Origin: Candidatus Hadarchaeota archaeon
Lineage (GTDB): Archaea; CAYQAE01; CAYVLA01
Assembly: GCA_964621445.1 (NCBI GenBank)
Contig: CAZUNO010000002.1
Location: 136,904 to 200,903, forward strand
DNA length: 64,000 nucleotides
Direction of reading: 5' to 3'
A program made the position numbers and the translations under genes. Of this stretch, positions 1 through 64,000 are shown piece after piece (position 1 is the stretch's first letter; every line of letters begins with the position of its first letter). The notes under the pieces are model-generated. The model saw only the letters and a list, made by a program, of their open reading frames with translations. It searched no databases and was not told where the DNA came from.

Positions 1-1676
1 GTGGCAACGCCTGAGCTCGATTCGATGTCCAATGTGACCTCTTCTCCCGGTTCGCATTTATCCTTGGAAAACTCCGCCGACAGATTCACGGGGTTTACCA
101 GGTCAACGTCGAAGGGAATCGAGTCCGCGGCCACCTCCAGGTTGGGATTTATCACGTAGGCAACCAGCTTGGCCTTGGGCATCATATCGGGAGTTACCTT
201 GAAGGAGATATACCTCCCATCAGCATAACCCGAGTGTATGGTCCTGCCACCTGATACCACATCATAATAGGCATTTCTATCTGCGGTGGTCAAGACCTCG
301 AATGTGACCTCTTCCCCCACACTCACCTCGGCAGGCGAGATCTGCACTATGTGAACGAAGTAGCCACCCGGGGAGTACTGTGCATTTAAGGTGATCTGAT
401 TCTCGGATTCCGATCCCGGAAGGCTGGCCTTTAGATCGGCACTCGTACATTTGTCCGGCACATCGATCTCGACCGTGGTCATGCCCCTGAAGGTATTCAC
501 GCTTCGGGTTGTCCTGGTTGTCTTTCCGTTCTCCAGGCGATATACGACCTCGAATTCAACGCTTTTATCCAGGGGTTCTCCGTCCGGGGTCTCTGTTACT
601 ATCATTACATCCATGGGTAGACCAGGCTTTACGGTCTGGCTGGCGGGGATTACCTGAATCACGGTCGGGGAGTCGGCTACCTTGAGAAGCTTTGTGTCCT
701 TCTCCTCATGTCCCGCTCCATCGGTTACCGTGACATTTAGAATGACGCTGCCCAGGCCACCGGAACCGACGGTACCGGCAAGATACCCGGCCGCGGGGAT
801 TTCGAACTCGGCGACGCCGTTGGAAAGCCTTGAGTTGAATGTCGCGAACTTCTCCCAGTGAGCAACGTACTTGTAGGCCTCCACGAAAACGGTTCCCTCA
901 ACCGGTTTTCCGAAAAAGTACTCGGCATTTACCTGACCAGTTATCTCTTCATCGACCAGGAACCATCCCTTGGGCGTCTCCACACCTACATCGAATTTTG
1001 GAAGAACGTATTTCTCCACCCTGAAATCCACAGTGGCCGTTCCCGATTCGCTGTTTGCAGTTATCTTCCATGTTCCGGTGTTTACCTCTTTAGCCAGCGA
1101 AAGCTCGAAACTGGCCACACCAAATTCGTTGGCCGAGAGCTCCTTTCGGAATACCTTTATGCCTTTTGCATCGGATATGGATACGTTGATTTTCGTTTCA
1201 GTCGGTTTCAGGTCGGCGCTTAAGGCCAGCACGCGGCCGTAGAGGGTCTGACCTGGCTTGTAGATAGGCTTGTCGGTTTCTATTAACAGGGCTACCGAAT
1301 CCGCCAATATTACCTCTCCCGATACGTGCTCTCTATCGTCCCTCCCGGCGAGGACCAGGTCGTAGGTCCCCTTCTCGATACCGGGAACATCGAAGCGTGC
1401 TATTAGATGTCCATCAGGTCCAGTTCTCCCCCTAAAAAGCTCCACCTCTTTCTCCTGATTTCTGATGAAAAGCGATACCCTGCGGTCAACCGGCCTACCG
1501 GTATCGGGAGAGAAGGAAGAAATGCTAACCGAGGACTCAGTGCCTACATAAAACCTGTTTGGGGCCAGCACAATAAACTCGGCCGATGCGGCCTTTCCAA
1601 CCATGAGGGTGGGAGATATAATCTGTAAAAAAAGAAACAGGCAGACGACCAGAGAGCCATATCGATTTTCCGTCAA
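1..1676 (-). CDS. Alpha-2-macroglobulin/thioester-protein-like secreted protein (N-terminal MG domains; runs off left window edge)
   Basis: Manual translation from TTG at 1676 (GGTGA SD just upstream): MTENRYGSLVVCLFLFLQII signal peptide, FIVLAPN, LLIETDKPIYKPGQTLYGRV (MG2 motif), FRVEKYVLPKFDV, AEYFFGKPVEG, VTPDMMPKAKLVAYVI. Frame stays open to position 1. Absent from the ORF track because its stop is outside the window. Confidence 0.88.
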   Translation of the reverse strand, partial: MTENRYGSLVVCLFLFLQIISPTLMVGKAASAEFIVLAPNRFYVGTESSVSISSFSPDTGRPVDRRVSLFIRNQEKEVELFRGRTGPDGHLIARFDVPGIEKGTYDLVLAGRDDREHVSGEVILADSVALLIETDKPIYKPGQTLYGRVLALSADLKPTETKINVSISDAKGIKVFRKELSANEFGVASFELSLAKEVNTGTWKITANSESGTATVDFRVEKYVLPKFDVGVETPKGWFLVDEEITGQVNAEYFFGKPVEGTVFVEAYKYVAHWEKFATFNSRLSNGVAEFEIPAAGYLAGTVGSGGLGSVILNVTVTDGAGHEEKDTKLLKVADSPTVIQVIPASQTVKPGLPMDVMIVTETPDGEPLDKSVEFEVVYRLENGKTTRTTRSVNTFRGMTTVEIDVPDKCTSADLKASLPGSESENQITLNAQYSPGGYFVHIVQISPAEVSVGEEVTFEVLTTADRNAYYDVVSGGRTIHSGYADGRYISFKVTPDMMPKAKLVAYVINPNLEVAADSIPFDVDLVNPVNLSAEFSKDKCEPGEEVTLDIESSSGVA

Positions 1677-1863
1677 AGCAATCACCAGTTGAGTTCCATA
1701 TTGAAGTCAAGAGCTGGCAAAAAAGGGGGCCTAAGCTCCTAACACGGTAATTTCATTGCCTGAAACAATACATAATGGTTGCATGAAACGGTGTGAACCA
1801 ACGGGGGGAATGGTCCACATAGTGATTCAGGTTAGCCCTAACATACTAGATATCTAGCTGAAG

Positions 1864-2631
1864 CTAGTCCTCAAAGAAACGCATTAGCTCAATGGGTACG
1901 GGGATAACCACGGTTGTGGGTTTGTCGGTGGTCGCATCGGTGATGGCCCCCATTAGTCTTAGCTGCAGCGCTCCGGGACTCTCGGTCATTATCTTGGTAG
2001 CCTTTGCCAGCTTCTCCGACGCCTGTTTCTCTCCCTGGGCAGTGATGACCCTAGACCGTCTTCCTCGTTCCGCCTCGGCCTGCCTGGCCATGGCCCTCTT
2101 CATGTCCTGAGGCACCTCGACGTTCTTGATTTCCACACCTGAAACCTTGATCCCCCATGGGTCAGTGGCTTCATCAACTGATGATTGGAGTTCCCGGTTT
2201 AGATCCTCCCTCTCGGTCAACAGCTGATCAAGAAAGGCCGTTCCGATTACGTTCCTCAAGCTGGTCTGTGAATACAGGGACGTCGCGGCAATGTAATTCT
2301 CAACCTGGGTAACGGCGTTTTCGGGGTCCATTACCCTCATATATATCACTGCGTCCACTTTCACGGGAACGTTATCCCGGGTTATGACCTCCTGGGTGGG
2401 TACATCGAGTACCATGGTCCTGAGGTCGATCTTGACCATCTTCTCGAAAAATGGTATTACGAAGAACAGGCCAGGGCCACGAGCTCCGACCAGCCTACCT
2501 AGCCTAAATATCACGCCTCTCTCGTACTCACGTACTATCTTGATCGCCCAAGCGATGAAGATGAGAAAGAGGAAAACAAGCGCTGCTGCGGGAAGGAGCC
2601 AGTCAGCCATGGAATCAACCAATCCGTTCAA
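1864..2631 (-). CDS. SPFH/stomatin (slipin) family membrane protein
   Basis: N-terminal TM, EYERGVIFRLGR, QEVITRDNV, AMARQAEAER coiled coil. Confidence 0.95.
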   Translation of the reverse strand: MNGLVDSMADWLLPAAALVFLFLIFIAWAIKIVREYERGVIFRLGRLVGARGPGLFFVIPFFEKMVKIDLRTMVLDVPTQEVITRDNVPVKVDAVIYMRVMDPENAVTQVENYIAATSLYSQTSLRNVIGTAFLDQLLTEREDLNRELQSSVDEATDPWGIKVSGVEIKNVEVPQDMKRAMARQAEAERGRRSRVITAQGEKQASEKLAKATKIMTESPGALQLRLMGAITDATTDKPTTVVIPVPIELMRFFED

Positions 2632-2677
2632 CTAAATTTCGCGCTTTCCTCATAAATATATTTGTCATAAGCCAGAA

Positions 2678-3901
2678 CTAGTGGCCGCCGACTCGCCCCA
2701 GGGCAACCTCCACCGCTTCCACCAGGTCATCCAACTCGCGGTCGGTATAGTTGGTGCTATTGGGCAGGACGATGTTCCTCTTCAGGGAATCCTCAAGTAC
2801 CGGGCAGGGCTGGGTGTCATTGAAATCGTTTAGGGGTGAGGTGAAGGGCCAACCAGACCGATTTATGGTTTCCCTCTTCTTGAAAAGATCCAGATCGTAT
2901 GCCGGTCTACCACCGTAAATGAGACCAGCCGGGACTCCCTCCTCCTTTATGAGCTCTATCAGACCCGGGGCATCTATATTCATGTCATCCGGTATCCGAT
3001 AAATCATCCCGTAGTAAACTGGCTTTGATCCGGGAATGACCTTTCTGGGTATGAGCCCCAATTTTTCAACCATCTTGTTGACATAATTAGCATTTTTGTT
3101 CACGATCTCAACGATCCTATCGAGCTTTCGGACCTGGGCCAGAGCCACAGCGCCCTGTAGCTCCGACATTCGATAATTGGTTCCCAGAGGCGCTCCTTCT
3201 TCCCGCGTGAGGCGATTATTCCCGTGATCATGGTAACGAATGGCGTTATCGTAGAGGGTGGGGTCATCGGTGGTCACTATGCCTCCCTCTCCGGAGGTCG
3301 CCATCTTGTTGAGCTGGAAACTAAAGCAACCGATATCCCCCAGGGACCCAACTTTTCCTCCCTTAAACTCGGACCCGTGGGCATGGGAAGCGTCCTCTAC
3401 CAGGTAAAGGTCGTTCTCCTCAGCCACATCGCGGAGTCCATCCATGTCCGCCGGGAAGCCCAGCAGGTGAACCGGGACTATGGCCTTGGTCCTTGGGGTT
3501 ACCGCCTGACGGACTGCATCGGGGTCAAGATTGAGGGTCTCGCCCTCCACATCCGCAAATACCGGCACTCCCCCGCACAGGAGGACGGGGCTGATATTGG
3601 CAATGAAGGTCACCGGGGGCACTATTACCTCCTCCCCGGGCCCTATTCCGCAGGACTTGACCCCTAGGTGAACCGCTGCCGTTCCGCTGGAGACCCCAAG
3701 CGCGTACTCTGTTCCCACATATTCCGAAAATTCGCTCTCGAAATCCAAAACCTTATTCTGCGGGTCGGGACCATAGAAGCGAAATAGGGATTTGGACTCC
3801 ATTACCTCCCTAACTTCCTTCATCTCCTCCTCCCCTATCAGATTCACGCCAAATCCAGTATACGGCCAAGGTTCAGTTCGAACGGGATCGTCCTCTGGCA
3901 C
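2678..3901 (-). CDS. DegT/DnrJ/EryC1/StrS PLP-dependent aminotransferase
   Basis: SSGTAA, EDASHAHG, FSFQLNK (PLP Lys), GEGG, NYRMSEL. Confidence 0.93.
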   Translation of the reverse strand: MPEDDPVRTEPWPYTGFGVNLIGEEEMKEVREVMESKSLFRFYGPDPQNKVLDFESEFSEYVGTEYALGVSSGTAAVHLGVKSCGIGPGEEVIVPPVTFIANISPVLLCGGVPVFADVEGETLNLDPDAVRQAVTPRTKAIVPVHLLGFPADMDGLRDVAEENDLYLVEDASHAHGSEFKGGKVGSLGDIGCFSFQLNKMATSGEGGIVTTDDPTLYDNAIRYHDHGNNRLTREEGAPLGTNYRMSELQGAVALAQVRKLDRIVEIVNKNANYVNKMVEKLGLIPRKVIPGSKPVYYGMIYRIPDDMNIDAPGLIELIKEEGVPAGLIYGGRPAYDLDLFKKRETINRSGWPFTSPLNDFNDTQPCPVLEDSLKRNIVLPNSTNYTDRELDDLVEAVEVALGRVGGH

Positions 3902-3959
3902 TTTACCACCTGCTAAGACATGGATGAATGGTTTAATATAAGTGGCCTGCGATTCTGCC

Positions 3960-4937
3960 TTATTGATTCCAGCGTTTTAGGCCCCAGAAAACCAACGAGA
4001 ACAATATGAATGGCGGAGTAAACTCCGGAATTTCAATGTTATCCACCAGAGACTCGAACTCATTTAGATGCAGTTGGTAGCCCTTGCCCTTACTTGTATA
4101 TATAAGGCTCAAAACCTTTTCTCCACAATCAAGCATCTCATATCTGGCCTTCACCTGGGAATGATTGGGCAAGGAATACGTGTACTCCATTATCCTGTTA
4201 CCCAGATCGTGAATGATTTCCTGGCTCTCAAAAAGGATTTCAACATTGGACATGGTCTCCCGCATCCCTTCCTTCTGGACCTCCAGGTATTCATCCAAGC
4301 TACCAGACCAGGTTTCGGATAGGAGCACAATATTTGTCTGAAAGCGGTCCTCCAGTGGCCCATAGAAGATAACCCCATTATTTAGGGTCTGCTCATCCAC
4401 TGCCCAGCCAACCGGATAGGTTAAATTCAGGTCCGGGTTCAGGTAACTATATTTGGGATCGAAGAAGCTAAGGGTGGATAACGATTCCTGGAACAATGGA
4501 AGGTAATGCTCGTATTGCCCTTTTGATGCTACATATGCCAGGTCATAGTACCTCCGTCCATATCGGATTATGATCTCCTTCATCTTGACCTCTGTGGACC
4601 CTTGCTGCCAGGAGCATATCAAAACCTGAGCCGGTAAATCCTTAAAGGTCGTATTACGATCAGACAAAACCACGAAATCGGAGAATATCTCCCGACAGTT
4701 TTCCCGGATGCCCCTGACTGTATCCTGAAGCGTTGATCTTGGGTTATCGAAGACATCGATGCTTAGTCTTGGGGAGAATCCATCACTCTGGCTCATGAAC
4801 AGGGCCAGGACATATGGGTTTTGTGACTCTCTCCAGCCCGGTGGCTGCTGTATGGAGAAACCCCATGATTCGCTTTGGTACGCCCAACAATGGGGTATCA
4901 ACACGATTGAAGCCAACAATATCCAGGTGATCTTCAT
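3960..4937 (-). CDS. Secreted tandem PsbP/DcrB-like domain protein with PEF-CTERM sorting signal
   Basis: Likely start MKITWILL (4937) with signal peptide; two repeats (FSIQQPPGW...FQESLSTL / LTYPVGW...FESLVDNI); C-terminus IPEF + hydrophobic stretch + KR. Confidence 0.7.
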   Translation of the reverse strand: MKITWILLASIVLIPHCWAYQSESWGFSIQQPPGWRESQNPYVLALFMSQSDGFSPRLSIDVFDNPRSTLQDTVRGIRENCREIFSDFVVLSDRNTTFKDLPAQVLICSWQQGSTEVKMKEIIIRYGRRYYDLAYVASKGQYEHYLPLFQESLSTLSFFDPKYSYLNPDLNLTYPVGWAVDEQTLNNGVIFYGPLEDRFQTNIVLLSETWSGSLDEYLEVQKEGMRETMSNVEILFESQEIIHDLGNRIMEYTYSLPNHSQVKARYEMLDCGEKVLSLIYTSKGKGYQLHLNEFESLVDNIEIPEFTPPFILFSLVFWGLKRWNQ

Positions 4938-5067
4938 TATCCCCAGCTTAGGGAAAAGATTCTGAAAAATAGGGCACCATCGGGCGACAAATTTTCGGGA
5001 CACTCACAAAAAAAACCCCTCGCCGGGACTCTCGGGAACATTTTCGAAGGTCCCCACCCCAGGTCCC

Positions 5068-5982
5068 ATGATGGCCATTCACGAGGTAGTGATCCAGATA
5101 CTTCTACCCATCTCTCTTGGTTTCGTACTCCGCCAAACAGGTATGTTTGGGGATGAGCAATCTGCGGTTTTACGAAAACTGGTGGTCTATGTCAGCATAC
5201 CGCTCCTGGTCTTCCACTCCATGTACACCTCGGCCCTGCCCTCCTTGAGCCAGGCCATCTCCATTGTAGCCGCCCTTCCAATATTGACCCTGCTTTTCCA
5301 CCTGGCAGGAAGCATCATTAGCCGGCTCTTGCCCCTTAAGCATGCGAAGCGGATGGCCCTTCTCGCTGCCATTACCTTTGGCAACTACGGCTGGTTGGGT
5401 TGGAGCGCTGCCTTCACCGTCTTTGGCGAGAAGGGCCTTAACCAGGCATTCTTCTTCACTCTCCTCTGGTGGCCGGTTTTCTACGGGTTTGGAGCGTTAA
5501 CCGGAATCCGATCCCGAACCAAGAAATCCATCAGCCCGCGATCAGTGGCCATTGTCACCGCTTTGCCCGTCAGCTGCATATCAGCGGGAATCGTGCTCAA
5601 TCTCGCTTCCATCGCAATCCCCGAGTTTCTCCTGACCTCGGTTTCCAGCATAGGGGACACCACCATACCCCTCATACTCATATCGGTGGGTATGGGGCTG
5701 AATATGGATAACATAAGAAGACTGCTACCGGCAGCACTCCTAGTTTCCGCAATACGCCTGGGACTGGGCCCCCTAATGGGAATTCTGACCTCGGAGGTGC
5801 TTCCCGTAGGGGATTTGGGCACTGATGTTGTAATTCTTCTGAGTGCAATGCCGGTAGCCACGGTCACCCCAATTCTCTGCGACTACTTCGAGATGGACAG
5901 GGACCTGATATCGGTATCCATTGTAGTTTCCACGGTGCTTTCCCTGGGAACTCTCCCCCTAGTACTCATGATCATCGGTTGA
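5068..5982 (+). CDS. AEC (auxin efflux carrier) family transporter
   Basis: Multi-TM; FGNYGWLG, PLILISVG, SAMPVA motifs. Confidence 0.88.
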   Translation: MMAIHEVVIQILLPISLGFVLRQTGMFGDEQSAVLRKLVVYVSIPLLVFHSMYTSALPSLSQAISIVAALPILTLLFHLAGSIISRLLPLKHAKRMALLAAITFGNYGWLGWSAAFTVFGEKGLNQAFFFTLLWWPVFYGFGALTGIRSRTKKSISPRSVAIVTALPVSCISAGIVLNLASIAIPEFLLTSVSSIGDTTIPLILISVGMGLNMDNIRRLLPAALLVSAIRLGLGPLMGILTSEVLPVGDLGTDVVILLSAMPVATVTPILCDYFEMDRDLISVSIVVSTVLSLGTLPLVLMIIG

Positions 5983-5984
5983 AC

Positions 5985-6947
5985 CTAGCTCCATTTCCAG
6001 TCCATCTTCTTCTCTACGTTCTTGATTTCCTCAATGGAGGGCGAGCCCTCCATGGGCCCCATCTTGGTTATGGCAAAGGAGCCCACGGTATTTCCCATCC
6101 TACCACATTCAACCAAGGATTTCCCGGAAACAAAGCTAGTGGTAAAACCGGCATCGAAGCAGTCACCGGCCCCAGTGGGGTCAACCCTTTCTCTTAGCCG
6201 TTCGATCGGGAAAGGCGGTACGAATACCTCCTCTTCCCGGCCAAATACGCGGCAGCCGTCCGAACCCAGCTTCAGGGCTACAACATTGGCTCTATCCAAA
6301 AGGGACCTGCAGGCCTCATCGCTATCCTCTATGCCCGTGAGCATGCTGGCCTCCTCCCCGCTAGGCAGGACCACATCACAAATCTCCAGGACTGGCTCGC
6401 ATATCTCCCTTACCCGTTCAATACCCAAGAGCTCAGGTCTCAGGTTGGGGTCCAGGCTTATCTTTCCACCCTGGTCCTTAACCATTTCCATGGCCCGGTA
6501 GCAGGCATCCCTGCTTGAGTCGCTGGTGGAAAGGGCCGAGCCCATGAGATGAAGTAGTTTGGTGCCTGATAGGTAATCAGCGTTCACATTCTTAGGCGAA
6601 AGCGTACCCGCGGCGGAGTATCTCAGGTGAAAGATGAATTTCCGGGAGCCATCCTGGTTGTAGGAAACGAAGGCACAGCCGGTGGTATGCCCCTCCCTCC
6701 TGGTCACGCCCGAGACATCGACCCCGTTCTCCTCCAGCCTGTTCTCCACTACATCACCAAAATCGTCGGGTCCTAGAACCCCGATGAATCCGGTATCGGC
6801 CCCAAGCTTGGCCGCCGCGTCAATGTAAATGGCTGGAGCACCGCTCGGATAGGGACCCATGAACTCAGCCGGCTCATTTAGAGGAACCCCGACCTTTTTA
6901 CGCATTATCTCTACCAGCATCTCACCCATACATACTATCTCAGGCAT
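5985..6947 (-). CDS. PfkB family carbohydrate kinase
   Basis: Start MPEIVCMGE at 6947; GAPA, DDFG, DPNLR, DPTGAGDCF signature. Confidence 0.93.
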   Translation of the reverse strand: MPEIVCMGEMLVEIMRKKVGVPLNEPAEFMGPYPSGAPAIYIDAAAKLGADTGFIGVLGPDDFGDVVENRLEENGVDVSGVTRREGHTTGCAFVSYNQDGSRKFIFHLRYSAAGTLSPKNVNADYLSGTKLLHLMGSALSTSDSSRDACYRAMEMVKDQGGKISLDPNLRPELLGIERVREICEPVLEICDVVLPSGEEASMLTGIEDSDEACRSLLDRANVVALKLGSDGCRVFGREEEVFVPPFPIERLRERVDPTGAGDCFDAGFTTSFVSGKSLVECGRMGNTVGSFAITKMGPMEGSPSIEEIKNVEKKMDWKWS

Positions 6948-6948
6948 T

Positions 6949-7380
6949 TCACTCACCCAAAACCTGTACGCAGTACTTCCTATGCAGGGGGCCATCGGTC
7001 TCAACGAAATATATGGTCTGCCTACCTCCCCTTACGATCTCTCCGTTCTCGATTGGGAACATGGTGTTAATCCCGGTAAGCATTCCTCTTAGATGGCAGT
7101 GGGCATTTACTCCTAAACGGCCGTCAAAATCTAGATACCTCGCATGGTGGTAGTCCAGATCCTCGGGTATCAGCCTCTCAAGGGTATCGACGGTATCTTC
7201 CTCCAGGCAGGGTATCCCCTCGTTAACGGTGATACCGCTGGTGGTATGCATGGTGATCACGTTGACCACCCCGTTCTGGACCTCGGACCTCTCCACCACC
7301 TTAACCACTTCTTCCGTTATATCTATGAGCTGCATCTCCTTGGTGCTTTGCACGTCCAGTTTCTCAAGATGTATCTTCAT
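6949..7380 (-). CDS. yjbQ: YjbQ (UPF0047) family protein
   Basis: HTTSGITVNE, YHH, NAHCH, Q.IYFVETDGP motifs. Confidence 0.88.
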   Translation of the reverse strand: MKIHLEKLDVQSTKEMQLIDITEEVVKVVERSEVQNGVVNVITMHTTSGITVNEGIPCLEEDTVDTLERLIPEDLDYHHARYLDFDGRLGVNAHCHLRGMLTGINTMFPIENGEIVRGGRQTIYFVETDGPLHRKYCVQVLGE

Positions 7381-7389
7381 TTTAGACCC

Positions 7390-8235
7390 TCACTCCATCC
7401 CCATGAACCTCTTGGCATTCCTCTCAAATATCAGCTCGATGGCCCCCTCCGTGAATCCCAGGGACTTGACTGCCTCCACCATCTTTGCCATCTCTATACG
7501 TGGGAAGTTTGACCCAAACATAACCTGGTTCCTGAGGCTCCTCTCCAGCCAGGTTGTTGGTATCTGTTTATTGAAGGTGAACTGGATGAATTCCTTGGGG
7601 GTATCAAAGTAAAGACATGAGGTGTCGGCAAACAGATTTTCGTACTTCAATAGGAGGGCTGCGGTATCCTGAATCCAGGGCCACCCAAAATGGGCAATGC
7701 AAATCTTCAGCTCAGGGTAACGGATCGCCGCCTCCTCAAGGAGCATGGGATGGCACTGCTTTAGACGGGTTCCAGGCTCGAAACTCATGCCGCTGTGCAT
7801 CATTATCGGGATGCCTAGATCCTGAGCCTTCTCATATAATGGGAAAACCTCCTGGTCATCGGGGCTAAACTCCTGACTGCTGGGAGCCAGCTTTAGCCCT
7901 GCTAGGCCCAGGTCCTCTATGGCCATCTCCAGATCCTCGATAGCTGTGGGGGAATGGGGATCGACGCTGGCAAACCCTATGAAGCTACCATCGCCCATCT
8001 CCACCAGCTCTGCAATCTGCTCATTAGTATGGATCTTTTCCCCTCGCGTGGTGGTGCAGTCTATGGGATGAATGACCGAGGTATCTATATCCGCCTCCTC
8101 CATGTGGAGGAGGAATGTCCTCAGGGGCTGTAGCCTATTGCCCAGGCCAAAAATTTCCCTGACCACCCTTTTCATCTCTTCGTCCTTTTCCATGATCTCC
8201 TTCACGAGAACCGGATGTGTGTGTACGTCAATCAA
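7390..8235 (-). CDS. Amidohydrolase_2 family metal-dependent hydrolase
   Basis: IDVHTH, GLKL, MHSG, IAHFGWP, MFGSNFP. Confidence 0.9.
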   Translation of the reverse strand: MIDVHTHPVLVKEIMEKDEEMKRVVREIFGLGNRLQPLRTFLLHMEEADIDTSVIHPIDCTTTRGEKIHTNEQIAELVEMGDGSFIGFASVDPHSPTAIEDLEMAIEDLGLAGLKLAPSSQEFSPDDQEVFPLYEKAQDLGIPIMMHSGMSFEPGTRLKQCHPMLLEEAAIRYPELKICIAHFGWPWIQDTAALLLKYENLFADTSCLYFDTPKEFIQFTFNKQIPTTWLERSLRNQVMFGSNFPRIEMAKMVEAVKSLGFTEGAIELIFERNAKRFMGME

Positions 8236-8244
8236 GCTATCATC

Positions 8245-9528
8245 TCATTCTCCAATTCTAGGCACGACCTCGGCTGCCCCTTTTAGAGCCATCGCTTCCG
8301 CCGATTTCCCCGCATCCTCAAGGGCCCTGTCCACGGCCTCCTGGGGGCTAGGGGCATACTCGAAACCCAGATTCTCAACGTCCTTTCTGGGTATACCCAC
8401 GGCGTAGACTATAACTCGCATCTTCTCTAGTATTTTTCCCACGTGAACCATGGCGGCAACCGAGCACAGATCCGTCAGCTCACCGGAATCCATTAAGGAC
8501 AGCGCCTTAGAGGGGTAAAGGTACCCATGTTTTTCCAGTTCGGGATGTTCCTCCGAGATTCCCTCCCAACAAGGAGTGAGCATGACTATGGTTCCCCCTG
8601 GTTTAACCGCCAGTTCAGCGGCCTCCAATGCCTTTACCGCCTGCCACATGTCGATGTCAGCGGGGTGGGAATCAACGATGGCCACATCAACCTTGTGATC
8701 TATTGGAACGTCGTATATCCTGTTACTGGTTTCCACTCCTTCCCGGTGGGCGGAAATGGGATGACCCGAAAAGAAGCCAAATGTCCTTGATTTACCGTCA
8801 AGTACCGTGTTTATTATCATGTCCAAGCCGGCCTTCTCGGATATCTCCTCTATTTCCCTTCTAACTGGATTCTCGGCAACTCCTAGTATTTCCTCACTCT
8901 CAAATTTTCCGGCCATCAAATGGGTCAAACCCGTGGTCTGAGGCCCTCCCAGCCCTGGTTGAACGATCTTTCCTCCCCCGGTATAGCCTGCAACCCGATG
9001 AGGAACTATGTTCCCCACCCCGATGCTCCAATCGGCCTCAAGTATCTTCTCGTTAACGGTAATAGGTATCCCAGAATCAGTGGTGCCCAGGTCCCGGAGT
9101 TTGGATTGATCCCTCCAGTAGTGGTTTGAAGTACTTATCTCCCTTACTGCCCTGGCACCAGCCTTAATCTCCATCTCCTCCCTGGTCATATATCTGTGTG
9201 TTCCCAGGGCAAAAAGAATCTCGATGTCCCCTTCCTTGATACCAGCCGTATCCAGTTCCCTTCTCAAACTGGGTATGACCCGCCGGGTAGGCGTTTGCCT
9301 GGTGATGTCATCTAGGATGATCAGCACCTTGTCCCCGCTACCAACCTGGGAAGGTATAGGCTCGGCCTGTATTGGCCCTGCAAGCGATTTCCGTAGCAGC
9401 TCTCCCTCCGAGCCAGGGGGATCTAAGTCCGGGGGAGAGTGGATTTCGACCAAATTGGAATCCGGAATTTGAACTCGAGTTATGCCCTTTCCGAGATGGA
9501 AGTCTACGTCAGCCATGGGCAGGACCAA
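8245..9528 (-). CDS. larA: LarA-family nickel-pincer-dependent 2-hydroxy-acid racemase/epimerase
   Basis: DDITRQTP, ALGTHR, PHRVAGYTGGGK, H (THLM), DMWQAVKA: conserved LarA catalytic/cofactor-binding motifs; substrate unknown. Confidence 0.88.
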   Translation of the reverse strand: MVLPMADVDFHLGKGITRVQIPDSNLVEIHSPPDLDPPGSEGELLRKSLAGPIQAEPIPSQVGSGDKVLIILDDITRQTPTRRVIPSLRRELDTAGIKEGDIEILFALGTHRYMTREEMEIKAGARAVREISTSNHYWRDQSKLRDLGTTDSGIPITVNEKILEADWSIGVGNIVPHRVAGYTGGGKIVQPGLGGPQTTGLTHLMAGKFESEEILGVAENPVRREIEEISEKAGLDMIINTVLDGKSRTFGFFSGHPISAHREGVETSNRIYDVPIDHKVDVAIVDSHPADIDMWQAVKALEAAELAVKPGGTIVMLTPCWEGISEEHPELEKHGYLYPSKALSLMDSGELTDLCSVAAMVHVGKILEKMRVIVYAVGIPRKDVENLGFEYAPSPQEAVDRALEDAGKSAEAMALKGAAEVVPRIGE

Positions 9529-10644
9529 CTACATGGTTAGTATATCGGGTCGCTCCAGCTCTAGGCCCTCTATCTCATGGGTGACAGTTGGCCACTGGCC
9601 TGTTGAGGTCAGCACCACGGGCCCATCATCGGTTGCTATTATGGTGTCCTCGGTCTTGGTCCCTGTAATTGAGGGATTCCATGCGAAGGCCTGGTTTGCC
9701 CTCACCTTCTCAAGCGAGGAGAAAGTGGCAAGGAAATCCCTGGTTTGATATCCCGTGGGGCCTCCCTGGTGGTGAAGCCTCCATTCATCCTTATACCCCG
9801 ACATTGTATATTCCTGAACCGCGGTATTCAGCAGCTGGGAGAGCTGGACGCCTTCCTTGGTGCCCGCGATCAGCGCCGCATCCACCTTGGTACATGCATC
9901 GTGCTTCTTCCGTAGCTTTTCCGGGATCTGCCCAAAGTGAACTATTCTCGTCGCTGAGGCTATAAGACCCCATTTTCTGCCGCAGGTTACCAGCATGGCA
10001 CAGTTCTGAAGCCTCTTGTCCGTGGGTATGGGATGGCGATACTTCTCGATCCGGTCATCGACAGCTATCAGTATCACTGCGGGAACTATTCCCTCTGAAA
10101 GTAAGTTTTTGGCCATCAGTGATCCTATCTCGTTTTCCGTCATCCCCGGCTCCAGTTCCCGGCATGATTTCTCGAGCATCGCCCCGGTTAGTTTACCGAC
10201 CTGCCTGTATCTATCGATCTCCTCGGGGGTAAGGCTATAACGCAGGGGAGCGAAATCGTCATCCATCATCCGGGCTCCCTCGAAAGGCACATCAGTCCCA
10301 ATATCCCCCGAACCCACAAGATCCCTAACCACTTCAAAGGTCCTATTATCGTGCCAAGGGACCTCCTTGATCTCAAATCCCTGGCCCTCGACCTCCTCAT
10401 CTACCATGCGCACGGCCTCGATGCCGCGTGATACGATGAATTTCTCGGTCGGGGTCACCACCGCGGTGCCTACCCCTTTTCGGTTAGTTAACTCCACGTG
10501 GTTATCGCCGCCGCAGGTGAGCCAAGCGAAGTTCTTGGAGGTCGTAAAACACATTGCCGCCAGATTCTCTTCATTCAAGAAACTGCGAACTTTTTTCTCC
10601 TTCTCCTGGACCTCTTTCATGGAAATTTCCAATCTAACACCCAT
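9529..10644 (-). CDS. M24 (pita-bread fold) family protein with altered metal ligands
   Basis: Creatinase-like N-domain, PGMTENE, SATR, HHQGG, WNPS, KTEDT. Confidence 0.8.
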   Translation of the reverse strand: MGVRLEISMKEVQEKEKKVRSFLNEENLAAMCFTTSKNFAWLTCGGDNHVELTNRKGVGTAVVTPTEKFIVSRGIEAVRMVDEEVEGQGFEIKEVPWHDNRTFEVVRDLVGSGDIGTDVPFEGARMMDDDFAPLRYSLTPEEIDRYRQVGKLTGAMLEKSCRELEPGMTENEIGSLMAKNLLSEGIVPAVILIAVDDRIEKYRHPIPTDKRLQNCAMLVTCGRKWGLIASATRIVHFGQIPEKLRKKHDACTKVDAALIAGTKEGVQLSQLLNTAVQEYTMSGYKDEWRLHHQGGPTGYQTRDFLATFSSLEKVRANQAFAWNPSITGTKTEDTIIATDDGPVVLTSTGQWPTVTHEIEGLELERPDILTM

Positions 10645-10719
10645 TGTATTCGATCAGATGATTCAACGCTTTGAAGCATGGAGGCCTGGAAATTGATATT
10701 AATGTTGCCCAATCAGCTC

Positions 10720-11454
10720 TCACTCTACAGGCTGGCCCGGGATACTATCATCGCCTTCCACTGCCTCATCGACCATCCTTGCTAGAAGGTAAAAGCAGAG
10801 TCCGGTAACCCCTATGGCCAATATCACCAGGAAAGTACCCATCACCGGTATGAATATGGCCACCGCTGCCGCCATGAGCAACGCTCCACCGCCGCGGAAA
10901 AGGTCGTGGTCGAACTCCTTACCTATTCTATAGAGCTCGTATCCCCCGGCTACGCTTCCCCCTAGCTGCATAATCACGTTTAGAACGCCGGCCAGGCCCA
11001 GGACCATCAGCGATCCAGGGATCGAGGTCATGGCTTCCTGGCTCTCCGCGTTCTGGAGGAACTCGATCAATTCCTCCATTGCGCCTGGCAGAACCAGGTA
11101 GCTAACTAGTGTGACTATTCCCAGGATGAGGAAGCAGATGAAGGCTATCAGACCCAGGCTTCTGTCCGTCATCCGCCACAATCCAACGAATCCTAGCGAA
11201 AAGAAAGCATATCCCGCCATCTGGACCCCCGCATAGGGCATTCCCACATCCACGTTCCTTCGGATATCGGGAAGGGCATCCGAAAGCTCGTCGGCCATCT
11301 GGCTCAGGTTCTGTCCGCTTGTGAAGGCGGTCGAGAGATTTGCCGAACCCATTCCAACATTGGCCGCCGTACTCTGGAGACCCAAACTGCCGAGGAGTGC
11401 TAAAAGGGAGCCAATTGCCCCAATATATAGAAAGGTCGTCTTCTTCATTGCCAT
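10720..11454 (-). CDS. Multi-pass membrane protein (DUF996-like)
   Basis: Several hydrophobic helices; co-oriented with ABC genes. Confidence 0.6.
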   Translation of the reverse strand: MAMKKTTFLYIGAIGSLLALLGSLGLQSTAANVGMGSANLSTAFTSGQNLSQMADELSDALPDIRRNVDVGMPYAGVQMAGYAFFSLGFVGLWRMTDRSLGLIAFICFLILGIVTLVSYLVLPGAMEELIEFLQNAESQEAMTSIPGSLMVLGLAGVLNVIMQLGGSVAGGYELYRIGKEFDHDLFRGGGALLMAAAVAIFIPVMGTFLVILAIGVTGLCFYLLARMVDEAVEGDDSIPGQPVE

Positions 11455-11457
11455 CAG

Positions 11458-12105
11458 CTAATTTTCCTTTGATTTCTCATCACTCTTAAGCTTCTTCATC
11501 CACGCAGGCTCTCCACGACGTCTCTTCCTGGTCTCATTGCGGCGGAACCACCTAACCGCGATACCAATTGCTAGAGGGATGAAGGGCATGCCCACCAGAG
11601 TGGCGTAAGCCTTATCGCTTAAACCAGGTATGACCCGTATCCTCGGGCCTGATATGATGTCTCCTCCTTCAGCGAAAGCTGACCTGTCGCCCATGGTGTA
11701 GTTTCCCCTCACCTTCAACATGTAATAACCTCTCTCGGGTATCCTTATCCTGAATAGGCCCCCTCTCAAGGTTGGACCACGCAAAAGATCCCAGGTCGTG
11801 TTTTCCGCGTCAACTATCCAATCCGGGTTAAAAGCCACGTATGTGTCGTTTGCATCGTCGAACATGAGAACACGAACTCTGATGTTCTCCACCGTTAGAT
11901 TCGTGATCTGTAATTTGAAGCCTAGAACAAATTCCTGGTTAAGTTCAAATTTTGGTCCAAGCCCCGCCCCGGTCTCAGGAGAGGTTATGGATATGGATAC
12001 AGGACCCGTTGCCCCGCCAAATTCGCCAGTCTCAGGTCCAACCCTGACCTGCGCCGCTACTCCGGTAAAGGCAATGATCAGTATAAGTAGGCCAAGCTTC
12101 CTCAA
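11458..12105 (-). CDS. Hypothetical exported single-pass protein
   Basis: Signal peptide, beta-rich core, C-terminal TM and basic tail; 1-3 bp gaps to neighbours. Confidence 0.7.
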   Translation of the reverse strand: MRKLGLLILIIAFTGVAAQVRVGPETGEFGGATGPVSISITSPETGAGLGPKFELNQEFVLGFKLQITNLTVENIRVRVLMFDDANDTYVAFNPDWIVDAENTTWDLLRGPTLRGGLFRIRIPERGYYMLKVRGNYTMGDRSAFAEGGDIISGPRIRVIPGLSDKAYATLVGMPFIPLAIGIAVRWFRRNETRKRRRGEPAWMKKLKSDEKSKEN

Positions 12106-12106
12106 T

Positions 12107-12907
12107 TTATTCTCCCTCCCGCAGGCCCAACACGCAGATGGCGCCCATGATGAAAATTAGGACGTACAATAGAAGTCCAAGAACTCCCAACCAGAGGTCC
12201 GTTCCCTGTTCGAAAACCTGATCCGTTATCATTATGCCGTATCGTATGACCGACAGGTTCCTAAAGGCGTCAAGTATGTCCATGACGGCCTCAAATTCGG
12301 AGAATATACCCCTGGCAACGGATAGGGCCATGAACCCGAAGACCACGGCCAGGCTACCCAAAGCCGACGACTTAACCGTGGAACTAAGGCTGGATATGAA
12401 GATCGATAAGGCGCTCACAGCTCCAACCACCAGGAAGGTAGAGCCAAACCCCAGCAAAAGGTCGCCCCATTTTACGCTCCCTACCAAGTCCTTGCCGCCC
12501 AGGATGAAGTAGAGGCCGCTGGCTGCAAGTATTCCGAGCCATAAAACCAGTATGGAGAGGTACTTGCCGACGACTATGGAGGAAGCCGACACCGGAGAGG
12601 ACCTGATAAGCGGCAGCGTCCTCATTGATCTCTCGGTGACGATCGAGTCCATCGAGAATGCCACGGCGAAGAACAGCCCCAAAAGTGACAACAGGCTAAC
12701 CACCATCTGGACTATGGGGCCGGTTCCCATGGGGATTTCGGTTTGGATCCACATGAAAAAGCTAATTCCAACGAAGGATATGGTGGCCATCAAGTAGGCT
12801 CTGAGACTTAGTAATTGGTCTCTGAGTTCCTTCTCCATGATTATGAAAATCGAGGTGATGTCGCTGAACCCGTTGACGATTCTCCTCCTCGACATGGACC
12901 AAGACAT
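12107..12907 (-). CDS. ABC-2 type exporter permease
   Basis: KELRDQL, ERSMRTL, IVVGKY motifs; about 6 TM. Confidence 0.88.
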   Translation of the reverse strand: MSWSMSRRRIVNGFSDITSIFIIMEKELRDQLLSLRAYLMATISFVGISFFMWIQTEIPMGTGPIVQMVVSLLSLLGLFFAVAFSMDSIVTERSMRTLPLIRSSPVSASSIVVGKYLSILVLWLGILAASGLYFILGGKDLVGSVKWGDLLLGFGSTFLVVGAVSALSIFISSLSSTVKSSALGSLAVVFGFMALSVARGIFSEFEAVMDILDAFRNLSVIRYGIMITDQVFEQGTDLWLGVLGLLLYVLIFIMGAICVLGLREGE

Positions 12908-12913
12908 GTACCT

Positions 12914-13846
12914 TCACCTTGTGTAACTCATGAATACGTCCTCCAGGGTTGGCTCCCTGAGATCCATTGACAGGAGGCCTCCACCAGCCTCTACCAATAC
13001 CCTGGCCAACTCGGGCCTCTTCTCCAGCGAGGTGTTGGCCTTCACCTTCATCCTCCCCACCTCCGACATGGTGACTTCCTGGACCCAGGATAAGGAATTA
13101 ACCTCGTCTCGAATGACATCCATCGGGGTATCCAATGACAACCTCACGTCTATCACATTAGTCACCCTAACTCCCTCACGAAGATTATCAGGGGTATCCA
13201 GGGCCACCAGATTGCCTTCATTGATTATGCCGACCTGGTCGCATACCATCTCCACTTCAGGTAGGATATGCGTGCATAGGAATATCGTCCTACCGCTCTC
13301 GCCCAGATCCAATATCAGGTTTCTTACCTCCCTGGTGCCTCTGGGATCGAGCCCTGAGGTCGGCTCGTCTAGTATGAGCAAATTGGGGTCATGTAGAAGG
13401 GTCCGGGCGATATTCAGACGCTGCCTCATTCCCAGGGAGAATGATCTCAATATGAGATCCTTCTCCTCATACAGACTCACTCTCTTAAGGGCCTCCTTTA
13501 TCCGTTCCTCGGCATTTCCAATCCTGAAAAGCTTTGAAAAGTAGGTTAGGAATTCCTTGGGGGTCATCTCAGGATAGAATCCAGGTGACTCGGGAAGATA
13601 ACCAACCGTCCTCTTCACCGCCATGTAATCGGAAATAATGTCATGCCCCCAAACGAAAGCTGTACCTGAGGTGGGGCGAATTAAACAGGTCAGCATCCTT
13701 ATGGTGGTCGTCTTGCCTGCCCCGTTCGGACCCAGGAGCCCGAAAACCTTACCCTTCTCGACCTCTATATTCATGTCATTTACGGCCCTAAAACCGTCGA
13801 ACTCCCTGCTTAACCCCCTGCATTTTACTGCGAGATCGTTATTCAA
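12914..13846 (-). CDS. ABC transporter ATP-binding protein
   Basis: GPNGAGKTT, FSLGMRQR, LILDEP, H-loop, PTLEDVF. Confidence 0.96.
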   Translation of the reverse strand: MNNDLAVKCRGLSREFDGFRAVNDMNIEVEKGKVFGLLGPNGAGKTTTIRMLTCLIRPTSGTAFVWGHDIISDYMAVKRTVGYLPESPGFYPEMTPKEFLTYFSKLFRIGNAEERIKEALKRVSLYEEKDLILRSFSLGMRQRLNIARTLLHDPNLLILDEPTSGLDPRGTREVRNLILDLGESGRTIFLCTHILPEVEMVCDQVGIINEGNLVALDTPDNLREGVRVTNVIDVRLSLDTPMDVIRDEVNSLSWVQEVTMSEVGRMKVKANTSLEKRPELARVLVEAGGGLLSMDLREPTLEDVFMSYTR

Positions 13847-13991
13847 CCCTTATCTCTCCCCCAGGTGAACTTCTTATGTGATTGAATAGGCGTTAACCGG
13901 GCCCAGACATATAAATAGGCCATAGCTTTATCACATAGAGAGCTATAGCCCAAAAAAGTTTAATACATTTTCGGCAGAGGCATAGCAGGAA

Positions 13992-14420
13992 GTGTTAAAC
14001 TTGTCACAGCAAAAAACGGGATCAATGCCTAAGAAATGGATAATAATAGCCACCGTGGCCATCGTTGCGGTTCTGGTCGTCGTTCTTGTCCTTACCTATG
14101 AACCGCCTGATATCTCGATGAGCATAGATGATGTTGAGAGGGCCAGCGATGGAACGGTCAATCTCACCTTAACCTACACTACAAAGGATGTCAACATCAC
14201 CGGGCAGGACTATCGGGTAAGGATTGTAGGTAGGAGAACCCTGGAGACCACGGAGGAGAAGAAGCAGCTAGTTGAACGTCCTCTCCCTGATATTGGGCCA
14301 GAATCCTCCCAGTCCCAGTCCTTTTCCCTGGAGGCCAAGGGATTCACCGACGTTACCGTCGAGATATGGAAGGGGAATAACAGGGTCCTGCTTAAAACCC
14401 AAAGGCTGCCAATGACCTAA
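13992..14420 (+). CDS. Hypothetical membrane-anchored beta-rich protein
   Basis: N-terminal TM followed by a beta-strand-rich domain; divergent from the ABC operon. Confidence 0.65.
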   Translation: MLNLSQQKTGSMPKKWIIIATVAIVAVLVVVLVLTYEPPDISMSIDDVERASDGTVNLTLTYTTKDVNITGQDYRVRIVGRRTLETTEEKKQLVERPLPDIGPESSQSQSFSLEAKGFTDVTVEIWKGNNRVLLKTQRLPMT

Positions 14421-14661
14421 GCAGCTAATTCTAGGTTCGCCCGGAGAGAGCGATGAGGACGTACTAGCCACCATAGAACCCACAGACGATCTCTCAGATA
14501 TACCGATCCGGGGCCTTTCCCCTTTTCTTCGTTGCCATGGGAAACCTGATAGACGAAATGAGCTTCAATAAGGGAGATCTAAACGGTATCTACAGGGAAC
14601 TGGTCATCCGGTCATGGGAACATAACCTAAAGTCTTTCCCTATCTGATTGAGTACGGTAGC

Positions 14662-14862
14662 ATGGTAAATCCCTTATGGAAAAAAGGAGTTCGAAAAACA
14701 TACAAAATCCCTCAAGTGGAACTGATGATATCCACCCGCGTGGATAGGACCTACTACGCAATGCAGCTGGGTTCTCTCATAATTCTGCCCCTGCTGGTAT
14801 TCGCAATAGGAGGGGTATCGGGCATCCTGATCATGGGGCCCCTGCTCCTTCTCGGTCTGTAG
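14662..14862 (+). CDS. Small hypothetical membrane protein
   Basis: 66 aa, hydrophobic C-terminal half, fills an otherwise empty gap. Confidence 0.4.
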   Translation: MVNPLWKKGVRKTYKIPQVELMISTRVDRTYYAMQLGSLIILPLLVFAIGGVSGILIMGPLLLLGL

Positions 14863-14927
14863 ATCGGAATATCACTTCTCGACTATATCCTTATCCAGGT
14901 AGGGTCCGACTGGCTATCTAAGGGGCT

Positions 14928-16073
14928 TTAGAGCTCTCTATGGAAAGTGGATATGCTCTCCCCGCCCATTTCACCATCGAGCACGATGTCCTCAATACGC
15001 ATTCCACCGATGCTTTTCTTTGATATACCCGGTTCCACGCTGTGAAGGTAGTTCTCGTGAAGAATGTCATGAGAGCCCGGTTTGATGAAAGGGGGCTCGT
15101 GGCAAGCTACCCCGATACCATGACCAAGGAATGCCGGGAAGTAATCACCGTAACCGCCCTCCCCTATGACCTCGCGTGCTCTTCCGTCAAGCTCTATTGA
15201 ATCGATCCCATCCCGTATGGCCTCGATTGCCGCCTGTTCAGCTTCAAGTAAGAGGTCCCAGACCTCCTCCTGCTCCTGGCTTGGACTGCCGGCCACCCAG
15301 GTCCTCGTAAGGTCGCACCAGTAACCGTCCACGCAGGTATTCAGCTCGATGAGAACGGCATCGCCGTCCTTCATCCTTCTGGACGAGCAGATATTATAGG
15401 GCCTGGGGGCCTTGTAGGACTGTGGGCCTGACATGACAAAGGCAAAACCACGGGCGTGTTGGGCCTTTCCCTTGAAACCAAAGCCCTCCTCGTATATCTT
15501 CGCCTCGCAGGCTGCGGCGACCTCCGTCTCCTTGGTCCCCGGCTCAACCCTCTCGTAGGCCTCCTCGAGACCCTGTGAACAGAGACCAGCGGCCAATCTC
15601 ATGGCCTCTATCTCGCTCTCGGTTTTCTCCTTTCTCATCTCCAGGATCAGATCGGTGGCATCCACCAGCTTGGAGTTCCCGAGAGAGGACTTCAGGAAAT
15701 CGAGATGTTGAAAGCCGACATGGGAGTTCTCCACCCCAATCACGTTTCCTGCGATGGTCTCGAATGAACCCTCATACCCCACGGTTCCCCCAACATCCAG
15801 TGATTTAAGAAGGGACCCGGCCTCTTCGTAGGGCTCACCCTCATATATCCTGATATCCGGAGCCCATGCTCTTTCCGTGAACTCCACCTCGTACTCGGGA
15901 GCTAACAATACGATATCCCCTTCGGCGGGGACTATGGAAAAGGACCAGCCTCTTATCGGCCAGTATCCTGAAAAGAAAGTCACGTTCTCCGAGTTCCTAC
16001 AGACAAGAAAGTCAATTTCATCTTCCCGTAACATGGACTGTATCCTTTTTACCTTCTCGGTTTCTAGTTGCAT
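14928..16073 (-). CDS. Xaa-Pro aminopeptidase/prolidase (M24B)
   Basis: GYWCDLTRT, GHGIG...HEPP, EPG, RIEDIV metal-ligand motifs. Confidence 0.92.
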   Translation of the reverse strand: MQLETEKVKRIQSMLREDEIDFLVCRNSENVTFFSGYWPIRGWSFSIVPAEGDIVLLAPEYEVEFTERAWAPDIRIYEGEPYEEAGSLLKSLDVGGTVGYEGSFETIAGNVIGVENSHVGFQHLDFLKSSLGNSKLVDATDLILEMRKEKTESEIEAMRLAAGLCSQGLEEAYERVEPGTKETEVAAACEAKIYEEGFGFKGKAQHARGFAFVMSGPQSYKAPRPYNICSSRRMKDGDAVLIELNTCVDGYWCDLTRTWVAGSPSQEQEEVWDLLLEAEQAAIEAIRDGIDSIELDGRAREVIGEGGYGDYFPAFLGHGIGVACHEPPFIKPGSHDILHENYLHSVEPGISKKSIGGMRIEDIVLDGEMGGESISTFHREL

Positions 16074-16127
16074 GGCTATCCCAAATCCGGGCCTTCATAC
16101 TCAGTTATAAATGGGTCCGCATTCGTT

Positions 16128-16328
16128 CTATGCTATATAATCGGGGCTGGGGCCATCCAGGTCGTATTTCTCAAGACATTTCCTGCACACGCCCATGTCC
16201 ATGTCAAAACATTTCATGCAAACCACCTTCCGGCAGCTTTCACATCTTCGGACCTGTCCTTCCTTTAGCCTTGATCCACATATCGGGCAGTTGGAACCCC
16301 TTTTCCTCTTTCTTACAGCGGGTGACAT
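16128..16328 (-). CDS. Small zinc-finger protein (4 CxxC)
   Basis: CPIC, CESC, CMKC, CRKC in 66 aa with basic N-terminus. Confidence 0.65.
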   Translation of the reverse strand: MSPAVRKRKRGSNCPICGSRLKEGQVRRCESCRKVVCMKCFDMDMGVCRKCLEKYDLDGPSPDYIA

Positions 16329-16367
16329 CTAACCGTGATTATACCCCGTAACCAAAAAGCGTTACTA

Positions 16368-17438
16368 CTATCTGGGGAACTTGCCGTATTTTTTCAGGGC
16401 ATTGAACATGGATTGAACGTTCCTTATGGGAACTATTTCCTCTATCTCGCTGCTGGACCCCAGCACATATCCGCCTCCAGGCCCGGCATCGCTTATCCTG
16501 TCTGCTACCTCCTGGGCCACATCGGACACAGTGCCAAGGGGAAGGGTATCGGAACAGTCAATATTACCGAATAGGACAACCCGGTCGCCAATCTTCTCCT
16601 TGACCTTGATCATCTCCATTCCGCAGAAGGGCTCAAGGGGATGTATGCCGGAAATGCCGCAATCCAGGAGATCATCCAATATTGGCCAGAGGTCACCGTC
16701 AGAGTGAAATACGTACTTTATATCATGCTTCCGGAAGGCCCTTACGATCCTCTTCAGGTAGGGAAAGAACATCTTCCTTAGAAGTTCCGGGCGGAGGAAG
16801 GTCCCGTGGTCCGTGCACACGTCCTCCCCGCCAAATACCACCGGTGCTATTTCCTTTTCAGCACATATCTTGGCAAACTTGACATGGGCCTCCCCCAGGT
16901 TCTCTATGTCCCTCTCGACCCGGCGTCTCTCTGAATAGAGAACCTTTGAGAAAAGCATTAGACCCAGACGGTTCTGGGCATAGGCACCTATCCCCGGAAC
17001 CCAGTTGCCGTTGTGGTACAGGTAATAGACGGGGTCGATAAGTTCCTGAGTTTCCCGGTAATGTCGACAGGCGTGTTCAGCCATGCGAGCAATCTGGTCC
17101 TCATCCACCTTCTCAATTGGATTCTGGAGAAAATCCTCAACGCTTCTTATCTCTCTTTGAACTATCCATGTGGTGTAGGAATATCTCTTCCGCACTTTTC
17201 CCCCTTCTTCCTCCTCCACCACCCCATCTGGTGAGGCACCCTCTGTACTCATTACAAAGCGCAGGGCATCTATGCCCAGCTCCAAACATACCTTGCGCCC
17301 CGCGAGCATGAGGTCCTTATCACTTAACTCTCCCGCGTAATGCCTTAGCAAGGAGCTGGAGGAGATATTATCATGGGTTGCTACCCGGTCCGTCTCCTCA
17401 TGGTTCATTGCTTTCAGGAATCTATCCTTGGGTTTCAT
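16368..17438 (-). CDS. Uroporphyrinogen decarboxylase (URO-D)/MtaA superfamily protein
   Basis: Start MKPKDRFLKAMNHEETDRV; FHSDG, IHPLEP, FGNID, GGGYVLGSS; overlaps end of upstream gene. Confidence 0.85.
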   Translation of the reverse strand: MKPKDRFLKAMNHEETDRVATHDNISSSSLLRHYAGELSDKDLMLAGRKVCLELGIDALRFVMSTEGASPDGVVEEEEGGKVRKRYSYTTWIVQREIRSVEDFLQNPIEKVDEDQIARMAEHACRHYRETQELIDPVYYLYHNGNWVPGIGAYAQNRLGLMLFSKVLYSERRRVERDIENLGEAHVKFAKICAEKEIAPVVFGGEDVCTDHGTFLRPELLRKMFFPYLKRIVRAFRKHDIKYVFHSDGDLWPILDDLLDCGISGIHPLEPFCGMEMIKVKEKIGDRVVLFGNIDCSDTLPLGTVSDVAQEVADRISDAGPGGGYVLGSSSEIEEIVPIRNVQSMFNALKKYGKFPR

Positions 17439-18420
17439 TGCCCATTTCCCCAATTGAAACCGGTTCTCCATCCAGAGCCGACCTTCGGGTGGCCAGGGCC
17501 ATTTCCACCGCCTTGCGACCGTCCTCACCGGTTATCGATGGGTTCCTGTTATTACGTATGCTTTCCACGAAATCCTTCAGCTCCTCCAGGACCCCATCCT
17601 TTGAAGGTATTTGTTCTCCTTCCAATATCTTCTCCTCTCCACCCTCTTTCTTGTATATGATTCTCTTTTGGCTATTATCATAGAAAAGGGTACCTTCCCG
17701 GCAGAAAACTTCTCCTCTGTATCTACCCATTGTCGAGGATACCGCGGCATTTAAGGTCCCTATGGACCCGTTTTCAAACCTATATGAGGCGAAAATTGTA
17801 TCCATAAAATCTACCCCATCGAGAACATACCTTCCACCCCTTGCAAATACCTCTTCAGGCTCGCCGAGGATGTGTCTCATGTAATCAAGTTCATGAACGT
17901 TTACCTCTAGTAGGATGCCGCCGCAAAGGTCGCGCTTGCACCTCCACCCGCTGGTGAACTTCCAGCTTCCCACCCGCATGACGGCCATGGACATGGGACT
18001 ACCGATTTCATCCTTTACTATCCTTGCCGACTCCTTGAAAATGGGCAGAAGCCTTAGAACCTGACCGGTCATCAGGTTGACGCCGTTTGAATCGCAGGCA
18101 TCTATCATTAGGTCGCAGTCCTCAAGGGTTAGTGCCAGGGGCTTCTCACAGAACACGTGAATCCCGGCATCAGCCGCTTTTACGACGTATTCACGATGAA
18201 GATATCCGGGGGTGGATACGATAACCCCGTCGAGCCCGGGTGTTTGAAGGAGTTCCTTATAATTGGGACATGACTTTCCACCAAACTCCTCGGCAATACG
18301 GGTCGAAGAATCTGGATCGACGTCATAAGTTGCCACTAACTCTGCCCCATCAATTTTCACGAGTCTGCGCAGGAGACTATGACCATGCCCTCCGCATCCC
18401 ACTATACCTATTCCTATCAT
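17422..18420 (-). CDS. Gfo/Idh/MocA family oxidoreductase
   Basis: GIVGCG, CEKPLA, GGILLEVNVHELD. Confidence 0.93.
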   Translation of the reverse strand: MIGIGIVGCGGHGHSLLRRLVKIDGAELVATYDVDPDSSTRIAEEFGGKSCPNYKELLQTPGLDGVIVSTPGYLHREYVVKAADAGIHVFCEKPLALTLEDCDLMIDACDSNGVNLMTGQVLRLLPIFKESARIVKDEIGSPMSMAVMRVGSWKFTSGWRCKRDLCGGILLEVNVHELDYMRHILGEPEEVFARGGRYVLDGVDFMDTIFASYRFENGSIGTLNAAVSSTMGRYRGEVFCREGTLFYDNSQKRIIYKKEGGEEKILEGEQIPSKDGVLEELKDFVESIRNNRNPSITGEDGRKAVEMALATRRSALDGEPVSIGEMGNETQG

Positions 18421-18519
18421 CCTTACACCTTGTCGCCAACCGTTTCCGGCTAGATGCCAAGCGCTGCGGACGGCCCTTCTTTAGTATGTTGCTTTCATCA
18501 CTTGGCCAAACCCGATTAA

Positions 18520-19845
18520 TTACCCCTCCTTACTGGTTAACTCTGCTTCCCGATAGAACCTACGGCCTATCATTAGCGAGTAGACCACAAACCCCGTTAC
18601 CAGTCCTACCCCGGTAACTGTAATCCATTCGATGATATAAACCCACATCAGGGCCCCTTGTCTGAGCTTGATACCCTCTTGTGAGAGCTGGTGGAGTTCT
18701 TCGATGAATTCCTCCATCATCTCTCTCGCCTCTTGATAATTCTGAGCAATATATGCATTCCGGGCCTCCTCGGTACGGGAATTTAGCTCCTCGATATCAT
18801 CCATGAGTGGACCGACATTGGCACCGAATTTCTGAATGAAGTCCGCCAGGCTTAGCAAATTTTGGGAATGCTGCCTAAAGGAGGCAAATGATTGCCTAGC
18901 CGAGTGTACCAGCATAACATCTGTGACTATTTCTCTACCCGTACCCAGGTACATCATATTGAACCACATATCCTTCCCGAACTCATTGTCGCTCCACCCC
19001 CTCTCATATGAACTCCAAAAAGGGTACCTTGGTGCATCCGCTACTGACCAGGTCATTGCGTTTCCGTATTCCCAGGACAACACCCAAGGGCGGGTTTTCT
19101 CGGACATCTGCCTACTGAAGTGCATCCAGCCCCATGTATTCACCCCATTCTTTGGTAGCATAATCCTTCCCCCATGTCCTCGCCACTTCTCGAGGCCAAA
19201 TTCGAGGAAAGGAGTGAAAACTGGAGGTAATTCACGATTCAGCTCCACGTGGAAAAGATCGATATTGGGAGCCTCCCGATTTTTGAAGTAGCTGGCAGTG
19301 GCATCCGAATCGCAGGGGAAAACCTCGGACACGGGACTGTCAGCCCAGGGCCCGTACATTAAGTAGTTCTTGCCCATTACCCCTCCGGTATCAGCTATGG
19401 CACAGGCCCCGCCATCGCGTATGGACCGTACCAAAAGGTCTAGCTGGTTTTGGGTGTACATATTTACCAATATCGACGAGAAATGAATCGCGTCATAGCT
19501 CCTCAGCTTGGAATATGAACGGGGAAAGTATATCCTTAGATATCTTCTTATCTCGTCCTTAAACGCGGTTCCGTGGGTCTCGGTCCAGCTTCCCTTGAAC
19601 AACCTTGAGGGAACCATGGAAAATGAAATTCCCGGTTCGGACGAGAGCCAGTCCCTTAGGGGATTCAAGCGGTTATCCACAAGCCCCATGTACAATACCT
19701 TTAATCGACCGTCGCTTTCCTGGGCCAAGGAGGCAGGAAAAACAACCATTACCAGGATGGTTAGGAAAAATAACGGGAGCAAGTACTTGAATTCACCTCT
19801 TTTTGAAGGATCTACTTCCCTGAAAATTCCGGATAACATTGACAT
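18520..19845 (-). CDS. Uncharacterised surface protein, paralogue 1 (GATase1-like head, helical stalk, C-terminal TM)
   Basis: Signal peptide (..ASLA), KVLYMG, LRIYFPRSY, FIQKFGAN, ALMWVYIIEW TM, RRFY tail; motifs shared with four other ORFs in this window. Confidence 0.85.
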   Translation of the reverse strand: MSMLSGIFREVDPSKRGEFKYLLPLFFLTILVMVVFPASLAQESDGRLKVLYMGLVDNRLNPLRDWLSSEPGISFSMVPSRLFKGSWTETHGTAFKDEIRRYLRIYFPRSYSKLRSYDAIHFSSILVNMYTQNQLDLLVRSIRDGGACAIADTGGVMGKNYLMYGPWADSPVSEVFPCDSDATASYFKNREAPNIDLFHVELNRELPPVFTPFLEFGLEKWRGHGGRIMLPKNGVNTWGWMHFSRQMSEKTRPWVLSWEYGNAMTWSVADAPRYPFWSSYERGWSDNEFGKDMWFNMMYLGTGREIVTDVMLVHSARQSFASFRQHSQNLLSLADFIQKFGANVGPLMDDIEELNSRTEEARNAYIAQNYQEAREMMEEFIEELHQLSQEGIKLRQGALMWVYIIEWITVTGVGLVTGFVVYSLMIGRRFYREAELTSKEG

Positions 19846-19920
19846 GAATGGCGGTATATCATCTTGGATAAATTACTTAAATTTGTATGAGAGGTATGGC
19901 TGGGTGACTGGAGGTCTGGA

Positions 19921-20253
19921 TTGGTTAAATTTGAAAATATCGACGCCGCTGATGACGGGATACTCGACCATTATGTGGTCGAGCTTGAGAACGACGTAGG
20001 TACCGGCTCCGCGGCAATTCAGGAACTAAAGATGGATGGCGAGATCATCCCTCCAGAAAAAATTAGGCTGAAGATAGGGAACCAGTCCTGCAAGCCATTC
20101 AAACCTGGGTGCGTTCTGGCCTCTCGTTATGGGGACAAGATCTCCATCGAGGTCGAGATGGAGGGAGGACTCGAACCAGGAGAGCACTCACTGGGAGCCA
20201 AGGTCAAACTAGGGTGGATATGCCGGACCGTGGAATTTAAGGGGTGTATATAG
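19921..20253 (+). CDS. Small beta-sandwich protein (resembles DUF6379/DgpB-like fold)
   Basis: GGAGG SD before TTG; ELKMDGEIIPPEKI...GGLEPGEH pattern. Confidence 0.55.
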   Translation: MVKFENIDAADDGILDHYVVELENDVGTGSAAIQELKMDGEIIPPEKIRLKIGNQSCKPFKPGCVLASRYGDKISIEVEMEGGLEPGEHSLGAKVKLGWICRTVEFKGCI

Positions 20254-20314
20254 CCTTCCTGGCGAGGAAATCTTATTCAAGCCCAAATTTGAGAAGTGAC
20301 CGGAGAATGATAGG

Positions 20315-21565
20315 TTGGAGAAGCTGGCCATAAATGGAGGGACACCCGTTCGGACGGAGAGACTTGATAACTCGCCAGCCATGGCCCCCAAGGAGAAGGA
20401 ACTGGTTTTGAATGTCATCGAATCCAGAGAGCTTTGTGCCATTGATGGGTCCAAGGCGGATGAATTTGAACACAAGTTCGCCGACTTCGTGGGCAGCAAA
20501 CATGCCATAGCCGTGAACACTGGTACCGCAGCGCTCCACATAGCCCTGGCCGCCGCCGGAGTAGGACCCGGGGATGAGGTTATCGTGCCGGCATACACGT
20601 TCATTGCCAGCGCAACCTCCGTCCTACACTGCAACGCTGTTCCGGTCTTCTGTGATATTCTTCCCGATACCTATTGCATGGACCCGGAGGACGTGGAAAA
20701 GAGGATCACTGATAGCACAAAGGCTCTTATGCCGGTCCACCTCTTCGGTCATCCTGCGCAAATGGACGAGATACTTGACATTGCGGACCAATATGACCTA
20801 TCAGTTATCGAGGACAGCGCACAGGCCCACGCCGCCGAATACAAGGGGCGAAGCGTGGGTACACTAGGGGACCTGGGCTGTTTCTCCTTCCAGCAAAGCA
20901 AGAATATGACTGCCGGGGAGGGTGGACTCGTGGTCACCGATAACGATGAAATGGCCGATGTCTGCAGAAAGATTAGACATCACGGCGAGGATTATGGGCC
21001 GTCAGCATCACGGACCTATGAGAGTTTCATTCCCGGCTACAACTACAGGATTACCGAACTCTCCGCTGCCGTGCTACTGGCCCAGCTGGAGATGCTTGAA
21101 GCCTTCACGGAGAGGAGGATAGGTAACGCCAGTAGACTCGTCGATGAACTCAGTCAGTTTGATTGGATACAGGAACCCAGGAAAAGGAAATACGTAAAGC
21201 ATGTCTATCATGTTTTCGTTCTCCGGATAAAGGAGTCCGAACTGGGGATGAGTCGTGACCAGGTGTTCCGAGCATATACTGCCGAGGGGCCCTATGCGGG
21301 CCTCGGATATTCCCGGCCTCTATACATGAACCCTCTATTTAAGGAAAAGGTTGGTTTCGGCGGCACAGATTGTCCCTACGGGTGCAAGCACTACCAGGGC
21401 TCCGTGTCCTATGAGGAAGGCCTTTGCCCGGTCACGGAACAGGTTATTCGGGACGCCCTCTGGATCGGTGGCGGTTGGACCATACACAATCTCACGCACC
21501 AGGATATAGAGGACATCGTCCATTCCTTCTTAAAAATCAATGAGTATGCAATGTCCAAAACCTAA
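20315..21565 (+). CDS. DegT/DnrJ/EryC1/StrS PLP-dependent aminotransferase
   Basis: NTGTAALH, EDSAQAH, FSFQQSK, GEGG, GYNYR. Confidence 0.93.
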   Translation: MEKLAINGGTPVRTERLDNSPAMAPKEKELVLNVIESRELCAIDGSKADEFEHKFADFVGSKHAIAVNTGTAALHIALAAAGVGPGDEVIVPAYTFIASATSVLHCNAVPVFCDILPDTYCMDPEDVEKRITDSTKALMPVHLFGHPAQMDEILDIADQYDLSVIEDSAQAHAAEYKGRSVGTLGDLGCFSFQQSKNMTAGEGGLVVTDNDEMADVCRKIRHHGEDYGPSASRTYESFIPGYNYRITELSAAVLLAQLEMLEAFTERRIGNASRLVDELSQFDWIQEPRKRKYVKHVYHVFVLRIKESELGMSRDQVFRAYTAEGPYAGLGYSRPLYMNPLFKEKVGFGGTDCPYGCKHYQGSVSYEEGLCPVTEQVIRDALWIGGGWTIHNLTHQDIEDIVHSFLKINEYAMSKT

Positions 21566-21769
21566 TTTGACCAGGGAATGTAATATCTGCTCTAACTTGG
21601 GTTTATGCACTATAATCCTCAACATTGCTCCGTCTTCAACAGGCTTGAAAAGTATCCGCTTACAACAGCGGTGGTAAAAGTTGCTCATTTGGTTTAGTGA
21701 GGTAGGCTAATATTCTCCCCAAACGAAATACTCAATAGACTGCATCTAATCTAGTAACAGGGTGAACCC

Positions 21770-22324
21770 TTGAAGAAAAAAATCAAGCCAGGAACCCTCC
21801 TTTATCCCGTTCCCGTGGCCCTAGTCAGCTGCGCTGGGAAAAAGAGCGGAGCGAATATCATAACCATAGCCTGGACCGGAATCATTTGCTCGGACCCACC
21901 GATGGTCAGCATATCCATAAGGCCACACCGACACTCCTCTAATATCGTGAAGGACAGTAGACAATTTGTGATCAACGTGCCTACGGAGGACCTGCTGCAG
22001 AAGGTGGACAAGTGTGGAACAACCTCGGGTAGGTACCACGACAAGTTCCAGGACATCGGGCTGACGCCCCTGGATTCAAGCGAGGTGAATGCTCCAATGA
22101 TCAAGGAATGCCCTGTAAACCTGGAGTGCGAGGTCCAGGACATGATTGAGCTGGGTTCCCACGAGATGTTCATTGCCAAGGTCGTTGCCGCGCATGCCGA
22201 TGAGGATGTACTTGAAAATGACCAGGTACAGGTATCGAGGGCAAAACCACTGGTATTCTGTCCCGTGAGCTCAGAGTATTGGAATCTCGATAAGAAGTTG
22301 GGTAACTACGCCTTTACCTCCTAG
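21770..22324 (+). CDS. Flavin reductase-like (flavoredoxin) protein
   Basis: PVPVALVS, NIITIAW, CGTTSG, ECPVNLEC, GSHEMF; GGTGA SD. Confidence 0.9.
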   Translation: MKKKIKPGTLLYPVPVALVSCAGKKSGANIITIAWTGIICSDPPMVSISIRPHRHSSNIVKDSRQFVINVPTEDLLQKVDKCGTTSGRYHDKFQDIGLTPLDSSEVNAPMIKECPVNLECEVQDMIELGSHEMFIAKVVAAHADEDVLENDQVQVSRAKPLVFCPVSSEYWNLDKKLGNYAFTS

Positions 22325-22375
22325 GGATCTGGGAAACAGATAAACGCACGCTATCCAGTTCTTGGGTGATATGCC

Positions 22376-23884
22376 ATGGGACGGGACGCGGAAAGGCTAG
22401 TGATTGGATTCTCCTATTCCATGGTAGGGGGAGTAATTTCCCAAGCCCTTGTCTATCTTGCCGGGGTGCTGGTAATGAGGTTACTGGGCCCAGAGAGCTA
22501 CGGCCTTTACCAGCTGGTATTTCTGGTCCCCCTTCTCTTCACCCCTATACTTAATCTTGGAATCGAATCCACTCTGGTTAGGTTCGTATCCAGATATATA
22601 GTCGACGACCGCAATAGGGGCATCAGGACGGCCAGATTTCTGTTCATGGCCAGGTTAGCAATCGCTCTGGCGGCAAGCCTACTCATTCTCGCCCTTTCTC
22701 CATGGATATCCAACTTGTTAGGAGAGGAGGTTACCTTGGGAGTCCAGATTACGGGAATTTTCCTATTGGGGAACATGCTCTACCTTTTCATGAACTCTTT
22801 CTTCCAGTCCTTCTTCCTCATGCGGGAACGGACGATAGTCATGACCACGCATGGAGCCTCCTATCTGGCACTCGTCCCTCTCCTCGTGTACCTAGATTTC
22901 GGTTATCTTGCTCCCATAGTAGGATTCAGCATCGCAAAGTATCTTGCGGTGGCAATCGGCCTGATCCTGGCCTGGAGAAAGGACCTTAACCTGTTGGCCA
23001 GGCCCTCCCGGGAGGGCGTTCATCTTTTGGAGCAGGTCAAATTCGCAGCTCCCACTTATATCACCGTTTTACTGTGGGCCGTCTTCACCCAGGTGGGAGT
23101 CATAATTATCCGGGGTATGGGACTTCCGGTGGTTGAAATCGGGTATTTCCGTGGCGTATTTAACATCGTCATGTTGGGAGGTTTCCTGGCCATGATACTC
23201 CATGTGGTGGTGTATCCCTATGTATCGGAACTTGAATCCCGCCAGGACCAGGAAGCTCTGCAATCATTTTGCAGTCTAATAACCCGCTTCCTGATACTAC
23301 TGGCAATCCCTGCATCAGCCGGATTCCTACTTGTTTCCAGGCCCACCCTGGAAGCACTGCTCCCCGATTACCTGCCGGCATTAACCCTTCTGAGAATACT
23401 ATCTTTGATGCTCGTCTTCCTCCCCCTGTTCCAGATCAGCAAGACCATGCTCCTAGGCCTGGGCAAACCCAGAATAGTTGCCTACTCTAGTCTAATCGCC
23501 ACGGCCACCGTATGCTCAATGGGTTCCCTTCTTTCCTTTTTCGCCGGGACCGAGGGACTTTCCTTCTCCTACACCATCGGCATCCTTCTGGCCACGTGCT
23601 ACACGTTATACCAGCTTCGTAAGGCCATAGGCTTGGAGGTAGAGATCCTCACCATCGGAAAGATAGGACTATCCACCTTGATTATGGGAATAATCACCCA
23701 TCTCACTATGCAAACACTTCAAAAACCGATTTTCCAGATAGCAATAGGAATACCAGTTGGCCTGGCAACATACTTGGGGCTCATATACCTCCTTAAAGCT
23801 CTAAAACCACGAGACATGAAAATAATCAAGACCGCCGTCGGTATAGCCAAGGAACAGACCCTAGTTAAGAATCGCGGGGAATAA
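22376..23884 (+). CDS. Polysaccharide biosynthesis/flippase (MOP superfamily)
   Basis: RLLGPESYGLY, about 14 TM, Wzx-like layout. Confidence 0.88.
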   Translation: MGRDAERLVIGFSYSMVGGVISQALVYLAGVLVMRLLGPESYGLYQLVFLVPLLFTPILNLGIESTLVRFVSRYIVDDRNRGIRTARFLFMARLAIALAASLLILALSPWISNLLGEEVTLGVQITGIFLLGNMLYLFMNSFFQSFFLMRERTIVMTTHGASYLALVPLLVYLDFGYLAPIVGFSIAKYLAVAIGLILAWRKDLNLLARPSREGVHLLEQVKFAAPTYITVLLWAVFTQVGVIIIRGMGLPVVEIGYFRGVFNIVMLGGFLAMILHVVVYPYVSELESRQDQEALQSFCSLITRFLILLAIPASAGFLLVSRPTLEALLPDYLPALTLLRILSLMLVFLPLFQISKTMLLGLGKPRIVAYSSLIATATVCSMGSLLSFFAGTEGLSFSYTIGILLATCYTLYQLRKAIGLEVEILTIGKIGLSTLIMGIITHLTMQTLQKPIFQIAIGIPVGLATYLGLIYLLKALKPRDMKIIKTAVGIAKEQTLVKNRGE

Positions 23885-24139
23885 TGGACACCTTGTGTCC
23901 CTCCCGTTCGTATATGAGATCTTAACTATAGCTAATTTTGTTTAAGGCTTGGCTCGAGGGGATTAACCTCTCGTATACGAAGTTTGAATTGGACCCGGTT
24001 CATGGACCATATTTCCTGCCGTGAGTCTCGCAGATTCCGAAAAAACATGCGCCGGGTCATCTATAAGCCATGGCCCAGCAAAATGACTAGAAGTGTTTTC
24101 CATGGCCCGTTATCTCATTTAGGGGGGAAATAGGATAGA

Positions 24140-26443
24140 ATGGCATGGGGACAAATAATCTATTTCACACCTCTTATTTCATCTTCAGCAATCTCTGTTG
24201 GGCTGGCCCTTTATGCTTGGAGACGGCATTCCTCGATTGGGAAAAAGGAGTTCTCCTTGCTGATGTTGTCCGTGGCCTGGTGGGCCTTTTTCTACGCCTT
24301 GGAGATGCAATCTAGCTCGCTGGGAAACAAGCTGTTACTGGCCAAGATCCAGTACCTGGGAATCGCTTCCGTACCTTTGATGTGGTCACTCTTTTCCCTC
24401 AGGTATACCGGTCGCGGAACATACCTCACAAAACCCAAGATCGGCCTTTTAGCCATTATTCCATTAACCACCGTTTCACTGGCTTTAACCAACGACTATC
24501 ACGGGCTTCTATGGTCAAATGTCTACCTAGCACAGACAGGAAATCTTGCCTACCTGGCAAAGACCTATGGTTTCTGGTTCTGGATAAATGCAGGATATTC
24601 CTATATTTTGATGATAATTGGGTCATTCCTCCTGCTTTACCATTCGAATAAGCTACCTGTGCTTTACCATGAGCAGGTCACCTGCCTTCTTATAGCCGCC
24701 TTTATGCCCATGATTGGTAATTTTCTTTACATTACTCGAATATCTCCAATGCCAAATATTGACTCCACCCCTTTCAGTTTCACCTTGGCAGGCCTGGCCC
24801 TGGCATGGGGCATATTCAGATATAGAATACTGGATATCGTTCCAGTTGCCAGGGACAAGGTCTTTGAAAAAACCAATGATTTGATCTATTTGCTCGACCG
24901 TCAGCTACGGGTCGTAGACCTTAATCCGGCGGCAGAATCATTGCTGAATGAATCTAGAGGCGGGTTCATCGGGAAGAGGTTGAATCAGGTTATGGATTTT
25001 CCAATTGATATGTCCGATCATATTGATGGAGAACACGGCTTCAAGGATCCTCTATGTATACAGATAGATGATCAGATGCGATTTTTTGATCTAACTGTAT
25101 CCCGCTTAAAGGATAATCAGGGGCGATTCGTGGGTCTTATACTATTCCTGAAGGATATTACCGAACGCAAGATGGTCGAGAATAACCTCAGAAGAACCAC
25201 AAAAAAACTGGATGAAAACGTGCGCCAGAGGACCCTGGAACTGGTGCACACCAACAGGGCCATGAGACAGGAAAATGAAGAAAGGAAGAAGGCCCAGAGA
25301 AAGCTTAAGCTTTCGCAGGAAAAATTGAGAACCACCCTGGATGCCTCTCCCGACTCGATCATCGTTATCGACATAGATGGGAGGATAATTGACTGCAATC
25401 CAGCAACAGCAGATATCTTTGAATATTCCTCCATTGAGGACGTGATAGGCAAGGAGGCTTTTTCCTTCGTATCAAAAGAGGACCTTGACAGGGTTCAATT
25501 CGATCGTCGTACCTGCCTGAACTCCGGGTTTATTCGTAATCATCAATACAAACTGATCACTAGCCACGGAAGAGAATTCCCCGCGGAGGTCTCCGCAAGC
25601 GTGGTCAAGGATTCAACGGGGTCACCATCACTATACGTGGTAATGAGCAGGGACATATCGGAAAGGAAAAGGAATGAAAAGGAACTACGCCGATACTCGG
25701 AAAGACTTGAAGATCTGGTTCAGGAAAAGAGCGAGGAGCTTCGAGATGCTGAAAGGATGGCCGCCATAGGCCAAACCGCTAGCATGGTTGGTCACGACCT
25801 AAGGAATCCCCTGCAGGCAATTTTAAATAACGTATATCTGGCCAGAAAACAATTGACGGGCGAAACGAATGGCGAATCCCTCAAGGGTCGACTAGAAATT
25901 ATACGAGACGAGATACTATACATGAACAAGATCGTATCCGACCTCCAGGACTTCGCCAAGCCACTGAAACCAGAACTCAGCCCAATAAATGTCAAATCCT
26001 TAATTCAAAACATCTTGACTGGATTAAACCTGCCCAAAAAGGTAGATGTGTCTATAGACCTGAAGGATACACTTACCTTAGAGATGGATTCGATGATGAT
26101 GAAGAGGGTGTTAACAAATCTGGTAAATAATGCAATTCAGGCCATGCCTGACGGTGGGAAACTAAAGATTTCGGCCGATGGGGGAAATGGCATAGCCCAT
26201 ATCTCTGTCAGTGACACCGGCACTGGAATCTCCCCCGATGACAAGGAGAAGGTATTCAAGCCCCTTTTCACCACCAAGGCCAAGGGACAGGGATTTGGCC
26301 TTGCTGTCTGTGAACGATTTGTGACCGCTCACCAGGGGAGAATAACGATCGACACCGAACTAAGGGTTGGTACAACTTTCACAATTCATATACCAGCCCA
26401 TCCGAATCATAAAACCCAGGAAGAATCACCAGTTGCGACCTAG
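24140..26443 (+). CDS. Sensor histidine kinase (HisKA_7TM + 2 PAS + HisKA + HATPase)
   Basis: 7TM N-terminus (LTNDYHGLLW), PAS ends KDITERK/RDISERK, H-box HDLRNPL, N-box NLVNNA, DTGTG, LFTTK, GQGFGL. Confidence 0.95.
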   Translation: MAWGQIIYFTPLISSSAISVGLALYAWRRHSSIGKKEFSLLMLSVAWWAFFYALEMQSSSLGNKLLLAKIQYLGIASVPLMWSLFSLRYTGRGTYLTKPKIGLLAIIPLTTVSLALTNDYHGLLWSNVYLAQTGNLAYLAKTYGFWFWINAGYSYILMIIGSFLLLYHSNKLPVLYHEQVTCLLIAAFMPMIGNFLYITRISPMPNIDSTPFSFTLAGLALAWGIFRYRILDIVPVARDKVFEKTNDLIYLLDRQLRVVDLNPAAESLLNESRGGFIGKRLNQVMDFPIDMSDHIDGEHGFKDPLCIQIDDQMRFFDLTVSRLKDNQGRFVGLILFLKDITERKMVENNLRRTTKKLDENVRQRTLELVHTNRAMRQENEERKKAQRKLKLSQEKLRTTLDASPDSIIVIDIDGRIIDCNPATADIFEYSSIEDVIGKEAFSFVSKEDLDRVQFDRRTCLNSGFIRNHQYKLITSHGREFPAEVSASVVKDSTGSPSLYVVMSRDISERKRNEKELRRYSERLEDLVQEKSEELRDAERMAAIGQTASMVGHDLRNPLQAILNNVYLARKQLTGETNGESLKGRLEIIRDEILYMNKIVSDLQDFAKPLKPELSPINVKSLIQNILTGLNLPKKVDVSIDLKDTLTLEMDSMMMKRVLTNLVNNAIQAMPDGGKLKISADGGNGIAHISVSDTGTGISPDDKEKVFKPLFTTKAKGQGFGLAVCERFVTAHQGRITIDTELRVGTTFTIHIPAHPNHKTQEESPVAT

Positions 26444-26455
26444 ATAAAGGTGAAT

Positions 26456-27616
26456 TTAACCTTTTTGTTTCAATTCTATATTCCTCTCAAGCAGAGACCT
26501 CTGCCGTTTATCAAAGCACTCAAGGGAGAGGACTAACAGGAGGGTTGCTCCTTTAGATGAGGCCTTATCCGAGAGATCATATAGACACTTCATTGTAGGT
26601 TCAAACCCGTTATTTATGACCAAGTATTCCAAACCATCTAGGAGGATGGCCGCGCCCTCGGTTTTATCCAGGAAGGAAGAGATGACGCCTCCAACCATCC
26701 CCACGTTCGCCGACCCTAGTGCTTCCTCGTTCAATTTTTCACGGGTGAGCCAGATAATCGGGGTCTGAGTTAGGGCGAAATTTCTTTTAACTGAATCCGG
26801 GGATCTGCGGGTTACGCACAGACCCGGGATATCAATGGACACCATATGTGATAAGGCTCTAAAGGCCTCTTTCTCCGATCTAAAGAGATAGGCCTCTCCT
26901 TTCTCCAGGAGACGTTCTCGATTCACAGAATTATCCCTTGCTCTTTCTTCTTTCCTAGGTTTAAGACTGAATAGCCTGTACTTTTCAGTAGTAATCGAGA
27001 ACCCTATAACGAAAGCCATTGTTGCAAGGGCTGAGAACCCGTCAACCATTTCCGCGACTAGTGGTAAGAGTCTAGTTTCCAATAAGAAATTGTGGACGAT
27101 CTTTGAGCCAACTAAAATTAGCGAACAATAACCCATAATCAAAACGGGTACCTTAAGAACGGGGGTTGAATTTCGTATCTGGAGCCATATTATATATCCC
27201 AATACGATGCCCGAGGCGATAAACCCCACTGCCATGATCCTTGGAACTAGCTTATTTCCTGCTGGTAATGCCAGAACTACGAAACTAAGAATGGCCAATG
27301 GACTGAATACCGCAGCTGTTCCCTTTCTACATGAAAGGAAATCCACCTCTCTTGGATATTTACCCAGAACAAATGCCATAAGGGTAACAATGGCCATTAT
27401 GGCAAGATTATTGATAATAAGGGCTAGAGATCCCGAGCGAAATATCAAGAAAGAATCCAACACAATGAGCAGAGAAGATGCAAGAAGTAGAGTTGGGATA
27501 ATGACTACAATCCATTTCATATGGCTACTTAATTCCCTTCTAGAGATGGATACTCCAACTACTATTGATAGGATTGCCGTACTAATCCACAATGCATCCA
27601 CGGAGCTCAGCAACAA
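26456..27616 (-). CDS. Membrane protein with C-terminal DUF835 (inactive KaiC/RecA-like) domain
   Basis: About 7 TM then GLCVTR, IIWLT, LLDGLEYLVINNGFE, SLLER. Confidence 0.88.
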   Translation of the reverse strand: MLLSSVDALWISTAILSIVVGVSISRRELSSHMKWIVVIIPTLLLASSLLIVLDSFLIFRSGSLALIINNLAIMAIVTLMAFVLGKYPREVDFLSCRKGTAAVFSPLAILSFVVLALPAGNKLVPRIMAVGFIASGIVLGYIIWLQIRNSTPVLKVPVLIMGYCSLILVGSKIVHNFLLETRLLPLVAEMVDGFSALATMAFVIGFSITTEKYRLFSLKPRKEERARDNSVNRERLLEKGEAYLFRSEKEAFRALSHMVSIDIPGLCVTRRSPDSVKRNFALTQTPIIWLTREKLNEEALGSANVGMVGGVISSFLDKTEGAAILLDGLEYLVINNGFEPTMKCLYDLSDKASSKGATLLLVLSLECFDKRQRSLLERNIELKQKG

Positions 27617-27629
27617 ACCCGTTCCTACC

Positions 27630-28307
27630 TTACTCGTAAAGTACGCCTTTTACCTGCAATCCCTCATCCGTTATCTCCAGCAGCCGTTTTCTGAGATCGT
27701 GTTTAGAGCCCCTTAGCTTCTTGATTTGGATATAGCGGTTAACGTCATTAACCGTCTCCTTGAAACCAAGTTCTACCACGCCATCCACAAGATACTCCAA
27801 AGATGTTGGATTTGAAGTCTCTGTGACTAGCACTAGTCGAGAACTAGTTTCAATTGCCAGGTCTAGAATCATCTCTATTGAACACGGTTCCCTCTCCCCC
27901 ACGGTCTGAGCCACTGCATCCCAACTGTCTATCGAGATTATGGGCTCATCAATGTCCGTTATTATTGTGTCCAGAGCCTGAACGAAACCAGGCATGTTAC
28001 CATAACGTAAATTCTTGAGAAGTCCACCATCCTTGGCTGGTCGACTGTTCACAGCATCTATGACCCCGCTTGGTGGCACCGACTTTTTGGCCCAGGGAAA
28101 CATCTCATATAACCTGTCAGGGTCAACTCTGGTTGATACGTACAGACCATTGCCGTTTTCACAGATTTCTTTCAAAAATGTAAGAGTAAATACCGTCTTT
28201 CCCGACCCAGGCGCTCCCTTCACGCATAAGGAGTAACCGGGAAACCTGTTCACCGTGTCGGTTATCTCTTTTGGTAAAGACAAATCTTGACCTCCCTTGT
28301 ACATCAA
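27630..28307 (-). CDS. GvpD-like/KaiC-family P-loop ATPase
   Basis: KGAPGSGKT Walker A, YVSTRV, IDSWD, LEYLVDGVVEL, KKLRG. Confidence 0.85.
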   Translation of the reverse strand: MMYKGGQDLSLPKEITDTVNRFPGYSLCVKGAPGSGKTVFTLTFLKEICENGNGLYVSTRVDPDRLYEMFPWAKKSVPPSGVIDAVNSRPAKDGGLLKNLRYGNMPGFVQALDTIITDIDEPIISIDSWDAVAQTVGEREPCSIEMILDLAIETSSRLVLVTETSNPTSLEYLVDGVVELGFKETVNDVNRYIQIKKLRGSKHDLRKRLLEITDEGLQVKGVLYE

Positions 28308-28334
28308 CCAGCCACTCTATTTAAAAACAAATGC

Positions 28335-28358
28335 ATTTGACTATTTGACTATTTGACC
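28335..28358. repeat. Three tandem 8-bp direct repeats ATTTGACT/ATTTGACT/ATTTGACC
   Basis: Read directly; lies just upstream of a minus-strand TTTTAAATA TATA-like box for the ATPase gene. Confidence 0.7.
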
Positions 28359-28459
28359 TAAGTATCCTTAAAATGGAGCCCCTTTCCTTTGTCCCATTAT
28401 GGGAATTTCCCAATATAGTTGATTATTTTCTAAATTATTTGGAAGTATCCAAGATCCTT

Positions 28460-29124
28460 CTCTCAAACACTGTGAACAGGCTCTGGGAACAGGTCTCATG
28501 CAGTATCGGCGAACTGGACCTGCCCAGGGAGAAATGTGTCATGGTGGATGACACTGGGCCGGCTATCCGTGCCTGTTTAAAGGACAGCGCATCTGCCCAT
28601 CAGCTCTACATCCTCCACATAGTCAGGGTTTTTCAAGCTCTGGAACAGGGAAATACCGGTCGAGACCAGGCTCTCGCTAGTCAAGGATCTGTCATCCACC
28701 CTCTTCTCCTTGGTGGGGTCGGTGAAGAAACACCTCCTCTCACCCAACCTGGCAAGGATGAGGCGGAGGATCACCAGACCTTGGAGGCCCTGGGCAGCTA
28801 TGTGGCAAGACTCAAGAAAGAGGGATCCGTCTCTGCAGCCAGCTTTGTTTCCAGGTCTGTCTAGGAAATGGTTGTCTTCACCAGGCTGGCCCTGGAACAC
28901 GTCAAGATCCTTTAAACCGTCAACCTGATGGAGAGGCTGATGGGCGAGGTGCCAAGAGAGTCAAGAACATGTTGGCACACTGGTCCCAGAGAGGACTAAA
29001 AAATCTGCTAACCCTACTCCTGGTCAGATACACCAACAAAAACCTGTATAAATCCGCATGTAAACACATCTACCACCAAACCGAAACCACAACCAACACG
29101 CTCAGATGCAAGACACAAAGATAG
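28460..29124 (+). mobile_element. Decayed ISH6-family (IS256-like DDE) transposase, 3' fragment
   Basis: Pieced across frames: VNRLWEQ..VMVDD..HQLYILH / FKLWNRE..LVGSVKKH / LKKEGSVSAASF..*EMVVF..* / TVNLMERLMGEV-KRVKNMLAHWSQRGLKNLLTLLLVRY; stops at 28862 and 28913 plus frameshifts; terminal IRs not identified. Confidence 0.72.
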
Positions 29125-29378
29125 CCACTAACAGAACAGCACCAATTATTTTCATATAATATGATGCCTAACTATGGGTATAGGTTCAATAACTCGAGTT
29201 TGAATAAGAATTCCTACCTTTATCCCCTTTCAATCACCCGACATCTTCATTCCACATAATAGGCCCCCCCAATTTATGGTATTGGTCAAGCCCTTTTCAC
29301 TTATGGTCCAAATCCTGGTTATACGTGATCTTTTGATCCCACCGGGTTGTAATCCTTTACTTGATGACCTTACATACT

Positions 29379-29660
29379 CTATTCAACTTCGCCGAAGCGC
29401 CCTCTAGATATGTTCTTAAGCTCCCTGGACCTAAGCTCCGACACCATATAGTCCAATACTTTATCGGCGGAGGTACCTAATACTTCCTTCAGCTCCCGTT
29501 TGAAGACCTGTGGATTTTGTGGAATCTCTCCACCCATATATTCCAACGCTCGAGAGGCCAGCGAATCGCCCAGGATTTCCACTAGGCTATATTTAGCAAG
29601 ACGACGGAATTCACGAGGAGAGACCAACTTCTTAGATACATCTGCAAATTCATCCTCCAT
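29379..29660 (-). CDS. Small helical protein (DUF3227/NitrOD-like)
   Basis: LVEILGDSLA..NPQVFKRELKEVLG pattern; directly downstream of the response regulator. Confidence 0.6.
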   Translation of the reverse strand: MEDEFADVSKKLVSPREFRRLAKYSLVEILGDSLASRALEYMGGEIPQNPQVFKRELKEVLGTSADKVLDYMVSELRSRELKNISRGRFGEVE

Positions 29661-29726
29661 CTATCCACCCCCCCCCCGTAATTAGGGCATAGACGATCGG
29701 AAATTGATAGGATCATCTTGTTATAT

Positions 29727-30197
29727 TCAAACCTCCTTTTCCTGTTCCAACTTCCTTATCCTTGCCTCAACCCATTGCGTAACCTTCTCCTCACTCATGG
29801 ATTCGGCTTCTTCCTGTTCAGCAAGCTTTTCCTTAACCGTCTCCAACAATACATCCGGTTTAACCGGTTTGGTCAAATATCCATCCGCTCCCTGGTTAAC
29901 GGAATCGACAGCGTTCTCCAAACTGGCGTGACCAGTCACCATAACCTTCATCATCATGGGCCTTGACTCATGGAGCTTTCTAAGTAGTGTAGTCCCATTC
30001 ATTCCTGGGAGCTTTATATCTAGAAAAGCTAGATCATAGTAGTTCTGTTTTGATAAATCACACGCATTCTCCGCCGATTCAGCAAAATCGACCTGGTATC
30101 CTTCCGACTTCAAGATACTCTCAAAGCTCTCTAGTATCGCCTTGTCGTCATCCACGATCAGAATTTTCTTCTCAACCATTTTGAAATCCCCTTTCAC
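29727..30197 (-). CDS. Stand-alone response regulator receiver
   Basis: ILIVDDD, FLDIKLP (phospho-Asp), VTG, YLTKP; short C-terminal helix. Confidence 0.95.
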   Translation of the reverse strand: MKGDFKMVEKKILIVDDDKAILESFESILKSEGYQVDFAESAENACDLSKQNYYDLAFLDIKLPGMNGTTLLRKLHESRPMMMKVMVTGHASLENAVDSVNQGADGYLTKPVKPDVLLETVKEKLAEQEEAESMSEEKVTQWVEARIRKLEQEKEV

Positions 30198-30375
30198 TTA
30201 CGGCAAGTACCAAAAACCCTCTGCTCTGTGACCACATAACATCATTAAGTTTTGATGATCTAGGTTCATATAGTTACTACATTTCTAAAAAGGGCCCAAT
30301 ATCGTTAAAAATACTTCCCAATCTATCGTGAATATATTGAGACTTTTCCAATAATATGATAAAAAGTATTGCTTT

Positions 30376-31728
30376 TCAGAGATCCTTTGGTAATTCTCGA
30401 GTTTCTCGCTCCAGAAAGGCCAACTGCCTTTCTTTGAAACAGTTTCGCGGAACTACCAGCAGAAGCCTGGACTCGTTCTGAACCACATTATCTCTGATGT
30501 CATAAAGAGAGTTCATTGTCCTCTCGAAGCCATTGTTCAGTACCAGGTATTCGAGGCCATCAAGAAATACAATTCCCCTGGAAGTCTCATCGAGAAATGA
30601 TTTAGTTAAATCACTAACTATACCCACATTAGAAGACCCTAAGGCCTCATCCATTCCATCTTCGTTTGATAACCACACGTAACGAACGTTATCAGCATCT
30701 AATTCATTTCTTATACCATCCGGGTTTCTTCTGGTGATGCATAGACCAGGAACTCCACTCTTGACCAGTTCTCCGAATATTTTCAGCATCCTTTCGTCTT
30801 CATTGAATGAATATATACCTTCTTCCTTTAACCCCATGTACTTGCCATCAACCCTACGGCTTCCTATTTCGATCTCTTTGAAGGATTTCAGGATACCGCT
30901 CTTGAGAACATACAAACCTAGACTAATGGTAACAAGAAGAGCGGCCAAGCCTGAAAGAAAGTAAATCAAATCTCCGTATCTACTGCTACCAAACTGATTC
31001 AATGAGTAATTTAGTGGATGTAACCCGATCAGTAGTGATGCAGAAGCGCCTATCAATACCAAAGAAATTCTCCGCTCTCCGGAAAGTTCTTTTACCCGAC
31101 GATTTACCAAAATAGGGACGACCACCACGAATATCCCAGAACCAATTATGAACAGAGCCCCTGGTCGCTGCAGGAGAGATCCCGCCTGAAACCTCCCCAA
31201 TCCCTCCAAGATAATTCCAATAGCTCCAATAATTAATGGTAGGTAAACAATTAGATGGCTTTCCACGCCAAGGGGTCTTGCCACTCCTCTGCCAATAATC
31301 ATCAGAAACCAGCTCAGTAACCCGGCCATGGCAAGAATAACTAAATCAGTAAACACTGGACTAAAATAGATAGCAAATTCAGGTACTAGATTCAGAAAAG
31401 AATAGATGAAGAGAAGCAGGAGCACACCCAAACAGGGCACGAATGGTTTTTTGCGCAGTATCTTCCTAGCAATAGTGGATCCCGCAACAGCACCCAGCAC
31501 ACCATTTAGTTCCTCCTTGATCCCTTCCGGGTCATCGAATAGTCCCTTCCTCTCCAAATGGCCCGCTAATGCTCCTCCCGGTCCTGGACCCAGAAAATTT
31601 CTCAGTCTTTCAATTAATTCACTCCGTCTTGAATTACGATACTGGTACCACTTGACAAATAGCCATGCTGAAAATCCGAATGATGATAAGGAAACCATAA
31701 CCCAAATTATTTCAGATATTACATTCAA
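30376..31728 (-). CDS. Membrane protein with inserted helical domain and C-terminal DUF835 domain
   Basis: TM1, soluble insert (LRNFLG..DPEGIKEELNGVLG), further TMs, GLCITR, VWLS, FLDGLEYLVLNNGFE. Confidence 0.88.
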   Translation of the reverse strand: MNVISEIIWVMVSLSSFGFSAWLFVKWYQYRNSRRSELIERLRNFLGPGPGGALAGHLERKGLFDDPEGIKEELNGVLGAVAGSTIARKILRKKPFVPCLGVLLLLFIYSFLNLVPEFAIYFSPVFTDLVILAMAGLLSWFLMIIGRGVARPLGVESHLIVYLPLIIGAIGIILEGLGRFQAGSLLQRPGALFIIGSGIFVVVVPILVNRRVKELSGERRISLVLIGASASLLIGLHPLNYSLNQFGSSRYGDLIYFLSGLAALLVTISLGLYVLKSGILKSFKEIEIGSRRVDGKYMGLKEEGIYSFNEDERMLKIFGELVKSGVPGLCITRRNPDGIRNELDADNVRYVWLSNEDGMDEALGSSNVGIVSDLTKSFLDETSRGIVFLDGLEYLVLNNGFERTMNSLYDIRDNVVQNESRLLLVVPRNCFKERQLAFLERETRELPKDL

Positions 31729-31872
31729 AATTCAAGCACCAAGGATCGACCCTGGGTCGGTTGATATAAGGCCGCTTCTGGAATATTGAATATGTTGAGC
31801 GATAAAAGTTTTGAGTTTCAAGGGATGCTCCCATTGCGATTTTCAATCCGAATGCTCTAAATCGCAAGGCTT

Positions 31873-31889
31873 TTTCATAGTTTATGAAA
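31873..31889. promoter_or_regulatory. Perfect palindrome TTTCATA-N3-TATGAAA (candidate operator)
   Basis: Read directly in the divergent intergenic region; near copy at 29150-29166. Confidence 0.35.
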
Positions 31890-32161
31890 TTATCATGCTT
31901 TTTGGAGAATATCCCCCTGCACTTTTCTGGACAAAAAGTCCGAAGTAAAAGATGAGTGACTATAAAATAACCCACGATTTCCCGGAAAATCTCTGCCAGG
32001 GGAAATGGCTGGATGTGAGATCGAATACCGAATCGGCGCTTTCCAAGATCATTTTTCAGCGTAAAATTCCTAGTATAGTAATTCCACCAAGTCAGGCTGA
32101 GCCCCAATCGGGAAGACCTTTATTCGTGTCCTCCCAACCCAATTGAGAGGATACATTTCCC

Positions 32162-33412
32162 TTGATTAACTCAATTAATATCACCGGTAAATTGAATCAG
32201 TACCTGGATATCCTAGCCAGGATTTGCTTATTTCTCGTATGGATAGCACTGATGTCACCCGCTGTGAACTGTTTTGATGATTCTAACAGAGCAAAGGTCC
32301 TTTACATTGGTGACACCGGCTTTGAAACCTGGCGGGATATCGCCGGAGACCCCCTCTTGATCACCACAGCGGTCCCAGCAAGTGTGGGTCATTTTCCAAG
32401 TGATCAAATTGAAAGGTACATGAGGCAATACATTCCCAGGACTTACACAAGGTACTCATCTGATGTGGACCTGCTCATACTGAGTGATACAGACCGCCAG
32501 CTTTTCACCACGAAGCAACAAACCTGGTTCAAGAAGGGCGTTTTTGAGGAAGGCCAAGGATTAATCATGGCTGGAGGGCTTGAGGCCTTCGGAGGAGCCG
32601 GGTGGGGGAGTTCCTGGGAGGGTTCCTCAGTTGCTGATGTACTCCCCGTGAATCTTTTGACCGGTGAGGTATGGAATCTGCATCCATTCCATGCCAGACC
32701 AACCGAGGAATCGTCAAATCATCCCCTAATCACCTCCCTCCCCTGGAACACTATGCCCACTTTTGGCGGTATGAATAGGGTAACCACCAAGACATGGGCG
32801 GAGGTGCTTCTGAAGGCAGCTGGACCTGGAATTAGCTCCTCCGAGAATCTACCGGTTCTAGTCCATGGGGAAGTGGGGGAGGGTTCATCTCTGGCCCATA
32901 CACCTGACTGGAACCCTGGTTGGGGAGGCAGGGTTATGAGGGAATGGGAGTATTACCCAGATTATCTGATTAATATGGCATATCTGATGGTCGGTGTTTC
33001 CATACCGCAGAATCTGCAGTTATCACACCTGGTGAGAACCGAGTTGGCAAACCATATTCAGCGGATGAGCGTCACCCTGTCCTTTCTCGAGTTCGCCGAG
33101 GATTTTGGCGCCAACATACACCCCCTGGAAATGCGTCTATCAAAGGCAGCCCAAATGAAGGATGAGGCCGATGCTTTGTATATCGATCAGGATCTTGAGG
33201 CTGTTCTGGAAAAGATGAGGCAGGTCCGGGATCTGATGGATGATATAAACCAGCAGGCCATAGAACTCAAGGACAGGGCCCTTGTCTGGGTCTACGCCGT
33301 GGAGTGGCTGGCGGTCACCGGAACCTTCCTTGTGTGTGGGTTCATTCTGTGGACTTTGATGGTCCGTAAGAGATTCTATAAAAGAGTGGAGATGACCAAA
33401 TTACAGGGTTAA
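32162..33412 (+). CDS. Uncharacterised surface protein, paralogue 2
   Basis: KVLYIGD, RQYIPRTY, MAGGLEAFGG, LPV, HPLI..LPW, FAEDFGAN, ALVWVYAVEW, RKRFY. Confidence 0.87.
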   Translation: MINSINITGKLNQYLDILARICLFLVWIALMSPAVNCFDDSNRAKVLYIGDTGFETWRDIAGDPLLITTAVPASVGHFPSDQIERYMRQYIPRTYTRYSSDVDLLILSDTDRQLFTTKQQTWFKKGVFEEGQGLIMAGGLEAFGGAGWGSSWEGSSVADVLPVNLLTGEVWNLHPFHARPTEESSNHPLITSLPWNTMPTFGGMNRVTTKTWAEVLLKAAGPGISSSENLPVLVHGEVGEGSSLAHTPDWNPGWGGRVMREWEYYPDYLINMAYLMVGVSIPQNLQLSHLVRTELANHIQRMSVTLSFLEFAEDFGANIHPLEMRLSKAAQMKDEADALYIDQDLEAVLEKMRQVRDLMDDINQQAIELKDRALVWVYAVEWLAVTGTFLVCGFILWTLMVRKRFYKRVEMTKLQG

Positions 33413-33468
33413 ACTAGCTTGTGTGAAAAGGTTTCCAATATAATATCCAATGACACGAAACAAGGACC

Positions 33469-34800
33469 TTAATCATCCCCAATCATGTGAGTGGTTTTGA
33501 CAGCATGGTATAATTTGCGGCGGATCATAACCGACCACAGAAAAACCCCCGCGATCATGGCCGTCCCGCTTATCACCAGCCACTCAATGAGATACACCCA
33601 AAAGAGGGCGCGTTGTTTGACTTCCATAGCTTTTACCTCTAGCTCGTCAAGCTTTTGGTGAACCTGGTCATATATCTCCAGTGCCTGTTCAAAATTCAAT
33701 TCAATATATGCGGGCATTGCACTCTGGGATAAATCCTCGACCTCATCCAGATCCTTGACCAGGTGAAGTGTATTTGCGCCGAAGGAATCACAGAATTCGA
33801 TTAGGCTCACGATTAACGACTTCCTATTCATTACATCGAACATGCTCTCCCTCAGGCGATGCGCGAGTTCGACATCCTGGGGTACCGGTCGACGATCCAT
33901 GTAGATCATGAGATTTGCTCCAAAATCCAGGGCATATTCCCAGGGATCAGCTCTCGTGCACATGCTGTGGGACTGACCGGGCTCTGAGCTGGGGCCTATT
34001 ATCTCCCCGCTCACGGCAAAGGTACGAGCGCCGCCGTCTAGTTCCCAGGTAACCATTGCCGGATGCTGGGAAAAGGAAACGCTCTCAATATAGGCCAGCA
34101 TTTGAGCCCCCGCCCTGAGCTTGACCAAGTTGTGGTGAAAATTACTCATGAAAGGCTGTTTTCGGTCCCAGGGAAGGCTACTCATGAAATCATTCTCTGG
34201 CTCATTGATCTTCATGAAGAGGCGGTACTTCGGTTTCATGATGTAGGTATTCTCTACACACTCCACCGGGAGTATGTCCCCCACGGCTGTACCGCCCCAT
34301 GAAGGACGGCCAAATGCACCCCCAAAACTTTCCCAACCCCCGAACATCACCAAACCCAACCCACCCCTTCTGGGCCCCCGCGCCAGCATCTCTATGTACT
34401 TATCACCCAAAGCCAAAGTATTGGCATTGGCCAGCACGATAACGTCAAAACGGGTATTAAGATCCTGGTAGGTGCGAGGCATATATAGACGGATGAATCG
34501 GTAGACATCGGTCTCGGCGTCCGCCCTCATTGCCGGTGCCGGACCAAATCCAGCCCAGTCCCTGAGCGTAGCCTGCACGAAGCTCATACGGAACAAGGGA
34601 TCTGATCTCATCCACCAAAAGGGGGCAGAACGAGCCAGACACCCGATGTATATTACCCCAATCCTTTCATCATTGGATGGGGCTGCCATGGCCATAGGTC
34701 CCAAGGCAAGGAGGGCTACCAAGATAATGAACCCAACATACATTCCCCGGATTGGATGGACCAGGCGGCTTTCCGACCCTTTTCCCCTATCTTGAATCAA
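33469..34800 (-). CDS. Uncharacterised surface protein, paralogue 3
   Basis: VIYIG, RLYMPRTY, MFGGWESFGG, ILPVEC, LPW, FCDSFGAN, ALFWVYLIEW, RRKLY. Confidence 0.87.
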   Translation of the reverse strand: MIQDRGKGSESRLVHPIRGMYVGFIILVALLALGPMAMAAPSNDERIGVIYIGCLARSAPFWWMRSDPLFRMSFVQATLRDWAGFGPAPAMRADAETDVYRFIRLYMPRTYQDLNTRFDVIVLANANTLALGDKYIEMLARGPRRGGLGLVMFGGWESFGGAFGRPSWGGTAVGDILPVECVENTYIMKPKYRLFMKINEPENDFMSSLPWDRKQPFMSNFHHNLVKLRAGAQMLAYIESVSFSQHPAMVTWELDGGARTFAVSGEIIGPSSEPGQSHSMCTRADPWEYALDFGANLMIYMDRRPVPQDVELAHRLRESMFDVMNRKSLIVSLIEFCDSFGANTLHLVKDLDEVEDLSQSAMPAYIELNFEQALEIYDQVHQKLDELEVKAMEVKQRALFWVYLIEWLVISGTAMIAGVFLWSVMIRRKLYHAVKTTHMIGDD

Positions 34801-34931
34801 ATCTGATCCCCATTTACATTAACGGAATATTTCTCTAATGGAAAACTCGGGGATAGCGTATATATTTTGCGCGTAACATCTATCAAAGCGTCGGGTTATC
34901 GGAAAGCAGCAACTCACGAAAAATGGCCAGT

Positions 34932-36203
34932 CTATGATTTGAAGCTTGTAGTTTTCACTTCTTTATAGGCCGACCTTCTCACCATCAGCGTCCAGAGTAC
35001 CGCGCCGCTTAACATGCTGGTCCCAGAAACGGTAAACCACTCAATTACGTAAACCCAGAAAAGTGCCTCATCCTTGGCCTCCATGGCCTGGGTCGATGCC
35101 TTGTCAAGGCTTTCCAGCCCGTTCTCCACGGCGGCCAGTGCTTCCTCGTACTCTCCGTTAACGTAAAATCGGATTACCTTTTTCCTACTTTCTTCAGACT
35201 CCATCAGGGTATTCGATGCCTTCTGGGTGTTTGCACCGAACTTCTCTGCGAAATCGATAACTGAAATCGCATACCTCCTCACGGAGAAAAACCTTGTCAG
35301 ACTGGTTCGAAGTTCCATTACCAGGGACATGTCCTGGGGTATTTCAACTCTGGCTATCCAGTAAATCATATTGCTAACTATAATGGGAGCGAAATCGGAT
35401 CTATGGAAATCCTCTGGACCGTTCCCTCCCCAGTCATGTACAAAGGCCTCGCTCATACCCTCACCCATTTCGCTATAAACCAGCACCGGACTGTTTGCAG
35501 GATACCTGTCGGTTTTCCCGACCACCACAGAGCCCTGCCTCGCGGTCACCCTGTTTCGGCAGAACAGTGGGATGGTGTTCCAGGGAATGTTCTTCACCAG
35601 CGGATGGTCCTTATGCTCCTCGGGAACCACAAGATGGTACTTCTTGTCCAGAGTCCAGAAATCCCTGTGACAATCAACCGGGAGTATCTCTCCAATGGTG
35701 GTGCCCTGCCAGCTGGGATGATTTAGAGAACCTCCAAAGGACTGGGGACCACCTGCCATCAGGAAGCCAAGGCCGTATTCCAGAACACCCTTATTTACCC
35801 ACCGCTGGATTTTCTCCGGGAAAAACGGTTCTCTGGCATCCGTTATTATCACCACATCGTATCCTTCGGTAACTTGCCTTTCCACCCGGGGGAAGTAAAC
35901 CCTTAGTGTCCTGGCCGCCACGCTTATGGTCTGATATTCCCCGGTAAGAAACTCCACCGGGACCGGATTCAAATCTATCATGGGGTCTTCGGCCATTAAT
36001 GGGGTGACAAAGCCGGCCTCCATAAGTGCATCGCCCATGAACAGGACACGGATCATGCCCGTCTCCGGGTCGACCTTTGGCTCGACGCTCAAAGCTATGT
36101 TGAGAGCCAGAAGCATGACGAGGTAGGCCAACATGATCTTCATGATAGAGGTCAGGTAAGATGCTTCCCAAAATCTGGGTAGATTGATCCTATCATCGTT
36201 CAA
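34932..36203 (-). CDS. Uncharacterised surface protein, paralogue 4
   Basis: KVDPETG.IRVLFMGD, RVYFPR, MAGGPQSFGG, ILPVDC, HPLV..IPW, FAEKFGAN, ALFWVYVIEW, RRSAY. Confidence 0.87.
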   Translation of the reverse strand: MNDDRINLPRFWEASYLTSIMKIMLAYLVMLLALNIALSVEPKVDPETGMIRVLFMGDALMEAGFVTPLMAEDPMIDLNPVPVEFLTGEYQTISVAARTLRVYFPRVERQVTEGYDVVIITDAREPFFPEKIQRWVNKGVLEYGLGFLMAGGPQSFGGSLNHPSWQGTTIGEILPVDCHRDFWTLDKKYHLVVPEEHKDHPLVKNIPWNTIPLFCRNRVTARQGSVVVGKTDRYPANSPVLVYSEMGEGMSEAFVHDWGGNGPEDFHRSDFAPIIVSNMIYWIARVEIPQDMSLVMELRTSLTRFFSVRRYAISVIDFAEKFGANTQKASNTLMESEESRKKVIRFYVNGEYEEALAAVENGLESLDKASTQAMEAKDEALFWVYVIEWFTVSGTSMLSGAVLWTLMVRRSAYKEVKTTSFKS

Positions 36204-36310
36204 CTTAATCGCTCCTAGCCTGTAGGATTTCCCTGGTCATGGGTATTGATCAAGGTTTGTTAATTCTTCCTTTGATCCCTTACAATTTCCGGTTGGTTGA
36301 ATTCCCAATA

Positions 36311-36847
36311 TCAGATATATGATAGATCCTTTAGTTTCCCCATTATTGCCCTTGCACTATCCTCCGGGGTCTGCTTCTCCGTATCCACTACGATCTCTGG
36401 GTTTTCCGGTTCCTGGTACGGATCTTGAATTCCGGTCATGTCCTTGATCTCCCCCTTAAGTGCCTTTTCGTACAACCCCTTGGGGTCTCTCTGAATGCAG
36501 GTGTCAATTGTAGCCTTGGCAAAAACCTCTACGAAATTGCCGAGCTCCTCCCGGGCATAGCGCCTTATCTCCCGGTAAGGAGATATGAGACAAACTATGA
36601 CCGCGGCGCCGTGCTTTACCAAGAGTTTACTCATGTGTATGACTCTCTTGTTATGTAGAGAACGGTCCTCCTTGGAGAAACCTAGATCCGGGGAAAGCTT
36701 TTCCCTCACCCAATCCCCGTCAAAGACCTCAACTGCCAAATCCTCTCCCTCCAGCATCGGCGCCAGTTCATTGGCTATTGTCGTCTTTCCGGACCCCGGG
36801 AGCCCGGTGATCCAGATCACGAATCCTCTTCCATTACTCTCCTTCAT
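36311..36847 (-). CDS. cysC: Adenylyl-sulfate (APS) kinase
   Basis: WITGLPGSGKTT, DGD, LGFSKEDR, ISPY, RDPKGLY, TGIQDPY. Confidence 0.96.
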   Translation of the reverse strand: MKESNGRGFVIWITGLPGSGKTTIANELAPMLEGEDLAVEVFDGDWVREKLSPDLGFSKEDRSLHNKRVIHMSKLLVKHGAAVIVCLISPYREIRRYAREELGNFVEVFAKATIDTCIQRDPKGLYEKALKGEIKDMTGIQDPYQEPENPEIVVDTEKQTPEDSARAIMGKLKDLSYI

Positions 36848-38208
36848 AGAATCTTACCTCTAATATCTGCAGGCACTGGAAGTCCAAGGCATTCTAGAAC
36901 AGTTGGGGCCACATCAAGGATGTTGGCTGGTCGCCATTCGGGTTGGTGATGATCGTCTGATAGTATGTATACTCCTTCCTTGGCGTGAACCGCATCGTCC
37001 GGCCCGGTGTCATTTCTGCTCAGGTAAAAATCCGGATGGCCGACCGTTCCCGCCGATCGCCAGGCCAGTTCGTCGAGGTATACCATCATGTCTGGCGGAT
37101 CCCCCCTACATGGATTGAAATAACGTTCGGGGTAGATTACCTCGGTGTTCCAGCTCTCCCCATTTGGACCGTTTATGTCCCTGATCTCCCCGGCCAATTG
37201 ATCCCTGACTTCCTGGTACTTGTCCGGGTGTACCGTGCCTATTTCCTCCCTTCCTTTCACATTCAGGAATATCCTGGCGTAGTACCCTCCCCAACCCCAG
37301 GCCCTAGTCTTGCTCCAGTCTATCTCGGCTTTAGAGAAACGTCTAACCTCCTTCGGCTGCTTCATCGACAGGTATCCACTGGAGGCCAACCACTGGTTAA
37401 TGCAAAAGGCCCCCTTCATGGCCTGGGCACCATGATCCGATACTATCAATATGGATGTGTCATCTGGCAGTAATCTCTTGAGTCTACCAACCCAGTCATC
37501 GAGTAACGAGTAATACTCGGGGATCGCTTCCTGAAAGGGATTTCCCTCCTCGTACAGGTGGTGGGCGGGATCGAAAAATTTCCAAAATGCGTGATGAATT
37601 CGGTCAAGTCCTATCTCCACAAAGGTGAAGAGATCCCAGTCCTTTTCCTTCATGAGATGCTCTATCAGCCTGAACCTCTTCTCAGTCATGTCATGGAGGC
37701 CCTTCAACAGGGTCTTCCGATCATCCACCCTAAATTCCACATCGGTGACGTAATCCCCCACCAGATTTCTGATCTCCCGGGCCAGTTCCGGGGGATAGGT
37801 GTAACGTTTGGAGGTATCGGGGGTTATGAACCCGGAGACCAGCCAACCTTCCATGGGTCTAGGTGGATAGGTCGGTGGAACACCGACCACGCAGCTCTTG
37901 CCACCCGCTCTCCCAATACGATCCCAAAGTGTAGGTTGCTTGATGGATGCGGACGAAGCGATCCACATGTTTTGATAGGAGTTATTCTTCCGGTGCCTAA
38001 AACCGTAAAGACCGAGCTGTCCAGGGTCCTTTCCGGTCATCATGGACATCCAGGCCGGTATGGTTATGGGAGGATCAGAACTCCTAAGGGGCCCCCTTAC
38101 TCCATCCTCCGCCATTTCTGTGATATTGGGAATTCGTTCCTTCAGCTCGTCGAAAACCAGGTCGGGAGCTGCACAATCCAAGCCCATAATTACGAACTTG
38201 TCCTTCAC
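36844..38208 (-). CDS. Alkaline-phosphatase-superfamily (nucleotide pyrophosphatase/phosphodiesterase-type) protein
   Basis: GLDCA, PPITIPAW (Thr nucleophile), DRIHH, SDHG, DVAPTVL; 4-bp overlaps with both neighbours. Confidence 0.9.
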   Translation of the reverse strand: MKDKFVIMGLDCAAPDLVFDELKERIPNITEMAEDGVRGPLRSSDPPITIPAWMSMMTGKDPGQLGLYGFRHRKNNSYQNMWIASSASIKQPTLWDRIGRAGGKSCVVGVPPTYPPRPMEGWLVSGFITPDTSKRYTYPPELAREIRNLVGDYVTDVEFRVDDRKTLLKGLHDMTEKRFRLIEHLMKEKDWDLFTFVEIGLDRIHHAFWKFFDPAHHLYEEGNPFQEAIPEYYSLLDDWVGRLKRLLPDDTSILIVSDHGAQAMKGAFCINQWLASSGYLSMKQPKEVRRFSKAEIDWSKTRAWGWGGYYARIFLNVKGREEIGTVHPDKYQEVRDQLAGEIRDINGPNGESWNTEVIYPERYFNPCRGDPPDMMVYLDELAWRSAGTVGHPDFYLSRNDTGPDDAVHAKEGVYILSDDHHQPEWRPANILDVAPTVLECLGLPVPADIRGKIL

Positions 38209-39227
38209 TGCGACCTCTCCTCCACGTATTGAATAGCAACATCCGTCATTTTTTCGACTTCTCCCTTGGGAAGTACCATGCCTACAACCTCGGGCTTGCC
38301 ACCTGCCGAATATCCTTTAAGACGAGCGGTTTTGATCAGGGGTATGAGATTAGGCGTATTTCCCGTCCTCCGCACATAGAGTCTTGCATTTTCATGGCCC
38401 ATGTTCCGGACAATGACCGCTATTTTTCGCCCCTTTTCCTGCAGGGCCTTTTTTCTGGCAATGATTGATGTTAGATGCATCTCGGTATCTATCGTCTTGA
38501 CCACGACTTGATTTCTATTCTCAACATCGGAACCGAGAATTCTATCTATTTCCGCACCCACTGCCTTCTTGTTTTCAACCCAGGAGTCTATGCGTAAGAG
38601 TTCTCTGGGATGTGAGAGGTTCTCGAGCAGTATTGATGGAGCCAACTCAACCGTTCTTTTTTCGTTCGCCATGTAGTTGGAATCGATCAGGTTAGTAACT
38701 TTGAATAGTTCCTGTATATCCAGGTCGTTCGAAAGCGTAATCTTCTCGACCCTTTTTTTCAATGGGTGGTTCAACAAGCGTTTCCCAAGATCTCCGCACA
38801 TACCAATGGCCGCTAATAGGTCAACTCGATCCACAAGCCAGGAGAGAAAAAGGGCATTTGACTCCGGAGGAGAACCCGGGAAATTATCGGGGTGTAGAAA
38901 CTTCACACCGCCAATCCCGCTTGGTGGATTGGAGTGGTGATCAATCCACACTAGCTGTGAGTCCAGTTGGTTATTCATCTCCCTCAGCTTTTCCCCCGAT
39001 ACTGCAAGATCCAGGCCTAAAACCAAGTCGGGATTTTTATCATCTATTCTCTTGAGCTCGTCTTCAAAATCGGTATAGTTCCCGATGGGAGGCGTTTGGT
39101 TGACGCAAACAGAACCCTCCATGGACATGATCATCGTCGCCGAAGCAATGCCATCCGCGTCCCAGTGGTGAAGGATTCCAATGGAATAGGAGCTTTCAAG
39201 TATATGGAAGAGATCTTCACTGGACAA
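38205..39227 (-). CDS. DHH family phosphoesterase
   Basis: HHWDADG, LDLA, WIDHH, C-terminal AGGK. Confidence 0.85.
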   Translation of the reverse strand: MSSEDLFHILESSYSIGILHHWDADGIASATMIMSMEGSVCVNQTPPIGNYTDFEDELKRIDDKNPDLVLGLDLAVSGEKLREMNNQLDSQLVWIDHHSNPPSGIGGVKFLHPDNFPGSPPESNALFLSWLVDRVDLLAAIGMCGDLGKRLLNHPLKKRVEKITLSNDLDIQELFKVTNLIDSNYMANEKRTVELAPSILLENLSHPRELLRIDSWVENKKAVGAEIDRILGSDVENRNQVVVKTIDTEMHLTSIIARKKALQEKGRKIAVIVRNMGHENARLYVRRTGNTPNLIPLIKTARLKGYSAGGKPEVVGMVLPKGEVEKMTDVAIQYVEERSQ

Positions 39228-40362
39228 AGGGATTCTCCCATTTCAATACTATATCCGCTATCTCGGGTCGCATTATCTCCGGAGGGGGCCTTTCATTTCG
39301 ATCCAGCATTTCCCGGATCCTGGTACCGCTGAAGTTGATGTGATCCTCCGGAGGGTGGGGGCAGGTCTTTTCATTTGCCACCCCTCTGCATCTCCTGCAG
39401 TGGAAAAATGACTTGAAGAATAATGGAGAAATTCCCAAGTCCGGGAACTCCTCAAAGATCTCCTGAGCTGCAAAGGGGGGGTAATAATTTCCAACCCCAG
39501 CGTGGTCCCTGCCCACGATAAAATGTGTGCATCCGTGGTTCTTCCTCATAATTGCGTGCAGTATGGCCTCCCGGGGACCGGCATACCTCATCTCAAACTG
39601 GAGTATGACCAGGACAGCTCTTTCCTTCAGATAATAATTCTCCATGAGGGCCTGGTAGGCCTCGATTATCAAGTCATCCTTGAAATCCCCTGACTTCTTC
39701 CTCCCTATTACGGGGTTTATCATCACCCCATCAGTAAAGCTTAGTGCCGTTTTTTGTAGGTACTCATGTCCCAGATGGGGCACGTTTCTGGTCTGGAAAC
39801 CGACAACGGTGCGCCAACCCTTTTCCCTGAATAGTATCCTGGTTTCAAGAGGCATCAGGTGCAGATTAGGGTATGAGCTGGGAGGTGGGTCCACTAGGGA
39901 TATGTCCCCTCCAATTAGAAAATCTCCGCGGGAAAAGGTCTTGGCAACTCCCGGATGTCTCGAGTCCTTGGTTCCAAATACCGCCTGAGCATGACGCTTC
40001 TTATCCAGGGGGAAAATCTCCTCAACATCCATTACCGCTATCAAATCTCCCTGGTTAGTCAAAGCCACGCGGTCCTGTTCATCAAGTTCTCTGGCCCTGC
40101 TTTCTTCCACATCGAGAATTATGGGGATGGTCCACGGAACATCATTTGAGAGCCTCATATGATCGAGGATATTCTCGTAATCCCGGGAACCCACAAAGCC
40201 GGTAAGAGGTGAAAATACACCCCTGGCGATATTCTGGCAATCCATGGCCAGCTCGTCATTGATGACTATGCTGGGAAGCTCCCGGGATTCCTCCTCCAGA
40301 CGATCTCTTTCTCTCCCCCTAGCTACCCTGTTGGTTAGAGACCCTCCATGGGGACGGATCAT
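39217..40362 (-). CDS. sat: Sulfate adenylyltransferase (ATP sulfurylase)
   Basis: PHGG, FSPL, FQTRNVPHLGHE, YAGPREA, VGRDHAG, SGT. Confidence 0.97.
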   Translation of the reverse strand: MIRPHGGSLTNRVARGRERDRLEEESRELPSIVINDELAMDCQNIARGVFSPLTGFVGSRDYENILDHMRLSNDVPWTIPIILDVEESRARELDEQDRVALTNQGDLIAVMDVEEIFPLDKKRHAQAVFGTKDSRHPGVAKTFSRGDFLIGGDISLVDPPPSSYPNLHLMPLETRILFREKGWRTVVGFQTRNVPHLGHEYLQKTALSFTDGVMINPVIGRKKSGDFKDDLIIEAYQALMENYYLKERAVLVILQFEMRYAGPREAILHAIMRKNHGCTHFIVGRDHAGVGNYYPPFAAQEIFEEFPDLGISPLFFKSFFHCRRCRGVANEKTCPHPPEDHINFSGTRIREMLDRNERPPPEIMRPEIADIVLKWENPFVQ

Positions 40363-40371
40363 TTATCTTCC

Positions 40372-40599
40372 TCAGTCAATATATCCAAGCGCCCTTAGCC
40401 TTTCCTTTACCCTTTCCTCATCCTCTTCCGTGAAGGGGTCTTCTTCCTCCTGGACATCTTCGGCTATTACTTCGCGCAAGACGTAGGCCACATAGCTTGA
40501 TACAGAGGTGAAACCCGTGTCCTCAATTCGGTCCCTTATCTTTTCGAAAAGGGGCGTCGGAATGGACACAGTAGTGAACTTCTTTTTTTCCTCAGACAT
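40372..40599 (-). CDS. CopG/ribbon-helix-helix protein with ERLRALGY tail
   Basis: TTVSIP..LFEKI..TGFTSVSSYV..VLRE; acidic linker; likely ATG at 40599. Confidence 0.85.
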   Translation of the reverse strand: MSEEKKKFTTVSIPTPLFEKIRDRIEDTGFTSVSSYVAYVLREVIAEDVQEEEDPFTEEDEERVKERLRALGYID

Positions 40600-40604
40600 G
40601 AACA

Positions 40605-40642
40605 ATCTCAATGAGATATAATTAGCCCATTTAAAAATCTTT
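40605..40642 (-). promoter_or_regulatory. BRE/TATA (AAAGATTTTTAAAT) plus palindrome ATCTCA-N-TGAGAT upstream of the sat operon
   Basis: Palindrome at 40605-40617 lies between the TATA-like box (40629-40637) and the RHH start codon. Confidence 0.5.
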
Positions 40643-40660
40643 ATCGGGCCAAAAAATAAA

Positions 40661-40876
40661 TCATGTGCCCTGCACGGTATCTAATGGGGTTTTCTCCAAA
40701 GGCGCGGGGTGAATAAATAGAAGATTAAGCAAACCTGCACCGAGGATCACCAAGGCCCCCGTTAAACCGGTTCCCAGATGCCCGATATAGACCCCGGCTA
40801 CCATCAATAGCAATCCTGCTATCATGGGGGTCTCTATAGCATCAAGCCAATGATAATCCCTTTCTTCGTTCTCCAT
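40661..40876 (-). CDS. Small two-TM hypothetical protein
   Basis: Likely start MENEERDY; hydrophobic hairpin. Confidence 0.5.
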   Translation of the reverse strand: MENEERDYHWLDAIETPMIAGLLLMVAGVYIGHLGTGLTGALVILGAGLLNLLFIHPAPLEKTPLDTVQGT

Positions 40877-41124
40877 AGAAATCAATGAAATTTGACTAAT
40901 TCTAGTATGACGCAATGAAATATAAATATTGCGGATCTTTAAAAGAAAAGGAACTTTCCATGAATAGACCTCTCGGCTGCCGGCCAAACACCCTATTCCA
41001 TATTCAATTATCCTCAATTTAGGTGTTTTAAAGGGATCGCGGATACCCTAATTCAGGACAACTGAATATTGAACGGCTAGAAACCCTTTCTTCTACGAAT
41101 ACTGGTCCTTTACTTCCCATTTTT

Positions 41125-42132
41125 TCAAGAGGAATTCTCCCCGGGAACCTCAGGATCATGTTCATCAGAGATCTCCCCAAAGACCTCTTCCATGACATCC
41201 TCTATGCTAACCAAGCCCAATGTCTTTCCTGAGCTATTATGCAGCAAGGCGAGATGCGTCTTACTTCTCTGCATTTGCCTCAAGATATCATCCGCCTTTA
41301 TCCTAGGAGGTATTCTCAGAATCCCTCTCATGATTTTCTTCACGGAGCTAGAACCGTCTTCCACGCCAAACGTGTCCTTAACATGAGCCATTCCCACGAT
41401 GTCATCCACATTCTCTCCATAGACCGGGAATCGGGAATAGCCGGTCTCCATCGATCTGTCGATAAGATCATCGATGGTATCACTCTGGCTCAGGAACTCC
41501 ACCTCTTCCTTAGGTGTATAGAACTCCCGGGCCTGGGTCTCATCAAACTCGAATACACCATTAACCATCTCTCTCTCGTCCTCCTCGATGGTTCCCTGTT
41601 CCTCCCCTAGTCTCATCATTGCCATTATCTGATCTTCCGTAACCGTTGTTCCTTCATCTTCACCTTCCCGAACCATCGAGATCATGGCATTGGATAATCT
41701 GTTCAGGAGGAAGACCACTGGCGCGAAAAGTTTGGTTATCAGGGACAAAGCACTGGATACCCTCAAGGCGTAGCTCTTATTTCTCATTCCAAAGGCCTTT
41801 GGAGTTATCTCACTAAACACAAGTACGAGAGCGGTCATGACAAAAGTGGCGATCCCTATTCCTAAATTCCCAAAAATAGCCGTGGAAATTGCCCCTGCAA
41901 TAACTGAGGCAGATACATTGACTATATTATTGCCTACTACAACGGCGGTAATTACATTACTCGGATTCTCCATTAGCCGCTCCAGCCTGATGGCCTGCTC
42001 ATTTCCTTTTCTGGCCTCATCGGCAATAACTGCCCTATTCACAGAAACGAATGCAATCTCGGAACTAGAAAAGAAGGCAGAAAGAATTAGAAGAACTGCA
42101 ACTGCCAGCATACCTACGATTAACCAAATCAT
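41125..42132 (-). CDS. CNNM/hemolysin-type (DUF21 + CBS) Mg/Co transporter family protein
   Basis: SAFFSSSEIA, GNNIVN, SEITPK, YSRFPV, EDVMEEVFGEI.DEHD. Confidence 0.93.
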   Translation of the reverse strand: MIWLIVGMLAVAVLLILSAFFSSSEIAFVSVNRAVIADEARKGNEQAIRLERLMENPSNVITAVVVGNNIVNVSASVIAGAISTAIFGNLGIGIATFVMTALVLVFSEITPKAFGMRNKSYALRVSSALSLITKLFAPVVFLLNRLSNAMISMVREGEDEGTTVTEDQIMAMMRLGEEQGTIEEDEREMVNGVFEFDETQAREFYTPKEEVEFLSQSDTIDDLIDRSMETGYSRFPVYGENVDDIVGMAHVKDTFGVEDGSSSVKKIMRGILRIPPRIKADDILRQMQRSKTHLALLHNSSGKTLGLVSIEDVMEEVFGEISDEHDPEVPGENSS

Positions 42133-42268
42133 GCCGCGTATCCGCTAAACTTAACGAGTGGAGGCCCTGTTTTTATAAGTATTCCAATGTGCTTAAAAGT
42201 AGCTGCTATTAACGCCGTATTTCGAGTATTTTTAGTTCTGGTGAATCTCTCAGGACAAGACTTACCAG

Positions 42269-43033
42269 GTGCCATATGCATTTGAAAATATGTCCAATAA
42301 CAAGGACCCAGAGAAGGACCAAATTAGGAACAAGATATGGAGCCTTCTTGAGGATCAAGATGTTGCCCGGTTCCCTCGACCGGTCAAGGGCAGAATTCCC
42401 AACTTCGTCGGGGCGGATCGGGCCGCCGATCGGCTGTTTCAAACGGACCAATTTGGAGGGGCGGAGGTAATCAAATGTAACCCGGACTCACCCCAGCTCC
42501 CTGTGCGCCGAAGGGCTTTGGAGCTGGGCAAGGTCCTGATGATGCCTTCTCCCAGATTGAAATCAGGATTCCTAGTTCTCAATCCGGGGTCCATTCCGGC
42601 AAGACTTTACGAAAAAGCGGCGGCCATAAGGGGGTCCTTCAAGTATGGTGAAAAGTTAGGGATAAAAGACCTGCCCAATGTGGATGCCATAGTATGCGGA
42701 TCCGTTGCGGTAACCAGAGAGGGCAGGAGATTGGGAAAGGGGGGCGGCTACAGCGAAATAGAGTATGGTATATTGCGGGAGATGGAATTAGTAGAGGAAG
42801 GAGTTCCAATTCTGACCACCGTCCACGAGCTTCAGGTAATTAGCAGCATACCTACTGAAGAACATGATTTTACGGTCGACATCGTGGCCACCCCAACTGA
42901 ACTCATTGAAAGCACAGGACCCGTTTCGCGGCCACGGGGGATTATATGGGAGTTAATCTCTCAGGATCAATTGGACGAAATGCCAATTCTGGCCGAACTC
43001 AAGAAGAGAAGGGAATGGAAGAGAAATGGATGA
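42269..43033 (+). CDS. 5-formyltetrahydrofolate cyclo-ligase family (MTHFSD-like)
   Basis: GRIPNFVGA, NPDSPQ, GRRLGKGGGY, TTVH. Confidence 0.9.
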   Translation: MPYAFENMSNNKDPEKDQIRNKIWSLLEDQDVARFPRPVKGRIPNFVGADRAADRLFQTDQFGGAEVIKCNPDSPQLPVRRRALELGKVLMMPSPRLKSGFLVLNPGSIPARLYEKAAAIRGSFKYGEKLGIKDLPNVDAIVCGSVAVTREGRRLGKGGGYSEIEYGILREMELVEEGVPILTTVHELQVISSIPTEEHDFTVDIVATPTELIESTGPVSRPRGIIWELISQDQLDEMPILAELKKRREWKRNG

Positions 43034-43103
43034 AACATGACCCTGGGTTATTGGGAGCAGGCCGGGAATACATAAGAAGCCCTCTTGAAAGAATGACTGG
43101 CAT

Positions 43104-45194
43104 ATGAAAACATCCTGGACAAGACATCTCCTAACTATAGCCGACCTCGGTATCTATAGCCGAGAACAGGTTCTGAACCTCGACCCTGCGATGGTGGCTG
43201 AGAGGAAGAGGAAGTTGGGCTTCAATATGGAGCACCTGAACTGTAGCGATGTATATGGAGGAGAGAGGGGGGTCTTCTTCTTTCAAACTGGAATCGCCGA
43301 AGAGATTCCCCGGGATTTCATTGGAGAGTACCTTCCCGAAGCCCACTCCAGGGGCATCAGGGTGCTGATCTACTATAACGTACACTGGCTGGATAGGGAC
43401 TTCGGGATGAGAAACCCGGACTGGCTACAGGTTTCCAGGGATGGCAGGACCAAGGAGGACCTTTACGGGTCGGGTTGTGCACCCTGTGTCAATTCAGGCT
43501 GGCGAGAATGGTCTTTCAGAGGGATTCGAGACCTAGCAGACTATGATATCGATGGTATTTTCCTCGATGGGCCCATCTTCATCTCCGATGGCTGTTACTG
43601 TGAAAGCTGTCGGGAGTCCTTCCGGAACGAATACGGAACCACGCTTCCCAGGGAGCAAAAAAGAGACGACCCGACCTGGAGACAATTTCTTGATTTCCGG
43701 TACGAGAGCATAGCCAGGTATATGGAAGATGCTTCCAGAAATCTAAAGGAAATTCGGCCCGATGCGGTTATCTATATGAATTCATCAGGGGTCTCCCCTT
43801 CCTGGCCAGCTGCCAGGGATAACAGAAGGCTTCTGACACATCAGGATATTCTCGGGGCTGAAGGCGGCTTCCTCTACCATGACCTGCGAACCTCTCCCCT
43901 CTGGAAACCGGGAATGTGTGCTAAACTTCTGGAAACCCAAGCGGGAGGAAAACCAACAGTGGTTTTTCTCGCTGGAGCTAACAAAGGGTGGGACGATTAC
44001 CTATTAACCCCCGCAGAGACCAGGCTCCTATTTGCGGACACCGTTGCCAACGGAGCCAATCCCTGGTACGGTATTCCATTCAATCGGTCGGATAGACTAA
44101 GCGCCCAGGCAGCGGGGGAGATGAATCGGTTTCTCCAGGAATTCTCTGAATATTTTGAAGGAACTCGACCTTTAAGTAAGATAGCACTGTTATGGTCGAC
44201 ACGTACCGCCGATTTCTACAAGGCAACGGTGCCCTTCACCGACTTCACGCCGGACGGGGATAAAATGGAGAGAGAAGGTGCCGGTGATTTTTCCTCGAGC
44301 TTCAGGGGATGCTATGAGTCCCTGGTCCGAAGCCATCTTCCATTTGAGGTCCTGGACGAAATCGCGCTGAGGAATGGGTCCCTTGACAGATATGACCTTC
44401 TCATAACCCCCAACTGTGCTTGCCTTTCAGGAGAGTCATGCGACTGTATAGAGAGGTATGTTTATCGCGGAGGCAATCTCCTGGCCAGCTTTGAGACCTC
44501 GCTATATAATCAAAACGGTTCCCGCCTTGAAAATTTCGGGCTTTCAAGGGTTTTGGGCGTTGACACCGGTAGAGGGAAATTCGGACCCATGAAGATAGAT
44601 TACATGGCCCTAACCGAGAACCACCCGCTTTTTGAGGGGCTGACCGATGATAACCTACCCTGTCCCATTTACGGCATGGAGGTTATGCCAAACACAAGCA
44701 AGCCCCTGGCCAAGTTCAGGGAAAAAATGAAATCGAGATACTCCAAACTTCCTCCGATCTCCGATCTGTCTGCAATTACCCTCAACAGCTATGGAAAGGG
44801 GAAAGCCCTTTACCTATCGGGTAATTTCTTTGAACACTACGAGAACTACCACAATCCCGATTATCGCCTTTTTATGTCTAATGCTGCTAGAAGCCTCTCC
44901 TCTCCTCTGGTTCACCTGCAGAACTGCCCGACATCGGTTGAGATTACCATGAGAACGAGGGAGCCGGATACCCTTCTCATTCACCTGGTCAATTTTACCG
45001 GCGAAATGACCAGACCAATTGAGTCGGTAACTCCGGTACATGATGTGGAGGTTAAACTAAATGGCTTCCATAATTTGAAATCTGCCCGATCGATTTCTCC
45101 ATCCCGGCCTTCTAGAGATCTAGAGCCCTTGGGGAATAACCAGCTGAAACTTGATCTGGAAAGCGAGTACAAGATGGTTATAATGGAGAAGTGA
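43104..45194 (+). CDS. Glycoside hydrolase-like protein (GHL6/GH42-type TIM barrel + trimerisation domain)
   Basis: NPDWLQ, CVNS, DGIFLDG, CYCESC, C-terminal GATase-like trimerisation region, IHLVN. Confidence 0.8.
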   Translation: MKTSWTRHLLTIADLGIYSREQVLNLDPAMVAERKRKLGFNMEHLNCSDVYGGERGVFFFQTGIAEEIPRDFIGEYLPEAHSRGIRVLIYYNVHWLDRDFGMRNPDWLQVSRDGRTKEDLYGSGCAPCVNSGWREWSFRGIRDLADYDIDGIFLDGPIFISDGCYCESCRESFRNEYGTTLPREQKRDDPTWRQFLDFRYESIARYMEDASRNLKEIRPDAVIYMNSSGVSPSWPAARDNRRLLTHQDILGAEGGFLYHDLRTSPLWKPGMCAKLLETQAGGKPTVVFLAGANKGWDDYLLTPAETRLLFADTVANGANPWYGIPFNRSDRLSAQAAGEMNRFLQEFSEYFEGTRPLSKIALLWSTRTADFYKATVPFTDFTPDGDKMEREGAGDFSSSFRGCYESLVRSHLPFEVLDEIALRNGSLDRYDLLITPNCACLSGESCDCIERYVYRGGNLLASFETSLYNQNGSRLENFGLSRVLGVDTGRGKFGPMKIDYMALTENHPLFEGLTDDNLPCPIYGMEVMPNTSKPLAKFREKMKSRYSKLPPISDLSAITLNSYGKGKALYLSGNFFEHYENYHNPDYRLFMSNAARSLSSPLVHLQNCPTSVEITMRTREPDTLLIHLVNFTGEMTRPIESVTPVHDVEVKLNGFHNLKSARSISPSRPSRDLEPLGNNQLKLDLESEYKMVIMEK

Positions 45195-45206
45195 TAAGTA
45201 CCTGAG

Positions 45207-45776
45207 CTACACCTTTATCTCGTCCCCCAGTTGAAGCAGTTTACAGGGGATGGATTCCTCATGAAGCCACTTAACCAGGTTATCCGCATCCTCTTGGTCC
45301 TCGCTGGGATCGTAGTGGAAAGGGACGACGATTTCGGGATCTATACGCTTGAATGAAGAGAGGTATTCATTGTAGTAATCCGGAAAACAGGCGGAAAATG
45401 CGGCTTTGACACCTTGCTCAACATCCGGGAATCTAGCAGAATCACCTGCGTGTAACAGGCCCCGATAGAAATAGCTGACGCTTTCCTCTGAACCCCAACA
45501 CCAGCTCTCAAGTACCTTAATTCCATCGACCTCGTCCCCCGGCTGAACGATCCCCCCATCCATTCCAATCTTGTCTAGGGTGGTCTTTGGTGCAAACAGA
45601 TCTGCCGTTGACCCGCATTCCTCGTAATCCTGAGCTGAGAAGTGGTCATCATGTTCATGGGTGACCAGTACTATATCGGCTTTACCTTTGGGCTCGATCT
45701 CGTAATTGGGATCAATAACGATGTGCCGGTCCCCAATTATTTCGAGACAGGCATTTCCCAGCCATTTAACCCTCAC
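45207..45776 (-). CDS. MBL-fold metallo-hydrolase
   Basis: WLGNA, IDP, THEHDDH, HAGD, PFHY. Confidence 0.9.
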   Translation of the reverse strand: MRVKWLGNACLEIIGDRHIVIDPNYEIEPKGKADIVLVTHEHDDHFSAQDYEECGSTADLFAPKTTLDKIGMDGGIVQPGDEVDGIKVLESWCWGSEESVSYFYRGLLHAGDSARFPDVEQGVKAAFSACFPDYYNEYLSSFKRIDPEIVVPFHYDPSEDQEDADNLVKWLHEESIPCKLLQLGDEIKV

Positions 45777-45798
45777 GAAATTACCTCCTTGATGGTAT

Positions 45799-46344
45799 CT
45801 ATAATGGCTTGGCCAGTACCCGCTTTACCTTGCTGTCGAATAGCTCCCTTGATATGGCTGGCCTTAGTACCAGCGCCGTATCTGCTCCTCTCCCGGTGCC
45901 CGAAACAGTCAAGAGATCCTTATCCGTCCTCACCAGGCCTGCATCGGCGGCCATGGCCGCAATCTCCACCCCTACCTTTACCCCCTCACAGAACATTCTC
46001 AATGTCTGCCTGACGACCATTCCTATCGACCCCTCATCGGCAAGGCGGTTTACACCGTCAAAGGCATGGGAAGTAGTGAGTACTTTGATGCCTTCACTTT
46101 CCAATTTTTCTCTCAGGTCCGCCGGGAATTCCTGTTGGTTTTGTCCCTTGTGACCGGTTACGTGGGTCACCACGATCAAGTTCAGGTCACCTAGCATCTC
46201 AGCGGCCATTCGGGCCGTGTATCCGGTGGTGGAAGCAACGACCACGGTATCCATGTTCTCCTGATCGGCATAACCCCTCACCAAATCCAGTGTCTCGTCA
46301 GTATTGTCCTTGCCGGCCTTCTCGAAATAGGTTATTTCGGACAT
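45799..46344 (-). CDS. Pyruvate-kinase C-terminal-like (MTH1675/COG1751) protein
   Basis: YFEKAGKDNT, VVASTTG, VTH, GVKV.VE..MAADAG, GTGRGADTA. Confidence 0.85.
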   Translation of the reverse strand: MSEITYFEKAGKDNTDETLDLVRGYADQENMDTVVVASTTGYTARMAAEMLGDLNLIVVTHVTGHKGQNQQEFPADLREKLESEGIKVLTTSHAFDGVNRLADEGSIGMVVRQTLRMFCEGVKVGVEIAAMAADAGLVRTDKDLLTVSGTGRGADTALVLRPAISRELFDSKVKRVLAKPL

Positions 46345-46432
46345 CCCGATCTCCAGTAATGTATTTATCAGGGGTGCCTAAAATAATCTTGGAGAACTAC
46401 GTGTTTTTGAGTTTTTGACGTTCCCTCTACTT

Positions 46433-47437
46433 TCAGAGATTAGGCGAGCCCATTAAGGCACGGACCACGGATCTCACTGCCTGCTCGGAATTCTTTCTCG
46501 GTTTCCAGCCCAGGTCGCATATCTCCCGGATGCTCAAAACGGTAACTGGGATATCCCCCTTCCATCCGCCCTTTCCCCCCGTGTGCTGGTGCTTTATATC
46601 CACCAGACCCATCTCCTCCTCGACTACACGGGCCAGACGCTCCACCGATATAGTATCGCCGGTTCCCAGATTGAGGATGCTGTCCTTCGTTTTTGAAACG
46701 GAGTATAGGATGGCCTCAACGCAATCTTTTACGTGGAGGTAACTCTTCCGCTGCCTCCCGTCCCCAAGTATCTTGAGATTCTCTGGGTCCCTCTTCAGGC
46801 GGGAAACGAAGTCAGGGATCACGCCGTGGGAGGACCTTTTCCCGACCACGTTCGCAAAACGGAATATCAAATAATTGAGATCAAATCCCTCTGAGTAAGC
46901 GGTTATTAGACCTTCGCAACCCAGCTTGGTTGCCCCGTAAATGGATATGGGCTTTAATGGACCGTAGTCCTCGGGTGTGGGTATCTCATCTGCTTCGCCG
47001 TAAACAACCGAACTAGAGGCGAACACGAGATTTTCCACACCCTGATCGACCATTTCCTCCAACAGGTTACGAGTGGCAACCAGGTTATTCCTAAACGGCG
47101 ATAGCCTCCTCTGCCCGTCGGTGAACCCACCTCGAATTACGGGGTCCGCCGCCATGTGAAAAACATGAGTCCGGCCCTCGAGCACACCGGTAAGCGAATT
47201 CCTATTGCAGAGATCTGCTTCCACGAAATTAAATTCATTATTACCCGAATGGTTCTCAATAAAGGCCAAATTGCCGCTCTTCAGGTTATCCAATACAACG
47301 ACATTCCATCCCTTCAGGAGGAGTTCATCCACCAGGTAACTACCGATGAATCCTGCACCTCCGGTGACCAGAGCATTTCCAACCGACAAACTTGGACCAT
47401 GTCCTGGCCGGAGCCATTCCTCATAAATTGATTCCAA
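46433..47437 (-). CDS. NAD-dependent epimerase/dehydratase (GalE-like extended SDR)
   Basis: TGGAGFIGS, ASSS, YGATK, RFANVVG. Confidence 0.93.
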   Translation of the reverse strand: MESIYEEWLRPGHGPSLSVGNALVTGGAGFIGSYLVDELLLKGWNVVVLDNLKSGNLAFIENHSGNNEFNFVEADLCNRNSLTGVLEGRTHVFHMAADPVIRGGFTDGQRRLSPFRNNLVATRNLLEEMVDQGVENLVFASSSVVYGEADEIPTPEDYGPLKPISIYGATKLGCEGLITAYSEGFDLNYLIFRFANVVGKRSSHGVIPDFVSRLKRDPENLKILGDGRQRKSYLHVKDCVEAILYSVSKTKDSILNLGTGDTISVERLARVVEEEMGLVDIKHQHTGGKGGWKGDIPVTVLSIREICDLGWKPRKNSEQAVRSVVRALMGSPNL

Positions 47438-47445
47438 TCCCGGTT

Positions 47446-48249
47446 CTATTTAGGCCTAAGGGCCCCGTTATCAACCACATAATTCTCCTTGAGTTCCTCG
47501 ACTCTTGACTCCAACTTCTTCTCCTGCTCCGGTGTCAGCGGGCGTAGCTCTTCCCCCACCTCTGCGTCTTCCTCCACCTCTTCCAGGTTTGATATGCCCA
47601 CAATGGCACTTGGAACCCCTCTACTCCAGATGTAATTGAGAGACTGAGAAACATCTGTCAACACCCCCTTGCCCAGGGGCTTCATGGCCACTATGCCCAC
47701 ATCCTTTTCGAGAGCTCTGGGAATCAGCTTATCCTCCGCCCTGTTAAATACATAATTAAAGGGGACAACCAGGTTTGAGAAAAGATCTCGTTCGATTGCC
47801 CGGGCTAGGAAATCGGGGTAGTGATCGGTAATCCCAATGTGGTCAACGGTCCCTTCCTCCTTAGCATCACGCAGGACCTGGAATCCCCCCTTCTTTCCCA
47901 GGCCCTGTTCGAAGCTATTTTCCCTTATCCTGAATTGGGCAATATCCAGGTGATCGGTCCCCAGCATCTCGAAGGCCTGGTTAAGCTGTTTCTCGGTCTG
48001 AAGCCTTTTGGACCCGAATAGCTTTACATTTAGAATGCATTCCTCACGGCGGCCCTCTATTGCCTTCCCTACCTTCAGCGCGCTGTCTCCATAGGTGGGT
48101 GATGTGTGTATATGGTTTATTCCCAGATCCAGGGCTCGTTCAACGATCCTTACTGCCCTCTTTTTCTCCACGTCCTTGATGGGTATGCCTCCAAAGCCCA
48201 CTACCGACACCTTGAGTCCGGTTCTGCCTAACTCCCTGTACTCCATCAT
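47446..48249 (-). CDS. Aldo/keto reductase family protein
   Basis: LGRTGLKVS, GFGG, IGIT.H, AMKPLG. Confidence 0.88.
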   Translation of the reverse strand: MMEYRELGRTGLKVSVVGFGGIPIKDVEKKRAVRIVERALDLGINHIHTSPTYGDSALKVGKAIEGRREECILNVKLFGSKRLQTEKQLNQAFEMLGTDHLDIAQFRIRENSFEQGLGKKGGFQVLRDAKEEGTVDHIGITDHYPDFLARAIERDLFSNLVVPFNYVFNRAEDKLIPRALEKDVGIVAMKPLGKGVLTDVSQSLNYIWSRGVPSAIVGISNLEEVEEDAEVGEELRPLTPEQEKKLESRVEELKENYVVDNGALRPK

Positions 48250-48334
48250 CTTTCGCCTACCCGGGCTGGTATAGTCCTCTCTATTAGATATTCGCCAAAA
48301 GAGCCAATGGCGCCTCTGGAGGGAAAGGCCTTCC

Positions 48335-49576
48335 TCAATTTAGGAATCGGGTCTGCCCGGCCCTCTTGTAAAGACGCCTCCTGATCATCAGAGTGTAGAG
48401 CAAGTAGCCGCAGATCATTAGCGTACCGGTCACCGAGCTCCATTCGATTGCATAGATCCACAGCAGAGCTCGGTCCTTGACCTCCATTGCCCGGTCGACC
48501 ATTTCCTGGAGATCTCGGTTTAGGTTCTCGACCCCCTCGAGAGCACCTTGCAGTTCTAGATCTATGTAAAGATCGTCGACTTTCTCCCGTTCCGAATCTA
48601 TTTCGCCCAGATCTCGAAGAAGAGGATTGGTATTGGCATTGAATTTGTCGGCGAAATCTATTATCGATAGGACGAGAAGTCTTCTTGAATCGTAGGTGGA
48701 GAACTCCTCTCGCACGGTCTTGTCCATGGTGGGGTCCGGTATTCCCGTCTGGGCCGAATAGTAAATGAAGGATGAAAAGACGTGCGGAGCCCATTCCCAA
48801 GCACCTCCCCTAGTCGAGAATGCATATGCTGCCCGGCCTCCCCAGTCGTGGACCACGGCCAGCCCCCTTCCCGACCCCACATCAATATATGCAAGCGCCG
48901 GGCGGCCCGGGGGATGGGAATCGGTCTCCGCTACCACCACGGCGCCTTGTTTGTCGAATACCCGGTTATGGGCGACCCAGATTGCCCTCTCCCAGGGCAC
49001 TCCAGATACCAGCGGATGTCCAGGCTTCACGATATTGACCTTGAAAAGAAAACGGGACCAGCCCTTGCCATCATCTGCGCATTCAACGGGTAGGATTTCT
49101 CCTATAACCGTCTTACACCAGTTATTATTGACTCCTCGCCAATCAGTTCCCCCGAAGGACGCCGGGTCGTCAGCCATTACAAATCCCATGCCCCCTCCAA
49201 CTACCCCATCACGGGTCCAGAAAAGGAATTTTCCCAGGTGATACTGAAAAGCGCCCGTTATGCAAACAACGTCCATATCCCTTACCAGGTCCTCCTCCCT
49301 CCTGGGCAAATAGAGGCGATAGTACCTCATGGTCTCACGGGTACCTATGATCGCCACCTCACTGGGGACCGGATACATCTCGATCCTCGGGTCATCGAAG
49401 AAGAAGGTGGCAGCAAATCCCCCGCGGTTAAAGGCGTCTCCAATATGGAGCAGTCGGATCCTCCCGTCTTCGGGATCCGTTTTTCCCTCTCCCGTCAAAA
49501 GTAGCCCGTTGAGGAGGAGATAGAATAAGATGGCCCTTAGGTAACTAGACCGGGAAAACTCCCCCTTAAATTTCAT
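48335..49576 (-). CDS. Uncharacterised surface protein, paralogue 5
   Basis: KTDPEDGRIRLLHIGD, RLYLPR, MADDPASFGG, ILPVEC, HPLV..VPW, FADKFNAN, ALLWIYAIEW, RRRLY. Confidence 0.87.
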   Translation of the reverse strand: MKFKGEFSRSSYLRAILFYLLLNGLLLTGEGKTDPEDGRIRLLHIGDAFNRGGFAATFFFDDPRIEMYPVPSEVAIIGTRETMRYYRLYLPRREEDLVRDMDVVCITGAFQYHLGKFLFWTRDGVVGGGMGFVMADDPASFGGTDWRGVNNNWCKTVIGEILPVECADDGKGWSRFLFKVNIVKPGHPLVSGVPWERAIWVAHNRVFDKQGAVVVAETDSHPPGRPALAYIDVGSGRGLAVVHDWGGRAAYAFSTRGGAWEWAPHVFSSFIYYSAQTGIPDPTMDKTVREEFSTYDSRRLLVLSIIDFADKFNANTNPLLRDLGEIDSEREKVDDLYIDLELQGALEGVENLNRDLQEMVDRAMEVKDRALLWIYAIEWSSVTGTLMICGYLLYTLMIRRRLYKRAGQTRFLN

Positions 49577-49629
49577 ACAACCTGCATTTTCTCATCATAT
49601 ATTTGAATCTCACCCCCGTCATTCTTCTC

Positions 49630-50265
49630 ATGCCCGACCTTCAGGTAGCACTGGACATCGTCGATCTCGACATTGCACTGGATATTGCCAGCAAAAGCCT
49701 CCAGGGCGGAGCTACAATTCTCGAAGTGGGCACTCCTCTGATAAAGGCACACGGAATGGAGGCCGTTAGCAAGATATGCAGACTTGCCGGGGAGGAGATA
49801 AGGGTGGTCGCTGACATGAAGACCTCGGATGCCGGATATCTGGAGACGGAACTCGCGGCCAAGGCCGGGGCCGATGTTACAACCGTTCTGGCCTGTTCAT
49901 CTCCATCAACAGTGGAGGAGACGGTCAGGGCTGGGAATGATCTTGGCATAGCGGTGTTGGCGGACCTTATGGAAGTCGGTTCAGTTTCTGATGCCGCCCG
50001 GGAGATGGAGGATTTTGGAGTCGGCTTCATCTGCGTCCATTCAGGAATTGACACCGGCCAGGGATTGGAGCAATCATTTGATAAGCTGGGCTCGGTTGCC
50101 GAGGCCGTCAATATAGAAGTGGCAGCTGCAGGCGGCCTGGACCATAGAACCGCATCCCAGGCCATTGAAAGGGGAGCTTCAATAGTGATCGTGGGCAGAG
50201 CCATTACTCGATCTTCAAACCCCGAGCTGAGCACCAAACGCATTCGAGAGGCTATAGGCGGCTGA
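49630..50265 (+). CDS. hps: 3-hexulose-6-phosphate synthase (OMPDC/HUMPS family)
   Basis: LQVALD, EVGTPLI, ADMKTSDAG, HSGID, AAAGG, VGRAIT. Confidence 0.8.
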   Translation: MPDLQVALDIVDLDIALDIASKSLQGGATILEVGTPLIKAHGMEAVSKICRLAGEEIRVVADMKTSDAGYLETELAAKAGADVTTVLACSSPSTVEETVRAGNDLGIAVLADLMEVGSVSDAAREMEDFGVGFICVHSGIDTGQGLEQSFDKLGSVAEAVNIEVAAAGGLDHRTASQAIERGASIVIVGRAITRSSNPELSTKRIREAIGG

Positions 50266-50585
50266 TGCTCTGGGGTTCCTTTCCCGCGCTCCTTGCCTCA
50301 CGAGCGATTTCCCGGCTCACCGAGAGTAATAGCCTTATGTAGCAGAGCCAGCAGCAATCTGAAGACCGTTGATACCAGCAGCCTTTACTTCGATGGGGGA
50401 AGTGAATCATGACTGTTGACCCACGTTGTTGCTTAAATCATGGGCGCGACAATTGGATCGATACCAATGAAATCCATTCCATAACAGCTGCCTAACCTGG
50501 AGAAAATTGCATGAAGACCCTAATACCGCTGCTGGAACCCGAAGGAATGGAAGAGGACGAGGTCTTAATAAGCTAGGCATATAAT

Positions 50586-51473
50586 GTGGAATACAGCATG
50601 TCAGAAATCACGAAGGCGGTAATACCGGCCGCTGGCCTGGGCACCAGGCTACTTCCTGCCACTAAGTCCCAGCCCAAGGAAATGCTTCCCGTGGGAAGGA
50701 AACCCTGCATACAGTACGTCCTAGAGGAGCTTCAGGAATCGGGGATCGAGGACGCATTGGTGATAACCGGTTCCACCAAGAGGGCTATAGAGGACCACTT
50801 CGATGAGAATCTATTGCTGAGAACGGAATTGATCGCCGGAAACAAGACCGCACTTCTGAAGCACCTATCGGATATAGACTCCATAAACCTCAGAATCTGC
50901 TACATAAGACAGCCTCTGCCCACCGGCATGGCCGATGCCGTTTCCCTCTCGAAAGGCTTCGTGGATGGAGAGTCATTTGTGCTGGCCCTCGGGGACACCA
51001 TAATCGACTCGTCGAAGGAGCCGAGAATGTTGAAAAGACTAATTGATAAGCACCTGGATGTCGAACCCAGGGCTACCATTGCGGCCAAGAGAGTTTCCGG
51101 TAGCGATGTAGAGAGATATGGCGTTCTCGACGTTGAGAAGCTCACCGATTCCCTTTACGCCATAAAGGACATCGTTGAGAAACCCAAACAATCCGAAGCC
51201 CCCAGCAATCTAACCATATCCGCCCGCTATATCCTGGAGCCCGAGGTCTTCGATGCCATAGAGGATACCCAGAATACGGAAGGCGAGAAGCTTTTCACCG
51301 ATTCACTCATGGCATTATCAGAGCGAGGTTCCGTGGTCGCCCTGGAGAACCGTCCCACCGATGTGGTGTATGATATAGGGTCTCCCTCGCTTTATGCCAA
51401 GGCCTTCATATCCTTTGCCCTCAAGGATCCGGATATGTCATCTGCGGTTCAGGAGTTCCTTTCCCAGGCTTGA
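50586..51473 (+). CDS. galU: UTP--glucose-1-phosphate uridylyltransferase
   Basis: KAVIPAAGLGTRLLPATKSQPKEMLP, IEDHFD, YIRQ, VEKP. Confidence 0.88.
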   Translation: MEYSMSEITKAVIPAAGLGTRLLPATKSQPKEMLPVGRKPCIQYVLEELQESGIEDALVITGSTKRAIEDHFDENLLLRTELIAGNKTALLKHLSDIDSINLRICYIRQPLPTGMADAVSLSKGFVDGESFVLALGDTIIDSSKEPRMLKRLIDKHLDVEPRATIAAKRVSGSDVERYGVLDVEKLTDSLYAIKDIVEKPKQSEAPSNLTISARYILEPEVFDAIEDTQNTEGEKLFTDSLMALSERGSVVALENRPTDVVYDIGSPSLYAKAFISFALKDPDMSSAVQEFLSQA

Positions 51474-51479
51474 TAGGCT

Positions 51480-51968
51480 CTATCTCAGGTTTCTCAGACG
51501 GTCCCTGAAAACGTAGTGGACTATGGCCAGGGTCAAAACCGCCGTCATCAGCGCTATAACGACATCGAGCGAGAAACCCCGGGAGGCTATGCTAAGAGCG
51601 GTCCCCGAGGCCGGTGGATGTTCTAGGTCGGTTATCACCATGAGGAACATGGAAAGGCCTACGGCTATGGAGTATATTGCTACTGATATGTCCCCTGGAA
51701 GGAATGTGGCCACAAATCCAGATAATATTCCTATGACGTGACCCCCAACCACGTTTCCGGTGTTTGCGGTGTCGTCCTTGGGCAGGGCGAATACTATGAA
51801 GGCGGTAGCTCCAACCGAGGCAATTATGATGGGTCTTTCCTGAATATTTAGAAGTATCAAGGCTGCAGTGACGGTGAGAACGGCGAAAAGACTCTGGAAA
51901 ACGTAATTCTTCCAGTGTTTCCCGAACTTCATCCCCAGATCGACCACATGTCTCCACATGGAGACCAA
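51480..51968 (-). CDS. HPP family membrane protein
   Basis: ASVGATAF, GGH, EHPPA. Confidence 0.88.
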   Translation of the reverse strand: MVSMWRHVVDLGMKFGKHWKNYVFQSLFAVLTVTAALILLNIQERPIIIASVGATAFIVFALPKDDTANTGNVVGGHVIGILSGFVATFLPGDISVAIYSIAVGLSMFLMVITDLEHPPASGTALSIASRGFSLDVVIALMTAVLTLAIVHYVFRDRLRNLR

Positions 51969-52112
51969 CTGGTTTTCTTTTCAATAAAAGTTTGGCCACC
52001 ATGGATTCGCCGCATATGGATATTTACACCCAAGATTCATGGAACGGAGCGTTCAGAGCAACACAGATGAAGCGTTCCACCATAAATTCAATGAATAAAA
52101 GGAGGGAAAGTC

Positions 52113-52793
52113 TTGACCGAGGAGTCAGTGGTACAACTGATAGGGGTTACCAAGACCTACCATCTGGGGGATGTCCCCCTGAAGGCAGTCGATGGAATTG
52201 ATATGGAGATAGCCAAGGGGGAAACACTGGCCGTGGTCGGGCCTTCCGGTTCGGGTAAGAGCACTCTGCTAAATCTCATCGGTTGCATGGATAAGCCTTC
52301 TCAGGGGAAGGTCCTAATCGAGGGGTTGGATACCTCCACCATGGGTCCGGATGAGCTAGCCGATTTGAGGGCAACCAAGGTGGGAATGGTGTTCCAGTTC
52401 TTCAACCTAATCCCAGTACTCACCGCCCTCGAGAACATCCAGATGCCCATGGTGTATGCGGGCATCGGCACCGGTGGGGAAAGAAGGGAGAGGGCCATGG
52501 AGGCCCTGCAGGCCATGGGTCTCGAGGACAAGGCCGACAGGCTACCTTCCCAGCTCTCCGGAGGAGAACGCCAACGGGTCGCCATCGCCAGAGCGGTCAT
52601 CAACAGGCCGGCCATCCTGCTGGCCGATGAGCCAACCGGTAACCTTGATTCCCAGACCGGCAGGATGGTACTTGAATCCCTGCAAGGCCTCTCCAATCTA
52701 GGCCAGACCACCCTAATCGCCACCCACGACCAGAAGGTTTTGGAATTCGCCGGAAGATCCCTGACCATGAGGGACGGGAAGGTGATATCATGA
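52113..52793 (+). CDS. ABC ATP-binding protein (LolD/MacB type)
   Basis: GPSGSGKST, FQFFNL, LSGGERQR, LADEPTGNLD. Confidence 0.96.
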   Translation: MTEESVVQLIGVTKTYHLGDVPLKAVDGIDMEIAKGETLAVVGPSGSGKSTLLNLIGCMDKPSQGKVLIEGLDTSTMGPDELADLRATKVGMVFQFFNLIPVLTALENIQMPMVYAGIGTGGERRERAMEALQAMGLEDKADRLPSQLSGGERQRVAIARAVINRPAILLADEPTGNLDSQTGRMVLESLQGLSNLGQTTLIATHDQKVLEFAGRSLTMRDGKVIS

Positions 52794-54037
52794 GGGAGAT
52801 AGCCACCCTTGCCTGGAGGCATACCAGCAGAAGGACGGGAAGAACGCTTCTCACGGTTCTCGGAATCGCCATAGGTTTTGGTGCCATAATAGCAATACTA
52901 TCTCTGACCTTCGGGGTGAAGAGATCGATAGAGGAAAGCTTCCAGCCCGTCGCCACGGAGGCGATAATCATCCCCGTGCCCGAGGAGATGTATGAATCCG
53001 CCTCCCAACAGCCAACCAGGCCCTCGGGCGGAAGACAGAACCCGTTGAGAAGAACCAGAATAGAGGCCGGAGAGATGGATCAACAGACGTTCAGCGAACT
53101 CATCGAAATTCCGAACGTTGAAAGCTATGTGGCCCGCTCCAGCCCTATAACCGTCAAGACCCAGTTTAGAGGTCGCCAAATCAGCCTCCGAACAATGGCC
53201 ATTGATCCGGAAGCCGAGCAGAGACTGGGCCAAATCGTACTGGAAGCCGGTTCCTGGCCGAACTACAAGGAGGCACTGGCAGGAAACATCCTGGTCAGGA
53301 TAGCGGCGGCATCTCCTGGTGACACCATTAACCTCACAGATTCCGGTGGAAACGAGCATGAACTGACCATTAGCGGTACTATAGGGACTAGCGGAGAGGC
53401 CAGATTCGGAGCCCCTCCCAACATGCCGCTGTTAATCAGTCACGAAACGGCCGAGCTTTTCACCGATGAGAACTCCTACTCCACTCTGATCCTTTCAATG
53501 CCGGATATCCAGACGGCTCAAGAGGTCGCCGACATCGTGGAGGTCGGATATCCAAACCTCACCGTGCTCACCTTTGACGACTTCACGGAGACAATCGAGA
53601 ATACCCTAAACCAGTACAGCCTTTTTCTACTAAGCATCGGGATACTCGCCGTCGCCGTGGCTGCTTTGGGTTCGGCGAATACCATGGTGGTGTCAACAAT
53701 GGAAAGAACCCGAGAGATAGGGATAATGAAGGCAACCGGGGCTAAGAGAAAATTCATACTCCGGGGATTTCTCCTCGAATCCGCCATGCTGGGCCTGGTC
53801 GGAGGCATTATTGGCGTGGTCTTCGGGTATCTCGGGTCCAATATACTGGAGTTCATGGTTTTCAGGCTAAACATCGCCCGCCTAGCGGGCCAGGCTACCG
53901 GGTTTTCGCCCTATATTCCGCTTTGGTTGATCCCCTTCTCCATAATTCTTTCCGTGGCGGTCACCGTGATTTCGGGATCATATCCAGCCTACAGGGCCTC
54001 CAGACTTGACCCCGTGGAGGCAATCCGCTATGAATGA
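52790..54037 (+). CDS. FtsX/MacB-type ABC permease
   Basis: TLLTVLGIAIG, ERTREIGIMKA.GA, PAYRASRLDPVEAIR; ATGA overlap with the ATPase. Confidence 0.94.
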   Translation: MREIATLAWRHTSRRTGRTLLTVLGIAIGFGAIIAILSLTFGVKRSIEESFQPVATEAIIIPVPEEMYESASQQPTRPSGGRQNPLRRTRIEAGEMDQQTFSELIEIPNVESYVARSSPITVKTQFRGRQISLRTMAIDPEAEQRLGQIVLEAGSWPNYKEALAGNILVRIAAASPGDTINLTDSGGNEHELTISGTIGTSGEARFGAPPNMPLLISHETAELFTDENSYSTLILSMPDIQTAQEVADIVEVGYPNLTVLTFDDFTETIENTLNQYSLFLLSIGILAVAVAALGSANTMVVSTMERTREIGIMKATGAKRKFILRGFLLESAMLGLVGGIIGVVFGYLGSNILEFMVFRLNIARLAGQATGFSPYIPLWLIPFSIILSVAVTVISGSYPAYRASRLDPVEAIRYE

Positions 54038-54744
54038 TTACTGAACCTGGCCCCGAGCATGTATTTCAAGTGACGCCAGCCGTCCCTAAGGGCATTGAGC
54101 TTGGTGGGCGATCCCTCCCTGGCGTGGTAGCTAATTGGAATCTCGACTATCCTCAGATCCAATCTCTTGGCCTCCACCAGCATCTCGGAAGCGAACTCCA
54201 TTCCCGTCGTCCTCAGCTCCATGCTGGAAAATGCTTCCTGGGTAAGGGCCCGCATACCGCAATGAGCGTCCGAGATCCCCACGCCAAAAAGAAAATTGAG
54301 AACCCAGGTCAGGAAAGGATTTCCCACCTTTTTCTTGAGCAGGCTCATAGCCCCGGGGTCCATATTTCCCGAGAACCGGTTACCCATTACGAAGTCGGCA
54401 TCTCCCTTTTCCAGAGGTGAAACCAGGCTCGGAAGTTCTGCTAGGTCATAGGTACCATCGGGGTCCGCCATGGCAATTATGGAGCCACCGCAGTGATTGA
54501 AACCCTCCCTGTAGGCGCAACCGTACCCAAGGGACACCGGCTTGACAATCTTGGCGCCCATTTCCCGGGCGATTTCAGGCGTATTATCGTCCGAGCTATC
54601 GGGAACTATTATCTCGGTTCTTCTACCTTCAAACGCCTGCCTCACCTTGGATATTGCCTCTCCTATGGTGGGTTCCTCGTTCTTGCAGGGAAGGACTATA
54701 GATATCTCTGGATCACCGTTGGCGGACATTGGCACTTGGACCAT
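54028..54744 (-). CDS. GT2 (DPM1-like) glycosyltransferase
   Basis: SIVLPCKNE, GYG, DPDGTY, DAHCG. Confidence 0.92.
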   Translation of the reverse strand: MVQVPMSANGDPEISIVLPCKNEEPTIGEAISKVRQAFEGRRTEIIVPDSSDDNTPEIAREMGAKIVKPVSLGYGCAYREGFNHCGGSIIAMADPDGTYDLAELPSLVSPLEKGDADFVMGNRFSGNMDPGAMSLLKKKVGNPFLTWVLNFLFGVGISDAHCGMRALTQEAFSSMELRTTGMEFASEMLVEAKRLDLRIVEIPISYHAREGSPTKLNALRDGWRHLKYMLGARFSNHS

Positions 54745-54772
54745 CAGCTGACCATGGTATTAATGTGGTGCC

Positions 54773-55495
54773 TTATCTTCCAGTGGTGAGCCTGTCCCCC
54801 AGCATCTTGGGAAGACCGCGATCTATAATGGCCTCCCTCGCCGCTTCAACATCATACTCAACCCGAAACTGGCCTATCTTCTCGTTATCGGTATCGATCA
54901 TGGCATAGGCAGCACGAGGATCGCCGTCCCGTGGTTGACCGACGGCTCCTGGATTGTAGATCAGCCTTCGCCTTGCATAGGAGATCCAATCGCCATTGGA
55001 GGGTTTTATCCTCTCCACGCCGCTCTCCCGATCCAGAAAGGTCAGAGGCACATGCGTGTGGCCCACCAGTATAACCTTGTCGGGTGATAGCTCGAAACTC
55101 GCCTTCGCCTGGGATTCACTTCTAAGATACTCGGTGGTCGGCTCTCTAACGCTGCCGTGAACCAGGTGAAAGGGACCGTCATGGGATGAGCGGGTCAGGC
55201 TTCTCAGGTATGCTAGCGACGAGTTCTCCAGCTCCTTCATGGTCCACCTGGCAGCGGTGGCCGCATAGGAATTGAACCACCCCAGTGAAAGCAGGCCTAT
55301 GCATGCCGCGTCATGATTTCCCAACACGTTCAAATCGGACAGATCCCGTATTTTGCTCACGCACTGATTTGGATTGGCTCCATATCCCACCAGGTCACCA
55401 AGACAGATTATCCTATCCCAGTCATCGATCTCCTCCAGCACTGCCTCCAGTGCATGTAAATTTGAATGAACGTCCGATATGAGAGCGATCTTCAT
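54773..55495 (-). CDS. Calcineurin-like metallophosphoesterase (MJ0912-like)
   Basis: SDVHSN, GDLVGY, GNHD, HG, GHTH, NPGAVGQPRDGD. Confidence 0.92.
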   Translation of the reverse strand: MKIALISDVHSNLHALEAVLEEIDDWDRIICLGDLVGYGANPNQCVSKIRDLSDLNVLGNHDAACIGLLSLGWFNSYAATAARWTMKELENSSLAYLRSLTRSSHDGPFHLVHGSVREPTTEYLRSESQAKASFELSPDKVILVGHTHVPLTFLDRESGVERIKPSNGDWISYARRRLIYNPGAVGQPRDGDPRAAYAMIDTDNEKIGQFRVEYDVEAAREAIIDRGLPKMLGDRLTTGR

Positions 55496-55614
55496 CTTCC
55501 AATCTCTCCTCCAATTAAACCACAAGTGGTGGTTATTATTTTGTATCTCGAACCGGGCATTTCCTTGATCGACCTCCCACTATAACCCTTGACGGGAAGC
55601 TGGAATTGATTCCT

Positions 55615-57059
55615 ATGACCTTGCTTACGGGGCTTGATGTGGGAACCACGGGGTGTAAATGTAGCGTTTTCAATGAATCTGGACAATTCTTGTCAACTGC
55701 ATACAGGGAATATCCCCTGATCTGCCCTAAACCGCCCTGGGCCGAACTAGAACCGGGAAATGTTGAGTCCCTACCCGTTTCCTCCCAGGGGGGCCTTCAT
55801 ACCGGTCTCCCAAGGGGGAGATCCCCTATACAATTCCACCGTTACTCCTGACCAGAGAGCCCAGGACCAGACGGAGTTCCTAAGGGAGGAGTTGGGATCC
55901 AGATATCTGTTTTACAAAAACCGGCATGGTCCTTTTTCCGATCCATACACTGAACAAGATACTATGGATAAGGGAAAACGAGCCACGGATATTCTCTCGC
56001 ATGGACAAATTCCTTTGCTGGGAGGATTTCATCAACTTCAAACTAACCGGGAAAGCGGTCATAGATCAATCTCTAGCCAGTAGGACCATGATGTTCGATA
56101 CAAAGCAAAGAACATGGTCTGACGAGATACTGGACGAACTAAGTATCGACCTTCTGGCCCAGGTAAACCCCTCGGGCCGGGTTGTGGGAGAGATTTCCCC
56201 TCGGGGCGCGAAGGAAACCGGTCTTTCCAGGGAAACTCTGATCGTGACCGGCGGGCATGACCAGGCCTGTGGCTGTCTGGGAGCGGGAGTCCTCGATACT
56301 GGACCCCTTTATGATGTCACGGGCACCGTCGAGTGTCTCATTCCATCCAACGAGGAGCCGGTTCTAAACGATGATTTGCTCCAACAGGGGTATGGGAACT
56401 ATTGTCACGTGGTCCCCGGACGGTACCTGATTCTCGGATATAACATGACTGCCGGCAGCATACTTCGTTGGTTCATGGCCCAGTTTGGGCACCGGGAGAT
56501 CCTATCACGCCTTGCTTGATGAGATGGCCGAATCGGTTTCCCCTGGGTCCGATGGTCTTATCTTCCTCCCTTACTTCATGGGCGACGCCACGCCCAACTG
56601 GGATACCCATGCCCGGGGAACCATCTCTGGACTCACCCTGGCCCACGGCAAAGCCCATCTGGTCCGTAGCATGATGGAGGGCATAACCTACGAGCTGAGA
56701 AGAAACCTAGATGCATTGAAGGAGGCCGGAATTGAAGGGGATGAGATCAGGGCGGTGGGAGGAGGAGCAAAATCCAGGTTCTGGTGCCAGCTAAAAAAGA
56801 CCTTACAGATCTTCCCGTGCGGGTCCCCTCCATTCCAAAGGCCTCGTTCCTGGGAGCTGCAATGCTAGCGGGCCTAGGTTCTGGAGCGTATGAAGACCAC
56901 CGTGATACCGTTAACCAAACATACCCAATTGATCGGACTCACAACCCGTCCCATCACCGGGAATATGAAAAGGGATACTTTAATTATAAGGAGCTTTACC
57001 GCCGTCTTGCCCCCATTTTCCAAAAATACCCGAATAGGGTTGGAGGATATAGCAGGTAG
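55615..57059 (+). pseudogene. FGGY-family carbohydrate kinase pseudogene
   Basis: Consecutive fragments in shifting frames: GLDVGTTGCK / DQRA / KILW..ASRT..GGHDQAC..TGT / LPYFMG..EGI..GGGA / LGAAMLAG; four frameshifts and an apparent internal deletion near 55760. Confidence 0.85.
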
Positions 57060-57168
57060 GGATTTATTTCCATTTAGTCCCAGGCCATGTCCCCCGATGG
57101 TCGATACCTCACCGTCACGAGGGCGAGATATTTTGCCACAGGTCCAAAGAGAGCCGTAACCGCGCTCT

Positions 57169-57810
57169 CTAGGCCTCCAATACCACTGTGGCGTTATGAG
57201 GTAGGTCCTCCTCATCTAGGTCCAAGGGCGCCTTACCTAGCCTTATGACGTTATCTCTGAGTTCCAGGAAGTCCTCCACTGTGTGAAGCTTATTGAAATT
57301 TGTCGAATGTCTCTCGGTGCGGTAATGCATTGGTATCACAATTCGGGGGGAAATGACCCTGCACACACCGTTTGCCATCTTGGGCCCAATGGTGTAAAAC
57401 CCTCCCACCGGGACGAACAGGACGTCCACCTCTCCGATCGCATCCACGATGTCCTGTCCCAGTGGATGTCCGAGATCCCCGAGATGACAAAGGCACATAT
57501 CGTCCATCTCAAAGACGTAGATGCTATTTTCCCCCCTTTCCTGACCCTTCTGCCTGTCGTGGTAGGAGGAAATCCCCTTTACCCTTACTCCATTGTGAAT
57601 CGTTTCCCCGGTCCAGGAGACGAGAACCTTGGCATTTGGCTTGGCCGTGTTCCCTACGTGGGAATGATCCCTATGTTCGTGCGAACAAAGCACGAGATCG
57701 GCGCCGGCCTCAGGTTCGGGAAGGCCGATTCCGGTGAAAGGATCTGTTACTATCTCTGCCTGATCTCCCTCAATTCTGAAACATGAGTGCCCCAGACACG
57801 ATATCCTCAT
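57169..57810 (-). CDS. MBL-fold metallo-hydrolase
   Basis: LGHSCF, TDPF, SHEHRDH, HLGDLG, PMHY. Confidence 0.9.
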   Translation of the reverse strand: MRISCLGHSCFRIEGDQAEIVTDPFTGIGLPEPEAGADLVLCSHEHRDHSHVGNTAKPNAKVLVSWTGETIHNGVRVKGISSYHDRQKGQERGENSIYVFEMDDMCLCHLGDLGHPLGQDIVDAIGEVDVLFVPVGGFYTIGPKMANGVCRVISPRIVIPMHYRTERHSTNFNKLHTVEDFLELRDNVIRLGKAPLDLDEEDLPHNATVVLEA

Positions 57811-57862
57811 AATAAACCCTCCCAATTGGGTTAGGCTCCTCCCTGATATTTACTTTGTGTCA

Positions 57863-57907
57863 GAAAGATTTATATAGATCGGAAACGAACTATTCGACAT
57901 CGAACTA
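57863..57907 (+). promoter_or_regulatory. BRE/TATA (GAAAGATTTATATA) followed by two imperfect TCG-N4-CGAACTA palindromes
   Basis: TAGATCG-GAAA-CGAACTA (57875-57892) and CTATTCG-ACAT-CGAACTA (57890-57907) just upstream of padR. Confidence 0.5.
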
Positions 57908-57919
57908 TGGGGCGCCTGT

Positions 57920-58411
57920 ATGGGAAAGAAGGACCGTGACCGCAGGAAGAGGGGGCTACTCAGGTTATTCGTCCTGAGAACCCTAACTTCGGAGGCCAAG
58001 TCGGGGTACGATATTCTAAAGGAAATAGAGAGCAAGACACAGGGCGAGTGGAAACCGAGCAAGGGAACCATATACCCCATTTTATCGGAACTCGAGGAGG
58101 GTGGTCTCATAAGGGGGAAAGAGGAGGGACCCCGGTCCAGGACCGCATATTCCACTACAGAGGCCGGCATCAAACACCTCAACGAGTCCATAGAAAAGGA
58201 GCGAACCCGCCACCGAACCAGGACCGCTGGAAGAAGAATACTCTTCGAGGAGACCTTCTTCGAGGATCTGGAGAGGGAACTGGTGAGGCTCAACCACCGG
58301 TTCATGGAAACTGCCATGGAATCGGAGGACAAGGAAAAGCCCATACGTATCCTCCGCCGAGCCCTGGAGGAACTGGAGGATGAAGCATGGACCCAGTCCT
58401 CAGAAGCGTAG
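57920..58411 (+). CDS. PadR family transcriptional regulator
   Basis: GYDILKEI, WKPSKGTIYPILSELE, YSTTEAG. Confidence 0.92.
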   Translation: MGKKDRDRRKRGLLRLFVLRTLTSEAKSGYDILKEIESKTQGEWKPSKGTIYPILSELEEGGLIRGKEEGPRSRTAYSTTEAGIKHLNESIEKERTRHRTRTAGRRILFEETFFEDLERELVRLNHRFMETAMESEDKEKPIRILRRALEELEDEAWTQSSEA

Positions 58412-59265
58412 GTCTCACCAAGTACTATCCTCCCATGAGAAAGGGAGTGGTGGGTTTTAAGGACCTAATCGACACCTTCAAGAAACGAAGGGGGAAGATA
58501 AAGGCCCTGGAGGACGTGACCTTTGACCTCCACAGAGGGGAGGTATTCGGGCTCCTTGGCCCAAATGGGGCCGGCAAAACGACCTTTTGCAAGATCATCT
58601 CGGACCTGGTAATACCCACCAGCGGCCACGCCTACGTGCTGGGACATGAAGTGAACCAGGAACACAAGGAACTAGTGGGAGACATGATTTGCGTATTCGG
58701 CGGAGAAATAGCCATGTGGGGGGTATTTGCCTGGAGAATGAGCGTATACAGAAATCTAAAATTCATAGGCAATTTGTGGAAGGCTTCCCAGTCCGACATG
58801 GAGGAAAGGATCAATTTTGCCCTCGAGGTCCTGGATCTGGAGGACAAGAGAGATGAATGGTACCAGAAGCTGTCCGGGGGAACCCAGCAAAAGCTGTACC
58901 TGGCACTTCCCCTCATCGTTAAATCCCCCATCATTCTCCTGGATGAGCCAACGGTCCGGGTCGATGTTATGACCAGGAGGGAAATGCACGACATAATCCG
59001 GAAGAACCTTTGCCAGGAGCTTGGATGCTCGGTCCTGCTGACAACACACAACATGGGAGAGGCGGAAAGGGTTTGTGACAGGGTGGGCATACTCAGCCAC
59101 GGAAAGATGGTGGAGGTCGGTACTCCGCAGGAAATCACCGAAAAACTGGGTGAATCTAACCTGGAAGAGGCCTTCGTGAAGGCGGTAGGTCCCATCCGGA
59201 AGGGAGGATCCGGCATGTCGGGTGGAGGACGTCCCAGGGGCGGCGGGTTTAGGAGGAGGTTCTAA
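58387..59265 (+). CDS. ABC transporter ATP-binding protein
   Basis: GPNGAGKTT, LSGG, LLDEP, TTH. Confidence 0.95.
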   Translation: MDPVLRSVGLTKYYPPMRKGVVGFKDLIDTFKKRRGKIKALEDVTFDLHRGEVFGLLGPNGAGKTTFCKIISDLVIPTSGHAYVLGHEVNQEHKELVGDMICVFGGEIAMWGVFAWRMSVYRNLKFIGNLWKASQSDMEERINFALEVLDLEDKRDEWYQKLSGGTQQKLYLALPLIVKSPIILLDEPTVRVDVMTRREMHDIIRKNLCQELGCSVLLTTHNMGEAERVCDRVGILSHGKMVEVGTPQEITEKLGESNLEEAFVKAVGPIRKGGSGMSGGGRPRGGGFRRRF

Positions 59266-59267
59266 TC

Positions 59268-60137
59268 ATGTCAAGTGAAGAGAACGGCTTGCTCTCCAGC
59301 ATCCGTTCCGAACTCACCGTATTTTACTGGTTTTTCTACAGAACGTTGGTCCAACAGCTTTCATTCCGTTCATGGTTCGTGATGAGGATACTGGGAACCG
59401 TGGTTGGGGTGACCACATTCGCAATATTCGCTCAGGTCATCCCCAGTGATGCAGTGAACACTGCCGTCTACGAGAGGTACGGAATATCTGGTCCGAACCC
59501 GTTCATGACCTGGTTTCTAATCGGGATGCTCATACAGAACATGATCAGCCTGGGGGGAACAAGGATAAGCAGACTGGTGAACAGCCCCTTCTACCCCTAC
59601 TACCACTCCTCTCCTACAAAGCTCGCAACCGTGCTGCTCGGGAACTCCTCCTTCAGGTATACCTGGATAGCCGTTGAGACCCTTGCCTATATCTTCGTGG
59701 GCTCCCTTTTCGGTCTTAAGATATTCTTCAACCTCGGTTTCCTGGCGGTCCTACTTACCGGAATACTGATGATCTTCTCCCTCGACCTGCTGGCAGCAGG
59801 ATGGAACGTGATAACCAAGACCCACGAGGATCCACTAAACTGGTTCCTGAACCTCTTCAGCCGCCTGGTTTCCGGTACCTGGATCCCGGTATGGGAACTA
59901 CCCAACTGGCTCCAATGGATCTCAAATATACACCCACAGTATTACATAAACGAGATGGCCCGCCATACCCTGGGAGGTAACGCCTCCATAGCCGAAATTT
60001 GGCCCCAGCTCGCGCCCCTTCTAGGACTCACCGCCCTCATATTGGTGGTCGGATACAAGATATTTCAATATGGCTTCTGGAAAGCGCGGAACGATGGGAC
60101 CCTAGGACACGCCATGTCAGGTTGGCATGGGCACTGA
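59268..60137 (+). CDS. ABC-2 type permease
   Basis: About 6 TM; SG..IPV..LP.WLQ..S..HP motif. Confidence 0.88.
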   Translation: MSSEENGLLSSIRSELTVFYWFFYRTLVQQLSFRSWFVMRILGTVVGVTTFAIFAQVIPSDAVNTAVYERYGISGPNPFMTWFLIGMLIQNMISLGGTRISRLVNSPFYPYYHSSPTKLATVLLGNSSFRYTWIAVETLAYIFVGSLFGLKIFFNLGFLAVLLTGILMIFSLDLLAAGWNVITKTHEDPLNWFLNLFSRLVSGTWIPVWELPNWLQWISNIHPQYYINEMARHTLGGNASIAEIWPQLAPLLGLTALILVVGYKIFQYGFWKARNDGTLGHAMSGWHGH

Positions 60138-60139
60138 TT

Positions 60140-60499
60140 TCAGAAAAGGAAGCGTAGGACGGTCACCATGGGAAGCGCGTAGATCAGGGCTCCGGCCAGA
60201 ATGACCGCCTTGAACCACCGGCTCTCGAAGCTCTCAGGCGCCTCCAGGTGGACCTGCCAGAGGAGAAGGTTCAGAAGCAGGAAAGCACCTGTCCTGTATG
60301 AGACGTAGTAAACGGGTTCTATCTGCTGCAGGCCGGCGATAACGGGGTTCAGTTCGATGATCTCTTGATGTCCCCTTACTGCCCAGGTAACCACTGCATC
60401 CCAGACATAGAAAACCTCGAGGCCGAGAATAGCGATCCTCCACAGCAAGTATTCATATCTTGGGGGTTCCCTTGAAAAATCGTTCCAGAGAAAGGTCAA
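60140..60499 (-). CDS. Small membrane protein (DUF5658-like)
   Basis: Likely TTG start at 60499; D...T...ELNP motif; 3 TM. Confidence 0.55.
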   Translation of the reverse strand: MTFLWNDFSREPPRYEYLLWRIAILGLEVFYVWDAVVTWAVRGHQEIIELNPVIAGLQQIEPVYYVSYRTGAFLLLNLLLWQVHLEAPESFESRWFKAVILAGALIYALPMVTVLRFLF

Positions 60500-60509
60500 T
60501 ATTCGCCGG

Positions 60510-60881
60510 TTATCGTTCCATTCTGGACACGTTGAGTTTCGAACCGGATACCTCATCAATTCTGACCCTTTCTCCGGGAGGGATGGGTCCATCAGTCGCT
60601 CTTGCCACCCATAACACTCCTTCAAACCTCACCATGCCCACCGGATCGAGGCTTTCCATTACCTCCGCCTCCTTTCCGACCATGGATTCTGCTCCCACCG
60701 CCGGTTGATGCCAGGGAAAAAGTGCTATCTTTATGGAGAAGAAAACGATAAAGCCAAGGATCACCCAGGGGACCCATTGCGCGGCGTAGATCAGAAGCAC
60801 CGCAACCAGGAAAATCCCGATGACCGTCTCCTCCACACAGCTAAGAAAGAACTGATGTCTGACATCAAGACGTTTCTTCAT
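60510..60881 (-). CDS. Short NfeD family protein
   Basis: TMs then GAESMVGKEA..LDPVGMVRFEGVLW.A OB-fold. Confidence 0.88.
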   Translation of the reverse strand: MKKRLDVRHQFFLSCVEETVIGIFLVAVLLIYAAQWVPWVILGFIVFFSIKIALFPWHQPAVGAESMVGKEAEVMESLDPVGMVRFEGVLWVARATDGPIPPGERVRIDEVSGSKLNVSRMER

Positions 60882-60987
60882 TCCATCCCCCTATTCTTCC
60901 TCGGTTACCCCGAACTTGTTAGTAACATGTCTATAGATGAGCAGGGTATAGACCGCCGGGAAACCCAACATCAGGAGCAAACTCCAA

Positions 60988-61443
60988 TCAACGCTCAGAG
61001 TCCTCTACCTCCTTCCTCACATGGAGGGTCAGACCCTCCACACCCACAACCTCGACCGTGGCTCCCTCCTCTACCTCTCCCTCATCCAGACGGGCCTTCC
61101 AGATCTCGTTCTCGATCCTAACCAGGCCATTGGGGTCCAGAGGCGATTCCGTCTCCCCGCTCTTTCCTATCATGCCCTCCCTGCCGGTAATGGGCCACAA
61201 TCTAGAGACCGCTATGCAGGGCCACATGACCAGTAGGTCCTTCACCACCAGTATCCCGAAAACCAAGGCCACGAACCATAGAGGGATTGTCCAGTCGCTG
61301 AGTAAATGTACCAGGGCCATTACCACGCCGGCGATTATCTCGTCACTGGCCAGGCTTACCGAACGTATCGCCCAGTATCGCCTGGAATACATCTTCCAAC
61401 GTAAGGGCCCCCCGGAGGTCATCCAGTACATGTCCCGGGACAT
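60988..61443 (-). CDS. Short NfeD family protein
   Basis: Start coupled to upstream stop (TGATG); TGREGMIGKSG..LDPNGLV..EIWKA..GLTLHV. Confidence 0.88.
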   Translation of the reverse strand: MSRDMYWMTSGGPLRWKMYSRRYWAIRSVSLASDEIIAGVVMALVHLLSDWTIPLWFVALVFGILVVKDLLVMWPCIAVSRLWPITGREGMIGKSGETESPLDPNGLVRIENEIWKARLDEGEVEEGATVEVVGVEGLTLHVRKEVEDSER

Positions 61444-61751
61444 CACTCGTCCCCCAACAACATGTTCATGCCCCCCTGGGCACACTCCCTGCACTGGACC
61501 ACTATTAGGGCCATCGGTTTTCCGTTCACCACCAGGCGATGCACGCTGACCATGGATTCTTCCATGGTCGCCCCCAAAGACATGGTGCCACTGGAGATGA
61601 AGAGCTTCATGCCGTCGGTTATATGGGCGCAGAGGGCTATGATTGTGTTTAGCTCCTTATCTAGGAATATCCTCTCGGCAACGATCCCTGTCTCACCGAG
61701 TCGTTCCCTTATCGTCCTCTCCAGACGCGATCTGTCGATCTCGATATCCAA
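61443..61751 (-). CDS. Hypothetical protein with C-terminal CxxC
   Basis: 102 aa, coupled to downstream NfeD; CREC. Confidence 0.55.
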   Translation of the reverse strand: MDIEIDRSRLERTIRERLGETGIVAERIFLDKELNTIIALCAHITDGMKLFISSGTMSLGATMEESMVSVHRLVVNGKPMALIVVQCRECAQGGMNMLLGDE

Positions 61752-61814
61752 AACTCCCCTTACCTGATGTTTCCCTAAACGGTTTAATGTTTTCCGAACT
61801 ACTCATGCAGACTC

Positions 61815-62477
61815 CTACCTGCAAATACTTCCGTTACAGAACGTCTGCACCTCTTTGAGGCAGGTGTCCAGGGCTTTCCTGAGAATGTCAAGCCCAATCC
61901 CCGGCACCCCGCAGGAAAGTATCCAGGCGGAAGTGGTCTCCAAAGTTATCTTCGTCCGGTCGCTATCCCTGTGAGGATATAGCGCGATGAGCTTTTCATC
62001 ATCGGAAATCACTGGTTCATTCCCCTCAAGATGTATGGGCTCCCTACTCCCGATCGGTTTCATGGCCTCTCCTGATCTGCCAAACCTCAAGCGAAAGGAT
62101 CCCTTGATTTTGTCGCCATCAAAGGCGGCGAAGGGGATCTTGGTCCTCATTGAGGCAAGATTAAGGGCATCCACGAAGGTGTTTATCGAGGGGAGTTTTC
62201 TACCGTGCAGCACTCTTCTGGTAAGGGCCTCGGAGGCCGGACGGGTCTTTGTGGGATCTATTCCACATCTCCAGAAGAAATCCCGATACGCCCGGAAGAT
62301 CGGGTCGTTCTTTAGGGTTCCAATCGGGCGTCTATTCCTGATTTCCTCCTCATCCTCCATCATTTTTGATGATAGATCCTTCGTGGCTTGACGAACCGAG
62401 AGATCTTTCAGTCTCCTGCCTAGTACGAAGAAATTCCCAAGCTGGGACTTCATCTTATCGCTCGGCTCTAATAACAC
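61815..62477 (-). CDS. B3/B4 (PheT editing-domain-like) protein
   Basis: AYRDFF, GIDPTKTRPASEAL.RR, IN..VD..N, FD.DKI. Confidence 0.9.
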   Translation of the reverse strand: MLLEPSDKMKSQLGNFFVLGRRLKDLSVRQATKDLSSKMMEDEEEIRNRRPIGTLKNDPIFRAYRDFFWRCGIDPTKTRPASEALTRRVLHGRKLPSINTFVDALNLASMRTKIPFAAFDGDKIKGSFRLRFGRSGEAMKPIGSREPIHLEGNEPVISDDEKLIALYPHRDSDRTKITLETTSAWILSCGVPGIGLDILRKALDTCLKEVQTFCNGSICR

Positions 62478-62490
62478 AGGGCCACCTCAA

Positions 62491-63978
62491 TCAGTCCTCT
62501 GACTGCATCCGGAATAGGGGGACGCAAGCCCTGTATAGTTTCTCGTAAAGCTCACGTTTTTTCTTATAGATTTTCACGGTCTCGGGGTCGGGTTCCCATC
62601 TCTTCTCCACCGGGTTGAGTTTCTGGATATCAAGGTCCGCTCCCACCCCCCGCATGGCCAATAATAAGGCGCCTAGCGAGGCGGCCTCGGATCTCAAGGG
62701 CCGGGAATATGTCCTCCCCGTAACATCGGCCTTTATCTGATTCCAGAGAGAGCTCATTGAAGCACCGCCCAGTGCCATTATATGGTCGGGTTGCTGGTCC
62801 TGTTCCTTGAGAACGTCTATACATGCACTTATCTCAAATGCAATGCCCTCCAGGATCGATCTACCTAGATCCCCGTAGGAGTGGCCTAGTCGCAGGCCAT
62901 AGAACACGCCTCTGGCCCTGGAATTCCACCGCGAGGCCTGGGCTCCCATGAGGAAGGGTAGAAAGACCACGCCCTTTGAGCCCGGAGGCGATTTTGAGGC
63001 CTCCCGGTCGATAAACCCATAGGGATCGGAATCGAATTCCTCTCCCCCGGAAGGCGGTCTAAAGCTGTCCCTAAACCACCTGAGGGAGAGGCCGGTGCTT
63101 CCTATCCCCTGTTCGAGGAGGTACTCGCCCTCCTCGGCATGGAATGAATATAGCATGCCCTCGGTCAACTTGGACGGGAGACTTCCTGTTGCTATGGACA
63201 GGTTGGTCGCGCTTCCAGTTGATTCCATGGCTCTCTCGGTGGTCACCCCGGTCCCCATCGCCTCACACTGCCTATCACCGGCACCGGCAACTACAATTGG
63301 GGAACTCTCAAACCCGAATTCGCCTGCCAGGGGGGATAGCACCTCCCCCGCTATTCGGTGGGAAGGCCCTGGTTCACACATCAAATCCTCGGTGATACCC
63401 AGGTACTCCAGCATCTCGACCCACCACTCACGTTTTCGCAGGTCGTACATCATTGTCCTGGAAGCCAGGGAGTAATCGGTGGAGTATTCCCCGGTTAAGA
63501 GGTATACCATGTAGTCCTTGGGAAGAAGAAACTTGCTGACATTTTCAAGAACCCGCGGCCGATTTTTTGTTAACCACAGTATCTTAGGGGCAGTAAAATA
63601 GGGATCGGCCTTCATCCCCGTCCTCTGGTGTATCTCATCTCCAAAGTGTTCCTCCAGTTCCAGTGCCTCGTCCTCGCATCTGCGGTCGGCCCACAGTATG
63701 CAGGGGGTAACCGGTCTGCCTTCATCATCCAGGCCCAAGACGCTCTCCCTATGTGAACATATGCCGATTGATTCTATTTCACCCTCGTATCCCCTGGTGC
63801 ATTTTTCGAAACCCCTCCTCACTGCCGCCCACCAGTCATGGGGATCCTGTTGAGCCCAATCCGGTTGGGGGTGATTAGTCCCTATCTCCTCAACATGACG
63901 ACCTATCTCACTTGCCTCGCGAGTAAAAAGGTGGATTTTGCACATGGTGGTTCCAAGATCTACGGCCAGGTAAGCCAA
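62491..63978 (-). CDS. FGGY-family carbohydrate (xylulose-type) kinase
   Basis: AVDLGTT, WADRR, ASRT, GAGDRQ, LPFLMG, EGIA, GGA. Confidence 0.93.
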   Translation of the reverse strand: MAYLAVDLGTTMCKIHLFTREASEIGRHVEEIGTNHPQPDWAQQDPHDWWAAVRRGFEKCTRGYEGEIESIGICSHRESVLGLDDEGRPVTPCILWADRRCEDEALELEEHFGDEIHQRTGMKADPYFTAPKILWLTKNRPRVLENVSKFLLPKDYMVYLLTGEYSTDYSLASRTMMYDLRKREWWVEMLEYLGITEDLMCEPGPSHRIAGEVLSPLAGEFGFESSPIVVAGAGDRQCEAMGTGVTTERAMESTGSATNLSIATGSLPSKLTEGMLYSFHAEEGEYLLEQGIGSTGLSLRWFRDSFRPPSGGEEFDSDPYGFIDREASKSPPGSKGVVFLPFLMGAQASRWNSRARGVFYGLRLGHSYGDLGRSILEGIAFEISACIDVLKEQDQQPDHIMALGGASMSSLWNQIKADVTGRTYSRPLRSEAASLGALLLAMRGVGADLDIQKLNPVEKRWEPDPETVKIYKKKRELYEKLYRACVPLFRMQSED

Positions 63979-64000
63979 TTTTCAACCGCCTCTTTCATTA

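Follow-up and report, generated by a model that had tools for sequence, protein, structure and literature searches.

At the start of the window (the 64,000 nucleotides analysed here, positions 136,904 to 200,903 of contig CAZUNO010000002.1 of an uncultured Candidatus Hadarchaeota archaeon) lies the first part of a gene for a protein of the alpha-2-macroglobulin (A2M) family. The open reading frame, on the minus strand, encodes 561 aa from a GTG start and has an open 3′ side; the window-limited ORF track missed it because it runs off the window edge. On the 203-kb contig the gene is one uninterrupted frame of 1419 codons, with a GC content that resembles that of the surrounding DNA (Table 1). 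The initial annotation had described a minus-strand frame of more than 550 codons with a signal peptide and four motifs, and all of these are present in the 561-aa translation. Both the choice of start codon (GTG or TTG) and the site of signal-peptide cleavage are predictions. The upstream intergenic gap is 178 bp, and no archaeal promoter could be named from reading it; a sigma-70 promoter/terminator scan, which is uninformative for archaeal DNA, gave 4 promoter-like sites where 4.2 were expected.

Table 1. Features of the A2M/CD109-like gene and of its predicted product.
Feature	Residues	Position in window	Strand	Remarks
In-window part of the gene	codons 1-561	3..1685	-
GTG start codon		1683..1685	-	alternative: in-frame TTG at codon 4
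Signal peptide	1-35	1581..1685	-	predicted cut after AASA, without lipobox
MG1 beta-sandwich	36-128	1302..1580	-	strands E36-E128, pLDDT 81-94; without Pfam model
MG2	135-223	1017..1283	-	Pfam PF01835, 7.7e-19
Motif ETDKPIYKPGQT in MG2	136-147	1245-1280	-
MG3 start	224-279	849..1016	-	Pfam PF17791, 3.7e-14
Motif EKYVLPKFDV in MG3	224-233	987-1016	-
Motif YFFGKPVEG	256-264		-
MG4	349-421	423..641	-	Pfam PF17789, 1.1e-05, 25.9 bits (cut-off 24.7); strands in model
A2M_BRD (MG5/MG6)	448-576 (448-561 in window)	3..344	-	Pfam PF07703, 3e-24; its end lies outside the window
Motif VTPDMMPKAKLVAY	497-510		-
Rest of the gene	858 codons and stop	outside; contig positions 134329-136903, just before window base 1	-
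Bait region	about 601-680	outside
MG7	687-776	outside
CUB halves	about 777-880 and 1161-1268	outside
TED	880-1160	outside		Cys899, Gln902, His1013
RBD/MG8	1269-1353	outside
Linker	1354-1391	outside
TM helix	1392-1414	outside		predicted; helix in model
C-terminal tail		outside		KTFGARNGI

The N-terminus (MIALTENRYGSLVVCLFLFLQIISPTLMVGKAASA, with the predicted cut before EF) is divided into n, h and c regions like a Sec signal peptide and carries an AxA cleavage motif. Homologues of its own clade have (A/S)SA followed by E(Y/F)I in common at this place, and in the structure model residues 9-23 form a lone helix. Pfam matched the in-window part alone to A2M_BRD (8e-22), MG2 (5e-20) and MG3 (3e-14); at the sequence level this A2M match is far beyond chance. 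Within MG2, residues E136, T137, D138, P140-P144 and Q146 were invariant across 23 sequences. Over the full protein the Pfam families follow one another in the animal order, MG2, MG3, MG4, A2M_BRD, A2M (4.6e-29), TED_complement (2e-72) and A2M_recep (1.5e-15), and a search of the whole protein against NCBIfam returned no family. The adjacent sequence, in which the initial annotation had expected a bait region and a thioester motif, contains both (the latter as GCGEQN), together with a TED and a receptor-binding domain, which bears out the assignment to the A2M/thioester proteins (TEPs). The gene encodes a complete member of this superfamily with the eight-MG architecture of CD109, TEP, A2M and C3: an MG ring, a variable bait with an R..FP plug, MG7, a CUB split by the TED, MG8/RBD and the CGEQ thioester motif.

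The predicted protein is of the animal (CD109-like) type and not of the YfhM type, as the initial annotation had proposed. In a phmmer search of the PDB the best match was human CD109 (5.8e-125, 421 bits, aa 129-1318), followed by A2M (1.3e-111), A2ML1 (1.3e-110, 374 bits), C3 (1.9e-95) and TEP1 (4.2e-89, 303 bits), A2ML1 and TEP1 both scoring below CD109. In contrast, BLASTP to Escherichia coli YfhM gave 45 bits and 23% identity, and the TED alone scored 195 bits to CD109 versus 23 bits to YfhM. E. coli YfhM carries the Pfam families bMG1, bMG2, bMG3, bMG5, bMG6, bMG10 and CUB_A2MG, none of which the archaeal protein matches; it matches TED_complement only at 4e-08 (profile positions 18-121) and is without A2M_recep, MG3 and MG4. 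YVLPKF[ED]V, cited at the outset as typical of animal TEPs, was found in all six named animal TEPs examined. YfhM, for its part, reads RDLYRPGE at the place equivalent to the MG2 motif and has an N-terminal lipobox (LALAGC), in keeping with the earlier description of this type as lipoproteins with YRPGE; its thioester motif is GCLEQT. The yfhM gene adjoins pbpC, whereas the archaeal gene is without a pbpC-like neighbour.

The structure prediction suggested initially was made in two overlapping parts. The model of aa 1-700 (pLDDT 83.0) matched the MG rings of CD109, C3, C4 and C5 with TMq 0.64-0.73 and aligned over 635-685 columns, MG1 included, to CD109, C3 and C5. The model of aa 601-1419 (pLDDT 80.7) matched native CD109 (TMq 0.69, rmsd 4.4 Å over 701 columns), A2ML1 (0.71), native C3 (0.66-0.67), native A2M (0.69) and TEP1 (0.64-0.66), and gave no match to activated C3b (TMq 0.30) or induced A2M (0.44). 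The predicted fold is native-like, and resembles that of CD109.

The residues on which the mechanism of thioester proteins turns are retained. GCGEQN (Cys899, Gln902), in register with the thioester motifs of CD109, A2ML1 and A2M, is present in 120 of the 120 listed homologues. In the TED alignment His1013 stands where CD109 and A2ML1 also have a His and A2M has an Asn; it is retained in 33 of 34 prokaryotic rows of the clade in which the trees place the protein. According to PMC9156758, this His lets the thioester react with hydroxyls and not with amines only; the archaeal plug corresponds to the Arg730-Pro734 plug described there. Across 43 aligned sequences, 4 of them from animals, the plug residues R681, F684, P685 and E686 do not vary, and the motif R..FPETW occurs in 119 of 120 matches. 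The bait at aa 601-660 lies between flanks of 0.80 and 0.58-0.64 identity; at 0.26-0.33 across 23 sequences it is itself the least conserved stretch of the ectodomain. Its length in the same set varies from 75 to 107 residues, and its pLDDT is below 50 in both models. The near-invariance of the thioester motif, His and plug, together with a hypervariable bait between conserved flanks, points to selection on the mechanism.

The protein had been described as secreted; export is probable from its N-terminus, but the protein is predicted to be tethered to the membrane by a C-terminal TM helix and a basic tail, and not to be freely secreted. Such an end was found in 9 of 9 rows of its own clade (the protein itself counted) and in none of 111 others. 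The own clade combines a plain signal peptide with about 65 extra C-terminal residues that include the membrane helix, and a lipobox occurs in none of its nine rows. A lipobox-like N-terminus was, however, found in 64 of the 111 more distant matches of the same animal-like type, so the contrast drawn at first between animal type and lipoprotein fails. Instead of staying in place as an anchor, the C-terminal helix could serve for sorting and be cut off: the genome contains two exosortase/archaeosortase-family genes, so processing of the helix is conceivable. Against this, NCBIfam recognised no C-terminal sorting domain in the whole protein, and 96 ORFs (of 3107) with a C-terminal helix and basic tail showed, by eye, no motif in common with the tail of this protein.

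The host genome is archaeal, as first thought, and the A2M gene is resident in it, with conservation and synteny inside the lineage. It was found in 4 of 5 genomes of the phylum, and the order DegT, SPFH, A2M and convergent Zn-ADH is kept in 4 genomes. These conserved neighbours are silent on proteolysis, and neither a cognate protease nor a functionally linked neighbour was found. The gene is also no isolated oddity. The same motifs recur in Methanosarcinales, Altiarchaeota, Planctomycetota and other lineages of Archaea and Bacteria, with a count of at least 807 loci among species-representative genomes; matches at E ≤ 0.001 number 18,900 cluster representatives, and the nearest relatives are all prokaryotic. 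Relatives are already named 'alpha-2-macroglobulin family' (NCBI) or 'CD109 antigen' (JGI), and one member, from Methanolobus, is mentioned in print (WP_015053894.1 segment, in Makarova et al. 2021). The archaeal gene is a further member of an annotated type that is common in anaerobic archaea and bacteria.

Phylogenies with animal TEPs and bacterial and archaeal A2Ms placed the protein in an all-prokaryote clade (clade ii) and not among YfhM-type proteins. The sister of clade ii comprises animal TEPs and Chloroflexota proteins, the latter, and not the archaeal clade, being the nearest prokaryotic relatives of animal TEPs in the trees. Animals form a clade of their own (100/100, 45-row tree), outside which the protein lies, and we do not regard it as an orthologue of animal CD109. 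The trees held only 4-6 animal sequences, none from the C3 branch. They were built from closed loci of at least 1300 aa, after removal of two duplicates, and from representatives of at least 1200 aa (13 of 150 were shorter); the 45- and 30-row sets were made without P0147, P0239, P0246, L097 and YfhM, which were long or doubtful. The GCGEQN superclade (animals plus clades i and ii) was separated from the GCGEQS and GCFEQT classes with 100/100 in the 45-row tree, SH-aLRT 100 under PMSF (30 rows) and 100 in a 164-row FastTree, in which YfhM lies outside all other groups. An AU test rejected uniting the prokaryotic GCGEQN rows (p = 0.004, for a group named after the tree had been seen). Inside clade ii, the own clade was sister to a bacterial clade with SH-like 99 (76 rows) and SH-aLRT 99 (31 rows), grouped with Bacteria at only 72/39 (45 rows) and 81 (30 rows, PMSF), and fell with Methanosarcinales/Altiarchaeota at 95 in the 164-row tree. 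Because these placements conflict, we make no claim on a prokaryotic donor or recipient, nor for or against the view of Makarova et al. that the gene was 'acquired from bacteria'.

We propose that the gene encodes a complete, apparently functional thioester protein that probably serves as a surface-tethered, thioester-based protease trap protecting the cell envelope from exogenous proteases; export, thioester formation, protease capture and the protective role are what we infer. The protein would be exported through Sec and its signal peptide cut after AASA, leaving an ectodomain of ~1350 residues tied to the cytoplasmic membrane. The tether would consist of an acidic, flexible linker, a single helix at the C-terminus and a short basic tail in the cytoplasm, and this arrangement is predicted to make it a type I membrane protein. 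At rest, the Cys899-Gln902 thioester would be buried between the TED and MG8. Cleavage of the exposed, poorly conserved bait loop by a foreign endopeptidase would free the conserved RxxFFPETW plug and let the CUB-TED unit swing out. His1013 would then attack the thioester to form an acyl-imidazole, which would form a covalent link with an amine or hydroxyl of the protease close by, and the captured protease would be kept on the cell surface, out of reach of envelope proteins. Against a trap, a His-type thioester is also the hallmark of the opsonin-like C3, C4B, TEP1 and CD109, none of which acts as a protease trap, and monomeric TEPs trap poorly unless a covalent bond forms.

The protein might instead, though we think this rather unlikely, serve for covalent tagging or adhesion, in the manner of C3, TEP1 and perhaps CD109, and not as a protease inhibitor. 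Activation would then bare the His-assisted thioester, which would esterify hydroxyls of a surface, either foreign or a partner's (a virus, a neighbouring cell, a glycan or mineral-bound organic matter), and this surface would be marked or covalently bound. This would fit a tether to the cell, as the GPI anchor provides in CD109, and the occurrence of relatives in lineages that form consortia or live as episymbionts (ANME-2, Methanoperedens, Altiarchaeota, an Undinarchaeales cluster and Omnitrophota). It would also fit His1013, which is of the C3/C4B/A2ML1/CD109 type and not the Asn of A2M, a His that allows reaction with hydroxyls (PMC9156758), as well as the immune or conflict roles proposed for archaeal A2M homologues by Makarova et al. 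2021. However, the neighbourhood encodes neither an activating protease of the convertase kind nor a receptor or downstream effector, the long hypervariable bait suits many proteases better than one dedicated activator, and the bacterial A2Ms tested so far inhibit proteases, as reported in PMC9156758. It is much less probable still that the protein is a structural surface component that has kept the A2M fold while the thioester mechanism has fallen out of use. A structural role is common among MG/Ig-rich archaeal surface proteins and no functional partner was found nearby, but the invariant GCGEQN, the His and plug conserved in all but one sequence each, and the variable bait with its conserved flanks are hard to reconcile with such a loss.

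Two other explanations concern what the gene is and where it comes from, and both are extremely improbable. A standard YfhM/ECAM-type A2M, acquired from bacteria and acting as the partner of a cell-wall repair enzyme, would agree with the 'acquired from bacteria' reading of Makarova et al. 2021; it is ruled out by the scores (45 bits and 23% identity to YfhM, and for the TED 23 bits against 195 to CD109), the Pfam set devoid of bMG domains, the lack of a lipobox and of a pbpC-like neighbour, and the position of YfhM in the 164-row tree. Eukaryotic contamination or a mis-binned contig might be suspected, since the best solved-structure matches are all animal and the assembly consists of 89 contigs with 4.2% estimated contamination. 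Yet the long uninterrupted frame, the GC content, an identity to animal proteins of only about 30%, relatives of 59-69% identity in three further genomes of the family, where the gene order is the same, and nearest relatives that are all prokaryotic rule this out as well.

In the textbook picture, animal TEPs stand beside structurally distinct YfhM/MagD-type bacterial proteins, the latter seen as loans from animals. The present comparison adds a third, very large prokaryotic group with the complete animal architecture and trigger residues, found in anaerobic archaea, Planctomycetota, Chloroflexota and others, and the animal TEPs branch inside it. Apart from the animals, all members of the superclade are prokaryotic (Chloroflexota next, then archaea, Planctomycetota and others), and the further prokaryotic classes GCGEQS, GCFEQT and YfhM lie outside it; the tree is unrooted and by itself gives no direction of transfer. 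A single transfer of a prokaryotic CD109-like A2M lineage into an early animal may have given rise to the animal TEPs (CD109, insect TEPs, A2M and by extension C3), an origin to which we give slightly less than an even chance. If so, the archaeal protein would be a living member of the donor stock, with full animal architecture, a His-assisted thioester, a plug-in-channel trigger and a CD109-like C-terminal tether. This direction is the reverse of the metazoan-origin view of prokaryotic A2Ms, which is much cited and which a 2026 review still calls a 'non-definitive hypothesis', and of a proposal from 2022, by which the ancestral A2MF 'originated in animals' (PMC9156758). The bearing on the origin of thioester proteins that the initial annotation claimed holds for the prokaryotic clade as a whole and not for the archaeal gene, the Chloroflexota proteins being nearest to the animals.

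Taken alone, the gene is of modest significance: its product is an annotatable and well-preserved member of the A2M family from an archaeal phylum of which little is known, with a way of staying on the cell that is specific to its lineage. With the prokaryotic group as a whole, the origin of the complement/TEP family becomes testable, by a well-sampled phylogeny and by biochemistry in culturable Methanolobus or Methanococcoides, and its prokaryotic members offer simple monomeric models of the CD109-type mechanism.

Among known systems, the relatives from Methanosarcinales and Planctomycetota are 46-50% identical over 93-96% of the length, with the same Pfam set, GCGEQN, His and plug and a place in the same clade ii; they include AFV24188.1 of Methanolobus psychrophilus R15, which is the WP_015053894.1 segment in Makarova et al. 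2021. Unlike the own clade, they end directly after MG8, most of those from Methanosarcinales have an N-terminal lipobox (SGCIG), some from Planctomycetota have dockerin-like tails, and their gene neighbourhoods differ from the archaeal locus. E. coli YfhM (ECAM) and Salmonella A2M belong to the same superfamily and share MG2, A2M_BRD, A2M, a CxEQ thioester, a cell-envelope tether and a proposed job that is likewise the trapping of foreign proteases, but YfhM has extra N-terminal bMG domains, Pfam families of its own, GCLEQT, a lipoprotein anchor and a pbpC partner. Human A2ML1 and insect TEP1 have a monomer-type architecture and are close structural matches, A2ML1 also with a His-type thioester; both, however, are soluble animal proteins. 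Human CD109 (PDB 8s3o native, 9fx2/9fx3 activated) is the best sequence match of solved structure. To our knowledge its documented roles, in animal cell signalling, have no established prokaryotic counterpart. The identity is only about 30%, CD109 is held by a GPI anchor whereas the archaeal tether is predicted to be a TM helix with a basic tail, and the archaeal protein lies in a prokaryotic clade outside the animal CD109/TEP branch; yet both have the same domain order, with eight MG domains, CUB and TED, an aligned thioester motif and a His at the same position, and both would be held at the cell surface by the C-terminus.

The window's protein is a bona fide, complete member of the alpha-2-macroglobulin/thioester-protein superfamily (A2MF), with an animal-like architecture. 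The initial annotation described a minus-strand frame of more than 550 codons with a signal peptide and four quoted motifs; the ORF listing contains this frame (561 codons, GTG start, open at the window edge), and all four motifs are found in its translation. It had been called missed by the ORF track only because it crosses that edge. When 10 kb more upstream of the window were read, the frame was complete at 1,419 codons. The part within the window alone matches Pfam A2M_BRD, MG2, MG3 and, weakly, MG4; a Pfam run on the full-length protein gave the domain order in the table below, and no NCBIfam model matches it. The adjacent sequence, proposed for inspection, holds both a variable bait at aa 601-660 and a thioester motif, GCGEQN.

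Features of the window's protein, its window and its genome (G000, the window's own genome; C2, its contig; L002, the extended stretch with the whole gene)
Feature	Coordinates	Source or match
Window	G000:C2:136904-200903	
A2M-like gene, window part	window 3..1685 (-)	ORF listing
A2M-like gene, whole	L002:7426-11685 (-)	
MG2	aa 135-223	Pfam
MG3	aa 225-279	Pfam
MG4	aa 349-421	Pfam
A2M_BRD	aa 448-576	Pfam
A2M/MG7	aa 687-776	Pfam
TED_complement	aa 880-1160	Pfam, E = 2e-72
A2M_recep/MG8	aa 1269-1353	Pfam
347-aa protein	window 3960-5003 (-)	DcrB, borderline (27.6 bits, cut-off 27.2)
Low-GC stretch	window about 24000-32000	GC 0.42-0.47 (about 0.52 elsewhere)
Histidine kinase	window 24140-26443	HisKA_7TM/PAS
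DUF835 protein	window 26456-27616	DUF835
P-loop ATPase	window 27630-28307	KaiC/GvpD-like
DUF835 protein	window 30376-31728	DUF835
Member of 410-aa family	window 32162-33412 (+)	Pfam GATase1_like, 1.1e-16
Exosortase/archaeosortase family	G000:C19:27284-28000	PF09721, 61 bits
Exosortase/archaeosortase family	G000:C2:79898-80566	PF09721, 61 bits

The thioester motif lies at Cys899-Gln902, and GCGEQN occurs in all 120 of the best homologues listed (7,999 candidates scored, 2,741 with E <= 0.001). In a TED-only alignment His1013 (gfvcHqemlgg) faces a His in CD109 and A2ML1 and an Asn in A2M; Nielsen et al. 2022 (PMC9156758) describe this His as attacking the nascent thioester to give an acyl-imidazole reactive with hydroxyl and amine groups. 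Across 23 aligned sequences no part of the ectodomain shows a lower identity to the query than the bait (0.26-0.33), whose length varies between 75 and 107 residues. It is flanked by the highly conserved aa 571-600 (identity 0.80) and, on the other side, by conserved RVRQFFPETWYW. R681, F684, P685 and E686 are invariant among 43 sequences, four animal proteins included, and R..FPETW is present in 119 of the 120 listed homologues; the R681-E686 stretch is the counterpart of the Arg730-Pro734 "plug" that, according to Nielsen et al., passes through a channel of native A2ML1. All classes of residue with a known part in triggering or in thioester chemistry are conserved.

The structure prediction that the initial annotation called for gave confident, native-like models. 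Two overlapping parts were modelled with AlphaFold2, aa 601-1419 (mean pLDDT 80.7, pTM 0.70) and aa 1-700 (83.0 and 0.73), with pLDDT <50 in the bait (aa 594-611 and 643-683), at the N-terminus and signal-peptide ends, in a short loop next to the thioester (aa 893-896), and in the C-terminal linker (aa 1371-1391) and final four residues. In Foldseek searches the C-terminal half resembled the native forms of CD109 (TMq 0.69, rmsd 4.4 A, 701 columns), A2ML1 (0.71), A2M (0.69) and C3 (0.66-0.67), as well as C5 (0.68-0.69) and TEP1 (0.64-0.66), and fitted activated C3b (0.30) and induced A2M (0.44) poorly. The N-terminal half matched the MG rings of CD109, C3, C4 and C5 (TMq 0.64-0.73).

The signal peptide noted in the initial annotation is of the Sec type and is predicted to end at AASA|EF; same-clade relatives have ...(A/S)SA|E(Y/F)I there. 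About 65 residues lie beyond MG8, made up of an acidic linker, then a helix predicted at aa 1392-1414, and finally the tail KTFGARNGI. This helix with a basic tail is present in all nine proteins of its own clade (P0002-P0010, the window's protein included) versus 0 of the 111 other listed homologues, and a lipobox-like N-terminus in none of the nine versus 64 of the 111. The simplest reading is a predicted type I membrane protein with the entire A2M body extracellular; the lineage-specific C-terminal anchor is its only peculiarity. A Hydrogenedentota locus (L064) likewise has a hydrophobic stretch and then arginines at its C-terminus (...LVLGTVVLVFILARGRRRPS...), which points to an anchor or sorting signal there that is independent of this one. 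Two genes of the exosortase/archaeosortase family lie outside the window; NCBIfam detected no known sorting domain in the window's protein, and no tail motif shared with it was seen among 96 C-terminally anchored ORFs.

That the host is an archaeon is borne out by the SSU and LSU rRNAs of the genome, for which archaeal Rfam models score best within their clans. The protein is found in four of the five genomes that make up the GTDB phylum, and any match to it in 7 of 41 genomes of a relatives sample. In all four the order DegT aminotransferase, SPFH/Band 7, A2M, convergent Zn-dependent dehydrogenase is kept; it is absent at Methanosarcinales, Altiarchaeota, Planctomycetota and Hydrogenedentota loci. 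Since GC content around the gene is also unremarkable, the gene is a stable chromosomal resident of the lineage, and contamination is ruled out by these observations together with the rRNA. The locus shows no obvious operon with a functional partner. Adjoining the DegT gene is a 347-aa protein whose two termini are both hydrophobic. Elsewhere in the window, a low-GC stretch carries a histidine kinase, two DUF835 proteins and a P-loop ATPase, and one ORF belongs to a secreted family of roughly 410 aa, with about 20 further ORFs across the genome and a near-invariant C-terminal anchor (...WVY.IEW-[TM]-RR.LYREV...).

The protein belongs to a known, already annotated kind. Listed homologues carry the names "alpha-2-macroglobulin family protein", "A-macroglobulin like protein" and "CD109 antigen" (JGI), and those with named sources come from Methanolobus, Methanococcoides, Methanomethylovorans, ANME-2, Ca. 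Methanogaster and Planctomycetota. A scan for GCGEQNM[MI] or ETDKPIYK in one genome per prokaryotic species gave at least 817 stretches, at least 807 of them confirmed; the best 80 of these come from Methanosarcinales, Ca. Methanoperedens, Altiarchaeota, Phycisphaerae/Sedimentisphaerales/Pirellulales, Omnitrophota and Hydrogenedentota. Candidatus Hadarchaeota is the submitters' label on the two closest records that have a name (63% and 59% identity). Archaeal A2M homologues were listed by Makarova et al. 2021 (PMC8416519), who give WP_015053894.1 of Methanolobus psychrophilus as an example of several from Methanomicrobia; the segment in their supplement that starts at residue 719 is identical to AFV24188.1 (P0072), which shares 46% identity with the window's protein. 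A full-text search, with most subscription journals outside its scope, found no literature treating the prokaryotic CD109-like group as such.

An exhaustive HMMER search of 1.84 billion cluster representatives with aa 129-1318 gave 18,900 matches at E <= 0.001 (3,665 at E <= 1e-30), and motif classes were counted among the top 150. GCFEQT accounts for 98 (1,500-2,100 aa, 30-36% identity), GCGEQS for 11 (13 with the archaeal loci L095 and L096); the rest comprise the class GCGEQN/T/A, a few single variants (GCMEQ, GCNEQ) and four truncated rows in which no such motif occurs. Named animal proteins account for six of the GCGEQN/T rows: CD109-like of chiton, mussel and Lingula, TEP1-like of millipede and mosquito, and a fish A2ML1-like gene model. 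The GCFEQT class (within P0149-P0270) is a prokaryotic group of A2Ms, very large and still unnamed; many members have about 300-400 additional N-terminal residues, some with an anti-sigma-factor-like start (...EELTLKLLDGEITDEE...), and FPETW is found in none of the 98. GCGEQS proteins (P0155-P0236, and L095 and L096 from archaeal genomes G011 and G034) have an N-terminal membrane helix in place of a cleaved signal, and Asn at the His position in both rows aligned.

For the phylogeny suggested in the initial annotation, three trees agree in their deep branching: one by FastTree (164 rows, with YfhM as root), one by IQ-TREE under LG+G4 with ultrafast bootstrap (45 rows) and a PMSF C20 quick tree (30 rows). 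P0147 (fish) and P0239 (Lingula), with two thioester motifs each, are probably tandem genes merged in gene models and were therefore left out of the smaller trees. In all three a GCGEQN superclade (100/100), which includes the window's protein, stands apart from GCGEQS and GCFEQT. Within it, the animals form one clade (100/100), which falls together with unnamed metagenomic proteins in clade i (100/100, 100 under PMSF). These metagenomic proteins are bacterial: in a search with one of them, all 16 taxon-named proteins among the 120 matches listed were Chloroflexota, from Anaerolineae, Chloroflexia, Dehalococcoidia and SAR202. Clade ii (100/99, 83 under PMSF) joins the phylum of the window's genome, a cluster that contains Undinarchaeales, Methanosarcinales together with Altiarchaeota, and a Planctomycetota/Omnitrophota/Hydrogenedentota clade; the place of the window's clade inside it shifts with sampling. 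Confining the 31 prokaryotic GCGEQN rows to one side of a single branch was rejected by an AU test (delta lnL 54.5, p = 0.0036; the group was named after the tree was seen). Animal sampling was just 4-6 sequences, with the C3 branch absent; the trees are unrooted in principle, and composition heterogeneity was flagged in every run.

The relevance to the origin of thioester proteins that the initial annotation saw is borne out for the whole prokaryotic clade, not for this gene in particular. The data fit, and mildly favour, a prokaryotic origin of the animal proteins, a reading we hold tentatively, at close to even balance. Nielsen et al. 2022 (PMC9156758) arrive at a CD109-like ancestral A2MF that "originated in animals", and a 2026 review (PMC13069473) still calls metazoan-to-bacteria transfer a "non-definitive hypothesis".

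As to function, the most economical proposal, and a reasonably probable one, is the mechanism shown for the monomeric relatives tested so far, thioester-based covalent capture of an attacking protease. The attacking protease would cut the bait, cleavage would expose the thioester, and the exposed thioester would then capture the protease covalently, here at the outward-facing side of the membrane. Given its His-type thioester and its tether to the cell, a TEP/C3/CD109-like role, the covalent marking or holding of foreign or partner surfaces, keeps a real though smaller probability.

Compared with known systems, the protein is of the animal rather than the YfhM type. E. coli YfhM (its gene adjoins pbpC in K-12) begins with a lipobox, LALAGC, as the initial annotation held for such proteins, whereas the window's protein has none. 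BLASTP aligns the two along about 300 residues at 23% identity, for a score of 45 bits. YfhM matches bMG1, A2M_bMG2, bMG3, bMG5, bMG6, bMG10 and CUB_A2MG, and TED_complement in fragment only; none of these YfhM-type families is found in the window's protein or its Planctomycetota and Methanolobus relatives, all three of which have MG3, a full TED_complement and A2M_recep (MG4 in two). The completed protein therefore has A2M and thioester domains and stands outside the YfhM type, which goes against both of the refutations named in the initial annotation. Bacterial A2M was absent from the best 60 of 82 matches in a solved-structure sequence search and from the matches listed in both Foldseek searches. 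By TED-only score YfhM reaches just 23 bits (E = 4.8e-4), in contrast to 195 for CD109, 159 for A2ML1, 142 for A2M, 138 for TEP1, about 118 for C4 and about 112-116 for C3. With the whole protein the best-matching solved structures are mosquito TEP1 (4.2e-89), C3 (1.9e-95), A2ML1 (1.3e-110), A2M (1.3e-111) and, best of all, human CD109 (5.8e-125, 421.6 bits, aa 129-1318).

Follow-up and report, generated by a model that had tools for sequence, protein, structure and literature searches.

The genome of this Candidatus Hadarchaeota archaeon encodes about 150 type-I membrane proteins of one family, which is confined to one lineage. Its copies are old and subject to purifying selection, and most have been retained as orthologues in different genera. 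Each protein is built from an N-terminal export signal, an extracellular head, a stalk, a membrane helix, and a short basic cytoplasmic tail. Five copies lie in the window, the 64,000-nucleotide stretch of contig CAZUNO010000002.1 (positions 136,904 to 200,903) that was analyzed. No description of the family was found in the literature searched, and a full-text search for PF07090, DUF1355, COG5426, and GATase1_like returned only the Pfam database paper.

The first-pass annotation had noted the five window copies as open reading frames (ORFs) with one common layout; its coordinates are exact, and the layout is seen in the translations and the alignment. The copies are copy 1 (18520..19845, minus strand; 441 amino acids), copy 2 (32162..33412, plus; 416 amino acids), copy 3 (33469..34800, minus; 443 amino acids), copy 4 (34932..36203, minus; 423 amino acids as listed, with Met21 an equally possible start), and copy 5 (48335..49576, minus; 413 amino acids). 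Public contigs from two further sequencing runs are identical to the window over 33070-36400 (run X1) and over most of 32000-36400 (run X2). Aligned end to end, copies 2 to 5 are 23 to 28% identical to copy 1, and 34 columns are invariant among the five, a resemblance far beyond chance. The translations and alignment place R-x-Y-x-P-R, F-x-x-x-F(G/N)AN, and AL-x-W(V/I)Y-x-x-EW in all five, along with a membrane helix with a conserved Gly followed by a basic tail with a Tyr; LPV and PW each occur in four of the five and HPL occurs in three. As claimed, the GG..(S/A)FGG motif is present in copies 2 to 4, DD replaces GG in the elbow loop of copy 5, and copy 1 does not have the loop. The Pfam domain PF07090 (GATase1_like, formerly DUF1355) was detected above the cutoff in copies 2 to 5 (E values of 1.1e-16, 5.8e-7, 1.1e-11, and 4.5e-7, respectively), and copy 1 has no Pfam match. 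Copy 1 is still homologous over its full length: a profile built from its clade aligns with that of the relatives of copy 4 over 368 columns (100% probability, E value of 1e-81). In the tree, it belongs to a 62-member clade with a diverged head, none of whose 10 tested members (copy 1 and nine others) reached the PF07090 cutoff, so the loss of the SFGG loop is not private to copy 1. Nor did any of three tested members of a 9-member clade reach the cutoff; among all tested family copies, 9 of 25 did.

A hidden Markov model (HMM) made from the five copies matched 164 ORFs in the whole genome. These correspond to 148 loci, which bears out the suggestion of a much larger genome-wide family; the copies are not few. 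Of the loci, 117 are intact, 16 are broken into two ORFs, 10 are truncated at contig ends, and 5 are partial copies that lie internally. Together the loci span 180.5 kb, or 5.6% of the 3.21-Mb genome, on 50 of its 89 contigs, and the family is the largest paralogue cluster of the genome (145 genes; the next has 44). Copy 4 found 147, 116, and 161 matches in the three remaining genomes of this taxonomic family, where the anchor profile found 138, 93, and 150, respectively. The only sister-family genome gave weak head-type matches and no anchor. A search of 1.84 billion representative proteins with the stalk and anchor profile yielded 461 matches at an E value of ≤1e-3; in 149 of the 150 matches listed, the module is C-terminal, in proteins of ~400 to 470 amino acids or in fragments. 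Within this genome, an HMM of the membrane-proximal end, which we call the foot, matched only family loci, besides two weak 80-amino-acid ORFs.

Copy 4, for which the AlphaFold2 model has a pLDDT of 92 and a pTM of 0.85, serves as the reference for residue numbering and structure; all of its features are on the minus strand. Its N-terminal hydrophobic segment (residues 21 to 40; 36084..36143), which falls within a modeled helix at residues 11 to 38, is read as a Sec signal peptide that would be cleaved. An uncharged N-terminal run of at least 12 residues (median, 17) is found in 109 of 115 copies, ending ~6 residues before the first strand. The GATase1-like alpha/beta head (residues 45 to 289; 35337..36071), identified by structure and profile matches, includes RxYxPR (residues 101 to 106; 35886..35903), which is its most conserved stretch among 117 copies. 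The three-helix stalk (residues 292 to 379; 35067..35330) has a fixed length in the 117-copy alignment. Its helices are modeled at 292-321, 327-348, and 352-412, with the F-x-x-x-FGAN turn at 318-326, and the last helix runs on into the single membrane helix without a flexible linker. The foot (residues 380 to 423; 34935..35066), supported by entropy, identity, and its HMM, comprises the juxtamembrane AL-W-Y--EW segment, the membrane helix (390-408), and the basic tail RR-LY--V--T. The aligned C-terminal stalk and anchor module of the other copies is 135 amino acids long and lies at 18523..18927 (copy 1, minus), 33005..33409 (copy 2, plus), 33472..33876 (copy 3, minus), and 48338..48742 (copy 5, minus).

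The heads had been proposed to be class-I-amidotransferase folds of the DUF1355/PF07090 type without the catalytic Cys, and Pfam, profile, and structure matches all agree. VIA-align matched the head to 2gk3 (Z score of 24.6; root mean square deviation [rmsd] of 2.1 over 209 aligned residues) and 3rht (Z score of 24.6), and Foldseek with the copy 4 model found 2gk3 at an E value of 8.6e-12. A profile search against PDB sequences retrieved 2gk3 (E value of 2.2e-20), 3rht (1.4e-19), and 3soz (5.7e-16). Lower structural matches were to ThuA-like proteins (Z score of 16.6), the GH42 middle domain (15.2), and the N-terminal domain of IFT52 (15.0). Elbow position 152 is mostly Gly (45 of 117 copies) or Ser (43 of 117) and never predominantly Cys, and just 21 of 117 copies have His200. 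Across the 117 copies, no conserved nucleophile, His, or acid was found at the canonical catalytic sites, and the heads have no conserved catalytic triad. The head is enzyme-like and apparently noncatalytic. It is rich in Trp (3.2 to 3.7%, versus 1.5% genome-wide) and acidic, with a median pI of 5.27 and a pI above 7 in 13 of 117 copies.

Conservation is concentrated at a few sites. The least variable parts (0.9 to 1.9 bits) are the RxYxPR loop (R, 0.96; Y, 0.98; P, 1.00; R, 0.99; mean entropy of 0.90 bits, constant length), the juxtamembrane segment (1.02 bits), the FGAN turn (1.10 bits), the membrane helix (1.63 bits), and the tail (1.92 bits). Median pairwise identity is 47% over residues 372 to 423 versus 22% in the head, and both measures agree with the proposal that conservation is highest in the EW/anchor region. 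The broader claim that heads diverge while stalk, anchor, and tail are conserved holds for the anchor and tail; it fails for the stalk helices, whose sequence entropy (2.6 to 2.9 bits) is about that of the head core. What is conserved in these helices is length: positions 292 to 408 contain no indels in 117 copies, and the minimum, median, and maximum lengths of the stalk segments coincide. Variability peaks (3.1 to 3.5 bits) in the segment 183-216 and in the loops that follow strands 1, 3, and 4, and these parts carry the indels. Strand topology, as opposed to measured contacts, would have the variable loops face away from the membrane, with the RxYxPR loop where head and stalk meet.

The nearest in-genome paralogue of a family protein is 53% identical in the median case and 79% at most, and only 2 of 17 adjacent family pairs are nearest relatives. 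In the 11 closest independent pairs, synonymous sites are saturated (dS of >1) and dN/dS is 0.13 to 0.20 in head, loops, stalk, and foot. The suggested comparison of head with stalk dN/dS thus revealed no faster evolution of the head; dN in these closest pairs is 0.21 in the head versus 0.24 in the stalk, so there is no signature of diversifying selection for any specificity residing in the head. The counterpart of copy 1 in another genus is 59% identical to it. Counterparts of copy 2 in other genomes are 52 to 60% identical (best in-genome paralogue, 52%), and those of copy 4 are 56 to 61% identical, versus 38 to 41% for its best in-genome paralogue. The closest relative of copy 3 is an in-genome paralogue on contig C15 (77%), with cross-genome counterparts at 56 to 59%. 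Copy 5 also has counterparts. For four of the five window copies, a counterpart from another genus is as close as, or closer than, the best in-genome paralogue. The age of the copies, purifying selection, and orthology across genera argue against a surface coat that varies rapidly, one form of the variable coat that the first reading of the window had entertained.

Family proteins strongly avoid N-glycosylation sequons, with 32 observed versus 177.7 expected (observed/expected ratio [O/E] of 0.18) and none in 90 of 118 proteins; the O/E is 0.13 in 181 public family proteins. The ratio is 1.91 in other proteins with a signal-like N terminus (n = 305) and 0.91 in proteins without a signal or membrane helix (n = 1,444). 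We read this pattern as exposure outside the cell, under constraint. Other causes of sequon avoidance, such as tight packing, are possible.

Neighboring genes are heterogeneous in the window and genome-wide; no membrane partner gene was identified among them, and no conserved enzyme operon surrounds the copies, in keeping with the earlier remark that they are not in operons with enzymes. ABC genes are absent among enriched neighbor families with three or more neighbors. After this family, the genome's largest are the sulfatases (44), URO-D-like proteins (40), GFO/IDH/MocA proteins (31), and xylose-isomerase-like TIM barrels (19). There is a mild excess of sulfatase genes no more than two genes away from a family locus (12 of 44; P = 0.013, uncorrected). 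Any connection with glycan degradation is drawn from one lineage, a counterpoint to the reading favored below.

We tentatively favor the view that the family is a stable repertoire of nonenzymatic binding heads that plug via a shared foot into a common membrane partner. Each paralogue would recognize its own extracellular ligand through the variable head loops; the lifestyle of the genome would make glycans or other mat-matrix components the likeliest ligands, although simple electrostatic binding of sulfated polyanions is not favored by the acidic head. All paralogues would use the same foot (FGAN turn, EW, membrane helix, and RR-LY-V-T) to engage one partner or assembly, and such docking, raised in the first-pass annotation, fits the data. 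That no partner gene was found would suit a mosaic surface canopy, in which the proteins are interchangeable, mainly structural units forming a layer at a fixed height and the foot packs laterally or contacts lipid instead of docking to a dedicated partner. The length of stalk and anchor does not vary in any of the 117 copies, so all heads would share one height; the very large genomic investment and the avoidance of sequons over the whole ectodomain, which suits closely packing surfaces, also fit a canopy. We nevertheless consider it doubtful, because old paralogues that are under purifying selection and mostly retained as orthologues exceed the needs of space filling and because heads of such low identity are unlikely to build a regular lattice. 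Archaeal S-layer proteins, moreover, are usually glycosylated, and this family avoids sequons while other exported proteins are rich in them.

Diversified extracellular enzymes, that is, a new catalytic amidotransferase-like variant acting, for example, on glycans or peptides, with paralogues differing in substrate, would accord with a fold superfamily that includes many hydrolases, a genome rich in sulfatases and sugar-converting enzymes, the frequent Ser at position 152, and conserved polar and aromatic head residues (R101, Y103, R106, D116, W165, D291, and R299). This is unlikely: a triad is not conserved, variability and indels are greatest in the loops that canonically form the active site, the best-conserved head motif precedes strand 3, which fold topology would place at the opposite sheet edge, and the entry titles of 2gk3, 3rht, and 3soz assign no activity. 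It is also quite improbable that the proteins are accessory subunits of a glycosylation machine in the manner of Wbp1/OST48, with the foot docking AglB or another lipid-linked-sugar transferase, the heads recruiting donors or acceptors, and sequons avoided because the proteins adjoin the transferase. Human OST-A chain 6s7o_G (Z score of 14.0) and yeast chain 6c26_B (11.9) do match the model; we take them to be OST48 and Wbp1 from chain length, as only entry titles are given. ThuA-like, GH42, and IFT52 domains score higher than both, which limits the likeness to the fold level. A divergent STT3 pair (two STT3/AglB genes in this genome) occurs in three of four family-bearing genomes, with one STT3 in the sister-family genome; the fourth family-bearing genome (91% complete) has no STT3 match, the nearest family gene here lies ~13 kb from the pair and none adjoins it, and ~150 accessory subunits would be without precedent. 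In favor of this reading, PMC7226087 describes a parallel arrangement of signal, GIFT/GATase1-like outer domain, single C-terminal helix, and short basic tail in Wbp1/OST48. Protease or sortase processing of the family is unlikely in general, and a cleaved archaeosortase/exosortase-type C terminus, leaving the mature protein lipid anchored or released, seems very improbable. The sequence EW motif, membrane helix, Arg cluster has the tripartite look of such a signal, and one of two exosortase/archaeosortase homologues in the genome lies directly upstream of a split family gene (contig C19); with ~14% of nonfamily genes within two genes of a family locus, one such adjacency out of two would arise fairly often by chance. 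Sortase signals are common to diverse proteins, but this C terminus is found on no other kind of protein in the genome, a conserved tail of 13 to 15 residues follows the helix, the modeled stalk helix leaves no linker, and NCBIfam sorting-domain models had no match in the five window copies even at an E value of ≤1.

The repertoire that we favor can be compared with several known systems. The solved PF07090 members, 2gk3 (Salmonella STM3548), 3soz (STM1381), and 3rht (Planctomyces limnophilus), have homologous heads (rmsd of 2.1 to 2.2 over about 210 residues) in which the GG..SFGG, LPV, and HP..PW motifs align and the catalytic Cys is likewise absent. They are proteins of ~250 residues with neither stalk nor anchor, the two Salmonella entries being titled cytoplasmic, whereas the family exports this domain fused to a three-helix stalk, private anchor, and tail in ~150 copies; PF07090 itself has no function assigned. 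According to PMC7226087, the noncatalytic GIFT domain of the OST subunit Wbp1/OST48 is proposed to bind sugar, and helices of Ost2 and Swp1 grip the subunit's one membrane helix. The likeness to the family lies in an outer domain of the same fold class and a single C-terminal membrane helix. The similarity does not extend to a sequence match; Wbp1/OST48 is encoded by one gene per genome, and Wbp1 has a second luminal domain where the family has its helical stalk. Other GIFT domains, in GldG/ABC_transp_aux and IFT52, share the fold class, but no ABC_transp_aux Pfam match was found in the five window copies and 20 others. In GldG, a hydrophobic segment on either side of the outer domain serves as its anchor. 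ThuA-like proteins (PF06283) and the GH42 middle domain, the next-best structural matches, both come from sugar metabolism; these domains are soluble or internal and have no Pfam match in the window copies. PGF-CTERM, PEP-CTERM, and similar signals place a motif, membrane helix, and Arg cluster at the C terminus of many proteins per genome, in contrast to an anchor that a single family has to itself, with a long conserved tail, no flexible linker before the helix, and no matching sorting model. SusD-like proteins, chemoreceptors, and solute-binding proteins have no homology to the family and differ in fold, and the family has no partner gene beside each copy. These proteins form large, stable bacterial repertoires of dozens to hundreds of old, individually conserved paralogues with variable ligand-facing and constant docking parts, and the family may be likened to them by analogy.

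Five open reading frames (ORFs) in the window, at 18520-19845 (-), 32162-33412 (+), 33469-34800 (-), 34932-36203 (-), and 48335-49576 (-) (copies 1 to 5; 441, 416, 443, 423, and 413 amino acids), share the layout described in the first-pass annotation, from an N-terminal signal through a head, a stalk, and a membrane anchor to a basic tail. The motifs RxYxPR, FxxxF(G/N)AN, and ALxW(V/I)YxxEW were present in all five, and a full-length alignment contained 34 invariant columns, with 23 to 28% identity to copy 1. Two departures at the elbow loop, which reads GG..SFGG in copies 2 to 4, had been reported, and both were seen in the translations: copy 5 has DD for GG, and the loop is missing from copy 1. 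Copies 2 to 5 matched the Pfam family PF07090 (GATase1_like, formerly DUF1355) at 61.6, 29.8, 45.3, and 30.1 bits (curated cutoff, 27 bits); copy 1 had no match to this HMM, and NCBIfam returned no match to any of the five. Most of 32000-36400, in DNA of low depth, was reproduced without difference by contigs of two further public runs.

An HMM built from the five copies and run against stop-to-stop ORFs of the 3.21-Mb genome gave 164 ORF matches, corresponding to 148 loci. Of these, 117 are intact, full-length genes, another 16 are broken into two ORFs (pseudogenes or assembly errors; depth is about 5), and 10 are truncated at contig ends. The remaining 5 are internal partial copies, four of them C-terminal relics and one almost complete. 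The loci occupy 5.6% of the genome (180.5 kb) and are present on 50 of 89 contigs, so that the five copies are members of a much larger genome-wide family, as had been predicted, and not a few isolated genes. In an all-against-all clustering of 3,142 crude gene calls, the family formed the largest paralog cluster (145 genes), followed by sulfatases (44), ABC ATPases (41), URO-D-like proteins (40), GFO/IDH/MocA proteins (31), and xylose-isomerase-like TIM barrels (19).

Among 40 relatives, the five-copy profile gave strong matches in three genomes of the same taxonomic family (G001 to G003), three weak matches in a sister-family genome (G004; best E value, 1.3e-11), a marginal match in one further genome (6.4e-4), and no match in 35. 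With copy 4 as the query, matches numbered 159 in the present genome (G000), 147 in G001, 116 in G002 (91% complete), at least 161 in G003 (150 of 223 candidates scored), and a single marginal one in G004; these five species genomes are the only ones from the phylum in the genome collection. A profile of the stalk and anchor, the C-terminal count proposed in the first-pass annotation, gave 145, 138, 93, and 150 matches in the four family-bearing genomes and none among 12 candidates in the sister family. Run against 1.84 billion representative proteins, this 135-residue profile matched 461 at an E value of ≤1e-3 and 256 at ≤1e-30. The module was C-terminal in 149 of the 150 proteins among the matches listed, which were about 400 to 470 amino acids long or fragments. 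The top match, a 2,761-amino-acid protein (P0126), has repetitive helical sequence that hit 20 Pfam families unrelated to one another, and it was treated as a compositional false positive. Homologs carried only the names "uncharacterized membrane protein" or "hypothetical protein" or, in three cases, a label naming Theionarchaea.

The structure of copy 4, whose residue numbers are used throughout, was modeled with AlphaFold2 (89 sequences; pLDDT, 92; pTM, 0.85). The model consists of an N-terminal helix (11-38), an alpha/beta head (about 51-283), and three helices (292-321, 327-348, and 352-412), the last of which is predicted to contain the membrane span, with roughly 38 of its residues on the extracellular side. 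Of 115 copies, 109 have an N-terminal uncharged run of at least 12 residues (median, 17). The run stops about 6 residues ahead of the first strand, in the printed examples often on small residues (SYA, VFA, or AEA), and may be a cleavable Sec signal. Foldseek, when applied to the predicted head as the first-pass annotation had suggested, returned solved members of PF07090 (E value for 2gk3, 8.6e-12), and its top three PDB matches were those of the sequence profile. The model aligned with 2gk3 at a Z score of 24.6 (root mean square deviation [rmsd], 2.1; 209 residues aligned) and with 3rht at 24.6; taken together, the two gave an rmsd of 2.1 to 2.2 over about 210 residues at 24 to 25% identity. 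Lower matches were to ThuA-like proteins (Z score, 16.6), the GH42 middle domain (15.2), the IFT52 N-terminal domain (15.0), and human and yeast oligosaccharyltransferase (OST) chains (14.0 and 11.9, respectively). The heads had been assigned to the DUF1355 type without a catalytic Cys, and the wider alignment agrees: the class I glutamine amidotransferase triad (elbow Cys plus conserved His and Glu) is not conserved across 117 copies, where elbow position 152 is mostly G (45) or S (43), with M in 7 and D in 5, and His200 occurs in 21.

In a FastTree phylogeny, the 117 copies fell into three major clades, one of 9 members, one of 46 (with copies 2 to 5), and one of 62 (with copy 1). When 20 further diverse paralogs were searched, 5 scored above the PF07090 cutoff and one scored below it, at 22.9 bits. 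The cutoff was thus missed by 16 of 25 tested copies, and all nine positive copies belong to the 46-member clade. The copy 1 clade is homologous to the family over its whole length by profile comparison, and its own profile gave only a marginal match to 2gk3 among PDB sequences (E value, 0.03). Among the copies tested, PF07090 covers one clade only, and the GATase1-like/GIFT class to which it belongs has no assigned bacterial function; the family does not reduce to a Pfam entry of known function.

Conservation is distributed unevenly along the protein. Median pairwise identity among the 117 intact copies was 22% in the head, 34% over residues 290-423, and 47% over the last 52 residues. Mean entropy was lowest in the RxYxPR loop (0.90 bits), the juxtamembrane segment (1.02), and the FGAN turn (1.10), intermediate in the membrane helix (1.63) and tail (1.92), and highest in the loops after strands 1, 3, and 4 and in segment 183-216 (3.1 to 3.5), where indels also occur. 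In folds of the GATase1-like type, loops at these positions lie along the edge that bears active sites. The claim that stalk, anchor, and tail are all conserved stood for the anchor and tail but not for the stalk sequence: at 2.6 to 2.9 bits, the stalk helices are as variable as the head core. Stalk length, on the other hand, is invariant, each segment of 292-408 being identical in length in 117 of 117 copies. Judged from the order of helices in the model, the FGAN turn probably lies close to the juxtamembrane motif, and the conserved pieces would therefore make one membrane-proximal foot; RxYxPR is a candidate head-stalk joint. A foot HMM found only family loci in this genome, apart from two weak 80-amino-acid ORFs, and every copy found with a head HMM carries the foot, fragments excepted. 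The family alone carries this foot.

We compared the copies with one another and with their counterparts in other genera. Within the genome, no pair exceeded 79% identity, the median identity to the nearest paralog was 53%, and only 2 of 17 physically adjacent pairs were nearest relatives. Synonymous sites were saturated (dS of >1) in the 11 closest independent pairs. The dN/dS ratios, which are rough owing to this saturation and come from 5 to 8 pairs with estimable dS per region, were 0.15 for the head, 0.15 for the variable loops, 0.20 for the stalk, and 0.13 for the foot, so that the head does not exceed the stalk. Copy 4 was 56 to 61% identical to its counterparts in other genera versus 38 to 41% to its best in-genome paralog; copies 1, 2, and 5 showed a similar pattern, and copy 3 has a younger in-genome duplicate (77% identity). 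On this evidence, the proposed variable surface coat, if taken to mean rapid variation, is not supported: the family is a stable, ancient repertoire. One pair of copies 7 kb apart (C38:2112-3431 and C38:10637-11944) had a dS of about 0.3 in the stalk and foot versus about 1.5 in the head, a pattern that suggests gene conversion confined to the 3′ part.

The family also avoids N-glycosylation sequons. Only 32 N-x-S/T sequons were observed versus 177.7 expected from composition (observed/expected [O/E], 0.18), and 90 of 118 family proteins had none; for 181 public family proteins the O/E was 0.13. Among other proteins of the genome, classified by a crude hydrophobicity rule, those with a signal-like N terminus had an O/E of 1.91 (n = 305) and those without a signal or membrane helix had an O/E of 0.91 (n = 1,444). 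Since the family value is far below this neutral cytoplasmic level, selection is needed to account for it, and selection against sequons would in turn mean that the ectodomain encounters the glycosylation machinery and has to remain glycan free. Of the 32 sequons, 13 lie at positions up to 46, ahead of the head, and 13 lie at aligned position 247-248, which may be a single site where a glycan is tolerated or wanted. Archaeal S-layer-type glycoproteins are exported and usually N-glycosylated (sequon bearing); with its O/E of 0.18, the family appears not to be of this type. The genome carries two STT3/AglB genes, which adjoin in divergent orientation (C32:7184-9560); two related genomes have this pair as well, and the sister-family genome has one STT3 match.

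The genes around the five copies are heterogeneous, in keeping with the earlier observation that the copies do not sit in enzyme operons. They include DegT aminotransferases, a GFO/IDH/MocA oxidoreductase, a flippase-like protein, a glycosidase-like protein, an epimerase, a 7TM histidine kinase, two DUF835 proteins, a response regulator, and a sulfate-activation set. The last lies directly downstream of copy 4 (36311-40362) and comprises APS kinase (36311-36847), an alkaline-phosphatase/phosphodiesterase-type enzyme (36844-38208), a DHH-family protein with a DHHA1 domain (38205-39227), and ATP sulfurylase with a PUA-like domain (39217-40362), all on the minus strand; it might provide the PAPS with which the cell sulfates glycans of its own. 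A signaling cluster at 24140-31728, the lowest-GC part of the window (0.44 to 0.46 versus about 0.50 to 0.53), encodes the 7TM-receptor histidine kinase (with PAS), the two DUF835 membrane proteins, a GvpD/KaiC-like ATPase, and the response regulator. The DUF835 proteins, histidine kinase, and response regulator, all encoded in the interval from copy 1 to copy 2, were weighed as possible partners and have no genome-wide link to the family, since the DUF835 cluster has two members, both in the window. The ORF at 43104-45194 (+) encodes a 696-amino-acid glycosidase-like protein (GHL6/GHL10) whose GH42-type middle domain is of the same fold class as the family head. Copy 1 is flanked by a GFO/IDH/MocA oxidoreductase (17422-18420, -) and a small ORF (19921-20253, +) that matches the C-glycoside deglycosidase beta subunit just under the cutoff (27.1 versus 27.6 bits); enzymes of these two types act in oxidative glycoside cleavage.

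Genome wide, sulfatases were mildly enriched near the family, with 12 of 44 within two genes of a family locus (P = 0.013, uncorrected). First-look, unconfirmed sulfatase candidates numbered 52, 22, 26, and 42 in the four family-bearing genomes and 3 in the sister family, and G000 has 12 DegT aminotransferases. Planctomycetes and Kiritimatiellia that degrade sulfated glycans have a similar paralog profile (sulfatases, GFO/IDH/MocA proteins, TIM barrels, URO-D-like proteins, and DegT). The expansions in G000 point to life on complex, probably sulfated, glycans, and the public runs that contain this DNA are labeled microbial mat; no RNA run was listed as containing 32162-36203. Basic heads, sought as a sign of sulfated-polymer binding, were not seen (median pI, 5.27).

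No 7-mer recurred in the upstream regions of as many as 10 of the 116 copies examined, a weak negative result because start codons were set crudely. Nine neighbor clusters were tested, and only the unnamed family c6 stood out: half of its genes (7 of 14) are no more than two genes away from a family locus (P = 0.0013). The c6-linked members of the main family are spread across the tree (304 of 500 shuffles were as clustered), and c6 is therefore not a general partner. The c6 proteins (about 280 amino acids) have an N-terminal membrane helix and beta-sandwich domains (model pLDDT, 80.6), with weak adhesin and arrestin matches only in Foldseek (TM-scores of 0.18 or lower); in five cases c6 follows a family gene on the same strand. 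It also adjoins 8 of the 10 genes of a small sister group, c12, in pairs on contigs C10, C13, C15, C45, C4, and C6 (e.g., C15:49442-51285). The c12 proteins (about 325 amino acids) have a signal, a distant GATase1-like head (96% probability and an E value of 1.9e-9 against the family head by profile comparison), a short coil, and a different C-terminal helix, and they branch outside the main family. Both c12 (O/E, 1.75) and c6 are sequon rich, unlike the main family.

Taken together, these data support a family of exported, noncatalytic, individually conserved heads on a rigid, fixed-length stalk with a private anchor. The reading that we favor, tentatively, is a repertoire of binding heads that would all dock through one foot to a common membrane partner; we favor it on the strength of these data, of the glycan-related expansions of the genome, and of the precedent offered by Wbp1/OST48. 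A structural canopy is a less probable account of the same proteins. Diversified enzymes seem improbable, since no triad is conserved, the elbow is usually G or S, and His200 is confined to 21 of 117 copies. Marginally less probable again are accessory subunits of a glycosylation machine, for which the OST matches of the copy 4 model would speak; the likeness is at the level of fold, and no OST sequence was matched in the PDB search. We consider it very improbable that the C terminus is a cleaved sorting signal. Two PF09721 sortase homologs are present in the genome (61.3 bits each, neither at the cutoff of a named archaeosortase type), but no NCBIfam sorting model matched and the C-terminal module is confined to family loci. 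An exosortase/archaeosortase-family gene (C19:27284-28000, -) lies 43 bases upstream of a split family gene (C19:25944-27241) on the same strand, with a CehA/McbA-type metallohydrolase further upstream.

The binding-head reading can be extended, speculatively and with rather low confidence, to an undescribed archaeal multireceptor system in which some 150 sequon-free, lectin-like heads dock by one foot into a common membrane hub and each captures a different component of a sulfated mat matrix or another cell's surface. Docking would proceed via the E/W-lined membrane helix and the RR-LY-V-T tail, and the hub could be a transporter, a signaling protein, or a glycosyltransferase such as AglB. 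With a GIFT-type domain as its building block, such a system would be an archaeal counterpart of the large glycan-receptor arrays found in bacteria that degrade polysaccharides. Should the ligands of the heads be matrix glycans, and the docking partner of the foot a common one, large-scale substrate recognition in a single-membrane archaeon would be explained, and the GATase1-like/GIFT class would gain a function, none having been assigned so far in bacteria or in the eukaryotic OST.

Irrespective of function, one uncharacterized family makes up 5.6% of the DNA and is the largest gene family of an archaeal lineage, with most tested members invisible to Pfam. Its design combines differing heads with a stalk of exact length and a private, near-invariant anchor, and N-glycosylation is avoided at its surface while other exported proteins of the same organism are sequon rich. 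Nothing on the family was found in the literature searched. For PF07090, DUF1355, COG5426, and GATase1_like, that search returned the Pfam database paper only, and papers or supplements beyond its scope may mention the family. Titles and abstract openings on Theionarchaea, together with passages of PMC9258230, do not mention it; Theionarchaea combined with sulfatase returned no literature, and titles and abstract openings on archaeal sulfatases, microbial mats, and sulfated polysaccharides treat no archaeal protein family.

Compared with known systems, the family differs from archaeosortase/exosortase substrates in that the NCBIfam sorting domains (PGF-CTERM, PEF-CTERM, and others) match none of the five C termini at an E value of ≤1. 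A sorting signal is, moreover, common to unrelated proteins, whereas neither the HMM for the C-terminal module nor that for helix plus tail matched anything in this genome beyond family loci and the two weak ORFs. GldG/ABC_transp_aux (PF09822) had no match in 25 family copies, and no ABC cluster appeared among the neighbor clusters with 3 or more neighbors. The ThuA-like family (PF06283) resembles the head in structure and gave no HMM match in the 25 copies; precomputed PF06283 labels occur on one public homolog of copy 4 and one of c12. With Wbp1/OST48, the likeness lies in the fold and in the layout: passages of PMC7226087 describe a noncatalytic GIFT domain that is proposed to bind sugar and a single membrane helix surrounded by partner helices. 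In the multireceptor scheme, the single helix of the family would correspond by analogy to the one clasped by the eukaryotic OST partners, and Wbp1/OST48 appears to be the closest documented functional precedent.
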